A stretch of DNA of 63,922 bases, filler included, from Malassezia furfur (taxonomy: Eukaryota): the NCBI GenBank assembly GCA_052055015.1. It is 3 parts of 3 records of this genome, joined end to end, with 100 filler letters (N's around TTAATTAATTAA, not from the genome) between each part and the next. Parts side by side here need not be neighbours in the genome. Positions count along the whole stretch, not along the records: positions 1 to 22,066 come from JBQJIT010000162.1; positions 22,167 to 44,152 come from JBQJIT010000163.1; positions 44,253 to 63,922 come from JBQJIT010000184.1. The stretch is one strand, 5' to 3'. Below the pieces are notes generated by a model. It searched no databases. It was not told where the DNA came from and worked only from the letters and a program-made list of their open reading frames with translations. The position numbers and the translations under genes are program-made. This document shows positions 1-63,922 of this stretch, piece by piece (positions within the stretch are counted from its first letter, which is position 1; each line of letters opens with the position of its first letter).

Positions 1-655
1 GGTGCGGCGCGCTTTTTGGCGGCGCGCTTGGGCGCGGGGGCCTTGCGCTTCTTGGGTTTGGGCGGAGCACGCTGTACCCAGAGCCGGTTGTCGTCAAACA
101 GCCAGTACGTGTTCCCCTCGCGGTCCCAGCCCGCCGGGTCGACGCGCCAGCTGACGGCGTCCTCGTCGGTGCCGACAAGCCGGCGCAGGCGGTCGGGACG
201 CTCGAGTTGCCACTCGCATAGTGCGTGGAGAAGGTCGAGCTGCGCCTTGACGTCCAACGACGCCCATGCGACCGGTGCATCGTCTGTGCCCAGCACATGT
301 GGGGTCACGTCGTCGGCGCGCGCGTCCCACTCGCGGCGGAGCGCGTCTTGCCACGCGTCGAGGGTCGCCGTGCGGCTGCGCGGAAGTGCATGCAGCAGCT
401 TGAGCGCGAGTGTGGCGATAGCGTGCGTGTCGCCGCGGTCGAGCGCGGTTTCGAGTTGCTGCGTGAGGTCACGCGACGTACCTGAGTTCGGAACCCGTCG
501 AGCTGGAGCGCCTCGTCGAACGTGAGGAGGAACTGGCAGATGGCGGCAAATTTCCAGTTGCTCCGGAGGGAACGTAGCGTTGCGTTGAGCACCGGCGGCG
601 GAGCACGCGGCGGCGGCGCGCGGCGGCCTTCGCGTGCGTCGTTCGGCCTCGCCAT
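1..655 (-). CDS. DDT/WHIM-WSD-type chromatin-remodelling-associated protein, 3' end outside window
   Basis: ATG at 655. Removing a 23-nt intron (459-481) gives LRSNWKFAAICQFL...LHALCEWQL...WRVDPAGWDREGNTYWLFDDNRLW, resembling WHIM/WSD motifs of ISWI partner proteins. Confidence 0.65.
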
Positions 656-789
656 GCCGATCCACGACAAGGGCGAATCGCTCGACGCGCCGCGAGGCCC
701 ATGCACCCTCGGCCGAGGCCGGTGCGGAATTCCGACGCCACGCGGCGCCGCGAAGCCCAGAACGTCGCGAAGGCTGGCCGGCGGCCGCC

Positions 790-2233
790 ATGAGCAGCGA
801 CGCACAGCTGCCGCACCGCGTACAGGCGACGGTCCTGTCGCAGACGTTTTGGGTGGATCCAGCATACAGCATTACAAAGGGGCTTGGTCAGGGCGCGTAC
901 GGATGTGTTGCGTCGGCGGTGCACCGTGCGTCGGGCGAGAGCATCGCCATTAAGCGCATCTCGAACGTCTTTACCAAGCGGATTCTGACGAAGCGCGCAC
1001 TGCGAGAAATCAAGTAGGTTGGGCACTCACTGACGCAGGCTACTGCGCCACTTCCGTGGTCACAAGAACATCACCTGCCTGTACGACCTGGACATCACCA
1101 ACCCCCAGTCGTTCAACGAGGTGTACCTCTATGAGGAGCACATGGAGGCCGACCTGCACGCCATCATCCGGTCCGGACAACCGCTGAGTGATGCACACTT
1201 CCAGAGCTTCATCTACCAGACACTGTGTGGCCTCAAGTACATTCACAGCGCCAACGTGCTCCACCGCGATCTCAAGCCCGGCAACCTGCTCGTCAATGCA
1301 GACTGTGAGCTGAAAATCTGCGACTTTGGCCTGTCGCGTGGCTTTGATGCGGACGGCCAGGCGGTCATGCCGGGTGCACAGGCGTTCATGACCGAGTACG
1401 TCGCCACGCGGTGGTACCGCGCGCCGGAAATTATGCTCTCGCATCAGAACTACACCACCGCAAGTACGTGAAACGCTGACCCAGTTGATCTATGGTCCGT
1501 GGGATGCATCCTGGCTGAGCTGCTCGGCGGCAAGCCGCTGTTCAAGGGCCGCGACTACGTCGACCAGCTGAACCAGATTCTCTACTACCTCGGCACGCCG
1601 CCGGACGACATGCTTGCGCGCATCGCCAGCCCGCGTGCACAGCAGTACATCAAGTCGCTCCCGTTCAAGCCGCGTGTGCCTTTTGAACAGCTGTTCCCGG
1701 ACGCCAACCCGCTCGCACTCGACTTGCTCCGCCGCCTGCTGGCGTTCGACCCCGCCGAACGCATCACGTGCGACGAGGCGCTCCGCCATCCATACCTGGC
1801 CGTCTGGCACGATCCGGCGGACGAGCCGGTGTGCTCGAGCAAGTTTGACTTCAGTTTCGAGCAGGTGGACGACATTGAGAGCATGAAGAAGCTTATCCTG
1901 AACGAGGTAATCAGCTTCCGCCGCGAGGTGCGTCTGCAGGCTCAGGCGCGGCAACAGATGCTGCGCGAGTCCCAGGCACCCGAGTCCACCCAGTATGCCC
2001 AGCTGGCGGCAGGTGACTGGCGGTCCACCCCCCGGCGCCAGGACTCGCTGCCCGTGCCGTCGCGCGAAGAAATCGAGCGTACCACGCCCGAGCACGCCCA
2101 GTTCCCGCAGTTTGGCCACGACGGCCACGGCGGGGGCCTTGCGCCCAGCCGCGTCATTGGCGACGGCTCCACGATGGAAGACCCGAACGAGACCCTCGAA
2201 CGCCAACTGAGCCACTACCATGTACAAAAGTAA
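790..2233 (+). CDS. SLT2: Cell-wall-integrity type MAP kinase (Slt2/Mpk1-like)
   Basis: [20 protein letters not shown] activation loop, [24 protein letters not shown]. Introns 1014-1038 (25 nt) and 1464-1484 (21 nt) restore the conserved sequence. Confidence 0.9.
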
Positions 2234-2268
2234 GCGCGTAGAGCCAGCTAGCGACGCCATGTATATGT

Positions 2269-3138
2269 CTACTGCTTCACAAAGTCGCGACTCAAGTCGA
2301 CACCCTGCAAGTGCGTGTTCTGCAGCTTGAATTTGCGCGGCGCGGCGCCGCGCTTCGGCTTGCCCTTGCGTCCGCGTTGCGCTGATTGTGACTGCACCTT
2401 GGGCGTATTGTCCACCTCCTTGGTGGTGCTGAGCCCCTCTGCAATGAGTGAAGTGCCACGCACCGCTCTCCAGGTCCGCGGTGAGGTCCACCACGTCAGG
2501 CACAGGCAGACTGCGCCACAGCTCTTTGAACTCGGGGTCAATCGGCCGCACCTCCTCGCCGCGGATCGGGTTCCAAAATACATGCTTGATCGCACCGTCG
2601 CGCTTGCCACGCAGCACCAGCACCTCGCGGTCTTCAACCGGCTGGGCGTTGGCAAGCTCTTCGACGGCCTCGCGCGCCTGGGGATACGACTCCTTGAGCT
2701 CTGCCACGCGCATACCCGCCGCCGCCGACTGGGGGTTCAGCGCCGAGGGGTGGTAGTACTTTTCGCGTAACAGCGCAACCAGGTCCGCATTGCTGTGCAC
2801 ATTGTAGTCGGGCTGGGTGAGCGGCGCCACGCACTTTGTAGCTGTACAGATCGGTCTTGGCATTGTACTCGACCTTGGGATGCTGCACGAAGCGCTGAAA
2901 CAGGCCGCTTTTGCTGTCCAGCAGCCCGTTGAGACCGTGCATCAGCGCAAAGTCCTCGAGGCGCACGGGGTTGCCATGCCGCTGCGTCAGCCTGTATCGT
3001 ACCTTGAGCGCATCCACGGCGGCAACCAGCTGTGTGCTCTCGTGTACACCCACACCGGTCGCAGCCGGCTGGCTGTACACCTCGCCCTCGGCCAGCACGA
3101 GGTTGCTGCGTCAGCGCGCGCAATACCTACGTCGACAT
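2269..3138 (-). CDS. TFA2: Transcription initiation factor IIE subunit beta
   Basis: YSYKPDYNV, IDPEFKELW, KLQNTHL motifs. Introns 3106-3130, 2982-3002, 2813-2834, 2439-2463. Confidence 0.85.
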
Positions 3139-3156
3139 CGCGAGACGACCTCCACA

Positions 3157-4997
3157 CTACCGACCGAGCGTGCCTACATCCCACGGCGTGTCCTGCGCCC
3201 CATAGGCCTCTACCGGCCGCCGATAGGGCACGGCGTCCCATGCGTTGCCTTCGACGTCAGGCGAGTCAAGTGGCAGCACCACGCCTAGCTCCCAATTGTT
3301 CAAGGATAGTGTCGGCGCACTCGTCGTGCCAGCGATCGTACCCCAGGCGGCCCGGGTAAAGTTGGCACTGCCCAGGTAGACCCAGCCCATGCCATCCACC
3401 TGGCCCACGAGGCACTTGGCATGCATCAGAATGTCGCCACGGCATGACACGGGCTGGCCGAAGAGCGGCCGTAGTTCCTTCTTCCGAAAGTCATCCGGCT
3501 TCGCAAAAAAGCACCCAGCGCCGGGCGGCCCTTCGACGAAGCGCTCCTGTACATAGGCCTGCGTCGGAAACAAGATCGTCATGCGCGGCCACTCGGTGCA
3601 CCCCGTCAGTTTGGTGAGCTCCTGGGAGGCGCCGGGAGTTGTACGCCGGGGGAGTGGCACGACGCCTTGGACGTCGCAGCCGCTCGCCATTAAGTAAAAT
3701 TGCTCGAGCCATCGCCGCTCGTACACACCGAGCGACGAGCCCTGGGCTTCGAGGCTCATGCGCGGAATGTGTATGCCTAGCGCACGCACAACATGGTGCA
3801 GGCGTCCAATACCCGCACGGGCGATCTCGCGCCAACCCGTGACTTTGGACACCGGCCAACTTGCGACGATGTGTGCTGCGGCGCGCTCAAACGAGTAGGC
3901 TTGTAGTCCTTCAAATACGGGATGCGTACGCGGCAGGCTGAGTGAGTGCAGCACCCGCTCCAGCTGCGCGCGGAACTCGATGCCAGACGCGCGTTGGCTT
4001 GCTGGCTCTGTGGTGTGCGGGGGAAAGTCTTGCACGTAGAACATCTGGGTGAGTGAGCAGACCTACATTTTCGTACCGCGACCAGTCCACCTGCGACAGA
4101 TTGCCAGTAGAGATGACTACTCGGACGTGCGTCGCAAAGAATAGGAGGAGGAGCTTGCTGTGCTGCAGCGCACCAGGGTGGGGCTTGGCAGGCACGCCCA
4201 TCTCCCAGTTGGATGCGCCGCTGCACGGGTAGAAGCCTGGTGGGGGGATACTTGGATCGCGCTGTGCATCGCCACGCGGCGGATTGCCGATGTATGTCAC
4301 TGGGACACAGGGAAAGAGCAACAGGAGCCAGTCGATCTCCACGTCGTACGACGTGAGTAGTACACGGCGCAGTCCGTTGGGCTGCGACCGTGTTGCAGGG
4401 AGGAGCACATCCTCGAGACGAGTACCACAGTGTGTGTTGCGAGCATAGCGATTGTAGGTCGCCTGTGTGAGCTTGTCTGCCTACCTTGATGGCGCCGCGC
4501 CAAAACCGATCTGTGCTGCGGATAGGGGTATACCGACCGGATGGCGCGTTAGGCTGCGGTGCTGAAGCTGACGTAGCGTGGCGTTGCGCCACAGGGCTTG
4601 GCGCACTTGGCTTGGGTTTGCGCGCAGGCTGGGCCGATGTCGTGCGTCGCTTGGGTGTGTACGCACTCCAGGTGAGCGGCGGATCTTGGCTCGCGCGCCG
4701 CTTGCGATCCTGCACACTGGGAGACGATGGTCCAGCAGTGCTTTGAGACGATGGCGGTGTCGGTAGGTTCGAAACCGCTGGCGTGTGCCTCGCGCTTGGG
4801 GTTGTGGGGGTATGTGCGCGCGGGGCTGCACGGGCCTCGGTCGATCCCTGCGCCGCTTGGCGTGCCCGTACACGCGCAAGCCGCTCGCGTTCGAGCTGGG
4901 CGCGGTCTGGAATGACGGTCTGCAGCGATGCGGGCTGCGGCGTGCCTACTCCGTCATCGTCGTCGTCAATCACAATCGCGTCCTGCTGGGACGACAT
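3157..4997 (-). CDS. TDP1: Tyrosyl-DNA phosphodiesterase 1 (PLD superfamily)
   Basis: Two HxK motifs (QHSKLLLL...STGNL; MHAKCL...YLGSANFTRAAWG) and NNWELGV. Introns 4463-4484 and 4045-4066 (22 nt each). Confidence 0.9.
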
Positions 4998-5119
4998 GGC
5001 TTCGGCGTGTGGAGAATGCAAGGACCGCCCCGGCCAGGTGGGTCCGACGTGCCAGGCGGGTTTGGAGCACGGCCGGCAACGTGCCCATGACGGTCTCACG
5101 ACGGATATCATTCTATGGG

Positions 5120-5706
5120 CTAGATGATCCGTACAGGCGGCAGACGCACGCGGTCCTCGAGCGGCGGCGCCCACGACGGCGCGTCGTGATGTTTGCGCGT
5201 CGCAAACGTTTCGTGTTCTGAGTGAGGCGCAACAACGTACCAAGGTCCCACATACGCTTTCGCAGCTCGTGCGTTTCTTCAAACATGTCGGTATAGAGCT
5301 TGCGGAGCGATTCGGCCGCGTCGTCAAACTGCTTGCGCGAGACCACACCCTTTTCGAGCTGGTTCATGCGCGCCTCGACATCCTGGATGCGGTCCAGGTA
5401 GCCCGTCACCTGGAGTCAATCCATCATGCACCTACATTTTGCGCACTGTGCGTGAGCCGCGCGCTACTGGCCATCACCGAGTTGGAAGCCGCGCGGTACT
5501 CTTGCTGCATATAATACACGCCCAGTGTGCCAGCGATGCTGAACCCGATGAGGAATCCGAGTGCGCCACTCGTAAACGGACGCTGGATAAGTGAGGTAGC
5601 GTACCATGGGACCGCGGATCGTGGGCGGTGTACCGACCAGGCGCGGCGGCGCCGTCGCGTACCTCCGTACGCCGAGCATCACAACAGGAGACAGTGGAGG
5701 AAGCAT
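5120..5706 (-). CDS. Hypothetical single-TM, coiled-coil protein with mitochondrial-presequence-like N-terminus
   Basis: Spliced via introns 5583-5604, 5410-5435, 5218-5240: MLPPLSPVVMLGVRRYATA...GALGFLIGFSIAGTLGVYY...RIQDVEARMNQLEK...PPVRII*. Confidence 0.7.
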
Positions 5707-5723
5707 CGGGTGGATCGGGTATC

Positions 5724-8528
5724 TTAGCTATGGAGGGCGCCCCACGCCGCTGCCCACCACGGCTTGGTGCGGGGGGCGGGGGGCTGGTTTTGCGCGCGTT
5801 GCGCCACGCGCTGGAACGCGCGGTGCGCGTGGGTATCAGGGAACGATGCGGCATCGTAGCCCGCCTCGTCTATCCAGGCAAGTGTTTCGGCCACGCCGCG
5901 TGCGTCACCGAGCGCATCGTACGCGCGAGTGAGCTGGCATAACAGGGGGTAAGGAACGACGTTGGGCGCCGAGGCCGAGCGCGTTCCTGTGGGTACTTCC
6001 ACGTGCTCCATCGCGGCGTACTGCGAGGCGCCTGTGAGGTGCCGTGTCCAACGCAACGCATGGGCAATGCGGTCCATGTACAGTACCCACTGCGGCTGGG
6101 TTTGCTTGGCGTGCACCGGCATATGCCGCGCGGCACGCCCCATATGGTACAAGAGGAAGCGGGTCACCGCCAAATCGACAGTGTGCAGCCGCGAGGCGCC
6201 AAGCAGATACAGCTTGGCGGCCGACGCCAGCGCCTGGTTCGTGGCCCGCACGTCTGCCGAACCGGCTTCGCGCAGGGTGTAGCCACGGGCGATGCTTTTG
6301 ATTGCCCAGTTGATCAAGCGGAATTCGGGCGTCCAGCCCTCATCGAGCAGTGCCTGGACGCGGCGCATGGTCGCGCGCGGCGACAGATTCGCGCTCGCGA
6401 GCTGGCTTGGCGTTGCCTCGGCGGCAATGCGGCCGCCCAAGTTCCGCGCCTCGCCGGCCGCCTGGATGCGGTCCGCGAGGTCAAAGCGTGACTGTGTCAC
6501 GCACCGCGAGAGCAACACGGCATAGAGGCGCGCGTTGTTGACTGGATCGCGCGCATCAGCCGCATCGGGCAGAGACAGGAACGCAGCAACAGCCTCGTCG
6601 GCGTGCACATCGACGGCGCCACGGAGTAGGACGGCGAGCGCACTCGCATCAAAGCCGCGGTGGTATAGGATGCGGAACACATCGGCGGCAGTTGCACGGT
6701 CGCCCACAATCAGGGATGCCTGCGCCAGCGCCGTAAGCTCCGGGCGCGAGCGGCTCTCGAGCGGCACGGCCATTAGGTAGTAGTCGCGCACACGCACCGC
6801 GAGCGGCAGGTCGAGGGGCGAGCCGAAGCGGGGCGTGCGCCCAAACAGCTTGACAAGCGCCAGCAAGCATGGCGCTGTGAGAAGCATGCCGGGCGCCATC
6901 GTCTCGGGCGTCGCGCGCACCGCATGGGCGCTCGCGCTGCGGAACGCTGGCGTCACGGCGTCGCGACGGAGCAGGCGCACGAGTGGGCGCACGAGTCCTC
7001 CATGCTCAGCCTCGCCAGCATGCCGCACAGCGGGCGTTGCATGTGTCCATTTGTTGCGTTCCCCGCTCGGCACGATGCGCGCTTGTGGAATCCACTGGGC
7101 AAAGAGCGACCGCGCCTCGTCAGCCATTTCACACGCGGCGACGTAGGCCACGAGCTCAGCCCGTACAGTTGCGGGCCAAAACAGGTCCCACTTGTCGCCC
7201 GGGAGCGCACTGTGCGCCCACGAGTAGAGTGCCTGGGCATCGGCAAAGCGCCGTGTCCGCCAGCAGTGCTGTAGGACGCGCAGTAGCGGCACGGCACCGA
7301 GCTGGAGCAGCAGCGCACGTGCATAAGCAGAGCGCGCGAGTGCCGGCGCCGCATGCGACTGCACGAGGCCCAGGACGGCCTCGGCGATCGCCGGTCGGTC
7401 GAGCTCGATCGCCTTGATGCACACGAGCGCCAAGACGCGCGGCAGCATGTTGACGGCATCAGCGGAGAACATTTCGATCGATGCCTGTGCAGCCGCGAGT
7501 CCATTTCGGGAGGCAGACTGCGCCAGGTGCACAATGTGTGTCTGCAGCAGCGCACGCACCATTTCAGTGCGCGGCGTCGAGGCCGTCAGGACGCCACTCG
7601 CATCGTCCGGCACGCTATGCGCGTCCAGGGCAAGGATCAGTTGGCGTAGCGCGTGTTGAAAGCGGTGCGTGCGGTTGAGACGCAGCCACGTACGGCAGCA
7701 CAGTGACAGGATCGTGATGCGGAGCGCATGCGACGCCCATGCGCCTTGGCATGCCTCGGCAGCGGTTCCATCGGGCTGTGCCTGTCGCCATGCAAGCCAG
7801 CGAGTCCCGTCGGCACGGGCCTGCTGCAGTGTCTGTTCGCCGATCCGCTCGCCGTCGCACTGCACCGTGCGCGAGACGAGGTCCATGAGCGCATCGGAGG
7901 ACAAGTCACTGTACTCGAGCAGATACTCGACCACATGCAGTCCCTCGCCGATGGTCGGATAGTCGCCTGTGCGCACGAGGCGGTGGAACAGCGGCTCAAT
8001 CTGTGCAAGATGGGGCCCCTGGGTGGTGCGGAGAGTGAGCAGGGTGCGAAGGGCATACATCGCGACAAACGGCGGCAGATCGTCGACCGTGCCGGATGGT
8101 CCCTCCAGCAACGCGCCCACCATACGGGACACGAGCTCCGGCTCGATTTGGAGTTTGCGCGCGTTGTAGCTGAGCATGTTGAGCAGCGTGATGAGCAGCC
8201 GACGCAGCCGCTCCGAGTCCGCTGGCGCGATGCGGAGGCTGAGTACGTCGCTCGCGATATTTTGGACCAGTCCTGTGAGTCCTGCGCTGCCCGAGTCGTA
8301 GATGAGCTTGATGAATGACGTGTCTGGCAGCGCCTGGAGCTCGTATGGCGACGCGCGCAGGGCCAAGTACGTCTCGATCGTCGTGGGAAGCGCGTCGTCG
8401 CGTGCAGTCGACACACGACCATGCTCCTGCCAAGCTACGCGTGTTGCCACGCGCCGTGTTGGTATGAGCCACGGCAGCGACGGAGCAACGACGCGGCGCC
8501 GCGCCAGCGCCGCGAGTCGGCTCGCCAT
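5724..8528 (-). CDS. Large helical-repeat (possibly PPR-like) protein, probable mitochondrial targeting
   Basis: Long intronless ORF. Likely ATG at 8528 (MASRLAALARRRVVAP, Arg-rich presequence-like). Leu/Ala-rich helical segments such as NARLYAVLLSRC. The family call is weak. Confidence 0.6.
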   Translation of the reverse strand: MASRLAALARRRVVAPSLPWLIPTRRVATRVAWQEHGRVSTARDDALPTTIETYLALRASPYELQALPDTSFIKLIYDSGSAGLTGLVQNIASDVLSLRIAPADSERLRRLLITLLNMLSYNARKLQIEPELVSRMVGALLEGPSGTVDDLPPFVAMYALRTLLTLRTTQGPHLAQIEPLFHRLVRTGDYPTIGEGLHVVEYLLEYSDLSSDALMDLVSRTVQCDGERIGEQTLQQARADGTRWLAWRQAQPDGTAAEACQGAWASHALRITILSLCCRTWLRLNRTHRFQHALRQLILALDAHSVPDDASGVLTASTPRTEMVRALLQTHIVHLAQSASRNGLAAAQASIEMFSADAVNMLPRVLALVCIKAIELDRPAIAEAVLGLVQSHAAPALARSAYARALLLQLGAVPLLRVLQHCWRTRRFADAQALYSWAHSALPGDKWDLFWPATVRAELVAYVAACEMADEARSLFAQWIPQARIVPSGERNKWTHATPAVRHAGEAEHGGLVRPLVRLLRRDAVTPAFRSASAHAVRATPETMAPGMLLTAPCLLALVKLFGRTPRFGSPLDLPLAVRVRDYYLMAVPLESRSRPELTALAQASLIVGDRATAADVFRILYHRGFDASALAVLLRGAVDVHADEAVAAFLSLPDAADARDPVNNARLYAVLLSRCVTQSRFDLADRIQAAGEARNLGGRIAAEATPSQLASANLSPRATMRRVQALLDEGWTPEFRLINWAIKSIARGYTLREAGSADVRATNQALASAAKLYLLGASRLHTVDLAVTRFLLYHMGRAARHMPVHAKQTQPQWVLYMDRIAHALRWTRHLTGASQYAAMEHVEVPTGTRSASAPNVVPYPLLCQLTRAYDALGDARGVAETLAWIDEAGYDAASFPDTHAHRAFQRVAQRAQNQPPAPRTKPWWAAAWGALHS

Positions 8529-8579
8529 CGCAGGTGCGAAGGAAGAAGGTTGTGTACGTAAGCCGACACTCCACCCACC

Positions 8580-8867
8580 ATGGGGCGGTCGGCGGTACGT
8601 GGCATGCTCACCCAGAAAATGTACAAGAAGCCCGTACGTGGCACACTTACCTAGGCCAAGCGGCGGAGCTCGGCTGCAGAGATGCCCAAGGCGCCTGTGC
8701 GTGAGGAGCGCATTGCGCCGCCCGCCCGTATCGACGTTAGCGCACGACCGGCATCCAGCCGCAAACACGGCTTGCGCGGCAAAGCGCGACGCGGCGATGG
8801 GCCGCTGCCCGCCGAGGCGGGCATTGACTATGTCGGGATGTGGGAAGGGGGGAAGAAACAGCATTAG
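8580..8867 (+). CDS. Small basic hypothetical protein (81 aa, MGRSAK...DYV)
   Basis: ATG 8580. Removing two 21-nt GTACGT...AG introns (8595-8615, 8634-8654) joins MGRSA/KMYKKP/AKRRSSAAE in frame to ORF 8682-8867. Confidence 0.75.
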
Positions 8868-8907
8868 ACCAATTAGCGAACCTATACTACTAGAAGGGAC
8901 GAGATGA

Positions 8908-11900
8908 TTACTTCTTTTTGTTCTTGTTCTTCTTCTTGTCCTTCTTGCGGAAGGCAGCAAGGATCGAGGACGAGTTGCGCGAGCTCTTCTCCTCCTCAGC
9001 TGCCGCCTTACTCGCCTCGGTGCTCTGGGTCACCGCGGGCTTGGTCTCGGCAGTCTTGGCCGCAGCAGGCTCGCTCGCCTTACCCGCCTCGGCCTTGATC
9101 GTCTCGGACTTGGTAACCTCGGCCTTGGTTGCCTCTGCCGCCTCGGCCTTGGTCGTTCCCGCCGCCTCGGTGGACTTGGGCGCGTCCTTGGCGGACTCGG
9201 TGGGCTTGGTCGGCGCCGCAGCCTCCTTGGCGACCTCGGCGGGCTTGGTCAGCGCAGCGGCCTCCTTGCCAGCCTCGGCGGGCTTCTTCTCGGCGTCCTC
9301 CTTGGCAGCCTCGACGCGCTTGGCGTCTTTCTCGGGCAGGGCAGGCTTGGTGCTCTCCTTGGCAGCCTCCGCCGGCTTGGCGGCCGGCACGGACTCCTTC
9401 GGCGCCGGGCTCGCCTTGGCGGCCGACGGCGAGTCGAGGATGTGCACAGCCATGCCTCTCTGCACGGCCGGCGCCGCCGTAGGCTTCGACTGAGCCGGCT
9501 TGCTCTCCTCGGCTTTGGCCGCAGGCTTCTCGGAAACAGGCGCAGATGCCGTCGCCGCCGCCTTGGTCTCAGGCGCGGAGGCCGCGGGCGCCGCCGTCGA
9601 TGGCTTCGGCTTTGACTGGATCGAGTGCGTCACCGACGCCTTGGACGGCGTCGGCTTCGTCTCGGTCGTCGACGCCTTGGGCGGCTCCGTCGCAGCAGCC
9701 GGGGCCGTGGTCGTCTTGGCCTCAGCCTGTGCCTCGCCTGCGGCACGCTCCGACTTGGCGAGGCCAAGCACAGACGCGTCGTTAATCGGCGGCGCAAGGC
9801 CGCTCGGCTTGCCGCTCTCAGCCAGGCTTGCGCGCGCCGAAGCGTCGCTGTTGCGGCGCGACTCGGGCGGAATGGCGCGCGTGCTCACCGAGGTGTCGAA
9901 CGAGTTCTGACGCATGAACTCGGGGAGGACCGACTTGATGCCCTTGCCCTCCTTCGCGTCTGCTTTGCTCTCACCCTTCTTGCCGTAGATCGACGCATGC
10001 GCAAGCGCCGGCGCCGCACCAGACGAAGAAGCGTCGCGCGAGGAGGTTGCCTTGACGTCGCTCTTCGCCTTGGCCTCGACAGCTGTGGGCTTCGACTCGT
10101 GCGTAGTCGACTGCAGACCGTAGAGACTGTCGATACCGGTAATGGCGGGCGCAGGCTTCGAGCGGTCCGAAGTCGGGATCGAGAACGAGGCGGAGGACGA
10201 CAGCGTCTTGGACGAGGGCTTGGTCGTAAGCTTCGACTCGGCCCCCTTCGCCGCCTTCTCCTCGGCCGCCTTTGCCTCGGCCGCCTTCGCATCGGCCTCC
10301 TTCTTGGCCTTCTCCTCGGCCTCCTTCTTGGCCTTCTCNNNNNNNNNNNNNNNNNNNNNNNNNNNNNNNNNNNNNNNNNNNNNNNNNNNNNNNNNNNNNN
10401 NTCTTGGCCTTCTCCTCGGCCTCCTTCTTGGCCTTCTCCTCGGCCTCCTTCTTGGCCTTCTCTTCGGCCTCCTTCTTGGCCTTCTCCTCGGCCTCCTTCT
10501 TGGCCTTCTCCTCGGCCTCCTTCTTGGCGGCCTCCGTCTCCTCAGCCTCCTTGGCCGCCTTCTCCTCAGCGACCTTCTTCGCCTCGGCCTCCTTGGCCGC
10601 CTTCTCCTCGGCGATCTTCTTCTCCTCGGCCTCCTTCGCCGCCTTCGCCTCAGCGGCCTTCTTCGCCTCAGCCTCCTTGGTCGCCTTCTCCTCGGCGATC
10701 TTCTTCTCCTCGGCTTCCTTGGCGGCCTTCGCCTCGGCCGCCTTCTTCGCCTCGGTTTCCTTGGCAGCCTTCTCCTCGGCCTCCTTGGCAGCCTTTTCCT
10801 CGGCCACCTTGGCCTTCTGCTCAGCGCCCTTCTTCACGGCGTCCGCATCCGTGGTGTTGTTCTGCGTCGCTGAAGTCGTCGGCGGAATCGATGCAGTCAC
10901 CTTGCCAGTACGCAGGTAGGAAGGCAGCTCCGACTTGTACGCGGCCGGCTTGCCCGACAGGTACGAAGGGGTGTACGTGGGCGTCGACGACTTGACATCC
11001 TTGGGCGGCACGGGCGGTGCTTGCTCCGACACCGCCGGCTTACTTGCTTCGGCCTTGGACGTCTGGGCCTCCATGGCCTTGACCGAGTCAAGCGTCTTCG
11101 CCGACTCGGTGGCCTTGCTCGCCTCCTTCTTAGCCTCAACCGGCTTGATCGCCTCGGTGAACTTGGTCTCGCCCTTCGAACGCGACTCGGCATCCTTGCC
11201 CTTAACCTCGGAGGTCTTGGTCGTGGTCACGACCTGCTTGGGGACCGACTCACCCGGCGAGTTGTCGTAGTCGCTAAAATGGTACAAGTACTCACGGCCA
11301 TGGCGCACGGCAGTCGCGTAGTTCAGCGCAAACACGGTCGGCGCCGAGTCCTTCGACGCGCTGCCCGTAGTGTCCCAGGGCACACTGCGAGCACTGCTGC
11401 CAGTCGTGTGCGAGCGCTTGACCTTGGCGCCCTTCTTGGTGGACTTGCTCGGCGTCTTCTCCGACTCGGACACGAGCACGGTGCGGTCGAGCTGGGGCGA
11501 GGCAGTCGTCTTGGACTTGGCCGCCACATCGCTCTCCTTCACCTCAACCTCCTCTTCATCCACCGCCGGCTCCTCCGTCTTCTCAGGGTACGGCAACACA
11601 CCCTGCTCGATCGACGACGTGTCGTCCTCGTCCTCGGGCTGGACCTCGCCCAGCTCCTCGGGCGGGATCACCGACGCACCACCGACGTGCGACGCACGGT
11701 ACGACACGTAACGGTTCTCACTCGGCGGGAAGCGCTCACCCTCATCGGGGATGGCAATGCCCTCCTCAAACACCGACTTGGGCGCGCGCGGCACCTCGGC
11801 AAGCTTCGGCTCCGTCGTGTTGCTCGGGACCGTTGGCCTCACCATCACACGCTTCTTGTTCACCACAACATGGCGCGGAGCGGGACGGCCGTACTTCTCA

Positions 11901-12088
11901 GCGATCGTCGTGGGGCCACTCACCGTCCGACTGCGCTTCACTGACGCAGTCTTGGCGGGCGACGACGCAACGCTGCGCGGCACGCGACCTGCATTCGCGA
12001 CAAGTTCTTCAATTTCTTTCCTGTCGAGCCCCCCAGCATTGTCTTGCTGGTTGTGGCCCAGGCGCCGAATCCAGGAGCCCAAAGTCAT
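8908..12088 (-). CDS. Large Ala/Lys/Glu-rich low-complexity protein with KKEAEEKA repeats, spanning an N gap
   Basis: ATG 12088 ([10 protein letters not shown]). The repeat reading frame resumes after the gap and runs into ORF 8908-9915. Polybasic C-terminus. Confidence 0.75.
10250..10815 (-). repeat. Coding minisatellite, 24-nt unit (EAEEKAKK) plus degenerate AKEAE variants
   Basis: Tandem CTTCTCCTCGGCCTCCTTCTTGGC on both sides of the N gap at 10339-10400. Confidence 0.9.
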
Positions 12089-12231
12089 CTGGTGGTGCTT
12101 GTTTACCTCGTCTGAGCGCCCAACGAGCGCCGGGTACGGATGCGGCGATATGGCCACGTGGACCCCATGCGCCTCTCCACATTCATTTCCCCGCATGCAT
12201 TGTGACGTCACGCGCACCGACACCTACCACC

Positions 12232-14013
12232 ATGCGCGGATGGGCGTCGCTCTGGGCCGTGGTCGCGGCTTCGTGCGTTTTGGCGTTGAGCTCTCCGGAT
12301 GCGATTGAGCGCCACATTCGGCATAAACAGGCATTGCTTCTTGCTCCGGGCATGCGGGGTGCCCCGGGGCTTCGTGCCAGCATCGAGGACGAAATCGCGC
12401 AACTCCACACACAGCGCACCTCTCCTAAAAGCGCGCTTATCGTGCAAAACGAGAGCACTCTACTCGATGATGCACCCCATGGACCAAACTATGACGTGTT
12501 GAACATGACGCAGCCTCTTGATCATTTCCACGGCACTACCAACGTCACGTTTGAACAGCGCTACTTCCTTTCCATGGACTGGTACAATTCGGGCGCGGCC
12601 AAACGCAACAAGACCGAGGATGGACGCGAAATTGTGCCGGTCATTCTGTACGATGGTGGTGAAACGTCTCTGAAAAATCGTGTCGAAATGCTCAACACGG
12701 GAATCGTTGCTATTCTGGCCAACGCAACGGGCGGCGTCGCCGTTTTGCTTGAACACCGTTATTATGGTACATCGACGCCCAACCGAACTGAGCTCGGCCC
12801 AGGAAAGGATTGGGGAGTTGACCAACTGCGCTGGCTCAATACACGGCAGTCTCTCGAGGACTCTGTTGCGTTTGTGCGTAAGATGCAGTTCCAAGGTGTG
12901 CCCGAAGATGCCGAATTCCGCGTGATTTATTATGGAGGATCCTACGCAGGCGCGCGTGCGGCCTTTATGCGCACGCTGTATCCTGACCTGATTCATGGCG
13001 CAATTGCAAGTTCAGCCGTGGTCGCTGCCTCGGTGACCCTCCCGGAATATTATTATGCGGTTGCTCACGGATCCGACACGCAGTGCTCGCAGGCACTACA
13101 ATCGGCGGTGAACGCCATAGATAAGGTCATTGCGCCCGTTCCTGAAGCTGGATCCAACCAGCCCCATGTTAACAACACGCAGGCGGATGCCCTCAAATCC
13201 CTCTTTGGCCTTGAATATGCACCGTCGCTGAACGACTTTGCCAACTTCTTGACGCTGCCACTCGGCATGTTTCAGTCGCTGACTTGGGTGCCGGATGACA
13301 GCGAGGTGGACATGTGGAACGATTTCTGCACTACACTGACCAACGCGACCGTCATTGATGGGGTGAAGCAAAAGCACCCGGACGAGCTGAGCGTTTTGGG
13401 ACACTTGCCGGGCTCGGTCCTGGGCTTGGCGGCCTACATGGAGCAAAACATGGCCCATTACTGCGTGAAGAAGTCCTGCACCACGCAAGACGCAGAGCGA
13501 TTCCGGAACGACAATGGCACCCTAACGACTAGCAAGGCATGGCAATTCCAAGTCTGCAACGAGTACGGCTATTACCAGGTTGCACCGCCCATTACCAATG
13601 TCACGTCGCTGCCCCCCAAGCCGAGCGGGCCCAAGATTGTCTCGTGGCGGGTTGATGAAGAGTGGATGAGCCTGTTGTGTCGCGAGGGCTTCACGCCAGG
13701 CAAACATTGGACTATTCCCCCACGGCCCGACGTGAGCATCGTCAACCGCATCGGTAATATGGGCCTTAACAGCAAGCGCTTGGCCATCATCGACGGGCAG
13801 TACGACCCCTGGCGCCCCATGACCCAGCACAGCGAAGAGTACGCGTATGGCGGTGTTCGCGAGGACACGGTAGACACGCCATTCAAGTTGATCCCCGATT
13901 GCTGGCACCATTGTGACTCGTCCGGTCTTGCAGACCCCTCTAAGGAGCCTCCACGCATCCGCGAGATCCATGACGCAGAAATCGCATTTGTCCAACGCTG
14001 GCTACAAGAATAG
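12232..14013 (+). CDS. Secreted serine peptidase, family S28
   Basis: Signal peptide MRGWASLWAVVAASCVLALS, QPLDHF, FEQRYF, LEHRYYG, GGSYAG nucleophile motif, GQYDPW, HHCD. Confidence 0.92.
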   Translation: MRGWASLWAVVAASCVLALSSPDAIERHIRHKQALLLAPGMRGAPGLRASIEDEIAQLHTQRTSPKSALIVQNESTLLDDAPHGPNYDVLNMTQPLDHFHGTTNVTFEQRYFLSMDWYNSGAAKRNKTEDGREIVPVILYDGGETSLKNRVEMLNTGIVAILANATGGVAVLLEHRYYGTSTPNRTELGPGKDWGVDQLRWLNTRQSLEDSVAFVRKMQFQGVPEDAEFRVIYYGGSYAGARAAFMRTLYPDLIHGAIASSAVVAASVTLPEYYYAVAHGSDTQCSQALQSAVNAIDKVIAPVPEAGSNQPHVNNTQADALKSLFGLEYAPSLNDFANFLTLPLGMFQSLTWVPDDSEVDMWNDFCTTLTNATVIDGVKQKHPDELSVLGHLPGSVLGLAAYMEQNMAHYCVKKSCTTQDAERFRNDNGTLTTSKAWQFQVCNEYGYYQVAPPITNVTSLPPKPSGPKIVSWRVDEEWMSLLCREGFTPGKHWTIPPRPDVSIVNRIGNMGLNSKRLAIIDGQYDPWRPMTQHSEEYAYGGVREDTVDTPFKLIPDCWHHCDSSGLADPSKEPPRIREIHDAEIAFVQRWLQE

Positions 14014-14043
14014 ATTACTTAGGGCGGGCCCTCGGCTCTTGAA

Positions 14044-15309
14044 TTATATTGTCGTTGGAATGGGTGCAAAGCTGGAGCGCGTCACGTCACTCTGGATCGG
14101 CCGCGACGCCGTGGTGCCCGGTACGGTTGGCGCCGGAGAGGGATTCGTAGGCTGCTTAGCGATCGCCCAGCGATACACCCAGCGCCCTGCCAATTCCAGC
14201 ACTAGTGTTAGTCACTTTGGCGTACGTACTCTCGCTTGTCACTTCGTGGGGTATATCGGGCTGCACATATACCTCAAGCGACTGCGCCGTCTCATCGTCA
14301 TTCCGGGGCCCAAGTACCACATTCTGCAGAAACTCGGACGAGTAGCTGAAATGCACCAACGGATCCACTCCACCACACCCAGCGAAGAGTTTCTTTCCCC
14401 AAAATGGATTCTCCTGACGATTATACGAATCATACGGCTTGTGGGCCGGATCTGTCCGGTTCACATAGCTGATAAGCGCATCCGGGATATAGGGAGGCGC
14501 AAAGGGAATGTTGTTCTCCGCGGTACGACCAACCAGAAGTTTGTAGTAGTCGGGCGCACCGATAAACACGGTGCCAATGGTGAACCGTGCATCATCTAAG
14601 GTAAGTTTGCGCCACGTACTTGCAAGGACGTGGTATGCTGCATGGCCACCCATGCTTCGCCCAGAGATGATCCAGTTGGTAATCCGACGCTCGCCATTGG
14701 GAAATACGTTGATCGGAAGGAAGTCGGCCACAAAGCTAGCGTCCGCGGCATCGCCCACTGCGGTCAGTTAATGTTCCGTACCGATCATCGCGTATTGATC
14801 AAAGCTGGGTAAGTTTCTCGTACGTACGCAAATTGCATGTTGCCAGCGCTGTAGCCCAGCTGGCCAAGTGGCAGTGTCGTGCGGTTGCCGTGGTTCGGCG
14901 CATCAAAGCTGACCACCAAGAAATCGTTCTTGGACCCGGACGGATTGGCCGTCATTTGTTCTCGGACATTACCATAGAGCGTCTTTACGAGCGGCTCTTC
15001 GAGCATCGCCGACCGTGTGCGCCCATGCATGTGGATAAGCACGTTGATGTCTGGAGTCGAGCCATTCACGACCGGCGCGAGGAGACTCAGGCCATACACA
15101 TTCACGATAAGCCCACCCAGGTTAAATACTCGGCGGTCTACGGCCGGTGGCCTCGGTGACGGCTTGGCAGTCGGCCTAGGCGAGGCCGCCGCTCTGGAAC
15201 CACGACCGACAGGGGCCCTTTTGGGCGCCACGGCAGCATCGGCAGCATGCGTACTGAGCAAGGCGACGAACACGAGCCAAATGGGCCATCCCAGCAAGAT
15301 CGCCCTCAT
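14044..15309 (-). CDS. Secreted alpha/beta-hydrolase (esterase-like), paralog A
   Basis: Signal peptide, HMHGRT, FDAPNHG, GRSMGGH (GxSxG), DPLV, HEVT. Introns 14805-14827, 14758-14781, 14596-14619, 14202-14229. Confidence 0.85.
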
Positions 15310-15474
15310 CTTGCTCGTGGACGCGCGCTACAAAGAGCAACTTGGACTGCCAAAATGCACGAGCAGCTGGAAAGTCTATTGTGCAGCACGTGGGCCAAGC
15401 CTGCAGCGTACGGTCCGATTGCAGTGCCCGATGCAAAAATTACGAAGCGCATCAAGCTTCTACGTATCCCGATC

Positions 15475-16685
15475 TTAGTATGGCAACGCCCATTGGGCCA
15501 GCCACTGTCCGCCAAGACGGAGCACTAAATTAGTAGGCCAGGTACGTACTCTCTGGAGTCACCTTGTGGCCCGTGTTGGGCTGGATGTACACTTGCAGGC
15601 TCTGGCGAGCTTCATCCGATCCCGGAGGAGCCACAATAAGGTGTTCCAGGAACTCCTGTGCATAGGACACGCGGACTAAGTTGTCATCGGCGCCCAGGCA
15701 AGCACAGATCTTCTTCCCATAGAACGGGTTGCGCGGACCCGCCTCGCGATAAGGCTGCTGCGCAGGATCAACACGTTGCATCAGTGTACGCAGAGAGCCA
15801 GGTACTGCCGGAGGCACGTCCTCCAAACCTGAGTTCTTCGCCCGCATCGCAACGAGCTTCTGGAAGTCGGGACAGCCAATGAATGGGACACCCACGCGAA
15901 TCAGTGGGTCATCTGCGTGAGCGTAGATACATACGTGCAAGCACCTGCCACACGGAGTGTCCACCAAGACTCTTCCCCGTCACCGAGATGAGCGAGACGC
16001 GCCGCTCGTCGTTGGGGAAGAGATAGGCTGGCAGCATTTGTGCGATAAACGAAGCGTCGTCGGCCGTGCCGCCTGCGTCAGCGCGCAAACATACGGATCA
16101 TGCCATACATGTCCACCCTGTGTGAATGCCAGGTAATACGTACGCATGCGTCTTGTTGCCTTCTTTCCACGACTTTTGTGCTTCAGGGTTCGTCTTGCGC
16201 TGACCGTGATCGCGGGAGTCAAAAGTGACCAGCAGGAAGTCGCGCGTGCGTCCATTTATGCTCTGACGAGCATTGATGGTGTTTTGGTACAGCTCGCGAG
16301 CCAAGTTGTCCTCGTTCTTCGCGGAGCCGGTACGCCCATGCATGTGGATCGAGATGCAGACTTCGGGGAGGTTACTGCCCGCGGCAGGCGTAAGGTTGTT
16401 GAGGCCATACACATTCACCGGAAGACCGGCAATGTCCACTTGCGTGACACTGGGCTGCGTACCCCCCGACACCGCAGCCCCCGAGCCGTGTTGATGGTGC
16501 TGATAAGTGGCCCCCGTACCGGCGGCTCCGGCGCCCGCACCTGCAGCGGCCCCAGCGCCTGCGATGTGCCCGTCCGAAGACTGTCCGTGGTGGTTGTGTC
16601 CGCCCTGGTGCTTGTTGTCTCCTGAGAAATTCTTCTCCAGTTTCTCGATCTTTTTCTCACCCTTGTTAAGCAGGTTCTTGAACAT
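15475..16685 (-). CDS. Alpha/beta-hydrolase (esterase-like), paralog B, no signal peptide
   Basis: HMHGRT, FDSRDHG, GKSLGGH, DNLV, HKVT. Introns 16118-16143, 16073-16094, 15913-15934, 15525-15549. Confidence 0.85.
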
Positions 16686-16792
16686 GGTTGTCCGTCCGTG
16701 CGTTCGTTGTGGAGCAGGACCGTGTAAATTCCGGTGCAGCCGGTCCCTGCATCGGTCAGCATTCCGTCCCGATCGCCCGATTCTTCGCGACG

Positions 16793-19306
16793 ATGGGCAA
16801 ACGTCCAAGCGAGGGCGACGCCGGCGTTGCGCCCAAGCGCGCGCGACCGGGGTCATGGGTCCCTCCTCAGCCGACCGCCATCGCACCTAATGCGATCGTG
16901 CCCGATCAATTGGACGTTGAAGCGGCCATCAATGTGCGCAAGACCGAGATTCTCGCGCTGCACCGCGCGATGAAACAGGCGCGCGAAGCGACGAACATGC
17001 GCGCCTGGCAGCTGCTTCCGCGCCATTTGCGCCGTCGCGCAGCCTCGCATAACCTGCTGCGTTTGCCTTCACGACTGCGCGGCAAAGCACGCGCAGAGTT
17101 GCGCGCCTCGAACACCACACCCAAAACCCGCAGCGCCATGCGACGTCGTGCGCCGGAGCGCACGCTGATCGGCTTTGCACGGCGCCGCGCGACGCTGACA
17201 CGCCGTGCTGCGCGCCACGAAAAGCGTTGGCTTGAGACGCACTTGTGGCATGCCAAGCGCTTCCGCATGTCGCAGGATAAGCAAGCGCAGGACGGTGGAA
17301 ACGGCTCCTTTGGCTTCTCCCTTGCCGAGTCGCCGCACCAAAAAAGTTTTCGTCGGAGTGCTCGCTACTCGGAGAATACAGCAATGCTTCACGATGCGAG
17401 CTATACGTCGGTGTTTCGTCTGTCTGCGCGGTCGTCGCACCGGCACCCGTCCCTGGCGACGCAGCGTCTGCAGCTGCTGCTGCAGCTCGCAGGCGCGGCG
17501 CATGGGTGGGAGGAGCATTGGACGAAAGGCGTGCGAATGTGTTCCACGGTACTTTTGCAGCGGCCGGTCGGCGAGAATGCGCGTGCCTCCAATGCGCTGT
17601 TTGTGTCGCCGCTCGCGCCCATCCAGGTCTTATGGGTCGCCAGACACGGCGCCTACCGCGAGTGCCACGTCTTGGTGCACCCCGCTGGTGCGCCAGATGT
17701 ACATGCCTTGCTGCTGCAGGCGCTTAAACTGGTACGCATCGAGGCACAACGCTCGTCCAAGCACCGGTCCTGTGTGCCGCAGCGTTGGGACGTTCCCGTG
17801 GACGTGCGCGTCACGCGGCTTGAGAGTGCTCCGCACCCCGCCCTGGCGGCGGGCATACCACACACCCGGCGTGGACGGGCGCATCAACTCGGCGCCGTTG
17901 AGTTGCGCGCGCACGAAGGATACAATATCTTTGAGCTGAGCGGAGCCGACGCTGGGCGCATCCTGGGCGGCGTTTTGCAGCCCGTGGAACCGGCGAACCA
18001 CCTGGATGGTGCAGCACAGCGCCTCTTTGCGCGCATTACCGGGCAGAAGCAGGCGTTGTCGCCGAGCCAGCTGCCGCCCGGTCTCGTGTTTAGCCTGCTG
18101 GTGCACGATCCGCGCTTGGCCTTCCCCCCGCAAAATACCCCACTGGCGCAGGAGCAGCGTAATCCAAGTGCCCAGGATGGACTGGACGACGTAACGACGC
18201 CCCTGAGTGACACACGTTTCTTCTCGTACAAGCGGTTGCCGGCCTTCTCGAAAGGCGCCATGGACCGCCGGCGCGCTCAGCTGGTTCCTGGCGAGCGCCT
18301 GCGCCCAACGGCCGCAGACGACCGTATACCCGTGGTCCTAATTGCGTCGTGGCAGGATTCTCCCTTGGCGTCGGGCTACACGCTTCTGGTGCCGCGAGGG
18401 TGGGGGCTGCCGTTCTGGCATTCGCTCGTGTTCACCGGTGCGCGCGTTCTTGGCCAGGAACAATTACGACAGCGGCACTTGAACGCAGGTCTGGCGAGCT
18501 TCCCACACGACTGGGTTGCGAGTCGTTCGTACGCTGCGCTGGAGCGCGAGGCCGCCGCGTCTCGTGCCGAGGTGTGGCGCAGGAAACCGCCCGCCAAGCG
18601 CGTCAACTACGACCGAGGGGAGGCCGTGTGCCCTCATCCGTTTGGCGGCGTAGAGCTGTGGCACGATGCGCTGCACAATGGCGCCCACGCTCCCTGTTCT
18701 GGGCCGTTGGTCGATGTGCCAATCATTGCGGGCGCCTGGGCGCGCCTTCAGGAAGGGGTGCAGCGCCCCGCCATCGACCCCAAGTATACCCGATACGTGT
18801 CGCTCTGGACGCGCCGTGCGTTCAGCGACGGCGTCAATGTGAACCCGGTACCGCCCACGCTGCCTGTACTGCGTAACTCGCTGGTGCGCGTGCTGCTGGT
18901 TGCCAGCCGCCGCGGCGCCTTCCAATCGATCTCGACCGTGCACCTGCCGCCGACCCTGGCCGATACCCGTGCATGGCGCGCCGCATTAGATCCGCCCACG
19001 CGTGAGAAAGAGGCGGCGCGGGCCGCATTGGACGCACTGGAGCGCACCATGCCCGCACCGTTTGTAGGCGCCGTCACGACGGGCGACTATGCGCTTGCAG
19101 ACGGCCGTGGTCGAGCCGTCGCAAGCATGAGCCTGCTGGCCTGGATGGAGCTAGAGCGCCGCGAAGCCACGCTGGCGGACGAGACAACACCGCATCGCTG
19201 GGGTTTGCGCAAACGCAACCCCGTGCCGCTGGCGCATTTGGTGCTCGTGCGCAATGTACAGGGTGGCGTGCTCCGGGCGGCCTCCGCAAAACTCATGCCT
19301 ACGTAG
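16793..19306 (+). CDS. POP1: RNase P/MRP subunit POP1
   Basis: RAWQLLPRHLRRRAASHN, WLETHLWHAKRFRM, LHDASY, PRGWGLPFW, RKPPAKRVNY. Confidence 0.93.
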   Translation: MGKRPSEGDAGVAPKRARPGSWVPPQPTAIAPNAIVPDQLDVEAAINVRKTEILALHRAMKQAREATNMRAWQLLPRHLRRRAASHNLLRLPSRLRGKARAELRASNTTPKTRSAMRRRAPERTLIGFARRRATLTRRAARHEKRWLETHLWHAKRFRMSQDKQAQDGGNGSFGFSLAESPHQKSFRRSARYSENTAMLHDASYTSVFRLSARSSHRHPSLATQRLQLLLQLAGAAHGWEEHWTKGVRMCSTVLLQRPVGENARASNALFVSPLAPIQVLWVARHGAYRECHVLVHPAGAPDVHALLLQALKLVRIEAQRSSKHRSCVPQRWDVPVDVRVTRLESAPHPALAAGIPHTRRGRAHQLGAVELRAHEGYNIFELSGADAGRILGGVLQPVEPANHLDGAAQRLFARITGQKQALSPSQLPPGLVFSLLVHDPRLAFPPQNTPLAQEQRNPSAQDGLDDVTTPLSDTRFFSYKRLPAFSKGAMDRRRAQLVPGERLRPTAADDRIPVVLIASWQDSPLASGYTLLVPRGWGLPFWHSLVFTGARVLGQEQLRQRHLNAGLASFPHDWVASRSYAALEREAAASRAEVWRRKPPAKRVNYDRGEAVCPHPFGGVELWHDALHNGAHAPCSGPLVDVPIIAGAWARLQEGVQRPAIDPKYTRYVSLWTRRAFSDGVNVNPVPPTLPVLRNSLVRVLLVASRRGAFQSISTVHLPPTLADTRAWRAALDPPTREKEAARAALDALERTMPAPFVGAVTTGDYALADGRGRAVASMSLLAWMELERREATLADETTPHRWGLRKRNPVPLAHLVLVRNVQGGVLRAASAKLMPT

Positions 19307-20854
19307 CTACGGAGCCTTGGGCCGGGCGATCTTGCCCAGGACCGCCTCGACTTGCGCCTCGGTCGCGTTCCAGAGCTCGGCAGCATTCTCGGCGCCCTGC
19401 AGCTGCGAGGGCACCGGGGGAATCACGACACGTCCTTCGCGGTACAGCCGCGCGGGCTCGATGCCAGGCCACTGCCGCGCCGCGTCGAGCTGGTCGTCCG
19501 ACAGTGAGCTGGCGCTTGCGCCCGGCGGAGCGAGATGGACGAACGACGCAAGGCGCGCCGTGATGCCCCACACCGCCGCGTCGGCGCCTTTGGACGCGCT
19601 CTTGCCAAGCACCCAAAATAGCGGGTAGAAGACCACGAGCAGTACCCACAGCACGAGCGAATGCACCACGTGTTGCACCAACGGCGACACGGTGCCAAAG
19701 AACGACGTCAGCTGCGACGAGCGCTCAAAGCCAGGGCATACAATCACCGACGAGATATGGCTCCGCTTGTGCTGGCTCTTGAGCGTGCCGATGGGCACGG
19801 TCGTCACGTCGTCCACGTCCATGCCCGGCAGCTTACTCCGCGAACGCGTGTCGGCCTCGGCAAGCAGGTCGAGGCGGCGCTGTAGCTCGGAGGCAAGCAC
19901 GATCCAGCGGAGCGATGCAGCCCCCAGTAGCGTCCATGGCTGGTACACGCTCGGCTGGGGGCCCTGAAGCGGCTCGCTGATCCGGTCAAATTCGGCGAGG
20001 CCGGCAGCATACCAGGGCGAAACCACACTCACAATTCGCACATCACGGTTGGGCGGCATTAGCAATAGGCTCGGCAGCAACGCATTAACGAGGTGGAAGC
20101 GGCCCAGCACTTCGTACATGTAGGTGCGCTCCACGGCCTTGTCCGAGCCTGCGTAGGTGTTGGCGGTTGGCTGCCGAGGCGTGCCAATTTTATAGGCACT
20201 CTCGTCGGTGGGCAGGAAAAGCACCGTGTCGAGCCTGTGCACCTGCGGTGTATTGTGGTGAAGCAGCGACTCAGCCGCTTTGATGTCCTCGTCGGTCGTG
20301 CCGCTGGCGGGCGCATTGGGCGCCTTGGTAGCAGGCATGCCCGTCGCCGTACCTGGCGCCGCCGTCGCCTGCACGGAGCCAGCGTTCCACCGGTTTGCAA
20401 ACTCGGTGATGGACTGCAATGACCCCATATCACACGACTCCGCGTAGATGAATTCGCTCTTGGTACTTTCACGCAGGAGCAATAGCAGCTGCACCACGTC
20501 GGGGGAGCTGATGTCAGGCACCAGCGCAATGATGTGCGCGCCTTGGTGCGCCAGCGACGCAATGGTCACTAGTCCGAGAGGTGTCATGGCGCCCGTCTAG
20601 GTGAGCAAGACACGTACGGCGATCAGCACTACGCGCGCGCCCATGTCGTTCAAGCCGGCAGTCACACGAATCTTCTTGCCATTTTCGCGCGCACGCCGCT
20701 GCGTAGCCTCGAGACGCTCTTCACGCGCGAGTAGCGAGGGTCCCGCAGCCCAGCTGCGAATGAGCCCGACAGCTAGAATGCCCGCAAAGATCGTTGCGTA
20801 CGATTCTGCGGGGACATACTTCTCCGCGACCTCAGCGAGGAAGGGCAGCGGCAT
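19307..20854 (-). CDS. Atypical short-chain dehydrogenase-like membrane protein (Pbr1/YNL181W-like)
   Basis: N-terminal TM segment, ARVVLIATGAMTPLG after removing intron 20597-20617, YAESCDMGSL, SLLLMPPNRDVRIVSV. Confidence 0.7.
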
Positions 20855-20936
20855 AACGCGTGGGATGTGGAGAGGTGGAGCCGCACATTTTGTGTCCGAT
20901 TGCGCATTGCGTCCAATTTTTTTGCTAGGTTCCGCC

Positions 20937-21228
20937 ATGGCGCAAGGATTCAAACCACTGAAACGCAACGTGCCGGAGGTGCCTAAGAAGAAGTCCAAGT
21001 CGACGTCCAGTGCACCCAAAGTCGGCAAGCGTATCCCGCCCAAGAAGCACCACGCGCTGCAGGAAGTTGCGCAGAAAAAGGCACGTCCTACCGCTAACCC
21101 AGCGAGACACGGCACGCTCGACGTCGCGTATTGAGCAAGAAATGGCGGGACGTGCTGCCAAAGGGCCCCTCTCCATCATGCGCAAGATTGCAGACCAGGC
21201 TGAGAAGGGCAACAAGCCTAAGAAGTAA
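20937..21228 (+). CDS. UPF0390/DUF2462 small basic protein
   Basis: MAQG...KVGKRIPPKK...IEQEMAGRA..GPLSIM. Requires a GC-AG intron at 21081-21102. Confidence 0.8.
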
Positions 21229-21334
21229 TCGCTGGGTCCTCTTTTGAGCAGGACTTGGGTACCGCCGTGGGTCCAACCACGGCACTTTCCTCCATGTAAC
21301 TCTCATCCAACCATAGACTGTACTCTATTGATGA

Positions 21335-22023
21335 CTAGCGCTTCCCTGACGGCGGTGGCGGAAGTACAAAGCCAGGGCGGCTCTGCGCAGACTGCGTGCC
21401 CGACATGCTCTTGAGGGCGGGCAAATTGATGCTCAGCATCTCGCCGTCGTGGAGAGAAAAGTCTTGCTTGGGTCCTGCCGGCAGATGTGGCGAGGGCTTT
21501 GGCGGTGCTTCGTCGTCGTCCTCTTCGGCAGGCCCGGCCAAGGCGGCTTTGCGGCGTCTGTCTTAGTGCGTACCATACATACCGTGTCCAGTCCTGCAAC
21601 GCGACCGTGAAGTCAAAGCTCTGGGTACGTTCGCGGAACTGGGGTGAGCATGGCAAACACGTACCCCGACACCAATGTACGCCTTTCGGCGCTGCTCTGG
21701 TGTGGGTCCGTCGGACTCGACACGGAGCACAAAATAGCGCGAGGAGTCCAGGACAGGCTCGACCGACTTGCCCATCACGTCATACGGGGCCATGGCAAAC
21801 AACTCACCTGCGTCAGTGCGCCCAACGCACCCGTCTCGCCATCTTCCAATCGAATCTCGCAATGGTCCGCAAATTCCACAATGCGCATGCGACCTTTCCA
21901 GAGAGAAGCTTCCATATCCCCCCAATCCGCGGCGCGGTAGCCTGCGGCAGATGTGCGCGGAGGTACGCGGTACACGTAGCATTCACGCACGGCGTACAGC
22001 ACCGAAGAGTATGGCTCTGTCAT
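21335..22023 (-). CDS. Adaptin ear-binding coat-associated protein (NECAP family)
   Basis: VYRVPPRTS..GYRAADW, VEPVLDSSRYFVLRV, FDFTVALQDW. Introns 21808-21830, 21639-21664, 21558-21582. Confidence 0.9.
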
Positions 22024-22066
22024 GATCGACGCGAGACAGTGCCTCCACTAGGGTGCATCCGGGGTA

Positions 22067-22166
22067 NNNNNNNNNNNNNNNNNNNNNNNNNNNNNNNNNN
22101 NNNNNNNNNNTTAATTAATTAANNNNNNNNNNNNNNNNNNNNNNNNNNNNNNNNNNNNNNNNNNNN
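22067..22166. other. Artificial contig-join spacer (N44-TTAATTAATTAA-N44)
   Basis: Exactly 100 nt with a six-frame stop linker in the middle. Identical to the spacer at 44153-44252. Confidence 0.97.
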
Positions 22167-23547
22167 GGTGCGCGCCGCCGCGGTGCGTCACAAACACCGT
22201 GTCGGGGTATAGCGGGTCGCGCACAAACTGCAGCGCCGTGCGGTCCTGTGCGGCGCCGATCGACGCGTCGCCGCACACCACGGGCAGCGCCACGGTCTCG
22301 TACACGGCGAGCGTCGGCGGAGCCGGGGGCGTGCCGGGGGCGCGCGCCGTGTGCCATGCGGGTGCGAGCGGCGCGGCCAAGAGACACAGGTGCACGCGGC
22401 CGTCGCCCATGGCGATGCCCACCACGTCAAGCGGCGCGGCACGCACGCCAGGCGGCGCACCGATGCGCGTGCAAATCAGGTCGCTCGCCACCGGCGCAAT
22501 CTCGTCGCTGCGCTCCGGCGGCGCGGGGCGCAGCAGGAAAGGGCCCTGCGGCGCGACGCGGTGCGGCACCGACGCGGGCGCACGCACGACGACGTGCGCC
22601 GCGGCATCAACAGAGGCATCGCCATCGAGCGACACGTCGTCATGCGCCTGCGCGGGCGTCATGGCACGCGCCTGGCGCACGAGGTCCGCGACGTACCGCC
22701 GCGCGAGGTCGGTCGGCGCCGGGGCGCGTGCGAGCGCCGCGAGCGCCGCGCGCGGCAGAGCGGCGACCTTGGGCAAGAAGGGGCACACGCCGTACACGTC
22801 GCTGCTGCGCATGAGTACCAGCACGGTGCACATCAGCCACGCGCTCTGCGGCGCACAGGCCTCGTCGCCGGGCTGCGCCGCGTCGGCGAACGCCATCGCA
22901 ACCGCACACGTAGCGTCTTCGTCGTCGGCGGACAGCGCGGCATGCGTGCGCCCTGCGCCAGGCGCACATGCAATTGTCTGCTGCGGCTCGTCGAGGTCGT
23001 GCACCACGTCGTACTCGCGCAAAAGGGCGTCCTCGGTAAGCACCACCAGACTCGCGCCGTCCCGGCCGAGCGGGTGCCAGGTGCACTGGGCGATGGGCGC
23101 ACACCCGTGCGGCGCGTGGTAGTAGGCGCCGACGCGCATCGCCTTGACCGGACACGCAGAGCCGACGTGCTGGAGGAAGCCGCGGCGCGGCAACAGGAGC
23201 ATCACGACCTCGTGGGTGCCGTACACGACGAGCAGCTTGCCGGTCGGGTTGACGGCGATGCCGACGATCGGGAACGAGAGAAACTCGTGCGTGAGCACCT
23301 TGTACGTGAGTGTGGCGGCGTCCGCGTCGGCGCCCGCGTCGTCGGCGGCGCGCGAGAGCGTGCGCTTCGCCTGTGCGAGGCTCGTGAGCCGCACCTCGTT
23401 GTGCACGACGACGATCAGCTCCGTGCCGCGGACTGCGAGCAGGTGGCGCTTGTGCGCGCCATAGGCCTCGCGCGCACCCTCGCCACGGAACACGGGGTGC
23501 GCCGCGAGGCGCGGCAGCCACGACGGGCGACCCGGGGGCGCGCTCAT
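22167..23547 (-). CDS. NUP82: Nucleoporin Nup82/Nup88-like, 3'-truncated by gap
   Basis: WL..HPVF, VNPTGKLLVV, WHPLG....LVVLTED..LREYD, DVYGVCPFLP, QGPFLLRPAP. Confidence 0.8.
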
Positions 23548-23593
23548 CGTCGTCGTCGTTACGTCACGTGCGCATCTCTGCACGTTCGACGCC

Positions 23594-26344
23594 ATGGCCG
23601 GCACGACGGGGCCCTCGGGCGACGCCGCGGCGCTGCGCCAGATCATGAACGAGATTATAGGGAGTCGCGCGGCCAAGGCACAGCTCGCACGCGACGGGCG
23701 GCTTGCACCGATTGCTGCGCTCCTCGTCGCACCTGAGGTGACGACCGAAGAGCGAATTCTCGCGGCGCACATCCTCGGCAGCGTCGCCCAGCATGCCGTG
23801 CCCGCAACCCTGCTCGCACTACTGCACTGCGACGTTCCCTTCTTGCTCCTCCTGTGCCTCGGCGCTTGCGCCGCCGAGGTGCGCCGCGCGCCGACACATG
23901 CCACCGCCACGCACCTTGCACGCCTGCTTGAAGCGGTGGTGCGCGCGCTGCGGGCCGTCATGTGCTCGGTCGCGGAACAGATTGGGCACTCGCCGCGCCT
24001 CGGCATCGGAAGCGAGTGGGGCGTCGCGTCGATGGGGGGCCTGGAACATGGGGACGCCCGCCCGGCGTCGGCCCACAGCGAGGCGGCGCAGGCGCTGCCA
24101 GGCGCAGGGCCGTCGGCCTCCGACGCGCGGCGCACGATCGCTGCACGCTGGATGGCCTCGGTGCCCGCGTCCGTATGGGCTGAGCGGCATGCCCACGCCG
24201 CCGGCGAGCGCAACGCCAAGGCGGTCAAGACCGGCAAGGACGCCCCGCATGCGACACGCTCGCCTCCGCCCGGCGCCAACTATGCAGAATACCTCGCGAT
24301 GTGTGCATCGCTCGACGAGGCCGAAGCGCTGGCCTCGTGCGATGCATATGCGACGCTCAATTGGCTCTCGCGTTCCGCCGTGTCGACGCTGTTTGACCAG
24401 AAGAGTCTGCATTTGCTCCTCGGCGCGCTGGTCCTGGCGAACGACTCGCTGCAGAGCGGCACGAAGCCGACGTCCTCGGTACACAGTGACCGTGCGACAC
24501 CTATGTCGGCCTCAACGCCATCGCTGCCGCTGCCCACCGCGCCACTCACGCCGATTTTGGGTCGCGCACAAGCACTGAGCGTGCTTGAGACCGTCTGCGA
24601 GCTCCTGGGCGCCTGCCTGACCGTGTACGGCATCGAGAACTACCCCAGCTCGCCGGCGGGCGCGCGACTGCGGTTTGCGCGCCTCGCGGCGCCGGCACCC
24701 CCGACGAATGCGTCGCACGGCAACGAAATCGCGCGGCGCTACGACGCCTTCTTGCACTTTGCCGCGTGGGACAACCCATTTGTGCCGCACGACACAACCA
24801 CCTCCTCGCCGCTCGACACACCGGGCTACACGGCGCTCGTCGCGCTACTCGGCGCCGCTGAGTCGTCGGGTGCGCGCGTCCAGGAGGCCGCGCTTTGGCT
24901 CTTGCACGAGCTGCTCGCTTCGTGCCCCGATGCGGGCGTTCCGGCGCTGCTTTCGCTCTACTCGCCGCGGGGCACACTGCTTCCACATGTCGTGCAAATG
25001 CACGCCCAGCATGCACGTACACGCAGTCTGCGCCTTGTTGCGCATAGCTGCCTTGTCGAGCTGCTCGATGCGCCCTCACCGCCCATGTCCGGTGCACAGC
25101 TGGTGCATGGCGTTATGGGCATGCTGGAGGCGCACGGCGCTGTGCAAGTGCAGGCGTGCTTCACGCTTGCGCGCCTCGTCCACGACCGTCCTGAGCTGCA
25201 GGCGCTTGCGGTGGAACGCCACAGCGCATGCGAGCGCCTCGGCGCACTGCTCGTCGATGTCCAGGAGCGCCTTGGCCCACACATCGCGCCGAGCGGGCGT
25301 GCAGCGGTGCTCAACGACGACGAGCTGGCGCTACGGCTGCAAGAGGCCGGCCTAACCGCGCTCGCGGCCCTTGCGACGCAGAGCGACGCGGTGCGGCGCC
25401 GGATTGTCGCGTGTGTTCCGTCGTTCCTGAGCGCGGTACTGCTGCCGGCGCTGTCGTCGTGTGCGGTCGGCGTGCAGATTGCGGCGTGCCGCCTGATTCG
25501 CGTTCTAAGCCGCACGATTGGCCTGCTGCGCACAAGCTTGCTGGATGCGGGCGTCGCCGAGCGCATGTTGGCGCTGCTCCGCAACGACGCCCACGCGTTC
25601 ATTCACGCCGAGGTGCTCGCTTCGGTGTGCAACATGCTTGTCAAATTTAGTCCGATGAAGCCATTCCTGCTGGAGCACGGGGGAATCAGGACACTTGCGC
25701 AGTATGCGCGCAGTGCGCACGGCGGTGTGCGCCTCAATGCGCTTTGGGCCATCAAGAACGCCGTGTGGGACAGCGAAACACCGCTCAAGGAACAGATCAT
25801 GCGCGAGTTCGGTTGGGACCACCTTGCGGAGATGGCCGTGTCGCCAGACGCGTGCATCCAGGAACAGGCGCTCGGCATTGTGCGCAACCTGACCTCGGCG
25901 CGCAATGCAGACACGGCGGCAGTCGACATCGAGATGACCCTGACGCACTTTGGCGAGGATCGCCTGTTTACCGTCGTCGAAGATGCGGTCTGGTCGCTGC
26001 AGAACGATGCGGCCACCGAGCAAGCGGCGTTCATCCTTGCCAACCTTGCCTCGGGCTCGCAGCGCCACCGCGCGTTAATCACCGACCGCCCCAACATCCT
26101 CGATGCGCTCAGCTCCTTCCTCGAGCACCCGCGCGATGCCGTGCGCGAGGCGGGCGTTCGATGCGGCTACAACCTCACGCACCCCCTCACGGCCTCGGCC
26201 AAGGACCCGGGCATGGACGACGAGTGGCACCGCGCCATCGCTCGACTGCGAGCGTTTGGCTTCGATAAGCGCCTCAGCGCGCTGGAGAACGACCCGGACC
26301 CTAACGTGCGCGAGCGCGTGCGCGATACGCTCGCCCAGATGTAG
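23594..26344 (+). CDS. Armadillo-repeat protein ARMC8/Vid28-like (GID/CTLH complex)
   Basis: LSRTIGLLRTSLLDAGV, VCNMLVKFSPMK, RLNALWAIKN, IQEQALGIVRNL. Confidence 0.85.
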   Translation: MAGTTGPSGDAAALRQIMNEIIGSRAAKAQLARDGRLAPIAALLVAPEVTTEERILAAHILGSVAQHAVPATLLALLHCDVPFLLLLCLGACAAEVRRAPTHATATHLARLLEAVVRALRAVMCSVAEQIGHSPRLGIGSEWGVASMGGLEHGDARPASAHSEAAQALPGAGPSASDARRTIAARWMASVPASVWAERHAHAAGERNAKAVKTGKDAPHATRSPPPGANYAEYLAMCASLDEAEALASCDAYATLNWLSRSAVSTLFDQKSLHLLLGALVLANDSLQSGTKPTSSVHSDRATPMSASTPSLPLPTAPLTPILGRAQALSVLETVCELLGACLTVYGIENYPSSPAGARLRFARLAAPAPPTNASHGNEIARRYDAFLHFAAWDNPFVPHDTTTSSPLDTPGYTALVALLGAAESSGARVQEAALWLLHELLASCPDAGVPALLSLYSPRGTLLPHVVQMHAQHARTRSLRLVAHSCLVELLDAPSPPMSGAQLVHGVMGMLEAHGAVQVQACFTLARLVHDRPELQALAVERHSACERLGALLVDVQERLGPHIAPSGRAAVLNDDELALRLQEAGLTALAALATQSDAVRRRIVACVPSFLSAVLLPALSSCAVGVQIAACRLIRVLSRTIGLLRTSLLDAGVAERMLALLRNDAHAFIHAEVLASVCNMLVKFSPMKPFLLEHGGIRTLAQYARSAHGGVRLNALWAIKNAVWDSETPLKEQIMREFGWDHLAEMAVSPDACIQEQALGIVRNLTSARNADTAAVDIEMTLTHFGEDRLFTVVEDAVWSLQNDAATEQAAFILANLASGSQRHRALITDRPNILDALSSFLEHPRDAVREAGVRCGYNLTHPLTASAKDPGMDDEWHRAIARLRAFGFDKRLSALENDPDPNVRERVRDTLAQM

Positions 26345-26456
26345 GCATTTCTCCTCCCGCCCATGGCCATGCGGAAGCGGGCCGCTCCGCGGCGCGGCTC
26401 GAGTGGCTTCCATCCTATACCATTTCCATCTATCATGTAATTAGTCATGGTTTCCG

Positions 26457-28207
26457 CTAGGCGGCCTTGCCGAGATCGCCCATCGCCTGTCCCATTTTGA
26501 CCTTGTCGCCGGGCTTGGCCTCAAAGTGGAACGACTCCGGCGCTTCGAACACGAGCACAATGGTACTGCCCAACAAAAAGCCACCAACCTCCTCACCCGT
26601 CGCTAGCGGCTGTCCGCCCAGGATCCGACTCGCGGCATTGTAGGTCGCCTCCGAGTAAGTTCCCATGAGCTTGCGCTGCCCACGCACGTTCGTACGCAGG
26701 TTGCGGTCAAAGTTGATGCGGATCGACCCGACGTTGGTCGCACCAATCGGGGTCATGCTAAAGAACCCGTACCGCCAGCGGCCCAGCAGCGCCACACGCT
26801 CGTTCAGCAAGAAGAGGTTCGGCAGGCGCCGCGCCACGTACGGCGACACCGAGTACAACTCGCCGCGGAAATGCCGCCGCATTTCCACCACCCACGGCAC
26901 GGGCGAGTGGAAACGATGGTAGTCGCCCGGCGCCAAATAGATCACACAGAAGTAGAGCCGGTGACCGGGACGTAGCTTCTCTGGCGAGATGGCTTGCTCA
27001 CGCATAAACGTCGGGATCGCCTCGGAGCCCATCTCGTACGCGACATTGGCCACGTGCTGTAGGTTCTCGGGCGTGTCTGAGGTCGGAATGCCTGCATCGC
27101 CAGGGTCCGCCTCTTCGTCCAGGCCGGCCGGCGCAGTGCCGTTGGTGGAACGCGACGCGCCCCACGGACGTAATGAGGAGGCCGTCTGCCGCACGTACCG
27201 CCATGAGCCCTTGGCCCAGCCCAGCAGGTAGTTGCGCACAGACTTGCGCTGCTTGGTCTGGTCACCGAGCAGATCGCCCAGACTGTAGTCGATGCCGTTC
27301 AGCGACGCAAACTGCTGTTCATCTGCCGTGCAAAACTCATGCTCCTCACGGCCGGGCACAAGCTCGTGCGTGAGGGCGCGCTTGTTGTAGCCCAGCAGCG
27401 AGTCAAGTGAGTAGGTGATGCCCTTGACCTGCTCCACGCGGTCCCCCTCGATCTCGCCAAGATGCAGCACGGTGCCGTCACAGGGCGAAACCACCAGCGA
27501 GTCGGCCAGCGGACGCACGCCCGGCTTGAGCTCACGCGAGAAAAACTGACCAAGACTTTCGTAGTGTGTCAAGTCCGGGTCGAGCATCTCGTCCAAGTTG
27601 CATCCAAACACCCACGAGTATAGCCTGAAGCCATACGGACGAAACCAAACGGGCAACGTATGGCTGTTCATCCAGCCCCATGAGCGGCTGATCGAGTTCA
27701 GTGGCAGCGCACCGAGAACATAGAGCTGCATTAGCGAAACGACGATTGCCCACGTACCGACCACGGTCCACGCGTGCGCACGGGCTCCCCAGAGGCATCG
27801 ACTACCGGCTCGATCCGGTGGTTGTGTTCCCACTGGCGGTGCGCCTGGACGCCGACCAACACAATCGCGCCCAGCAACACGGGAAGCGGCGTCCACTTGA
27901 GCGGCGTTTCGTTCCATACGCGCCATGCGCGCGAGAACTTGGAGCCACGGCGTCGACGCGAATGCACGGGATCCGCCTCCCGCTGCAACCGCTCGCGCCG
28001 CGCGCGCTCGGCACGATGCCCCGCAACCGTGCCGGCGAGTCGCTCCGCCTCGCGAGGGTCGCGCGTGTATGCACGTGCCCCCATCGGCGCAGAGCGGCGC
28101 CGGCGAGGACTTCCTATCCCACCATCGGGCGTCGCGCCCGGAACCACCGTGAAGCGACGCGTTGCTGCGCGCGACGCACGCACCACCACGTTTGTCACCA
28201 CCCACAT
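26457..28207 (-). CDS. PSD1: Mitochondrial phosphatidylserine decarboxylase proenzyme
   Basis: SPCDG, YLAPGDYHRFHSP, GATNVGSI, LGST autocleavage motif. Intron 27726-27757. Confidence 0.95.
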
Positions 28208-28268
28208 GGTTCGAGACGTTTCGCCAGGGGTGCGCCGCGCTCGCCAGCCTACGTCACGTGATATACCG

Positions 28269-28345
28269 GAAACGCGGAGAAGCTTCGCGGTGGCGGTCGT
28301 GCGTGTGGCCAGTGCGCAGGGACGCGCGGCGGCGCTCATAAAAGG
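28269..28345 (+). promoter_or_regulatory. Candidate heat-shock element and TATA-like box
   Basis: GAA(28269)-N7-GAA(28279)-NN-TTC(28284) and CATAAAAG near 28337, upstream of ATG 28377. Confidence 0.45.
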
Positions 28346-28376
28346 CGCAGAGGCGCCACGGCATTACCCCACAGCA

Positions 28377-29720
28377 ATGTCTTTCCTCTTCGAAGCACCT
28401 GCTTTCTACATGCAGACCGCGCCCACCCAGCCGCATTTCCGCGGCAACGCGTGTGGTAGCGCCCTGGTGCCACAAGTCTGGGACACCTTCCAAGTGGAGC
28501 TGGACGACGGATACGATGAGCGCGTGCACTCTGCTCGCCGCCAACAGGCACTCAAGCGCAAGGAACAGCGCGCATTTGCCGAGCTGGTCCAGCAGCTCGC
28601 CATCGAGGAAGTCGAGAACCAGCGCCGCGAGCAGCGTCGCCGCGTAATTGAGGCCAAGAAGGCCGCCCTCGCCGAAGCACGCCGTCAAGAAGCTGCTGAG
28701 CGCCGCCGTGCCGAGGCCGCGCGCAAGCGCCATCTCGCTAAGATGCACGCCGCCCAAGTCCGCCAGGCACTCTGGGAGGCGGCCCGCGCTGAGGAGGCGC
28801 AGCGCATCGCCCACGCACAGCAACTCGTGCTGCGACAACAAGCTCAGCGCTATGCAGAGCAGAAGCGCCTTGCTCGGGCGCAGACGCAGCAAGAACGCGA
28901 GCGCTATGTGCGTATTGGTGATTTGTTGCTTCGTATTGTCGAGAACGACGAGGAAGAGTTCTCGGACGCCCAAGAAGATGTGAATGAAGAGGATGAGGCG
29001 GCGGAGGAAACCGAGAGCACAGAACTCGCCCCGCTGACGTCGAGTCAAGATGCACAGGACAAGGTTGAGGAAGAGGTCGCCGTGGCACTCGCCAAGCTGA
29101 GTGCACACGATCGAACCGACGAGGAACAGGAGGCGGAGCAGCAAACTGAGTCACCCGATGCGACGGAAGACGAGCATGACGATGCAGTGGCTGAGGCATG
29201 CCAAGCCCTCGCCGATGCCATTGCGACGCCTGCGCCCGCGACGGAAAACGAAAGCACACCAGCCGCCGCCGAAGAAGCTGTGCCTCTTGAAGCGTCCGCG
29301 CCGGTCGCTGACGCTCCCTCATCCGACGCCGACCCTGTCCTTCTCTTCTCTCGCGACTTCCCCAGCAATGACACCGAGTACGGTCGTGCAATTCGCAAGC
29401 TTGTGAACGCCGATTCGATCACCGTCGAAGCGAGCCGTGCCAATGGCGGCTCCATCAAGATTGGTGGCCTCTGGAAGATGCAAGCACCAGAGCACACCCG
29501 CTCGCCGCCTCGCTCGCCCCGTTCGGCGCGCGTGAGCGACGTGGACGAGAACGGCGAAGAGGTGATTGTGCCGGTCGTGGATGTGCAGTCCACCGACGAG
29601 CTGGATACATCCAAGATCACGCTGGACGAAACCGACACGATCCCCCTTCCTGAGCACCTTGATGGTCTCCGCGCTGAGCTCACCGACGATGGGTTCCGGT
29701 TGTGGCTCGACTCTGCCTAG
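28377..29720 (+). CDS. Hypothetical coiled-coil/acidic protein with possible divergent HSP20-like C-terminal domain
   Basis: ATG 28377. Charged helical N-terminal half and acidic linker. C-terminal ITVEAS...IKIGG...IPLPEHLDGLRAELTDDGFRLWL. Confidence 0.7.
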   Translation: MSFLFEAPAFYMQTAPTQPHFRGNACGSALVPQVWDTFQVELDDGYDERVHSARRQQALKRKEQRAFAELVQQLAIEEVENQRREQRRRVIEAKKAALAEARRQEAAERRRAEAARKRHLAKMHAAQVRQALWEAARAEEAQRIAHAQQLVLRQQAQRYAEQKRLARAQTQQERERYVRIGDLLLRIVENDEEEFSDAQEDVNEEDEAAEETESTELAPLTSSQDAQDKVEEEVAVALAKLSAHDRTDEEQEAEQQTESPDATEDEHDDAVAEACQALADAIATPAPATENESTPAAAEEAVPLEASAPVADAPSSDADPVLLFSRDFPSNDTEYGRAIRKLVNADSITVEASRANGGSIKIGGLWKMQAPEHTRSPPRSPRSARVSDVDENGEEVIVPVVDVQSTDELDTSKITLDETDTIPLPEHLDGLRAELTDDGFRLWLDSA

Positions 29721-29777
29721 GTGTGTAAATAGACACTTTTGGATTCTGCGGACAAATGTACTTGTAACAAGCGAAAA

Positions 29778-30379
29778 TTAATCGTCGTCATCGTGTGCCT
29801 TTTTCTTGTGGTCGACCCAATCGAGCCACGAGCCAGGGTAGTTGCGCGTGCTGTGTCAGTGCAGGGTGACGTACTTCCACCAGCCACGCTGACGTGCGAT
29901 CTGGAGCGCCTCGTCACTGCGCTTGCCCGACCGGCAGTAGAACACGATCTTGTGGTCGTACGAGGGCCGCGGGAACGAGAAGCGGCGCTGGAACTCGGAC
30001 GAAGAAACTGAGTCGCTGTTCACATCAAACGCCTCGGAGAATTCCGATAGCGGCACGTTGACGGACGCGGGGATACATCCCTGCGCGACTTCGTTGGGTT
30101 CGCGCACGTCAATAATATCAATAGACTGTGTCAGAGATGAGTTCCACGTACGCCATCGGGGTGGTTCGTGTACGGCTCGAGCTCGGCGAAGTTGATCGAC
30201 CCCTTGTCGACCCACGAGCGGTCTTCCTTGCCGAGCACGGGCGTCGTCGACATGGCGCGCACCTGTGCGCGCGGCACAGTTGCCACCGCAACACGAGCAG
30301 AACTGACGACTGGCGTCTGCGTGGCGATGCGCGCAGCAATGGGGGCGGCACGAGCGAGCGACGAGCGAACAGGCTGCAT
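29778..30379 (-). CDS. Mitochondrial single-domain rhodanese/sulfurtransferase (Rdl2-like)
   Basis: IIDVREPNE, IPASVNVP, FYCRSGKRS, NYPGSWLDW. Introns 30126-30151 and 29851-29874. Confidence 0.9.
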
Positions 30380-30529
30380 GGTTGGGATGCACGGGCCGCC
30401 TCGCGCGACCGGTCCCGCTGGGTGCTGGACCACGTGATCTCCCGGCCGAGCGCGCGGGCAAGAAATTTTGTGGCCGCCGTGTACCGTCTGGATTTTCACG
30501 GCTGACGTGAAGACGGTGCCAGGAAGGGA

Positions 30530-32150
30530 ATGGTGCTCGTCTTGTTCGAGACCGCCGTGGGCTACTGCCTTTTTTCGCTTTCCGATGAGGGCAAGGTGAA
30601 CTCGCCGGACCTCTACAAAAGCTTTGAGAGCGAGAGCGAGGCGAACCGCCTGCTCCAGCTCTCGGCGATCCACCGCTTCCAGAGCACGGTGGAAGCCGTC
30701 GAGGGCGCGACGGCGATCAACGAGGGCAAGCTCAGCAAGGATCTGAAGAAGTTCTTGCAACGCGAGATCCTCGAGAAGGGCGGCTCGGCCGGCGCCAAAG
30801 GCGCATCAACCGAGAAGCTGCTCGTGTCGGAGCCCAAGCTGGGTACGTTGTTTTCACGCTCACACAGCGTCGGCCATTACGAAGAAGCTCGGCATCCAGG
30901 TCGCTTCTGACTCGAGCCTGATGGACCTGTACCGCGGCATCCGCGAGAACCTCGCCTCGCTGCTAGGCAGCGGCGTGTCGGACGAGGGCTCGCTCGACCC
31001 GCGCGACCTAAGCACCATGTCGCTCGGTCTGGCACACAGCCTGAGTCGCTACAAGCTCAAGTTCAGCCCCGATAAAGTGGATACCATGGTTGTGCAGGCC
31101 ATCGCGCTTCTGGATGACCTCGACAAGGAGCTGAACATCTACGCCATGCGCGTGAAGGAGTGGTATGGCTGGCACTTCCCCGAGATGGGCAAGATCATCA
31201 CGGACAACATTGCGTACGCCAAGGTGATCCGTGCCGTGGGCTTCCGCACCAACACCTCGGCCTCGGACCTGTCTGAGATCCTTCCCGAGGAGATTGAGCA
31301 GACGCTCAAGGCAGCCGCTGAAATTTCCATGGGTACGGAAATCAGCGAGTCGGATATGGAGCACATTTGGAGCCTGTGTGACCAAGTGATCGCAATCAGC
31401 GAGTACCGCGCGCAGCTCTACTCGTACCTGTGCAACCGCATGACGGCCATTGCGCCGAACCTGTCGGCGCTCGTCGGCGAGCTGGTCGGCGCGCGGCTGA
31501 TCTCGCACGCGGGTTCGCTACTGAACTTGGCCAAGCTGCCCGCGAGTACGATCCAGCTGCTGGGCGCTGAAAAGGCACTCTTCCGTGCGCTCAAGACCAA
31601 GCACGACACGCCTAAGTACGGTCTGCTGTACCACTCGAGTCTCGTCGGCATGGCGCCGCCCAAGACCAAGGGCAAGATGGCGCGCATGGTCGCCACCAAG
31701 GCCGCCCTCTCGGTGCGCATTGATGCGCTTACCGACCCTGAATCACCGTCGGACACGATGGGTGCGACCGTTGGCTCGGAAGAGCGCGTGAAGCTCGAGT
31801 CGCGCGCGCGTGGCTTCGAGAACCGCACGGCGGCCGCCGGCGTGCGTGCGGCCCGTGGTGTGGACGGTGGGTACAAGCAAAAGGCGTACGTCCCGCAAGA
31901 AAACGGCCGGAGCTACAACGTGGGTGCGGATGCGCCACCGATTGTGACGGGCGTGGACGAGGACGAGGGCGATGAGGAAGAGTCTACGCCGAAGAAGGAG
32001 AAGAAGGAAAAGAAGGACAAGAAGGATAAGAAAGAGAAGAAGGACAAGAAGGACAAAAAGGAAAAGAAGTCCAAGCGGTCCGCGGACGACCTCGATGGTG
32101 ACGATGGCGAGGCCAAGAAGAAGAAGAAAAAGGCACACAAGGACGAGTAG
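30530..32150 (+). CDS. NOP58: Box C/D snoRNP protein Nop58
   Basis: [46 protein letters not shown] tail. Intron 30843-30867. Confidence 0.96.
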
Positions 32151-32214
32151 GTGTGCCGTCCCCCATCCTTTGTATTCTTTCCCATAATCCAATGATATGT
32201 TCAACGGCGTGTAG

Positions 32215-33884
32215 CTATGAGGTGTACACGAGGTCCAGGCGCGCTCGCCCGTAGAGCTCGTGCGTGACGAGTTCTTGGTCGGCGTCGTCGCCGCGGAAGA
32301 GAGCATCGCGCGGCAGTGGATCGACCTGCATCCGGACAAATGAGCCGGGCGCCTGCGCCGGCTGCATAGGAGCCAGCGCCCCAGGGTTGACCACCATCGT
32401 CGAGTCGACCACGCGCAAAAATGGCTTCGTTTTCGGCGAAGGCAGCAATAGCAAGTCGGGCGTCACTTGATCCAGTGTGCATAGCCGCGAATGCGACAGG
32501 TCCAGCGGCAGCATCGACGCCGACGATGGCGGAAAGATGGGGTAAAAGCTGCGCTGTGCCAGAACATGCCGGGCAAGGCGCATCATCGGGTCGCGCGCAT
32601 CGCTTGGTGTCGCACCCGCCCTGCTCTCTGCGCCGGGTTGCACGCGCTGCACGAGCTCCTCGCGCCGCAAGTCACCCAGCACGTCGGCGGTGCTTACGCC
32701 GATCGCCAGCTCGTTGATGTAAAACACGCTTGGATTCGGCAAGCAGCGCACGCGTTTTGGAAGGCCGAGTGCGGGGTTGCTCTTGTCGAGAAACGGCTGG
32801 GGGTACGCGAGGTGCGCATGGAAGACGTCTTCGGTGCTCGGCACAAGAATTACCATCGTGCCGGGCGCGCGCTCCATCAGACGCGATACGCGCTGCGAGA
32901 TGTGTCGCCGAAAAATGGCGGTGGGCACCTCATCGATATCACCCGCGACGATCTTGGGGTGTGACGCGGGGACAAACGGACCCATCTAGGTTAGCTCGAC
33001 ACGTACCAGCACCAGCACGTCCGGCTGCGCGCCCTCGACGTGCGTCATAAACGCGTGCCACGGCTTAAAGAGAAGATCATTCTCGTCCGTATACGGTCCA
33101 GAGGCCGCGACGACACGCAACGGCTGGCCAGCCAGGCGCGCCTCGTCGTATTGGTGGTGCGCCATTTCTGAGCGGCTCGTTGCTGGGTGAGGCAAGGCCG
33201 GCGGCTACATTAGGCGTTGTGACGTACCATCAGGAGCTCTTCGGCCACAAAGCGGTTCCCGCTGCCATTCCGGCCTTTTACCCCAACAATCATCCCGGGG
33301 AACAGACCCACAACACTGGCACTTTGGACGGCGCTGTCGGCCCACGCATAGCGCACCTGGCACGACGGGTCTAGTGCCAATGGCACACGCTGGCCGTTTC
33401 CGACCATGCGGCTGGTCTCCAGCATCAAGTCGCCCTGGGTCAAGCGGTCCGACGCGCTGGACTGCTTGGACTGCGGGTCGATTCGTGCGCAGATCCGGCC
33501 CACTGAGTAAATGCTGTCTTGCGACGGAATGGATGGGTCTTCCAGCTCGGTCGACAGCGCGAACGACTGCCGGATGACTTCGCCCATGTCGTCCAAGCGG
33601 TTGTCCAGTTCTGCATGAGTACACCACATACCTAGACTGCGCTCGCCTTTCTTTTCGAACATGTAGCGATAGTTCCATTGTTTCAAGTCGGTGCTCACCG
33701 CGAGCGACACGCGCGGCACCGTCAGCGGAGTGGGCTCCGTATCCCAGGTGGATGCCTTTTCTGCATTGTACGACTCAGCCACGCGAAGAGACGCTGCCCA
33801 CTGGCCATCATCCGCGTGAATTTCGTGGCTAGACACATCGTCCGTGCCGCGCTGCGCGCCCAGCAACGACGTGAGGTCGGCCAT
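32215..33884 (-). CDS. POL12: DNA polymerase alpha subunit B
   Basis: YRYMFEK, LFPGMIVGVKGRNGSG, ASGPYT, PDVLVLMGPFV, QRSFYPIFPP, VNPG. Introns 33611-33631, 33205-33227, 32986-33006. Confidence 0.92.
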
Positions 33885-33937
33885 GAGAGTAGAACGCGTC
33901 GCGCGTCGCGTAATTCCTCGGTGCACCTCCACTACGC

Positions 33938-35599
33938 ATGGTTGATCGCGCGGGGTCCGCGGCGCCAGCCTGGCGCCTCCCATCGGTGCAGCTCGTCACC
34001 ATTGAATATCCTGGCGTGGTGAGAGAGACAAAAGAGTCTTTGGAACGTGCACTTTCTACGCTTTCGCCGTACGCTGGACCAGGGAGTCCGTTGCAGAGTG
34101 CGTCCAGCGCACTGGCCCACCTGGCGCACGTCTTGGCTCGCGGAGGGAAATTGATTGAGTGCCGCCTCGCACCGCTCGCTGGGGAGGACGAATCAGGGAG
34201 CTTATATCGGCATCCTGTCCTTGGCGATGTGGTTCCTGGCTACGAGCTCGTCGTACGGCTCCGGAAGCGCGTATGGCAGAGGCGGAACTCCGAGGGACAC
34301 CAAGAGACGCGCAAAACCTATACCCTAACGCTGCTTGGCGCGGTACGATCTACCGTGCGCTTTGTACGCATGACCGACTTTGCATTCAAGCCGGATCTCC
34401 CGGCAGGGTCGACGACGCATCCGACCGAGGCACTGCACCGCGCACTGGTCCAAATGGATGTCAGTGCGCTGCAGCAATTCCGCTTCGCCCCTGAGGCGGA
34501 GCAATACGAAGTGCCGGACGAACGAAATCCAGATGCACTCAGGAGCAACTTGGCTATGATCCCGCCTCCCTTCTTTAGCCGGATGGAGCTGCCGTTCAAC
34601 TACGGGTACCGGCAGAACCCTGCATCGAGTCTGCAGACGGTGTCTTCGGCAAGCACCGCCAAGCGTGCGCGGAAGACGGTGCGCAAAGGACAGGCCGACG
34701 TTGATAATGCCGAGCCAGACGAACGGGTTGTCACGCGCTACCTGAACCGCTCGCGCTGGCGAAACATGGCTCCAGTTGCCGTTAAGTTTGCCCAGACCGA
34801 CGTGGTGCCGACTGGACCAGACGAGGCACTTGTGCGTGTCACTTTTTCCGACAAGCAACAGGCACTCCTGGCACAGCTCGAAGAGGTACGTTGTCCTTTT
34901 CTGACGATAGCACTTTGCCGTCCGCCCTGTATGGTCGCGCCTCAGCCTGCTCAACCAGTTTCGCGCGAGCGATGCGCGCATGTTGGTCCAGTAAGTGAAC
35001 GTCTCACCTCAGAGCCAAGGAACTATTCGCGGTCGCCGCATACACGTTTGCAGATGGTCCGTGGCGAGACACCCTCGTGCGCTTTGGGTACGATCCACGT
35101 AAGGAGCCCGAGAGTCGCTTGTATGTATCCTGCTGACCCAGTTTCCAGCGAATTCATTTGCGCGGCAAAGCACCGCGGAATGTAACGGCGCGCGGCATTT
35201 TCAAAGCCGAGTACGGCGATGTGTTGCAGGGGCCCCGCGAGCCCGAAAGTACACCGGCCTCGGACGTGCGGCCCCCGACGCATATTTTCGATGGGAAGCA
35301 TGCGGCGCTGTCCACCAGCACCTTTCAGCTGTGTGACATTACGGACATCACCATTGTCCCGCTGATCCGTGCCGAGGGAGATGGCAACCTGCGGACTGTG
35401 CCTGACGTACGTGCACACACTCACGCAGAGTACCACTGGCTGGTACTCAGCGCATGCCTGGGAGGCAATCCGCGCTGCAATCTCGCGGCAATTCCATGCA
35501 CTGCTGAGCCAGCTGCCCGCACCCCACGCCGCAGCAGAACGAACGCGTGTCCAGTGGGACGACGTAGACGAGGCGAGTGACTCAAGCGAAAGTACATAG
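33938..35599 (+). CDS. TFC1: TFIIIC subunit Tau95 (Tfc1/Sfc1)
   Basis: IEYPGVV, RFVRMTDF, PPPFFS...PFNYGYRQN, RPPVWSR, GPWRDTLVRFGYDPR, FQLCDITD, TGWY. Introns 34886-34910, 34991-35012, 35121-35141, 35407-35428. Confidence 0.88.
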
Positions 35600-35664
35600 T
35601 GTCAATCCGTTCGTGGTTACAACCCGAAGGCACGCTGCTATGGGTATGAGTACGGACCGACCGT

Positions 35665-36347
35665 CTACTCCTTCGACTCGCTGGCCTTGGCCTCCGCGTC
35701 GGACGTCGGCTTAGCCTCCTCCTTCGTCTCTGGCTTGGCCTCCTCCTTCGTCTCAGCACGCTTGGACTCCTCCTTGGCATCGCCCTTGCCCGCGGACTCG
35801 TTGGATTTTTGCGCGGCCTCAAACTCCTTCTTAAACAGATCCGCGTCTGGGGTTAGTCGGATTCCACCTACTTTCCGAGTTGGCGAAGCGAATCGCAAGC
35901 GTCTCAGCCGCAGGCTCGCCATCCGACACGTCGGCCGTCACATTGTACACCCACGACCGGTCCGAGCCGACGTTCGGCTGAAGCTTGATGTCGGGCGCCA
36001 CAAAGTGGTTCGCACACACCTTAAGCGTCTTGTCGCGGCGCATCACCAGACGGACCTTGCCCGTCTGCTTGTGCTTCAGGAGGCGTACATCACCCGTGCC
36101 ACGCTCCTTCCACTCCTTCGACTCCTTGTCGAAGCGGAACAGCTTCGCGCGACTGGATGAGTCCGGGACACGTACATCTTGAACTGAACATCCTCGTCCT
36201 CCTCGTTCGTCTTCACCTCAACCTGCTGCTCGAGCTTAATCACCGGCTCAAATTGGGGGTCGTGCTCGCCCTCATTGGCGCCCTATGTGTCAATACACCG
36301 CAACATACACCCGTCAGCGTCGTCGGCTTCGTTTCTTGGTCCGCCAT
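35665..36347 (-). CDS. YRB1: Ran-binding protein 1
   Basis: [49 protein letters not shown]. Introns 36283-36308, 36153-36175, 35847-35871. Confidence 0.95.
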
Positions 36348-36465
36348 CGTTCAGAAGATGGAAGTTGGCGGCCGCCAGCGGTGCGGTCACATGACCCAAC
36401 ACGTGAGCCGCGTGGAGCGGCCGCGAGCGTGCGGCGCAGCGGTGGGTGCGACGTGCTTGGACGCC

Positions 36466-37083
36466 ATGTGGATCGCATGGTTGCTGCTGCTGCCGTGCGT
36501 GCTGGCGCACACGATCGACCTGTTGCCTCACACGGAGCACTGCTTCTTTGAGGACATGCACGTCGGAGACGAGATGACGCTCACGTACCAAGTGTCGGGC
36601 GGCGGTCACCTCGACATCGACGTTCGCATTCGTGACCCCGACGGCCAGCTACTGTTCCAGCAGCTGCGCAAAGATACGGGCACGTACGACTTTGTTGCAG
36701 ATGCGGACGGACGGTATACATATTGCTTCAGCAACGAGTTCTCGGCCATTTCCGACAAGACGCTCAGGTATGTCGTCTTCGCTCACGCAGCTTCAATGTG
36801 CACGGCATTCTGTATCTCACAGAGGAAGAGGGTCTGATTCCGGCTGAGCGCGAACTGCGCGATCTGGCAACAAACGTTCAGCTGTTCAAGGATGAGCAAG
36901 AGTATCTCGTGATGCGTGAGCGTGTGCACCGCAACACCGCCGAAAGCACCAACTCACGGGTCAAGTGGTGGTCCATCGTCCAGACCGTCCTGATTGTGGC
37001 CGTGTGTGCCTTCCAGGTGTACTTTGTCAAGCGGTATGTGTGCGCGCTGACACAGGCAATTCGAAGTTCGACGGACTATCTAG
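36466..37083 (+). CDS. EMP24: p24 family COPII cargo receptor (beta type)
   Basis: Signal peptide, CFFED, GRYTYCFSN, RERVHRNTAESTNSRVKWWS, FEVRRTI tail. Introns 36768-36790 and 37034-37055. Confidence 0.93.
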
Positions 37084-37107
37084 CATACCCCACGCCCTCA
37101 GACGTGT

Positions 37108-38238
37108 CTAAAATCCATAGCGTTTGCTTGCTTCACGACGTTTTGCCTTGCCTTGCGACCAGCGCTCCTCGAGCGTGTCGCGTGTCTCCACGGCATGCAT
37201 GAGCAGAGATGAGAGCTGCCCACGGTTGCGCGCACGCATGTTGGTCAGACGCTCCGATTGCAGCTTCTCGGAAATGTTCCACTCCACCTTGGGCTTTTTG
37301 TTGGCAGGCAGTGCCGCCTGGCTCGGTGGCGCATTGCGCAGCTCTGCGGCTGCATCGAACGTGGCCAGTTGCGATGCCTCGGGTACCACATCGGATTTGG
37401 AACGGAAGGCCGCCTGAGCTTGCGCCTCGGCCTCGGCCTGTGCCGCCCAGGCCGCATAGGCCGCGTGCGCTTCAGGTGTCACGGGATACCATGAACCGTC
37501 CGGGTCCTGGCGCCAGCCGGGATACAAGGCTGCCACATCAACCTCGGGCTCCGGCTCAGAGTCGCGGCCAGAGGAGCTAGTCGCGACGTCAGGCGCCGCC
37601 GAGATGCGGAATTTCGCAGCCGTCGACGTGGTAGGTTGTTCGTTTGTGGACGGCGTCAGTGCGCTCGTAGATGGGGTATCTGTGGGTATCATGGAGGCAG
37701 GCGCCACAGGAGAAGCGGTCTCGATGACCTTGGGCTTGGTCCTTTCCGGCTGCGGCGCTTTGGGCGCCAGACCAAGCATGGCGCGGAAATCGTCGTTGCC
37801 CTTGGCCGCGCCGGTATCCTGTGTATCAACAAGGGCGATACGAGCGTCATCGTCGACGGCATTCTCAGGACGCGACTCGTCGGTGGATGGCTTAACGATG
37901 GATTTGTTCGATTTTGGCGCCGGCAGCATGCCAAGCAGGCCATGCGGGCCCTCGCTGCGTTCCATCCGTGGTCGTTTCGGCGCCTCAATTTCGTCTGCAT
38001 CAGTGTGTGCAGGCTCCAACTCGACGTGAATCCGACGTTTTGCCGTGCTTGTCCCTGCCTTGGGCGGAGGCAGCGCCAGCCCCGAGGCGCGAGGCGGCGC
38101 GCGAGGCAGCTCGGGCTCCTGCGAGGCACGAGCACCGGGTTCCGAAGCCACTGTCGGCGGCTGAGCCGCCGAGGCAGTCAGCTGCGGCTCGTCTTCGTCC
38201 GAGTCCGACGCGTAGGCAGCCACGAGGGAGGGCGCCAT
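37108..38238 (-). CDS. PRCC-family protein
   Basis: MAPSLVAAYASDSDED N-terminus and C-terminal GQLSSLL...LEERW...RREASKRYGF. Confidence 0.8.
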   Translation of the reverse strand: MAPSLVAAYASDSDEDEPQLTASAAQPPTVASEPGARASQEPELPRAPPRASGLALPPPKAGTSTAKRRIHVELEPAHTDADEIEAPKRPRMERSEGPHGLLGMLPAPKSNKSIVKPSTDESRPENAVDDDARIALVDTQDTGAAKGNDDFRAMLGLAPKAPQPERTKPKVIETASPVAPASMIPTDTPSTSALTPSTNEQPTTSTAAKFRISAAPDVATSSSGRDSEPEPEVDVAALYPGWRQDPDGSWYPVTPEAHAAYAAWAAQAEAEAQAQAAFRSKSDVVPEASQLATFDAAAELRNAPPSQAALPANKKPKVEWNISEKLQSERLTNMRARNRGQLSSLLMHAVETRDTLEERWSQGKAKRREASKRYGF

Positions 38239-38470
38239 CGTGCACGTTGACCACCTCTTGACTGCGAGGCGCTTGGCACCTTAGTCAGCGAATGTGCGCC
38301 AGAGCCAATCGGCGTATGCCAAAATAGGGTGACTCGCACAAAATTTGTCCGACGTCGGTGTTAACGGCGACGAGCACCTTGGTCGTTGCCACACGTCTGC
38401 ATTTGGTGTCGGACTTACCCACGGCACAGGAGATTGTTTTGGCAAGAAGCATACGTTGCCAACCATCGTG

Positions 38471-39449
38471 ATGGCGACTACGTCGGGTGTGCAAGAGCGC
38501 ACACTCCTTGTGAGCTGCATGGACGCAGCGCGCAGCGGCCAGTACCAAGAGGCCGTTCAAAAGTACGAGGGCCTCAGCTCGCTGTTTGAGACCGAGATGG
38601 TGGACCGCATTACTGATATGGGTATGTTTGCCAAACTCATTTGAAGCGTACACACCGCCCGCTGCAGCATTTGATGTGGCGTACGTGCTGGTCCCGTACG
38701 AGGGCGTCGCGTGGTCGACATTGCTCCCTAAGTTGCACACGGCGCTGGCGCCGGGCGCCAAGCTGCAGGTCACGCTCATTGACGCCGTCGAGGAAATGGG
38801 CGCGGCGAACAAGCTGCAGGCCGAGCTGACAATCGCCGGCTTTGCCGACGCTGCGGCTGAGGGGGCGTCGCGTGTGGTGCTTACGGCGCAGAGGCCTGCG
38901 ACGGCCGCCGTGACGACCGATGCATCCACCGCGGCGGGTACGAGCAGTGCGCTGCCGCTGCGGCGCAAGCAGGCGAACGGCACTGGGAATGGGGCCACGT
39001 CGAAAAAGGCGCTGTGGGCGACGCAGCCCGAGACGCAGATCAGCGAAGAGGCCCTCATGGCCGGCGCTGCGATGGGTCCGCGCAAGCGCGAGGACTGCAC
39101 CGTGGACCTGACTGCGCCACCAGCGCGCCGGAAGCGCGCCTGCAAGGGATGCACGTGTGGGCTGCGCGAGCTCGAGGAAGAGGAGGAGCGGACCGGGGGC
39201 ATTGTCAAACTACAGGAAGGTGACCTGGGCGGCCAGCGCACCGAGACTGAGACAACGGTGTTGGGCCCTGACGGGCAGCCACGCACAGTAAAAAAAGTGC
39301 AAGTGGACACGCGAGGCGCCACGAGCAGCTGTGGGAGCTGCTTCCTGGGCGACGCGTTCCGCTGCAGCACGTGCCCCTACCTGGGCCTGCCGGCGTTTGA
39401 GCCTGGACAAAAGGTGGAGATTCCCATCTCGATGGACGATGACTTGTAG
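38471..39449 (+). CDS. DRE2: Fe-S cluster assembly protein Dre2/anamorsin
   Basis: C...[12 protein letters not shown] and [25 protein letters not shown]. Intron 38622-38646. Confidence 0.95.
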
Positions 39450-39710
39450 CGCAGCACGCAGTGCGTGTGGTGTCGACTGCGTCGACGTGCATGCAGGGCA
39501 CGGCGAGTCCGCCAAGGTCCCACCGGAGTGATAGAGACCTGCAAGAATTTGTACAGTGCTTGCATCCCTTATTGCGATTGGCTGTGAATTATCAGCGCTC
39601 CACATGGGCGCGCGGTCGAGCTGTGGAGCAGGAGTCCCGCGAAAAGAGGGTGGGCGTGCGCCTGGCACGGGTTTTCTGCACACCTTGGTTAGGTAGTGTG
39701 CTCCGACACC

Positions 39711-41471
39711 ATGCCTGCCGCACAGAATGAACGTACCCCCCTTCTGGGGAACAACGCCCAGGCGTCTTCCTCGAACACCGCCGAGGACACCGCGGTGCTG
39801 GCGCACGAGAGCGCGTTTAGCGCAATCCAGGGCGCCGAGCACGGTGTGGACCCTAACTCGTCCGCCTTTTTGCCCCCGCCGGACCGCTCGCAGCTCAATG
39901 TGACGCCCGGTGAGGCGGTGGCGGAGGCCGAGCACGGTCGCCCGCTTGGCATGCTGCTGCTCGTGATGGGTGCCATGTGGATCGGCACGTTCCTGGCCGC
40001 CCTGGACGGCACGATCGTCGCGACGATTCTCGGCACCGTCGGCTCCGAGTTTGGCGTGTCCAAGACAGTTGGCTGGCTCGGAACGTCGTACCTGCTGACG
40101 CAGACCGCGTTCCAGCCGCTGTACGGCCGTCTTTCGGACATCTTTGGCCGCAAGCCCGCGACGCTGTTTGCCTCGAGCGTGTTCCTGGTCGGCTCGCTGT
40201 TCTGCGGTCTCTCGCGCAGTTTCACGCAGCTGTGCGTGGCGCGTGCAATTGCCGGTATTGGTGGCGGTGGCCTGACGTCGATGGCGACGATCGTCACGTC
40301 GGACCTCGTCAGTCTCAAGGCCCGTGGCACCTGGCAGGGCCTGGGCAACCTCGTGTTTGCAACGGGTGCTGCGATCGGTGGTCCGCTCGGTGGTGCGCTT
40401 GCCGACGGTGGCATCGGCTGGCGCTGGGCATTCCTGGTGCAGGTGCCGCTGTGCATGATCCACTTTGGTATGGTCTCGTGGAAGATCAACATCCCTGCCG
40501 GCCCCGGCAGCGTTTCGGAGAAGCTGCGCCGCGTCGACGTGTGGGGTGCGCTGTCGCTCGTCAGCTCGGTGGCGCTCGTGCTCGTTGGTCTGAACCTGGG
40601 CGGCAACGAGCTGCCGTGGGGCCACCCTGCGGTGCTTGGCTCGCTGATCGGCGGTCTGCTGCTGGGCTGCGCGTTTGTGTACGTGGAGAAGAACGTGGCG
40701 CGTGAGCCGCTGATGCCGATGTCGGTGCTGTTCAACCGCACGCCCGGCTTTGTGTCGCTTGCGTGCTGGTTCATCAGCATCAGCCAGTTTGGTATTCTGT
40801 TCAACGTGCCGCTTTACTTCACCGCGGTCGCCGGCACCTCGGCGTCCCGCGCCGGCATGCACCTCATCCCCAATGCCGTGACGGCCAGCGCATGCTCGCT
40901 CGGCAGTGGCCTGATCATGGGCCGTACTGGCAAGTACCGCAAGATGATGCTCGCGGCCGGCTCGCTTGCCGTGCTGGGCCCGCTTGGCATGTGCATGTGG
41001 AACCCGAAGCGCACCTCCGAGTTTGCCTACTGGTTCACCATGCCCTGGGGCGGTGCGGCGTTTGGCAGTATCCTCACCATTACGCTCGTGGCGCTGATTG
41101 CTTCGGTTGACCCCAAGGACATGGCGCCCGCGACGGGTGTCACCTACCTGTTCCGTGCCGTGGGTTCGGTGCTGGGTATCTCGCTGTCCAACACGCTGCT
41201 GCAGAACTCGCTCAAGGCGAACCTGCGCTACCGCCACGTCCCTGCGGAGATCGCCGAGCAGATCCGCGACAATGTGGGCTTCCTCCACCAGCTCACGGGC
41301 AAGCTGCACAAGCACGCCGTGCAGGCCTACCAGGACTCGATGCACGCCGTGTTTGTGTGGATCGCAGTGACCGGTTTCCTGGCGTTTGTGTGCCTCTTCT
41401 TCATTGAGGAGAAGCCGCTGCCGGGCCACCAGCCCGCCGCGCGCCCCCAGCGCGACAATGCTGAGGACTAA
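39711..41471 (+). CDS. 14-TM MFS transporter (DHA2/Vba-like)
   Basis: ERTPLL sorting-like motif, FLAALDGTIV, QPLYGRLSDIFGRK, GGPLGG, WRWAF. Confidence 0.92.
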   Translation: MPAAQNERTPLLGNNAQASSSNTAEDTAVLAHESAFSAIQGAEHGVDPNSSAFLPPPDRSQLNVTPGEAVAEAEHGRPLGMLLLVMGAMWIGTFLAALDGTIVATILGTVGSEFGVSKTVGWLGTSYLLTQTAFQPLYGRLSDIFGRKPATLFASSVFLVGSLFCGLSRSFTQLCVARAIAGIGGGGLTSMATIVTSDLVSLKARGTWQGLGNLVFATGAAIGGPLGGALADGGIGWRWAFLVQVPLCMIHFGMVSWKINIPAGPGSVSEKLRRVDVWGALSLVSSVALVLVGLNLGGNELPWGHPAVLGSLIGGLLLGCAFVYVEKNVAREPLMPMSVLFNRTPGFVSLACWFISISQFGILFNVPLYFTAVAGTSASRAGMHLIPNAVTASACSLGSGLIMGRTGKYRKMMLAAGSLAVLGPLGMCMWNPKRTSEFAYWFTMPWGGAAFGSILTITLVALIASVDPKDMAPATGVTYLFRAVGSVLGISLSNTLLQNSLKANLRYRHVPAEIAEQIRDNVGFLHQLTGKLHKHAVQAYQDSMHAVFVWIAVTGFLAFVCLFFIEEKPLPGHQPAARPQRDNAED

Positions 41472-41681
41472 ATGCACACGGACACCACGTGTATGTCATC
41501 GCAGGCATGCATGCCGTCTCGTTTGTAGGTTTCTACCGTACCCAACCAAGGTCGTGTGTGACCGGACACAGGCGCCCCGCGCCGAACGCCGCCCACCGCC
41601 CGCCGCCTGCCCCCCGCTGCGCGCGCCATAGGCCTCCACATTCTTGTGCCTCCGCCCGACAGCGCCGGCGATCCAACGTGG

Positions 41682-44152
41682 ATGGCTCCCAGAGCGTTCG
41701 ACGGCGCGGGCGGGCACCGCGGACATCCGCATGCACACGCGCAGCAACCTACACGTCCGCGGCTCGTGCTCGATGCGACGTCGATAGACGCAGCCGACCG
41801 AGCGTGGCCGTCGCACCGGCGCACACGCCCGCGGTCTGACTCGCAGCGCAGCGATGCGTCCGATAGCGCCGACGATACACCGCGCAGCGGCGAGTATGCG
41901 TCATCTTCGGGCATCTTTGAGCTGGAGACAGATGCGCTAAGTACAAGCGCGAGCGGATCAGACTACGACGAACCGAGTACACCGCTGCAGGGCGCCCGTC
42001 GTGTGCCGTCCGCAGCCGGCAGCGCATCGGCGCGCGCGCGCGTCCCGCCGAGCATGCAGACAGCACGCTCTGTGCGTATGACACGCACAGATGCCGGTGT
42101 GCTGGCGCAGCCCGGTGCCTCGCCGAGCTGGCAAACGCCTGGCGGGCGTAGTTTCCGCTCGTCGCTCCAAAGCACCACGCCGTCGTTCTCGAGTCCGCTG
42201 GCGCTTGCGCCTACACTCCCCGACGACGTGCATGCTGATTCTTCGTCGAGCCGCCTACTCCAGGACACCCACGATGCACCGGGCGCACGGAACGTCCACG
42301 CCGGAGCGGTGCCGATGCGTGCGGGCCCCAAATCGGCATCTGCGGCGCTGTCGCAATCCATGTCGCCATCCATGCCCGCGCGAGTGCCATTTGTGCGCTC
42401 GTACAGTGGGGGGCGCCGCACGACGCCACCCGGCGCCATGGGCCCACCGTCGGTGCCGCGTCATGTGCACGGCGGCTCGCGTGAGGGGCGCAACGTATCC
42501 TACTCGCCCGCGCGCTCCGATACGCGCATGCACACCCCCACAATCCACCGGCGCGCACACTCAACGACTGCAGCAAGTCTGAGCAGTGGTATTCTGTGCA
42601 GCTCGCCAGTGGGCGGCGTCGACGGCGTCGACCCCCACCTGGTTGCGGCGATCAGCGACGCCCGGCGCGGCGTGCGGCAGGGCCCGTCGCTCGAGCCACC
42701 GATCGCCGAGTCGCCTTCGTCGGCACTTGCGGCCTCCGATTCGACCGGCCCCGAGCTATCGCTCTCGCCACCGCCTCAGGATTTGGCGCACCGCCTCGAG
42801 ACGCTCGTCCTCGATTCGCCCGGCGCGAGCCCAGCGCCACGGCGCGGCGAGGGACTGCGTCTGCAGCGCGTGCCGCGCTCGGTCGCGATGGCAAACAACA
42901 TGGTCTCGTCGCAGCCACGCAGCCGCTCACGGCGCAGTTCACAGCTCACGTCACCGCAACCGTCGCCCACCGAGGGCTCCCACATGGCGATGAGCCAGCC
43001 GGCGCTGGGCCTCGGCCTTGGCCTCGGCCTGCCCAGCCTGGACATCCGTGCATCACGATCCGACGCCGACGTGTCGCAGGTGTCCGCGGTGTCACCCGCC
43101 GAGCCAGCCGATGCCGCGCACCTCGACACCGAGGCGTGCACATTGGCAGTGGCACGCGCGCACAAGATGCAGCACTGGCGGCACACGTCGGCGGCGTGGC
43201 CGAGCTGGACCGAGGCGCTGCGCACTGTAGCACCGTCCGGCGTCGTACAGCGCGCCGTGGCGCACGCGCGCGCGGTGCATGTGCAGAGCAAGCGCGTGGA
43301 CAAAAACATGCCGAGCTACGTACGGCTGGCGAGCGGCATGCGTGTCGCGGCAAGTATGCCCTCGCTGCGTGCCGCGCTGGAAGAAACGGCGTGGGCGGTG
43401 GCGCCCACGGCAGATGCGCCCGCACCGCCCACGCACCGCACCAACGAGCACGACGTGTTTGGCGTGCGGCGCGGCGTGCACGACGCGCCAGTGCCGCGCA
43501 GCACGCGCATCGTGAGTGACCGCGTGGCCGGCGCACCCAAGTCGGCCGCCGGCGCCCGGCGGCAAAACACCACCATGTCCATCGACGACACGGTCGCCTC
43601 GCAGCGGCGGCAGCTCTGGAACGAGGTGGTGCAGGCCAAGAGCATGTGTGATGCTGAGCTCGCCAAGATCCTCGAGGCCTTGCTCGAGTATACGGAGCAC
43701 GTCGCAAGCATCAACGAGCACTCGCCGGACACCACCGTTCAGGTCGCCGACGACGAGGGGGGCATGCCGCTGCTGGACGTGCCTGACAACGAGACGCGCC
43801 CCAGCGACGCATCGCTCGAGCCGCTGTTTACGATTGCCTCGGTCGCCACCTAGCTTCGCGGAATGTCGCTGCATGCACTGCTCGCGCGCCCCGGACTGTG
43901 CCGGCCGTATGTGAACGAGATCCAGGCACTCGGCACGGTGTGGGACGAGCATCCGGACTGGCACGGGCGGGGGTGGTACGTCGAGCTGCTGCTCACCGTC
44001 GCGATGCTCAGCCGTGTGCTCGAGTGGTGGGACGCCGAGCACCGGTTCTGGAGCGATGACCCCCGAGCGCCGGTGCGTGCGGCGGCGGAGGAGGCATCGT
44101 CTGCGCGCTGGCTGCACGGCGCGGCGGTGCGAGGTGCTGAGACGGGCGAGGC
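41682..44152 (+). CDS. N-terminal part of a Rim15/Cek1-like kinase; in-frame TAG at 43851, truncated by gap
   Basis: Ser-rich N-terminus, AKSMCDAELAKI and WDEHPDWHGRGWYVELLLTVAMLSRVLEWW, recalled from basidiomycete Rim15-like proteins. The kinase domain is not in the window and the start is uncertain. Confidence 0.55.
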
Positions 44153-44252
44153 NNNNNNNNNNNNNNNNNNNNNNNNNNNNNNNNNNNNNNNNNNNNTTAA
44201 TTAATTAANNNNNNNNNNNNNNNNNNNNNNNNNNNNNNNNNNNNNNNNNNNN
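44153..44252. other. Artificial contig-join spacer (N44-TTAATTAATTAA-N44)
   Basis: Same 100-nt linker as at 22067-22166. Confidence 0.97.
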
Positions 44253-45680
44253 TGCGCCGGACGCGCCACCCAAGCGGCAGGACGCGGCATCGCAGACGCC
44301 GCGGCACGAGTCGCCGCCGCGCCCCAAATCGGAGCCGACGCCGACGCCCGCGGACGACGCCGAAGACGCCGCGCGCCGACGCAAGAAGGCCAAGCGCGGC
44401 AACCACACGCCCACGGCCTCACGTAGCAGCACGACGCCGACGCTAAGCGCCGCGCATGCGCAGGAGAACGACGCGCAGCTTACGCTGCTCGCCGGCCACG
44501 CCGCCGAGGTGTTTGTCGCCGACTGGAATCCCACCGTACCGAGCCTGCTCGCGACGGGCGCGGGCGATGCCACCGTGCGCATCTGGGACCTGAACACGCC
44601 ACACGACGCGCCCGCCGTGTGCAAGCACCTTCCCCCCACGCACGCCAAGAACGTGTCCACCGTCGCGTGGAACGCCGATGGGACCCTGCTTGCGTCCAGC
44701 TCGTACGACGGCATCCTGCGGCTCTGGACACCGCAGGGCGACTTGCACCTCGTCATGTCGATGCACCAGGGGCCTATCTATGCCGTGCGCTGGAACGCAC
44801 AGGGCAACTACCTGCTCACGGGCAGCGGCGACGGCTCGGCGATCGTGTGGGACGTCGGCAGTGGACGCACGCGCCAGCAGTTTGCACTTCACTCGGACAA
44901 TGTGCTGGACGTGCAGTGGATCACGGGCGCATTTGGGCAGCCGCACGACGCGCCGCGCGTCACGCACGCCAACGCCTCGCTTGCCGACGCGTTGTTTGCG
45001 ACGTGCGGCGCCGACAACAGCGTGCACGTGTGCAAGTTGGGCGAGCCCAAGCCCGTCATCACGCTCACGGGCCACACGGACGAGGTGAATGCACTGCGCG
45101 TCGACCCGTCGCAGACGCTGCTGGCCACCGCGTCCGACGACCATACGGCCCGGATCTGGCCGATCCAGGTGCCCGGCGTCGGTGCGCCCGGCACCGAGCC
45201 GGCGCGGCGCGAGCCGCTCGTGCTCACGGGCCACACCAAGGAGCTGTACGCGCTCGCCTGGGCGCCTACCGGCCCGCACTCGGCGCACGCCAACCAGCCG
45301 CGCATGCTGGCGACGTGCAGCTTTGACCACACTGCGCGGCTCTGGGATGCGGACACGGGTACATGCCTACGGATCATTGAGCAGCACGAGCAGAGCGTGT
45401 ACGCCGTGTGCTTTAGCCCGTGCGCACGCTACGTGGCAACGGGCGGTATGGACGCCAAAGTGCTGGTCACGCGGATTACGGTACGTCTACGAAGTGTGCT
45501 AACGGACAGGATGGCCAGATTGTGTACGAGTACGACGCGGGCGGTGCGGTGCTCGATCTGGCGTGGAGCGTTGCGCCGGCGCCCACGAGCGCGCCCGATG
45601 CGCCGCGTGCCGTGCAGCGCCTGGCCGTTTCCCAGGCCGACAAGCACGTGGGCGTGGTCGACCTCACGGCGTCGCTGTAG
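44253..45680 (+). CDS. TBL1/Sif2-like WD40 protein, 5'-truncated by gap
   Basis: GHAAEVFVADWNP, GAGDATVRIW, HQGPIYAVRWN, VLDVQW, GHTDEVNA, SDDHTARIW, WAPTGP. Intron 45481-45509. Confidence 0.88.
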
Positions 45681-45879
45681 CACGTGTAGATTATCACGTG
45701 CATTGGTAGACAGTTTTACGGAATCACGTGGGTGCAGCGCTCGAGACACGCTCGCGGCGGCGTCTTCTGTCGCACCTCACCACCGCACGCACTCTGACTG
45801 GTAGACGTCACCAGCTGCGTACTCTGCACCCCTACAGAAAAGCGTTCTTCAACACTTTCTGTACTTTCATCTGATCAAT

Positions 45880-46579
45880 ATGGCCAAGGCTGTTGGTGTT
45901 CCCAGTACGTATCGCTGTGCGGCGCCCGAGAACGATGCTGACCATGCGCAGAGGATATTGCTGCCATCTCGCTTCCCGAGGCTGGCTCTGTGCGTCTCTT
46001 CGGCAAGTGGGACACGCAGGACATTGAGGTGAAGGACATCTCGCTGACCGGTACGTTTTCGCACAGCGCGCTTATACAGACTACATCTCGCTCCGCAATG
46101 CCGTCTACACGCCGCACACCGCGGGCCGCTACGCCTCGAAGCAGTTCCGCAAGGCGCAGATGCCCATTGTTGAGCGGTTGGTCAACGACCTGATGTTCCA
46201 CGGCCGCAACAACGGCAAGAAGCTCATGGCCGTCCGCATCGTTGCGCACGCCTTTGAGATCATCCACCTCCTCACGGACGCGAACCCGATCCAGATCCTC
46301 GTCGACGCCATCATCAACACGGGCCCCCGCGAGGACTCGACCCGTATCGGCTCGCAGGGCACTGTCCGTCGCCAGGCCGTCGATGTGTCGCCGCTCCGCC
46401 GCGTGAACCAGAGCATTTCGCTCCTCACCACCGGCACCCGTGAGTCGGCGTTCCGCAACGTGAAGAGCATTGCCGAGTGCCTTGCGGATGAGCTGATCAA
46501 CGCCGCCAAGGGCTCGTCCAACTCGTACGCCATCAAGAAGAAGGACGAGCTGGAGCGTGTCGCCAAGTCGAACCGTTAA
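45880..46579 (+). CDS. RPS5: 40S ribosomal protein S5 (uS7)
   Basis: [32 protein letters not shown]. Introns 45905-45951 and 46051-46079. Confidence 0.97.
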
Positions 46580-47060
46580 AATAGCCCAGAAGGGGGCTCT
46601 CGGTTGGCTCGAGGCACAGCGTGCTCGCCACGAGGGGCCCCGGGCGTGTCGAGGCAGCCTATCGAGAGGGCCACTTGTGGCCCTTGTATATCCTCGCGGG
46701 ACACTGTACGGACCATGGCGTTGGGACGTGACGAAACGGTTTGCGCATGCGCGTCTCTTCCCTTTTTTCTCGTTGCCTGCGCTCATGGCATAGGCATCTT
46801 TTTTCCCTTAAAATTCCGCGCATGGGCAAAGCGGCCGTTCCCTGCTTTTGTCCCTTTGGTGATTAGCCTCTATACTACCGAAACTTGCTATGTCAAAATA
46901 GTGTGCTCCTCACGCAACTCGCGAGCGTCTTGCCGCGCTGCTCCGTAGCCACGTGCAACCCAGGCAGAGGTAGGCCGCCACCGACCGCCGCCGCGGTTGT
47001 GTGCCTCCACACGACAAAGTCGCGCGCTTTGTGATAGCTTCGCCTGGTTGCCTGTCCCCC

Positions 47061-47916
47061 ATGTTTCGCCTTGGACGCACCGCACTCGGTCTGCACGCAT
47101 TTGCAGCGCCGCGCATGCGCGTGTCGTGCGCACCACTCCGGTTCGCACGGTCCGCATCCACCGACGAGCTGAGCCGTGCGCGGCACCTGCAGCAGCAGCT
47201 TCGCGCACAGGACATCCGTAAGCGCAACCAGAGCATCGTGATGTACACTGCATCAGGGGTACGTGGACCGCAGGAATCTCACCGCTCTAGTTTATCATCG
47301 TGCTTGGTTTGTGCTACGCGGCGGTCCCCCTGTACCGCGCCTTCTGCTCCGCGACGGGATACAGCGGCACGCCTATGACGGACCGCTCGCGCTACTCGGA
47401 CGAATCGCGTCTGCGCCCTTCCTACACGGATCCATTCGACGAAGAACGCAAGACACAGCGGATTCGCGTCGCGTTCAACGCGAGCCACTCGGACCAGATT
47501 CCATGGTCGTTTGTGCCGGAGCAGCGCGAGATTTACGTGCTCCCGGGTGAGACCGCACTGACATTCTTCAAGGCGCACAACCCGACGGACCACGACATTA
47601 TCGGAATTGCGACCTACAACGTTGTGCCTGACCGGATTGCGCCCTACTTTGCCAAGATCGAGTGCTTCTGCTTTGAGGAGCAGAAACTGCTCGCGGGCGA
47701 AGAAGTCGACCTGCCTGTCTTCTTCTTCCTTGACAAAGAGATGCTGGAGGATACCGACACACGCGACGTCAAGGACGTCATGCTCAGCTACACGTTTTTC
47801 AGCGCGCGGCGCAACCCGGTGACCGGGCAGCTCGAGTACGTATGCACTACCAGTGATGCTCACACTCCAGACCGGACACGGACCTGTCCAAGTACCGCGT
47901 CGGGATGGACGCCTAA
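47061..47916 (+). CDS. COX11: Cytochrome c oxidase copper chaperone
   Basis: YAAVPLYRAFC, PGETAL, YFAKIECFCFEEQKL, LSYTFF. Introns 47259-47290 and 47836-47870. Confidence 0.95.
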
Positions 47917-47987
47917 AAGCGGCAGCAGCGTAGAATTACACAGGATGTATACCAGAAAATGTCGACCAAAGACACGTCGGCAGGCGC

Positions 47988-49430
47988 TTACTCCGACTTT
48001 TTCGACTTCTTCTCCTTCTTTTCCTTCTTCTCCTTCTTGCCCTCGCCCGCTGCCTCCTTGGCCTTCTTGGCCTCCTTCTTCTCCTTCTTCCGCCGCTTGC
48101 GCTCCTCCTCCGTCTCGCCGGCCTCGTCGTCGTCGTCGTTGTCCGTGTCCGCCTTGCGCTTCTTGTCAACCGCCGCCTCCGTCTCGGCCTCGAGCGCCGC
48201 GGGGACCTCGGCCTCGACACCGTTGGCCTCCTCGGTGGTGTCGGCGTCGGGCTTGGAGTAATCAACGTACTCCTTCGTCCACGAGGCGGGCGTCACGCCC
48301 TCGATCTCGTGGCCGTGCTTGTCGAGCTTGCCGTCCTTAACAAGCTTCTTCTTTTCAAGCGCCTTGGGGCCCAGGCCCCAGCGGCGCGGGTAGGTGTCGC
48401 GCTCCATAATGCAGCGCTTCACCTTGGCGACCACGCCGTGGTCGCACGTCGAAAGGTCGACGGTGGACATCTGGGCAATCGCGATCGCGATGGCCTCGCC
48501 CTTGGTGGTGATGAGCACCACCTCTTCGTTCAGCTCAATGTTCGCCTCAAAGCGCAGCAGACCAGGGATCATAAGCTTCGCACCGTAGCACACAGCATTC
48601 ACCGCACTGTCCTTCACCACGATCCGCTTGTACCCGACCAGGAGCGACTCGAGCGGCTGGATAACCTTGCGCAGGTACGACTCATCGCGCTGCGTGTCGT
48701 ACAGCCACTGCGCATCGAGCACATCGTGCATCGTCGCCATATCGTCCGACTCGCTCATCGCACCACTGCGCACGCGGCGCAGCTCCTGCATGTGGCCGCC
48801 GACGCCCAGGAGCAGACCGAGGTGCACACACAGCGTCCGGATATACGTGCCTGCCTCGCAGCTCACCCAGAACACGGCCAGGTGGCGGTCGTTGTCGAAC
48901 TCAATGAGCTTCGACTCGTAGATCGTCCGGATACGCAGCTGGCGCTTCACGGCAGAGATCAGCGGCGGGCGCTGGAAGAGCGCGCCAGTAAGCGTCTCCA
49001 GGACGCGCGGCAGCTTGGACGGGTCAGGGAGCGCCTCGTGGAGACGCAGCACGGCCACGTACTCTTTTCCTGCGCCCTGCTGCGACTTGACCAAGCGGGT
49101 CGCACGGTCGATACACACAATCAGGCAGCCGGTTACCTTGGGGTCGAGCGTGCCCGAGTGGCCCGTCTTCTCCACGCGCAAGATGCGGCGGATCCACGCG
49201 ACCACCTCGTGCGATGAGGGGTTCGACGGCTTGTCGAGGTTGATCACACCACTGCTCACGTAGGAGGGAAGATCGCGCTGCAGCGGCGAGCAGCCGTGCG
49301 GAATCGGCGTGAAGTGGTTCGTGCGCACAAGCAGCTTGTCATAGTTCTTCAAGAGGAGCGGCCATTCGGACGCGTCGAGCTTGGGGCCCGCGCTGTCCGG
49401 CTTGATCATCAACCCTGCGTTGTCCGCCAT
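47988..49430 (-). CDS. CBF5: H/ACA snoRNP pseudouridine synthase (dyskerin)
   Basis: [27 protein letters not shown] domain, KKE tail. Intronless. Confidence 0.97.
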
Positions 49431-49610
49431 GGCCTTCCTGCGCCGGCTGCCCTGCGCCCGCGCACGCCGCGCCGCTTTTTTTGCGCGGGCTCCCACGTGG
49501 GTGCCATGCAAAAGTCACGTGGGAAAAGAATGTGTAGTTCTGCGTGGTGCCAGACACCTTTCTTCACGCTTTGCTGATCCACAGTAGGCCGCTCTATTTT
49601 ACATTGAATC

Positions 49611-50012
49611 ATGGCTGTCACGAAGTCGAACAAGGTCGTTGGTGCCGGTGCCTCGAAGGGCGCGGCCGCGAAGGGCAACAGCTTCTTCATTGACTTCTCG
49701 GGCCCCGCCAGCGACGGTGTGCTCGACGCCGACGCGTTTGAGAAGTTCCTGCACGACCGCATCAAGGTCGACGGCAAGGCCGGCCAGCTCGGCGATGCTG
49801 TGCAGATCTCGCGCGAGGGTGAGGGCAAGATCTGGGTGAAGACCACGATCCCCTTCTCGAAGCGCTACCTCAAGTACCTCACCAAGAAGTTCCTGAAGCG
49901 CGCCGAGCTCCGTGACTGGCTCCGTGTGGTCGCTACGTCCAAGCCTGGCTTTGAGATCAAGTTCTTCAACGTCTCCTACGACCAGGAGGAGGAGGAGGCC
50001 GACGAGGAGTAA
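49611..50012 (+). CDS. RPL22: 60S ribosomal protein L22 (eL22)
   Basis: FEKFLHDRIKVDGK, FSKRYLKYLTKKFLK, LRDWLRVV. Confidence 0.97.
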   Translation: MAVTKSNKVVGAGASKGAAAKGNSFFIDFSGPASDGVLDADAFEKFLHDRIKVDGKAGQLGDAVQISREGEGKIWVKTTIPFSKRYLKYLTKKFLKRAELRDWLRVVATSKPGFEIKFFNVSYDQEEEEADEE

Positions 50013-50143
50013 ACGTCGACTCCCCCTTGAGTAGTCTCGTAGAGGAGCGTGCTCCTTGCCCCAAAAAAGCTTGCCCCAGGCAGCCCCCTATTTTATACCT
50101 CTCGTGTGTCGTACAGGATGGCTGGCTTGCCTACGTCCTACGC

Positions 50144-52956
50144 TTAGTAGCCCTTGGGAATGCGCCGCTGCTTGTGCCCGGAGCTGCGCTTCTTGCCGTC
50201 GCGCTGGTCTTTGCGCTTTTGCGCACGCAGCTCCTTCTTCATGCGGGGGTCGACCATGCGGTAGCGGCCCTTGGTGCCCTTCGGGCGGCCCTTAATTCCG
50301 CGGTTCGCGCCGCGCGCCACGACGAGCTGCGGCGGCTTCTTCTCGCTGCCCGCCTTCTTGGCCATCGACTTGGCCATGATCTTGTTAATGTTCTCGGCCT
50401 TTTCGCGCTCGGTCAAGTCAGCGTTCTCGTTGATGGCCTCGGCACGCTTCTGTGCCTTTTCCAGGCGCATCGCAGCACGGTGCTTCTTGCGCGCCTTGGC
50501 CTCGGCAATCTTCTTGATGGGACGCGCATCCAGCGCACGCTGCCGCGCGCGCAGCGCCTCGACAGCCTCCTTAGAGACGGGGATATTGGTGCGGTAGTGC
50601 TCGTTCTCGTCGTCCAAGAACCACTGCGGCAGGCCCGACTTGTCGTTGAAATTGTGCTTCGAGAAGCCCTGGTCGACCAGGTCCGACTTGGTCATCTGCC
50701 GGTTCACGAGCGCATGCGCCATCGACACCGCCTCGGCAGTGTGCAAGCCATGCCGCGCGATCTTTTCGCGCTTCGCCGCATCGGGGTCCTCGTCGTGCAC
50801 ACTCCACGAGCCGTCCGGCACATTGGCGGCAAAGCTCGAGGGAACGGTCTCGATGTCATCATCGTACATCGTTTCGCTCTCCTCATCCTCGTCCTCGTCT
50901 TCGTCTTCGTCCATCTCTTCGTCCTCTTCAAGTTCCGGCGTGCTTTCCTCGGCCTTGCGCTTCGGCACGAGCACCTCAAGCGGCAACATGTCCTGGAACA
51001 CGGGGTTGTCGTACCACATTGCCGACTCAGCGCTCTGGCGCTGCCTCAGCTCCGCGTCCGACTCGAGCGGCGTGAGCAGTGACTGTGTCGCTCCGCGCCC
51101 GCGCTTGGGCGCATTTGCACGCGTCGCCTGCGGCGCCGGCTGCGCCTCAGCGAGCTCGGCGCGCTCGTCTTCGTCGTCCTCCGCATCGTCCGAGTCGTAC
51201 GTCTCCTCCGCAAACTTGCGCCGGTTCACCGAGTCGTAGCCCTTCTCGACATTCACATCCGAGTCTGCGTCGCTGTCGTCGCTCTTCTTGTCCGCGTCGA
51301 TGCCACCCCACTCTTCGTACTTGGACGACTTGCGCCGCGCCTCCTTCGCACGGAACTTGGCGTCGCGCTCCTGGAGGTGGTGCTGGTACTGCTCGTACAT
51401 CGAGTCCATGCCCGACTCGAGCTCACGAATGCGCCGCTCCTTTTCGTCGTCGTCCGAGTCGTCCTCGGACACGTCTTCGTCCGCCGACGCCACGTCGGCC
51501 TCGGACGCCTCGTCGCTCATGGCATCCTCCGCATCCAGAAGCTCGGCGTGGCCACGACGCGGGCCGTGGCGCTCGAGCGCATCGAGCGAAAAGGTCTCGG
51601 CACCACCGTGGAGCGCCTCGTCCGTCCAGTCCTCGCCGAGCTCCATCGGCGTCGACATGTTCAGCTGCAGCTTCTGCAGCGCCTTGGCGCGCGCCTCGTT
51701 CCGGCGGCGGCGCTCCTTGCGCGCGCGCTTCGTAGACTCTTCGTTAAGGCGCGCCAACTCCTCGTCCATCGCCTCCTCCTCGTTCAGCGGCTCGACTTCG
51801 ATGGTCTGCGTCGCCTCGGCGTCCTGCTCCTGCTGCTTCTTGTTGCGGTCCAGGCCAAGCTTCTCGCGCAGCGCCTTACGCCACTTGATCAGCGACGAGA
51901 AGTCGCCACGGCCAAGCACCTTGAGGTCCTCGCAGTTCGCGCGGATGTCGTCGGTGGTCAGCGGGTCGCGGAGCAGCTCCTGGTCCTCCTCCGAGTCAAA
52001 GGTGATGCGGTTGTACGTGCCGAGCGCCGCGATCGCATCGGTGCTGCGCACATAGTCTGCGGCGGCAATCGTCTTGTACAGGGTATAGTTGCCTTCCTCG
52101 TAGCCCTCGCGCTTGCGTCGCGCCTTTTCGGGGTTCACGACGTTTTCGAGCAGGTTGTGCGAGCTGGTGCCCGACATCTCCTTGGATGCCGACGTCGGAT
52201 CAAGCTCCTTGAACACGTATTTCGGGTCGAGGAACTTGGGGTCGATGCGCTTCATGTTCTTGAAGCGCTGGCACACCACGAAAATCTCGGCAGAGACATT
52301 ACGCGACGACGGCGGCTTCGTGGCCTCGACGTGGTGGAAGAGCTGGTTGAACACCCAGACGAGGTTGTTGTAGTCCTTCGAACGGAACACTTTCGTAACG
52401 AACGTGCCGCCCGGCGCCAGGAACTCGACGGCAAGCTTGAGTGCTTGGAGCGTCAGCTCCGACTGGGCGTACGCGTCCTGAACCCATGCAGTACCGACGT
52501 TCGGCGCACCGTCGTGCAACACGACATCGGCGCGCCAGTCCTTGAGGTTCTCGCGGAGCTGGTCACGGCACTTGTACGAGTTGATGTCCTCGGCAAACGT
52601 GATACAGCGGGGGATCGGCTTGATAGGGACAAGGTCGACACCTGGGGTCAGTGGCGTGATCGGCGTACGCACCGACAATCAGACTGTTCGGAGGCATGTG
52701 CTTCGATGCCACTTGCAGCCAGCCACCGGGCGCCGCACACAAGTCGATACAGCAGTGCGCATCCTCCAAAAACTTGTATTTCTTGTTCAGCTGCACGAGC
52801 TTGAACGCGGATCGGGCGCGATAGCCCTGCTCCCTGCGGTCAGTGTTTCGCGAGTGTATACACACTTGGCGAGCCAGTAGAACTTGTCGAGACGGCTGTG
52901 GTGTGAGCGGTGCGGCCGACGTACCCCTTGCCCGACTTCTTGTCGTGCTTGCCCAT
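50144..52956 (-). CDS. SPB1: AdoMet-dependent 27S pre-rRNA methyltransferase
   Basis: [50 protein letters not shown]. Introns 52896-52924, 52834-52865, 52642-52672. Confidence 0.96.
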
Positions 52957-53092
52957 CGTGCGCCTCGCGGAGCGGCGTGTTCTGCACGCCGCCGCACTTT
53001 TTTTGTGAATGGCTGACTAAGACCACGTGACTTTTGCTGGGCGCGCGCGAAGAAAAAGCCCGGCGGTCGGGGTCGTGCAACGTATCCGCACG

Positions 53093-55338
53093 ATGGACCG
53101 CGAGCTAGACGACATTGACTACTCGGACATCGAGGCCAAGTATGCCGTGCCGTTCGATGATAGTCTCGAGAATGTGATTATTATCAACGGTGTGCCGGTC
53201 ATCACGTCGGCAAAGCAGCAGAAGCTGTTCGAGACGATCCAGAAGCGCTTCCGGACCCAGGCAGAGATCGAGGTGCCGCTGGAATGCATGCACATCTCGT
53301 ACGGCGACAATGGCGAGTCGAAGGGGTATGTTTGGGGCACGTCTGACCCCGCAGCTACATGCTTATGGAGCTGGCGAACGCGGACGAAGCTGCGCACGCG
53401 ATCCGCACCATGGACAACTACGCATTTGACAAGAAGCACCACTTCCTGGTGAACCGCTTCAGCGACATTGAGCGCCTGACCAACATGGACGAGACATACG
53501 TCGAGCCGGAGGAGGAGCCATATAAACAGCGCGGCCACCTGCGCTCCTGGCTTGCGGACCCGGCGGGCCGCGACCAGCTGGCGATCTGCTGCGGCGATGA
53601 GGTGCAGATTGCGTGGCACAACCGCGCGTCGAACCCCGAGATTGTGCACACACGGACACGCTGGACCGAGTCGTACGTGCAGTGGTCGCCGCTCGGCACC
53701 TACCTGGCCACGTTCCACCTCCAAGGCATCGCGCTCTGGGGTGGGTCCGCCTGGGAGCGGATCATGCGATACCCCCACCCTGGTGTGCGCCTCGTCGACT
53801 TTAGCCCGGACGAGAAATACATGGTGACGTGGTCTGCAGAGCCGATCCAGGTCCCTGAAAACGCCCCCCAGGGCCCGCAGTTCTTTGCGCCCGAGGACGA
53901 GGGGAACCGCGTCGCGGTGTGGGAAGTGCGCACCGGCCACCTGCTGCGTACCTTCCCCATCCAGCAGGAGGAGACAGTCACCGAGACCGGCCAGCAGGTT
54001 AAGGGTTTCAGCTGGCCCTTCCTGAAATGGAGCGGCGACAGCAAGTACTGTGCTAAAGTGACGCCCGGCAAGGCGATCAGCGTCTACCAGGTGCCGAGCA
54101 TGGGCCTGCTCGACCAAAAGAGCATCCGCATCGACGGTGTCGTCGACTTTGAGTGGTGCCCGCTGGGCGACAAGGACAAGGAGGCGCTCGAGGTGTGGAA
54201 CGAGGGCAAGAACCCCAACCTGCCCAAGGGCTTCAAGAAGCCGCGTGACAATATGCTGTGCTACTGGCAGCCCGAAGTCGCGAACCAGCCGGCCCGTGTG
54301 ACGGTGATGAGCGTACCGACGCGCGAGGTGCTGCGCTCCAAAAACCTGTTCAACGTGGCCGACTGCAAGCTGCACTGGCACCCGCAGGGCGACTACCTCT
54401 GTGTCAAGGTGGACCGCCAGACCAAGACCAAGAAGACGGTCTTTTGCAACTTTGAGCTGTTCCGCATGCGCGAGAAGGACTTCCCGGTGGAGGTCGTGGA
54501 GCTCAAGGACCCGGTACTTGCCTTTGCCTGGGAGCCGCAGGGCAGCCACTTTGCGGTGATCTCCACCAACGACCCCAACTTTGGCGTCGTGGCACCCGGT
54601 GTGACGCTCAAGACGCAGCTCAACTTCTACCACCTGCACCCGCGTGGCAACTTCCGCCTGCTCAAGGCGTTCGACAACAAGGCGTGCAACTCGCTCTTTT
54701 GGTCGCCGCGCGGCCGCCACCTGCTTGCGGCCACGCTCGGATCTACGCAAAAGTTCGAGCTGGAGTGGTACGACGTCGACTTCAACATCGAGGCGCGCCA
54801 GAATGCCAACAACCCGGATGTGCTTGAGGAGGTGAAGCTGATCGGCAGCGGTGAGCACTACAGCATGACCGACATCGAGTGGGACCCGAGCGGTCGCTAC
54901 GTGACCACCAGCGCGAGCCTGTGGCGCCGGTCGACCGAGCACGGCTACGCGATCTGGAACTTCCACGGTGTGGAGCTGCAGAAGCACATCCTCGAGCAGT
55001 TCAAGCAGATTCTATGGCGCCCGCGGCCCAAGACGCTGCTCAGCAAGGAGGACCAGAAGCGCGTGCGCCGCAACCTTCGCGAGTACTCCAAGATCTTCGA
55101 CCAGGAGGACGAGGCGGAGGAGAGCAGCCAGGCGCTCGCGCACCGCGAGGTGTATCAGCGCATGGTCCAGGAGTGGAAGGAGTGGCGCGAGCGCAACCGC
55201 GAAAAGCTCGAGGAGGCCAAGCAGGTGTACAAGACGGACCCTGCCGCGCTCAGCGCCGAGCAGCTCCAGAAGGAGAGCACCGAAGAGGTGCAAGAGTGGA
55301 TGGAGGAGATCCTCGAGGAGACCGAGGAACTCGTCTAG
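53093..55338 (+). CDS. PRT1: Translation initiation factor 3 subunit B
   Basis: N-terminal [30 protein letters not shown]. Intron 53326-53354. Confidence 0.96.
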
Positions 55339-55447
55339 GCACGCACATGGTGATAGGGAGCATAGTCCACACCCGGTACGGTCCATGGCCCAGGGGCATC
55401 CGCGCCATACGCTTTCCAGAGACACTGCGGTGTCAAGACTATCACAT

Positions 55448-56260
55448 CTACTTCTTCGCGCCGCCGTTCACCTTGATCCATTGCGAGCGCGCGCCGAGGA
55501 GCGAGCTGAGGGTACCCGCCGCACCAATCACGCCCTCGTTGAAGCTGAACCAGCCGGTGCTCGTACCGGGGTTCACAATGTCGCACGCGTCCTGCAGCAT
55601 CTGCAGGCGCACCGCCTTGGTGTCCGCCGCAAGCTGGTGCAGCTCGACACGGCGCTCGGCCTCCTTCTCGGCCGTCGCACGCGGGCGCTGCGCAAACTTG
55701 AGGCGCTGCGCAAGCTGGTGCGACTTGTACACGCCGCTGATCAGCGAGAAGGTCAGACCAATGAGCCAGAAGCGCGCCGCGTTCTTCGAGATCTTCTGCG
55801 CGGTCTCCTTCTCGAAACGCACGGCCTTGGCACCCTGCATCCACTGCAGCGCATCGAGGATCAGGTAGAACGCGTAGCCAAGCTGGCGGCCCACAGCGGT
55901 GACCATCAGCACCGGGTCCGCAGTGCTCGTCGCCTTGAGCGCGGCCTGGAAGTGCTCCAGGAACTTGCCGATACGGAAGACTGGACATGAGCATGAAATA
56001 CGTACGCTTGCGGCTCAAGCCGATGTTCGACTTAATCGACGACCAGCGTGCGACAGTCTCCTTGGGCGCGCCGCGGCTCAGCGTGTACCACGCCAGAAAG
56101 CGCGAAAGGTACTGAACCGAACGCGACGTCTTGTCGCGACCGACAGTCGTGCTCCAGAACTTGAGCTGCACAGGGTGTTAGCATCTCATCCAGCATGCAT
56201 CTCAACACTTACCAACTGCGAGATGTACGGGTGCAGCACAATCTGTTGGACCGAGGCCAT
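55448..56260 (-). CDS. PEX11: Peroxisomal biogenesis factor 11
   Basis: VLHP, TTVGRDK..RSVQYLSRF, RKLFRIGKF, QDACD, GVIGAAG. Introns 56166-56212 and 55981-56005. Confidence 0.93.
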
Positions 56261-56502
56261 GGTTCGATAGCGGTGGGGTGAAAGAGCCAGCTGCCGCTAC
56301 GGCAGCCATGACCGGAATATCGCCGGGCCTTACTTCAGCGTGCGGGGGTGCTGAGTCAGCAGTTGTCGTGCAGCGCAATCTTATTAGCTTTGGCACCGCC
56401 GAAATTCACGCCCGCCGGACGGTCAGCCGGTGCCCAACGGACCAATCCGCATGCGCGAAATTCTACGAGCTACGGCACCGTGCGCAAGGGCGCGAAGTGG
56501 AC

Positions 56503-57994
56503 TTAGAAGACCGTCTGCGAAGCACCGTCCCCGAGGCGCGCGTCGAGCGTCTGCAGCGCCTGCCGCGCCTCGCTGACCATGCGCTCCATCACCGCAGGTG
56601 TGTCGTCATCTGCGGCCAGCGGCTTCGTCTCGCGCTGACGGAGCTGCTGTGCGGCCATCCCCAGCGCCAGCACACGGCGGTACACGCGCTGCGCCGTTGC
56701 AAGCTCGTCCTGCGTCGGCGTCGTCTCGGTTGCTCCGCGCGCATTCATGAGCATATGTCCATAGTTCATCATTGCGGGCATGAAATCTGGGTGAATATAC
56801 CACGTACTTTTGCTCGCTGCGGCAGCAAACCATTCGCGCGCGCTGCGGTCGTCAGGCACGACGCCCCACCGCGACTGGTGCGAGCGTTTTTGCTCCTCTG
56901 TTGCTGACGATGCATCGGGTGCATCCGTGATGAGGTAGCGCAGGCCCATGTTGTAGGCACTTGCTGCATGCCCGTGCTGCGCCGCTTGCAAAAAGTAGCG
57001 GTTAGACAGCGTGATCGCTTCATGCGCTGCTTTGGCGTTGTTCTGCTCGCGCAGCTCGTCTGCCCGCGTGGCATGTTGCACACCAAGTGCGTAGGAGCAT
57101 TGCGTACTTCCTGCACGCGCACCTTGCTCGAAGCATTCCTGCATGCGGTCGGTGTCGCGACCCAGGTACGGCGTGCCTTGGTACAATCTGCCAAGCTCGT
57201 ACCAGGCATCGGGCATGCCGCTCTTTCCTGCGCGCTCCCATAGTTCAATTACGCGGGGCATGCGGCTTGCAGCAGTGTCGGGGGCCGCGTCGATCTGGGC
57301 CAAAAGAACGCGGCCCATGCCAAACAGGGCTTGGGGATGTCCTTTGCGGGCCAGCGTCGCGTAGAGTTCCATGGCCTCGTCAGCGGCACGCTTAGGATCT
57401 TCCGAGCCTTGGATCATGCCTTCGAGCACCATTGTCGCCCACGAATAGCCAGCGTCGTCGTCGCCGCGACGATGCGCAAGTGCATAGAGCTGACCAACCA
57501 CTTTGTTTCGGCGTGCGTCGCGGCTCAGTTGCAGAATTGCCGCGGCAAGTTTACGCAGTGCCGAGGGGGGAAGACGGTGGTTGTCCACGACTGGGTCAGT
57601 GTACAAAGACGGACCTTGGTATACTTGTCCCTCTGTCTCTCGGTCGACGCCTTCCGCCGGAGTGTTCAGCAGGAGGGTAACGATGGACTCGGCGACATCT
57701 TGGGGGACAGGGTACCGCTTGGACGGCGGAACAAGACCTGGTGTTAGCGGGATACGTACGTCGGAGTTGGGCTAGCGCTGCGCGGTCCTGCGCGGGATCG
57801 GCTGCCGTTGCAAAGGTACGCGAAGCAGCTGTCGGGGTACGAGTGGTGGGTAGATGCGTGCATGATTCGGCCCGCAAGTGGGCTGTTCCTCTCAGAGGTG
57901 TTACTTTGGTTGCATGGGGGGTACTCGTCACAATGTGCCGCACTGCGCGCGGTGCGGCCTGTGCACGAAGCGCGCGGACCAGGTGGGTGAACAT
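56503..57994 (-). CDS. Mitochondrial Sel1-like repeat protein (possibly Mss2-like)
   Basis: Presequence-like MFTHLVRALRA and SLR repeats (GHPQALFGMG, GMPDAWYELG, GHAASAYNMG). Introns 57738-57759 and 56787-56807. Confidence 0.75.
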
Positions 57995-58249
57995 CGTAGG
58001 AAGTTTCCCTCCACACAGTCCAGTCACCAAAAAGGGCCCATTTCTCGTAAGAGATCCGGACGGGGAGGCAAAGAACCATACAATAGGAGCCTGCACGGCA
58101 CAACGTATCTATCAACATAACATACCAGCCGGCCACATAAGCACAAACCATGGTGGGATACGATCACTTCGTCTCTATCAGGTATCATACAGCAAGCACA
58201 GAGTCAACGCCCTATGGCTTGCCCGTGCGTGACGTAATGGAATGCGGTT

Positions 58250-58805
58250 TTACGCAGAGTTCACACCCGTGTTCTTTTGCTTGAGGTTCCGCGAGAACTC
58301 GCCGTAGCAGTGCTCACAGATATGGTGCTGCAGCTTGGGCCGTGCACAGCCAGGGCAGTGCACGAGGTCTGGTAGGGTTAGTCGGGTGTCGATGCCATGT
58401 GTACGTACTGATGCGGTCCTTCAGGCCCTTGTTGGCCGAGCGCATCGCCTTGCGCGAGTGCGACACCTTTTTCTTGGGCGCGGCGAGGAGCAGGCCGTCC
58501 CAAGCCTCGGGGCCTTCTGACACAGGCATGGCAGGGAGAGTGAGGCCAGCGCCCGCGGGGGCGAGCGCGCCAGCATCCGAACCATCGTGCGGCGAGTTTC
58601 CGAGGGTATGCGAAAGCGTTGTGGTGATCTGGGCGGCCCACTGGCGCAGGAAGTGCGGGACGTGGACCGTGAGAAGCGGCATGGCAGCCGCGACGTACAC
58701 CGGTGCCGCAGGCGTGGTTGTGGACAGAGTGTGCGCAAAGGGCGACACGATGCGCATGCTACGCAGCGCACCCATGGAAACCAGCATACTGAGGCTCGTG
58801 CGCAT
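58250..58805 (-). CDS. MRPL32: Mitochondrial ribosomal protein bL32m
   Basis: LLLAAPKKKVSHSRK, CPGC..PKLQHHICEHC. Intron 58369-58408. Confidence 0.93.
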
Positions 58806-58879
58806 TGCAAACAAAAGTGGCCGGCGAGCAGAGGAGCGACGAACAGAACGAAAAGCGCCGATACACCGTTTAGTCAGCG

Positions 58880-58965
58880 CCGTCGCGGTTCCCCGCACTG
58901 CGAAGCGTTAGGTCGGAAGAAACCGTCGCGGTTCCCCGCACTGCGAAGCGTTAGGTCGGAAGAAA
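58880..58965. repeat. Perfect 43-bp tandem duplication
   Basis: CCGTCGCGGTTCCCCGCACTGCGAAGCGTTAGGTCGGAAGAAA at 58880-58922 and 58923-58965. Confidence 0.95.
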
Positions 58966-59008
58966 TGCTGGCTAGGTAACTACCCTATACACTGCGGCGC
59001 TGCCGAAT

Positions 59009-60634
59009 TTACTTGCTGAACTGCGACTCGGTGACACCCTTGCCCATGGCGGCCGTCGACGAGACACCACCGGTGACCGTCTTGAGCAGGTTGTCGATGT
59101 AGTCGGCACCACTCCACTTCTGGTGGGTGAGCACATCGCAGCCAATCTCGCGCTCCTTGCGCTGGACGAGCTGGACGTATGCCTTCATACCCTCCTTGGC
59201 GAAGCCCTTGGCGAACTGGTCGCTGATGAACGCGTTCGAGTGGAGACCACCCAGCGTGATGAACTGCCAGACGAAGCCGAGCTTGCCCAGGTCCCAGACG
59301 TAGTCCTGCATCTGCTTCTCCGACAGCTTGGCAGCGTCCCAGTTGAACGAGGGCGAGAGGTTGTAGGCAAGCCACTGGTTGGGGTGCACCGCGCGCACGC
59401 CCTCGGCGAACTCCTTGGCCTGCGCAAGGATGGGCGACTTGGTCTCCATCCAGAGCAGGTCGGCGTACGGCGCAAAGGCCACCGCACGGTTCACGGCGCA
59501 CTGGGTGCCACCGCGGTACTGGTAGTAGCCCTCACGGGTGCGGGGCGCGTCCCAGTCCCAGTAGAAGCCGGCCCGCTCGTCGATGCCGTAGTTGCGGGCG
59601 AGCGCACGGGCCTGCGAGTTGGAGAGCTTGGCAGCAGCGTCGCGGAACTCCTTCTGGACCTGCTCCGACTTGCCGTTCTTCGCCATGAAGTCCACAACGG
59701 CGTCAGCGAAGAGGCAGAGGCCGGCCTTGGCGGTCCACTCGTCCTCCACAGCCTGGAGCGCATCGCCCGTCTTGCCGGCGCGCTCCGCGGCGTTCATCAC
59801 GTCCACGAGCGGCTGCTGGCTGGCGTTGGTGGTACCAAGGATGAAGGGGTGGTCGCGCTCGTCGACGTTGGTCGTAATCAGCGTCGCGGCCTCCGAGTCG
59901 GTACGTGCCACAACGAGGTTGTCGACGCCCATGATGTCGAACTGGAGGCGGATCGCCACCAGACGGTTGATGTGCTCCGAGATGGGCACCAGCACCTTGC
60001 CGGCCATGTGGCCACACTTCTTGGTACCCGGGGCCTGGTCCTCGATGTGGATACCAGCAGCACCCTTCTCGACAAACATCTTGGCGAGCTTCATCACGGC
60101 CGTCAGACCACCGTGACCCGTGTCGGCATCCGCCACAATCGGGCGCAGGTAGTCGACGTAGGGCGTCTTGGCGCGCTCCTCGGGCGTCATGCGGCAGCGA
60201 GCCTCGTGCTGCTTGCGGTCGTGGAAGAGCTGCGCCATGAACAGGTGCTCGACCTTGTTCGGCACCGTGTTCGACGGGTAGTCAGCCAGATCAGGGCCGG
60301 GCTCGTTGGTCGAGCTGGCCGTGCTCGAGCTCTGCCAGCCGGACACGTAGACGGTCTCGAGGTACTTGGCCATCTGCGTGACCTGGACGGGGTCGAGCGC
60401 ACCGTAGGTGTGCGAGGTGGTGCCCTCCTTGGCGTGCTTCTCGAGCAGGGCCCACATCTTCTTGGCCATCAGGTTCGAGGTGTACTCGGGCTGGATGGTG
60501 CCACGCTTGCTCACCACCTGCTCGGCGGTGTAGGGGCGGGTAACGCGAGCAAAGCGCGGCTCTTGCCACCAGCGCTTCACCTGCTCCACGTCCCTCTGGA
60601 AGAGGGCCTCTTCATTTTTGGGATCAAACGACAT
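59009..60634 (-). CDS. ICL1: Isocitrate lyase
   Basis: [20 protein letters not shown] catalytic motif, [24 protein letters not shown] about 50 nt upstream on the minus strand. Confidence 0.97.
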
Positions 60635-60889
60635 GTTGGTAACGAACTAAGAAAGTTCCTGATCCCCGTGGGGGCCCGAATGTGGTTATATATGTGTGCC
60701 ACCGATTCCGTCATCTTCTTTCCCCCGGAGGTGCCTGCACCGTTGTACTCCGCTCGGCACAAATGCACCAATCGTAACGGTGCGCAGGCGTAGCCGTGCC
60801 GGCCCCCGCATTCGCACGTGACTCATATCCGGGCACGATCTAACCGGAGATAATTTGTCGTGCAGCAGACGCACGCGGTGCAGTGCGTA

Positions 60890-61789
60890 ATGGGCATGTT
60901 GCGGGGCAGAGGACGGGGGCGTGGCCACGCGCCACGCCGCGGATTTCGTGTGGATCGATACGTGCGCGAGTTCCCCGAACCGGCGCCCAGCAGTGGCGAC
61001 GAACTACATTCGAGGAGCGAGAATAATACCGCGTCCAGCGACGCGTCCAGCGATGAGGATGCAAGTGACGCAAGTGACGCGAGTGACGCGAGTGACTCGA
61101 GTGACGCGAGTGACGCGAGTGACGCAAGCGATGCGGACGCTGTGCTAGGCGCTGCCGAAGACCTTACAACGCGCGTGCCGGTCGCCATGTGGGATTTCCA
61201 GCATTGCGATCCACGCCGCTGCAGCGGCAAAAAACTGGCGCGTCACGGCCTGATCAAGGAGCTGCGCGTCGGCCAGCGGTTCCGTGGAATCGTGCTCACC
61301 CCGCGCGCGACGCAGGTGCTCTCGCCTGCGGATGCACCCATCGTGCACGAGCACGGCGTCGCGGTCGTCGAATGCAGCTGGGCGCGGCTAGACGAGATTC
61401 CGTTTGGCAAGATCAAGAGCCCGCACGAGCGGCTGCTTCCGCGGCTGATGGCGACGAACCCCGTCAACTATGGGAAGCCGTTCAAGCTGAACTGCGTCGA
61501 GGCGCTCGCGGCCGCCTTCTATATCTGCAATGCTAAGCCGCTCGGTGACGAGCTGCTTGCAAAGTTTGCGTGGGGTGAAAACTTTCCGCGCCTCAACCTC
61601 GCCTACTTTGCGCGCTACCGTACGTGCGCAGACGCGGAGGAGATCCAAAAAGCGGCCGCAGAATTCGAAGCCGCAGTTGCGGCCGAGCGCCTTGCGCGCG
61701 ATATGGAGAAGACGCGGCTGGGTGGCTACGGTGCCATTGCGCTCCCGTCGTCCGACGAAGAGGATGATGAGGAAGAGACTGACGCGTGA
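60890..61789 (+). CDS. TSR3: 18S rRNA aminocarboxypropyltransferase
   Basis: MWDFQHCDPRRCSGKKL, VECSW, ERLLPRLMATNPVNYGKP.KLNCVEA. Start codon uncertain. Confidence 0.93.
   Translation: MGMLRGRGRGRGHAPRRGFRVDRYVREFPEPAPSSGDELHSRSENNTASSDASSDEDASDASDASDASDSSDASDASDASDADAVLGAAEDLTTRVPVAMWDFQHCDPRRCSGKKLARHGLIKELRVGQRFRGIVLTPRATQVLSPADAPIVHEHGVAVVECSWARLDEIPFGKIKSPHERLLPRLMATNPVNYGKPFKLNCVEALAAAFYICNAKPLGDELLAKFAWGENFPRLNLAYFARYRTCADAEEIQKAAAEFEAAVAAERLARDMEKTRLGGYGAIALPSSDEEDDEEETDA
61058..61135 (+). repeat. Coding 9-bp tandem repeat (Asp-Ala-Ser)
   Basis: About 8 copies of GACGC(A/G)AGT in the TSR3 N-terminal region. Confidence 0.85.
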
Positions 61790-62294
61790 TGAGCTAGCTG
61801 CGTCGCGCGCTCCATGCCACGTATGCCATGGGGTGTTCCCCATCGCATCGGCTGCCCGTCGCGTGCCGCGCCGCGTCGCGCACGTCTCTGCGCACGCGCC
61901 CGATGCGACGCACCAGTTGGAAGGACTGGTAGGCTCGCCTTCTGCAGGCAGGATTCCCAAAAACCCTATCGGACCAATCATATGCATAGATATCCCAAAC
62001 GCATGCACGATGTGCATAGGCTCTGGCTGCGTCGGCGTGTCCGTGGACCTGGTCGCGGACCGCGCATGGACGCCTAGCCAAAACCACGGCACCCATCGTG
62101 TACGCTTTCCTGCGCGCTTCCTGTGTGCGTGTCCGCTCTGGTCGCTTGCCCACGCGCGGTTCCAACTGTTTGTGGGCACACCGTACGCTCCGACACCCTA
62201 TCGCGTGTGCACGAAGTACGGACTGTGTCGTACGCGTGTTTCGTGGACTCGCTAACCCGAACGTCGGTCCCGTGTTGCGTGTGGATTGTTTGGC

Positions 62295-63922
62295 ATGACC
62301 ACGCGCGTCGCACCCAATAGCGCACCGAGCACGCCTGCGAGCAGCTCACCCTCTCTCCCGTCCTCGTCTCGACCCCCGAGCGGTGCCGGCCAGCGCTCGG
62401 TCTTCCGTGGCGCCGGTATGGGGATGACCCCCTTCGCCTCCTCTTCGTCTGCTCGCACGCGCCCCGGCCCGGGATCGCGCGCGGCGTCATCGACCTCGCT
62501 GCGCAACAAGGGGTCGCTCTCGCAGCTGAACCCGGCGAGTGCCTCGCAGAACGCCGAGGCGACTGCCAACGGGCGGCCGCCGGCACAGCCGGCGCAGGGC
62601 CGCCGACGCCGCTACAACGATACGCGCGATCTTGATGTGATTGCGCAGGAAATCCGGGCGGAGAACCGCGCGATGCGCTCTCGCGCCGCGAGTGGCGCGA
62701 CGACGCCGATGCGGTTCGGCTCGATGTCGACCGAGTCGCTCGTCGCGCCCGATGCGCTGCGCAACTACGGCGTAGGCGGCAGCATGCCCCCCTCGCCGTA
62801 TGCCATGTCGCCGCTCAACCAGAGCCAGACGAGTCTGCGCAACGGGTTTGCATCGACTCCGTCGCTGCACACGCTGCCGGCGCGCCCGGGTGCCAATGAC
62901 TCGTCGCTCTCGTTGTCGCTCTTCCAGGCCTTCCAAAGCAGCGTGAATCCGAGTGAGTCGGCGTCGCGCCGCCTCAACTTGCCGCAGGGTATGGACATTG
63001 GCTACGGCGACAATCCGTACCCCCTCATGATGCGCAACCGCGCCGATGTCGACATGATGCCGCCGCTTGCGTCCGATGCGAGCAGCGTGCGTAGCCAGAG
63101 CATGCTCGCATCGCCCGACGGACGCCCCGCGGCCGGCGACCCGAGCGCGATCGGGACGCCTGGCACTTCGTCGCCGAGCACCCCGGCGCTCGTGATGTCG
63201 ATGAAAGACCCCAACGCCCAGCGCGACCCCCGCGTGCCCTCGACGCGCCGCTCGTTCCTCCGCGGGCTTCGCAAGGGCGGCGATTCCGGCAAGTCGCGCA
63301 TCAATTTGGCTCGCAGTCTGCCGACGCGCGAGAGCTGGGAGAGTCCGGGTGCGTCGCCCACCTCGCCGACGGCCCCGACGGCCCCGGGCGCCGCAAGCGT
63401 GCCGGGAGCCCCGAGCGCCGACGCGCAGGCGAAGGGCGTATCGGCGGCACCGTCTTCCATGCCGCCGCGCAGCGCTGTGCCGTCGCGCGCGTCGATGATG
63501 TCGGCCACGTCAGGCACGCCGTCGCTGCACACCGCCGCTTCGCACGCGTCGATGGCGCCCTCTGCCGCGCACCCTGCGAATGGCCCACCCTCGGGGGCCG
63601 GCTCGCCACAAGGCTCGGCACCGCCGACGCAGAGCACCTCGCCCCGTCTGGGCCCCAGCCCACTGATAATGTCGCAGCCGCCGACGCCCACGACGGCAAC
63701 GGCGCCGGCGTCTGCGCCGACGGCGACGGCGACGACGACGACGGCAACAACGACGGCAACAACGACGTCTATGCCCCCGCCAAAAGCACCGTCGCCCGCT
63801 GCACCGTCCACGGCAAATCCCACGTCGGCCAACTCCGTGGACGCCGCCCGTGGGCCCGCGGCGGCCCCTGCCTCTTCGGGCGGAGCGCCGCGTGCGCGAG
63901 GACCGTGTGGACGGCGTAGCGT
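62295..63922 (+). CDS. Ser/Pro/Ala/Thr-rich low-complexity protein, open at window end
   Basis: ATG 62295 (MTTRVAPNSAP...). The frame reads open as far as I translated it (RYNDTRDLDVIAQEIRAE...). It is absent from the ORF track, presumably because no stop lies inside the window. Confidence 0.65.
   Translation, partial: MTTRVAPNSAPSTPASSSPSLPSSSRPPSGAGQRSVFRGAGMGMTPFASSSSARTRPGPGSRAASSTSLRNKGSLSQLNPASASQNAEATANGRPPAQPAQGRRRRYNDTRDLDVIAQEIRAENRAMRSRAASGATTPMRFGSMSTESLVAPDALRNYGVGGSMPPSPYAMSPLNQSQTSLRNGFASTPSLHTLPARPGANDSSLSLSLFQAFQSSVNPSESASRRLNLPQGMDIGYGDNPYPLMMRNRADVDMMPPLASDASSVRSQSMLASPDGRPAAGDPSAIGTPGTSSPSTPALVMSMKDPNAQRDPRVPSTRRSFLRGLRKGGDSGKSRINLARSLPTRESWESPGASPTSPTAPTAPGAASVPGAPSADAQAKGVSAAPSSMPPRSAVPSRASMMSATSGTPSLHTAASHASMAPSAAHPANGPPSGAGSPQGSAPPTQSTSPRLGPSPLIMSQPPTPTTATAPASAPTATATTTTATTTATTTSMPPPKAPSPAAPSTANPTSANSVDAARGPAAAPASSGGAPRARGPCGRRS

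Follow-up and report, generated by a model that had tools for sequence, protein, structure and literature searches.

Sixty GT-AG introns were rebuilt independently from a gene-dense 64-kb window of Malassezia furfur, the window being the whole stretch of DNA analysed. Judged by their sequence, they are very probably ordinary U2-type spliceosomal introns, compacted until nearly every base is a splice signal. Their length floor of 21 nt is additive: it is made up of two separate minima, 16 nt to the branch A and 5 nt after it, and is not a limit on total length.

Intron set and length distribution

The starting set comprised 61 candidates, one of which (15758-15805) was removed, leaving 60 introns whose median is 24.5 nt and whose mean is 26.3 nt. 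The lengths (nt:count) were 21:9, 22:10, 23:7, 24:4, 25:10, 26:5, 28:1, 29:4, 31:1, 32:3, 35:1, 36:1, 40:1, 47:2 and 58:1. The 21-26 nt class thus holds 45 of the 60, and none of the 60 in this one 64-kb window is shorter than 21 nt. An earlier note on this DNA had arrived at the same two figures from 58 introns, and the nine 21-nt introns that it named were all recovered, with coordinates and strand unchanged. The span that it gave agrees with ours at 459-481 and at 58369-58408, but a further accepted intron (58641-58698) lies beyond its end. The introns are listed below with the evidence for each (ORF, continuity of the spliced reading frame).

Positions 1-22,066
459..481, minus: 23-nt intron, branch A at 18 followed by 5 nt; PWM 14.8, ORF
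1014..1038, plus: 25-nt intron, MAP kinase gene; flanking exons Pkinase HMM 1-50 / 51-177
1464..1484, plus: 21-nt intron, MAP kinase gene, in-frame TGA; Pkinase HMM 51-177 / 177-263
2439..2463, minus: 25-nt intron, TFIIE beta gene; homologue alignment ungapped over junction
2813..2834, minus: 22-nt intron, TFIIE beta gene; homologue alignment ungapped over junction
2982..3002, minus: 21-nt intron, donor GTACGA, no in-frame stop; 7-residue gap, 3/3 homologues
3106..3130, minus: 25-nt intron, TFIIE beta gene; PWM 16.0, ungapped against P0002
4045..4066, minus: 22-nt intron, Tdp1 gene; Tyr-DNA_phospho HMM 22-131 / 143-403
4463..4484, minus: weak 22-nt candidate, donor GTAGGC; PWM 11.0, otherwise only ORF
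5218..5240, minus: 23-nt intron; PWM 14.2, ORF in frame 1
5410..5435, minus: 26-nt intron, in-frame stop; PWM 10.5, ORF
5583..5604, minus: 22-nt intron, donor GTACGC; PWM 11.7, ORF
8595..8615, plus: 21-nt intron, no in-frame stop; PWM 18.1, P0185 alignment of spliced 81-aa product
8616..8633, plus: 18-nt micro-exon between two 21-nt introns; P0185 alignment
8634..8654, plus: 21-nt intron, in-frame TAG; PWM 16.8, P0185 alignment
14202..14229, minus: 28-nt intron, paralogue B; position and phase shared with 15525-15549
14596..14619, minus: 24-nt intron, paralogue B; position and phase shared with 15913-15934
14758..14781, minus: 24-nt intron, paralogue B; position and phase shared with 16073-16094
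14805..14827, minus: 23-nt intron, paralogue B; position and phase shared with 16118-16143
15525..15549, minus: 25-nt intron, paralogue A; PWM 15.1, paralogue B counterpart
15913..15934, minus: 22-nt intron, paralogue A; PWM 17.8, paralogue B counterpart
16073..16094, minus: 22-nt intron, paralogue A; PWM 17.0, paralogue B counterpart
16118..16143, minus: 26-nt intron, paralogue A; PWM 15.5, paralogue B counterpart
20597..20617, minus: 21-nt intron, in-frame TAG; PWM 17.9, ORF
21558..21582, minus: 25-nt intron, branch variant CTAAG; PWM 14.1, ORF
21639..21664, minus: 26-nt intron, NECAP-like gene; DUF1681 HMM 61-102 / 103-125
21808..21830, minus: 23-nt intron, NECAP-like gene; DUF1681 HMM 1-59 / 61-102

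Positions 22,167-44,152
27726..27757, minus: 32-nt intron, PS decarboxylase gene; PWM 16.8, ORF
29851..29874, minus: 24-nt intron, in-frame stop; PWM 16.1, ORF
30126..30151, minus: 26-nt intron, rhodanese gene; PWM 17.2, ORF
30843..30867, plus: 25-nt intron, Nop56/58-type gene; PWM 17.6, ORF
32986..33006, minus: 21-nt intron, Pol alpha subunit B, in-frame TAG; DNA_pol_E_B HMM 1-37 / 38-208
33205..33227, minus: 23-nt intron, in-frame stop; PWM 11.8, ORF
33611..33631, minus: 21-nt intron, no in-frame stop; 7-residue gap, 65/70 spanning homologues
34886..34910, plus: 25-nt intron, TFIIIC Tau95 gene; Tau95 HMM 1-75, 26-aa exon, 103-136
34991..35012, plus: 22-nt intron, branch A at 16 followed by 6 nt; Tau95 HMM arithmetic
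35121..35141, plus: 21-nt intron, in-frame TGA; PWM 17.7, ORF
35407..35428, plus: 22-nt intron; PWM 17.3, ORF
35847..35871, minus: 25-nt intron, RanBP1 gene; exon up to 36153-36175 is exactly Ran_BP1 HMM 16-107
36153..36175, minus: 23-nt intron, RanBP1 gene; PWM 17.5, Ran_BP1 HMM
36283..36308, minus: 26-nt intron; PWM 12.8, ORF
36768..36790, plus: 23-nt intron, p24/EMP24 gene; EMP24 HMM 1-90 / 110-178, the second match beginning at residue 12 of its exon
37034..37055, plus: 22-nt intron; PWM 17.1, ORF
38622..38646, plus: 25-nt candidate, AAG acceptor; PWM 14.3
43976..44011, plus: 36-nt candidate, multiple of three, no stop; PWM 16.7, N run bars ORF check

Positions 44,253-63,922
45481..45509, plus: 29-nt intron, TBL1/Sif2-like WD40 gene; PWM 17.1, ORF
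45905..45951, plus: 47-nt intron, RPS5 gene; PWM 18.1, ORF
46051..46079, plus: 29-nt intron, RPS5 gene; PWM 16.6, ORF
47259..47290, plus: 32-nt intron, COX11 gene; PWM 16.1, ORF
47836..47870, plus: 35-nt intron, COX11 gene; ORF
52642..52672, minus: 31-nt intron, Spb1 gene; FtsJ HMM 1-45 (exon end about 50) / 51-181
52834..52865, minus: 32-nt intron; PWM 15.5, ORF
52896..52924, minus: 29-nt intron; PWM 16.9, ORF
53326..53354, plus: 29-nt intron, eIF2A gene; PWM 15.4, ORF
55981..56005, minus: 25-nt intron, PEX11 gene; PEX11 HMM 5-57 / 59-222
56166..56212, minus: 47-nt intron; PWM 15.6, ORF
56787..56807, minus: 21-nt intron, Sel1-repeat gene, no in-frame stop; 7-residue gap, 6/8 spanning homologues
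57591..57614, minus: 24-nt intron, donor GTCCGT, no in-frame stop; 8-residue gap in 4 homologues, ambiguous in 2
57738..57759, minus: 22-nt intron, branch A at 16 followed by 6 nt; PWM 18.3, ORF
58369..58408, minus: 40-nt intron; PWM 16.4, ORF
58641..58698, minus: 58-nt intron, longest accepted; PWM 16.5, ORF

The candidate at 38622 has an alternative CAG acceptor at 38667, giving a 46-nt form in the same frame that some predictions chose; a search of the PDB gave no match to choose between the 25- and 46-nt forms. The nearest named matches were from M. brasiliensis, at 86-94% identity (94% and 86%).

That Malassezia is known for short introns, as the earlier note had it, is correct: introns of very small size have been published for the genus, those of M. 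sympodialis averaging 30 bp, 99% with RNA-seq support. Its placing of these lengths in the range of ciliates and microsporidia, below other fungi, agrees with the larger published fungal figures, namely a median of 95 nt in U. maydis (PMC2483917) and means of 63 bp in C. neoformans and 426 bp in P. hubeiensis (both PMC8476143). The tiny introns are real but largely known for the genus, and it is their finer anatomy that is described here; a literature search found no paper on a 21-nt floor or on branch geometry in Malassezia.

The segments behave as spliceosomal introns

Excision left 59 of the 60 junctions in continuous open reading frames. Homology supported 28 introns, eight of the nine 21-nt introns among them, and the other 32 rest on motif and ORF continuity. 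Profile positions join only once the introns are removed: the models are continuous over junctions at 50/51 and 177/177 (Pkinase), 37/38 (DNA_pol_E_B), 59/61 and 102/103 (DUF1681), 57/59 (PEX11) and about 50/51 (FtsJ), and for Tau95 the arithmetic closes (75 + 2 + 26 = 103). With the introns at 8595 and 8634 excised, the 81-aa product matches a 79-aa M. vespertilionis protein (P0185) end to end.

The idea that the segments are not introns but inserted coding sequence, errors of assembly or elements taken out by some means other than the spliceosome is already close to refuted, and we find it scarcely credible. Seven of the 14 introns that are multiples of three contain no stop in frame, so that translation could continue through them, some introns are indeed read through in public gene models (P0001, P0006), and one 48-nt motif match, 15758-15805, proved truly coding on paralogue alignment despite its motif and ORF continuity. 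Against this, the remaining 46 introns would break the frame if retained, the other seven multiples of three contain in-frame stops, and profile continuity needs removal. The stop-less introns tell the same way: the one at 2982, if retained, fills an exact gap in all three homologues; that at 56787 does so in six of eight spanning homologues, one of them non-Malassezia (P0030); and exactly the seven residues at 33611 are missing from 65 of 70. Enrichment of the splice motif argues likewise.

The strict motif GTRNGT..CTNAY..AG was counted in the real sequence, in the reversed sequence and in 100 dinucleotide shuffles. At 21-26 nt there were 37 real matches versus 6 on reversal and 2.91 +/- 1.52 in shuffles (maximum 7), so that the spliceosomal signature GT..YTNAY..YAG is 13-fold more frequent than in shuffles. 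At 27-35 nt the count was 10 versus 4.56 in shuffles, while at 36-86 nt no enrichment was found (25 versus 22.6) and at 13-20 nt there were no real matches versus 2 reversed and 1.83 in shuffles. The excess is thus restricted to 21-35 nt. Matches of 21-26 nt with a PWM score of at least 14 numbered 28 in the real sequence and none in the control.

The sharp edge could be a small-sample impression, with introns of 18-20 nt rare genome-wide and the edge softer than it looks; we regard this as possible but doubtful. Sixty introns from a single window are few: a 20-nt class at one third of the 21-nt frequency would be missed with P = 0.05, and rare shorter introns may exist elsewhere in the genome. 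Nine places yielded low-scoring candidates of 16-20 nt (PWM 11-14.2), and the motif had few matches in one species with a confirmed intronless orthologue plus other Malassezia-like contigs. All nine candidates, however, were accounted for. Four (14805, 15913, 46051 and 47836) are each nested inside a longer, better-scoring intron; 40088 lies within an unbroken MFS domain and its excision would shift the frame; 42070 is a palindrome matching both strands; and three further ones have no coding support. Moreover, at a PWM score of at least 10, controls gave 7 short matches versus 5 real, and the nine introns right above the edge form the second largest class, with no tail.

Splice signals and branch geometry

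All nine 21-nt introns consist of GTAYGT (once GTACGA), 6 nt, YTNAY, one base and YAG. Across the set, the donor GTRYGT proposed in the earlier note accounts for 48/60 introns, but twelve deviate and GTRNGT covers 55/60; its branch motif CT(G/C/A/T)AC (CTNAC) occurs in 45/60, the broader YTNAY being needed for 59/60; and its spacer of about 6-10 nt between hexamer and pentamer holds in 43/59, the rest falling outside. Its statement that polypyrimidine tracts are absent was borne out, the longest pyrimidine run being at most 5 nt in 58/60 introns, and the rigid architecture leaves no room for one. The branch A, which it put at about position 16 in the shortest introns, lies exactly there in 9/9 of the 21-nt class.

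With the branch point predicted from sequence as the 3'-most YTNAY, 11 introns have the A at position 16, 8 at 17 and 11 at 18, and none has it before 16; in seven introns another YTNAY stands further upstream, its A falling at 12-15. The A is followed by 5 nt in 34 introns and by 6 nt in 12, never by fewer than 5. Because the A never lies before 16 and the 3' end never less than 5 nt past it, the floor is 21 nt. The two minima combine in 9 introns (6.3 expected under independence), and in the 25 introns with at least 6 nt after the A the minimum A position is still 16. Variation in length sits almost wholly in the 5' spacer. In 60/60 candidates, counted before 15758-15805 was removed, no earlier AG lies between the A and the 3' splice site.

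A minimal intron accordingly begins with the 5' splice site GUAYGU (6 nt); at least 6 nt of spacer come next, followed by the branch site YUNAY (5 nt), a single base and YAG. The strong canonical signals point to standard U1/U2/U6 pairing. From established splicing biochemistry, the hexamer would pair with U1 first and U6 next, the branch site would pair with U2, and recognition would be by intron definition. The 3' site would be picked by its nearness to the branch, with no pyrimidine tract for U2AF to bind, a choice like that in the branch-anchored introns known from Yarrowia, Trichomonas and Giardia.

A different cause was proposed in the earlier note: a remodelled spliceosome, some of its parts missing, shorter or changed, with a steric limit that fixes the floor at 21 nt. 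Canonical U1, SF1/U2AF and SF3b footprints would overlap in a 21-nt intron, which favours such remodelling, as does the separation of donor hexamer and branch pentamer by just 6 nt with no pyrimidine tract. No snRNA gene and no clear splicing factor gene was found in the 64-kb window, the WD40 gene being TBL1-like. We nevertheless consider the proposal unlikely, since the signals are strong and canonical and the floor is on the distance from 5' splice site to branch, not on total length. The ciliate Stentor bears on both sides. Smaller proteins are reported there, as are changes in the active-site regions of Cwc25 and Isy1, with 'steric-clash avoidance' conjectured (PMC9505925); yet Stentor retains all snRNAs and most core proteins, and its 15-nt introns, in which the branch A is at position 10, are spliced through 10-nt lariats. 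On that account 16 nt needs no special machine.

Returning to ordinary U2-type introns, the two minima may differ in origin. PMC2483917 gives ACTAAC + 2 nt + AG, without a pyrimidine tract, for Y. lipolytica; computed from this motif, the spacing is 5 nt after the A, as in the M. furfur minimum, and in the Stentor account the 3' part is also 5 nt. Because Stentor and Yarrowia have it in common, the 5-nt minimum probably reflects a limit that the geometry of the second step imposes in general. Since the A lies at 10 in Stentor, versus 16 at the least in M. furfur, the catalytic core sets no universal steric limit of 16. We infer that the 16-nt minimum is lineage-specific and probably not an absolute catalytic-core limit; it would probably stem from full-length 5' splice site and branch helices, or U1 and a branch-binding factor, being accommodated together on one RNA.

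Recovery of ultra-short introns

Matches to a strict donor-branch-AG pattern, GTRNGT-N(0-60)-CTNAY-N(0-12)-AG, which can match from 13 nt upwards, were counted in the window, in its reversed sequence and in 100 dinucleotide shuffles.

Strict-motif matches by length (real; reversed; mean of shuffles)
13-20 nt: 0; 2; 1.83
21-26 nt: 37; 6; 2.91 +/- 1.52 (max 7)
27-35 nt: 10; not tallied; 4.56
36-86 nt: 25; not tallied; 22.6

In a weight-matrix scan (score >=14), 28 real matches and no control match were obtained at 21-26 nt, while at 12-20 nt no real match and one control match were seen. The intron signal is genuine, limited to approximately 21-35 nt, and shows an abrupt cut-off at 21 nt. From the weight-matrix scan and the gene map 61 candidates were curated, one of which was dropped, giving a final set of 60 introns. 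Their lengths were distributed as follows (nt:count): 21:9, 22:10, 23:7, 24:4, 25:10, 26:5, 28:1, 29:4, 31:1, 32:3, 35:1, 36:1, 40:1, 47:2, 58:1. The median was 24.5 nt and the mean 26.3 nt, with 45 of the 60 at 21-26 nt and 50 at 30 nt or less. An earlier note on this DNA had counted 58 introns, 45 of them of 21-26 nt and nine of exactly 21 nt, with a drop-off at that length. Our rebuild matches these counts to within two or three uncertain cases, all nine of the 21-nt segments were found in place, and the drop-off is seen in the complete lack of real strict-motif matches at 13-20 nt. The rebuilt set and the motif excess over shuffled DNA thus confirm the observation as a whole.

After intron removal, 59 of 60 junctions lay within continuous ORFs. 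The exception, candidate 43976 (36 nt, stop-free), is located at an N run, by which it is truncated. One further intron has two possible lengths:

38622-38667 (+): intron of the Dre2/CIAPIN1 gene, with an AAG acceptor at 38646 (25 nt) or a CAG acceptor at 38667 (46 nt), both in the same frame

The two acceptors could constitute an alternative 3' site adding or removing seven residues; a PDB sequence search with the Dre2 exon returned no matches, and the intron was left at 25 or 46 nt. The segment 15758-15805 (-), 48 nt with donor GTACCT and a GT..YTNAY..AG appearance, was rejected as coding: it encodes 16 residues kept in a tandem paralogue, and with the segment retained the score of the alignment between paralogues rose from 585 to 645. 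It serves as a warning that motif and ORF continuity can mislead where the length of a segment is a multiple of three.

Other approaches were less selective. Two Viterbi gene finders recovered short introns, along with spurious 100-400-nt "introns", merged genes and wrong strands, and their output was used solely as a source of candidates. Motif-free scans for GT..AG pairs joining open or high-scoring frames failed to distinguish GT-AG from control dinucleotide pairs. Such scans are uninformative here because many frames are open at 64% GC and boundary pairs near a true intron have an equal effect on the frame.

Coding evidence for removal of the introns

Retention of 46 of the 60 introns would break the reading frame, their lengths not being multiples of three. 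The other 14 comprise seven with an in-frame stop and seven that are stop-free. Support from a profile, homologue or paralogue was obtained for 28 introns, including eight at four positions common to two paralogues; the remaining 32 were assigned by motif and frame. Several domain profiles continue from exon to exon across the junctions.

Profile positions aligned in successive exons
Pkinase: 1-50 / 51-177 / 177-263
DNA_pol_E_B: 1-37 / 38-208
DUF1681: 1-59 / 61-102 / 103-125
PEX11: 5-57 / 59-222
FtsJ: 1-45 / 51-181
Tdp1: 22-131 / 143-403
Tau95: 1-75 / 26-residue exon / 103-136

Stop-free introns among those of 21 nt, which are overlooked when ORFs are read, are the critical cases and could be judged against homologues. 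When intron 2982 was retained, an exact seven-residue gap appeared in all three homologues (one unnamed sequence, Tilletiaria anomala and Obba rivulosa). For 56787, the exact gap was present in six of eight spanning homologues, including the non-Malassezia species Violaceomyces palustris; the remaining two were a homologue with a split seven-residue gap and a near-identical ENA model that keeps the intron. At 33611, 65 of 70 spanning homologues displayed a seven-residue gap no more than two positions from the intron, three had no gap and two had other patterns. In a PDB search, the Pol12 alignment started just 3' of this intron; the same search with TFIIE beta gave no matches. Removal of both 8595 and 8634 yielded an 81-residue product whose full length aligns with that of a 79-residue M. 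vespertilionis protein, the 18-nt micro-exon included. Introns 20597 and 35121 were accepted on the basis of in-frame stops (TAG and TGA, respectively), high motif scores and ORF continuity.

Micro-exons and a pair of related genes were observed in the same regions:

8616-8633 (+): 18-nt micro-exon between two 21-nt introns, in the conserved 81-aa protein
16095-16117 (-) and 14782-14804 (-): paralogous 23-nt micro-exons, each between micro-introns
14044-16685 (-): tandem pair of paralogous genes with 42% identity across 308 aa and lower GC (57%)

Pfam assigned no clear family to the tandem paralogues. They have four intron positions and phases in common, the paired lengths being 26/23, 22/24, 22/24 and 25/28 nt. 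Hence, paralogue intron lengths drift by a few bases yet remain above the floor.

Intron anatomy and a two-part floor

All 60 introns begin with GT and end with AG, and in 59 the 3' end is YAG. The donor conforms to GTRNGT in 55, of which 33 carry GTACGT, predicted to be of the U1/U6-complementary type. With the 3'-most YTNAY assumed to be the branch site, a putative branch sequence was present in 59 introns, the remaining one having CTAAG. In 58 of 60 no pyrimidine run exceeded 5 nt, and there is no polypyrimidine tract. By these ends, the extended donor, YUNAY and the restoration of frame and protein, the segments would be classed as U2-type (GT-AG) spliceosomal introns. With the bulk below 30 nt in a narrow mode, they also belong to the ultra-short class (<30 nt), and their 3' part has the branch-anchored architecture of the Yarrowia/Trichomonas/Giardia type.

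Counted from the 5' end, the putative branch A lies at position 16 in 11 introns, 17 in 8, 18 in 11, 19 in 6 and 20 in 7, and in progressively fewer introns out to 37; in none does it lie before 16. It is followed by 5 nt in 34 introns, 6 nt in 12 and 7 nt in 4, never by fewer than 5, so that 46 of 59 introns have 5 or 6 nt after the A. Length variation resides nearly entirely in the 5' spacer, the 3' part being anchored. The 3' site was the first AG past the A in 60 of 60 candidates, a tally made before 15758-15805 was removed. An additional upstream YTNAY, with its A at 12-15, occurs in seven introns.

The nine 21-nt introns all occupy the corner where both distances are minimal (A at 16, followed by 5 nt), where 6.3 would be expected if the two distances were independent; the earlier note had placed the A at about 16 in the shortest introns. 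Their layout is a 6-nt donor (eight GTAYGT, one GTACGA), a 6-nt spacer, YTNAY, one base and YAG. Likewise, none of the 25 introns with at least 6 nt after the A has its A before position 16. Because each minimum holds whatever the other distance, the floor is 16 + 5 rather than a limit on total length. The earlier interpretation is partly supported: it stands as regards genuine ultra-short Malassezia introns with a sharp edge at 21 nt, but the constraint it placed on total length is better described by these two parts.

Search for shorter introns

Low-scoring candidates of 16-20 nt were found at nine places (PWM score 11-14.2), and matches of this kind were equally frequent in controls. Four (14805, 15913, 46051, 47836) are nested alternatives within higher-scoring accepted introns. 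Candidate 40088 lies within an unbroken MFS_1 domain and its removal would shift the frame, 42070 is a palindrome that matches both strands, and 16500, 35638 and 58109 are without coding support. The 25 modelled genes contained no residual frame breaks, so that only a stop-free intron with a length divisible by three could have been missed. Given 60 introns, 20-nt introns occurring as often as those of 21 nt are excluded (P = 1e-4), and the exclusion of a class one third as frequent is borderline (P = 0.05). The 21-nt edge is sharp, not absolute, for 60 introns in one window. In read alignment, STAR by default counts gaps below 21 nt as deletions and the HISAT2 default is 20, settings that would by themselves create the very same floor.

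When relatives of the Sel1-repeat gene were sought in metagenomes, 13 loci were obtained, nine of them Malassezia-like, with 52-58% GC. No strict-motif enrichment was seen in these relatives (for example, 13 real against 14 control matches in contig L002, 17 against 28 in L006). In the Malassezia-like contig L002 (52% GC), the orthologue at 10001-11212 is a single uninterrupted 1212-nt match; the three introns of the window gene are therefore missing there, and intron content varies among species of the genus.

Relation to ultra-short and branch-anchored introns elsewhere

Introns of this length class are described in ciliates, nucleomorphs, microsporidia, myxozoans and dicyemids (PMC5014332, PMC13644364): approximately 25 bp in Paramecium and Nyctotherus and 18-20 bp in chlorarachniophyte nucleomorphs (PMC5014332), with a median of 22-27 bp in myxozoans (PMC13644364). 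Length itself is possibly part of recognition in this class (PMC5014332; PMC13644364). Unlike these hosts, that of the window is a free-living or commensal basidiomycete yeast, and its introns have a strong consensus. Depletion of multiples of three is weak (14/60, P = 0.063), half of them being stop-free, in contrast to Paramecium. A 2026 survey of introns <30 bp covers ciliates, microsporidia, dicyemids and myxozoans, with zero occurrences of Malassezia in the available text (PMC13644364); given this absence, the Malassezia case seems under-noticed outside its own field.

In Stentor coeruleus, introns of 15-16 nt have near-invariant length, and those of 15 nt have the A at position 10 (PMC9505925). 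Both sets are GT-AG with a branch A at a fixed position, and the 5 nt from A to the 3' end in Stentor (15 - 10) equals both the mode and the minimum in the window. However, the lariat loop is 10 nt in Stentor and at least 16 nt in the window, judged by the putative branch A. Only GUA is conserved in the weak, U-rich signals of Stentor, whereas the window has full GUAYGU and YUNAY in a GC-rich background, and lengths are nearly fixed in Stentor but spread over 21-58 nt above a floor in the window. Tract-less, branch-anchored introns are described in Yarrowia lipolytica, Trichomonas vaginalis and Giardia lamblia (Irimia and Roy 2008; PMC2483917). They resemble those of the window in lacking a polypyrimidine tract and in having the branch site fixed a few bases from the AG; in Yarrowia, ACTAAC + 2 nt + AG (same source) gives, by our arithmetic, 5 nt past the A, as in the window. 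In contrast, they do not belong as a whole to the ultra-short class (median of 204 nt in Y. lipolytica, same source), and the three genomes are intron-poor, while the window has about one intron per kb.

How such introns might be spliced can be outlined from their signals. GUAYGU would be paired by standard U1/U6 and YUNAY by U2, recognition may proceed via intron definition, and the 3' site would be picked by nearness to the branch, without tract-bound U2AF. A 5-nt branch-to-AG minimum common to three unrelated lineages suggests, by analogy, what may be a general limit of the second step. The same cannot be said of the 16-nt minimum, because Stentor reaches 10; more plausibly it reflects the amount of intron held in full-length helices, or the simultaneous presence of U1 and a branch-binding factor. 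The comparison of 16 + 5 (window), 10 + 5 (Stentor) and long + 5 (Yarrowia) matters on both counts: the 5-nt minimum may be general, and the 5' minimum may depend on the share of the intron held in helices.

A remodelled spliceosome in the Malassezia lineage, as proposed in the earlier note, is possible, although the evidence does not require such a change; in Stentor all snRNAs and most core proteins are present, altered active-site segments are reported, and the authors offer a steric-clash conjecture (PMC9505925). We regard as rather unlikely the stronger proposition that the Malassezia spliceosome operates at a hard two-part limit (loop of at least 16 nt, branch to 3' splice site at least 5 nt), with lineage changes in SF1/U2AF/U1 or branching factors letting U1 and U2 act 6 nt apart. 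If true, Malassezia, a genetically tractable fungus, would be the first experimental system for ultra-short-intron splicing beyond ciliates and nucleomorphs.

Introns of other Malassezia and Ustilaginomycotina

Very short introns are a known trait of the genus Malassezia. The curated annotation of M. sympodialis counts 5350 introns averaging 30 bp, of which 99% have RNA-seq support (length distribution in Figure S8 of PMC5389616). M. restricta introns average 37.2, with the median at 30 (PMC9241646), and minimum intron lengths were lowered to 20 and 15 in its annotation (PMC6473144). A review speaks of "very short introns" (PMC7426719), and the MAKER annotation of M. globosa gave 76-79 bp (PMC4634964). 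The window shares this phenomenon with M. sympodialis and M. restricta but is more GC-rich (64%), with slightly shorter introns (median 24.5, mean 26.3). Such lengths are not common in other Ustilaginomycotina, a point on which the earlier reading depended: published figures are a median of 95 nt for U. maydis (PMC2483917) and a mean of 426 bp for P. hubeiensis (PMC8476143). The latter comparative study classes M. sympodialis among intron-poor fungi. Since an intron occurs roughly once per kb in the window, Malassezia introns may be undercounted in older annotations.

No description of a length floor, of the branch position or of anchoring between branch and AG in Malassezia was found in our literature search, which covered journals open without subscription and the portions of text they returned. 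The first-AG rule, the floor in two parts and the failures of annotation described below are useful refinements, none of which we found in print.

Consequences for annotation

Stop-free micro-introns that are multiples of three (7/60) escape ORF logic and are translated in public models. The NCBI model P0001 (M. brasiliensis MBRA1_001822, 815 aa; window 2269-4700 (-)) has Tdp1, TFIIE_beta and TFA2 domains in one protein, and in it the counterpart of the 21-nt intron 2982-3002 is read as seven codons. Two adjacent genes have probably been fused in this model through missed micro-introns. The ENA-derived model P0006, 99% identical to window 56506-57771 (-), reads through the 21-nt intron 56787-56807, and its start falls inside the 24-nt intron 57591-57614; two stop-free introns are kept in the model.

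Gene content of the window

The window (63,922 bases, ~64% GC, five N runs) was scanned with Pfam using every stop-to-stop ORF of at least 110 aa on both strands. This revealed a dense set of housekeeping genes, encoding MAP kinase, TFIIE beta, Tdp1, POP1, Pol alpha subunit B, TFIIIC Tau95, RanBP1, p24, Dre2, RPS5, COX11, dyskerin, RPL22, Spb1, eIF2A, PEX11 and isocitrate lyase. The approximately 60 introns per 64 kb (~1/kb) are spread over about 26 of some 41 genes. An Rfam search of the window gave no matches. The best named protein matches were to Malassezia brasiliensis (94% and 86% identity), and others were to M. psittaci, M. vespertilionis, M. cuniculi and M. pachydermatis; on account of these matches the attribution to Malassezia stands. 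One region is set apart by its open frames:

5727-12223 (-): very long open frames (5727-9029, 1101 aa; 8911-10338; 10403-12223)

These frames had no Pfam matches. The AT skew takes strongly negative values at 8-12 kb, where positions 10339-10401 are a masked N run.
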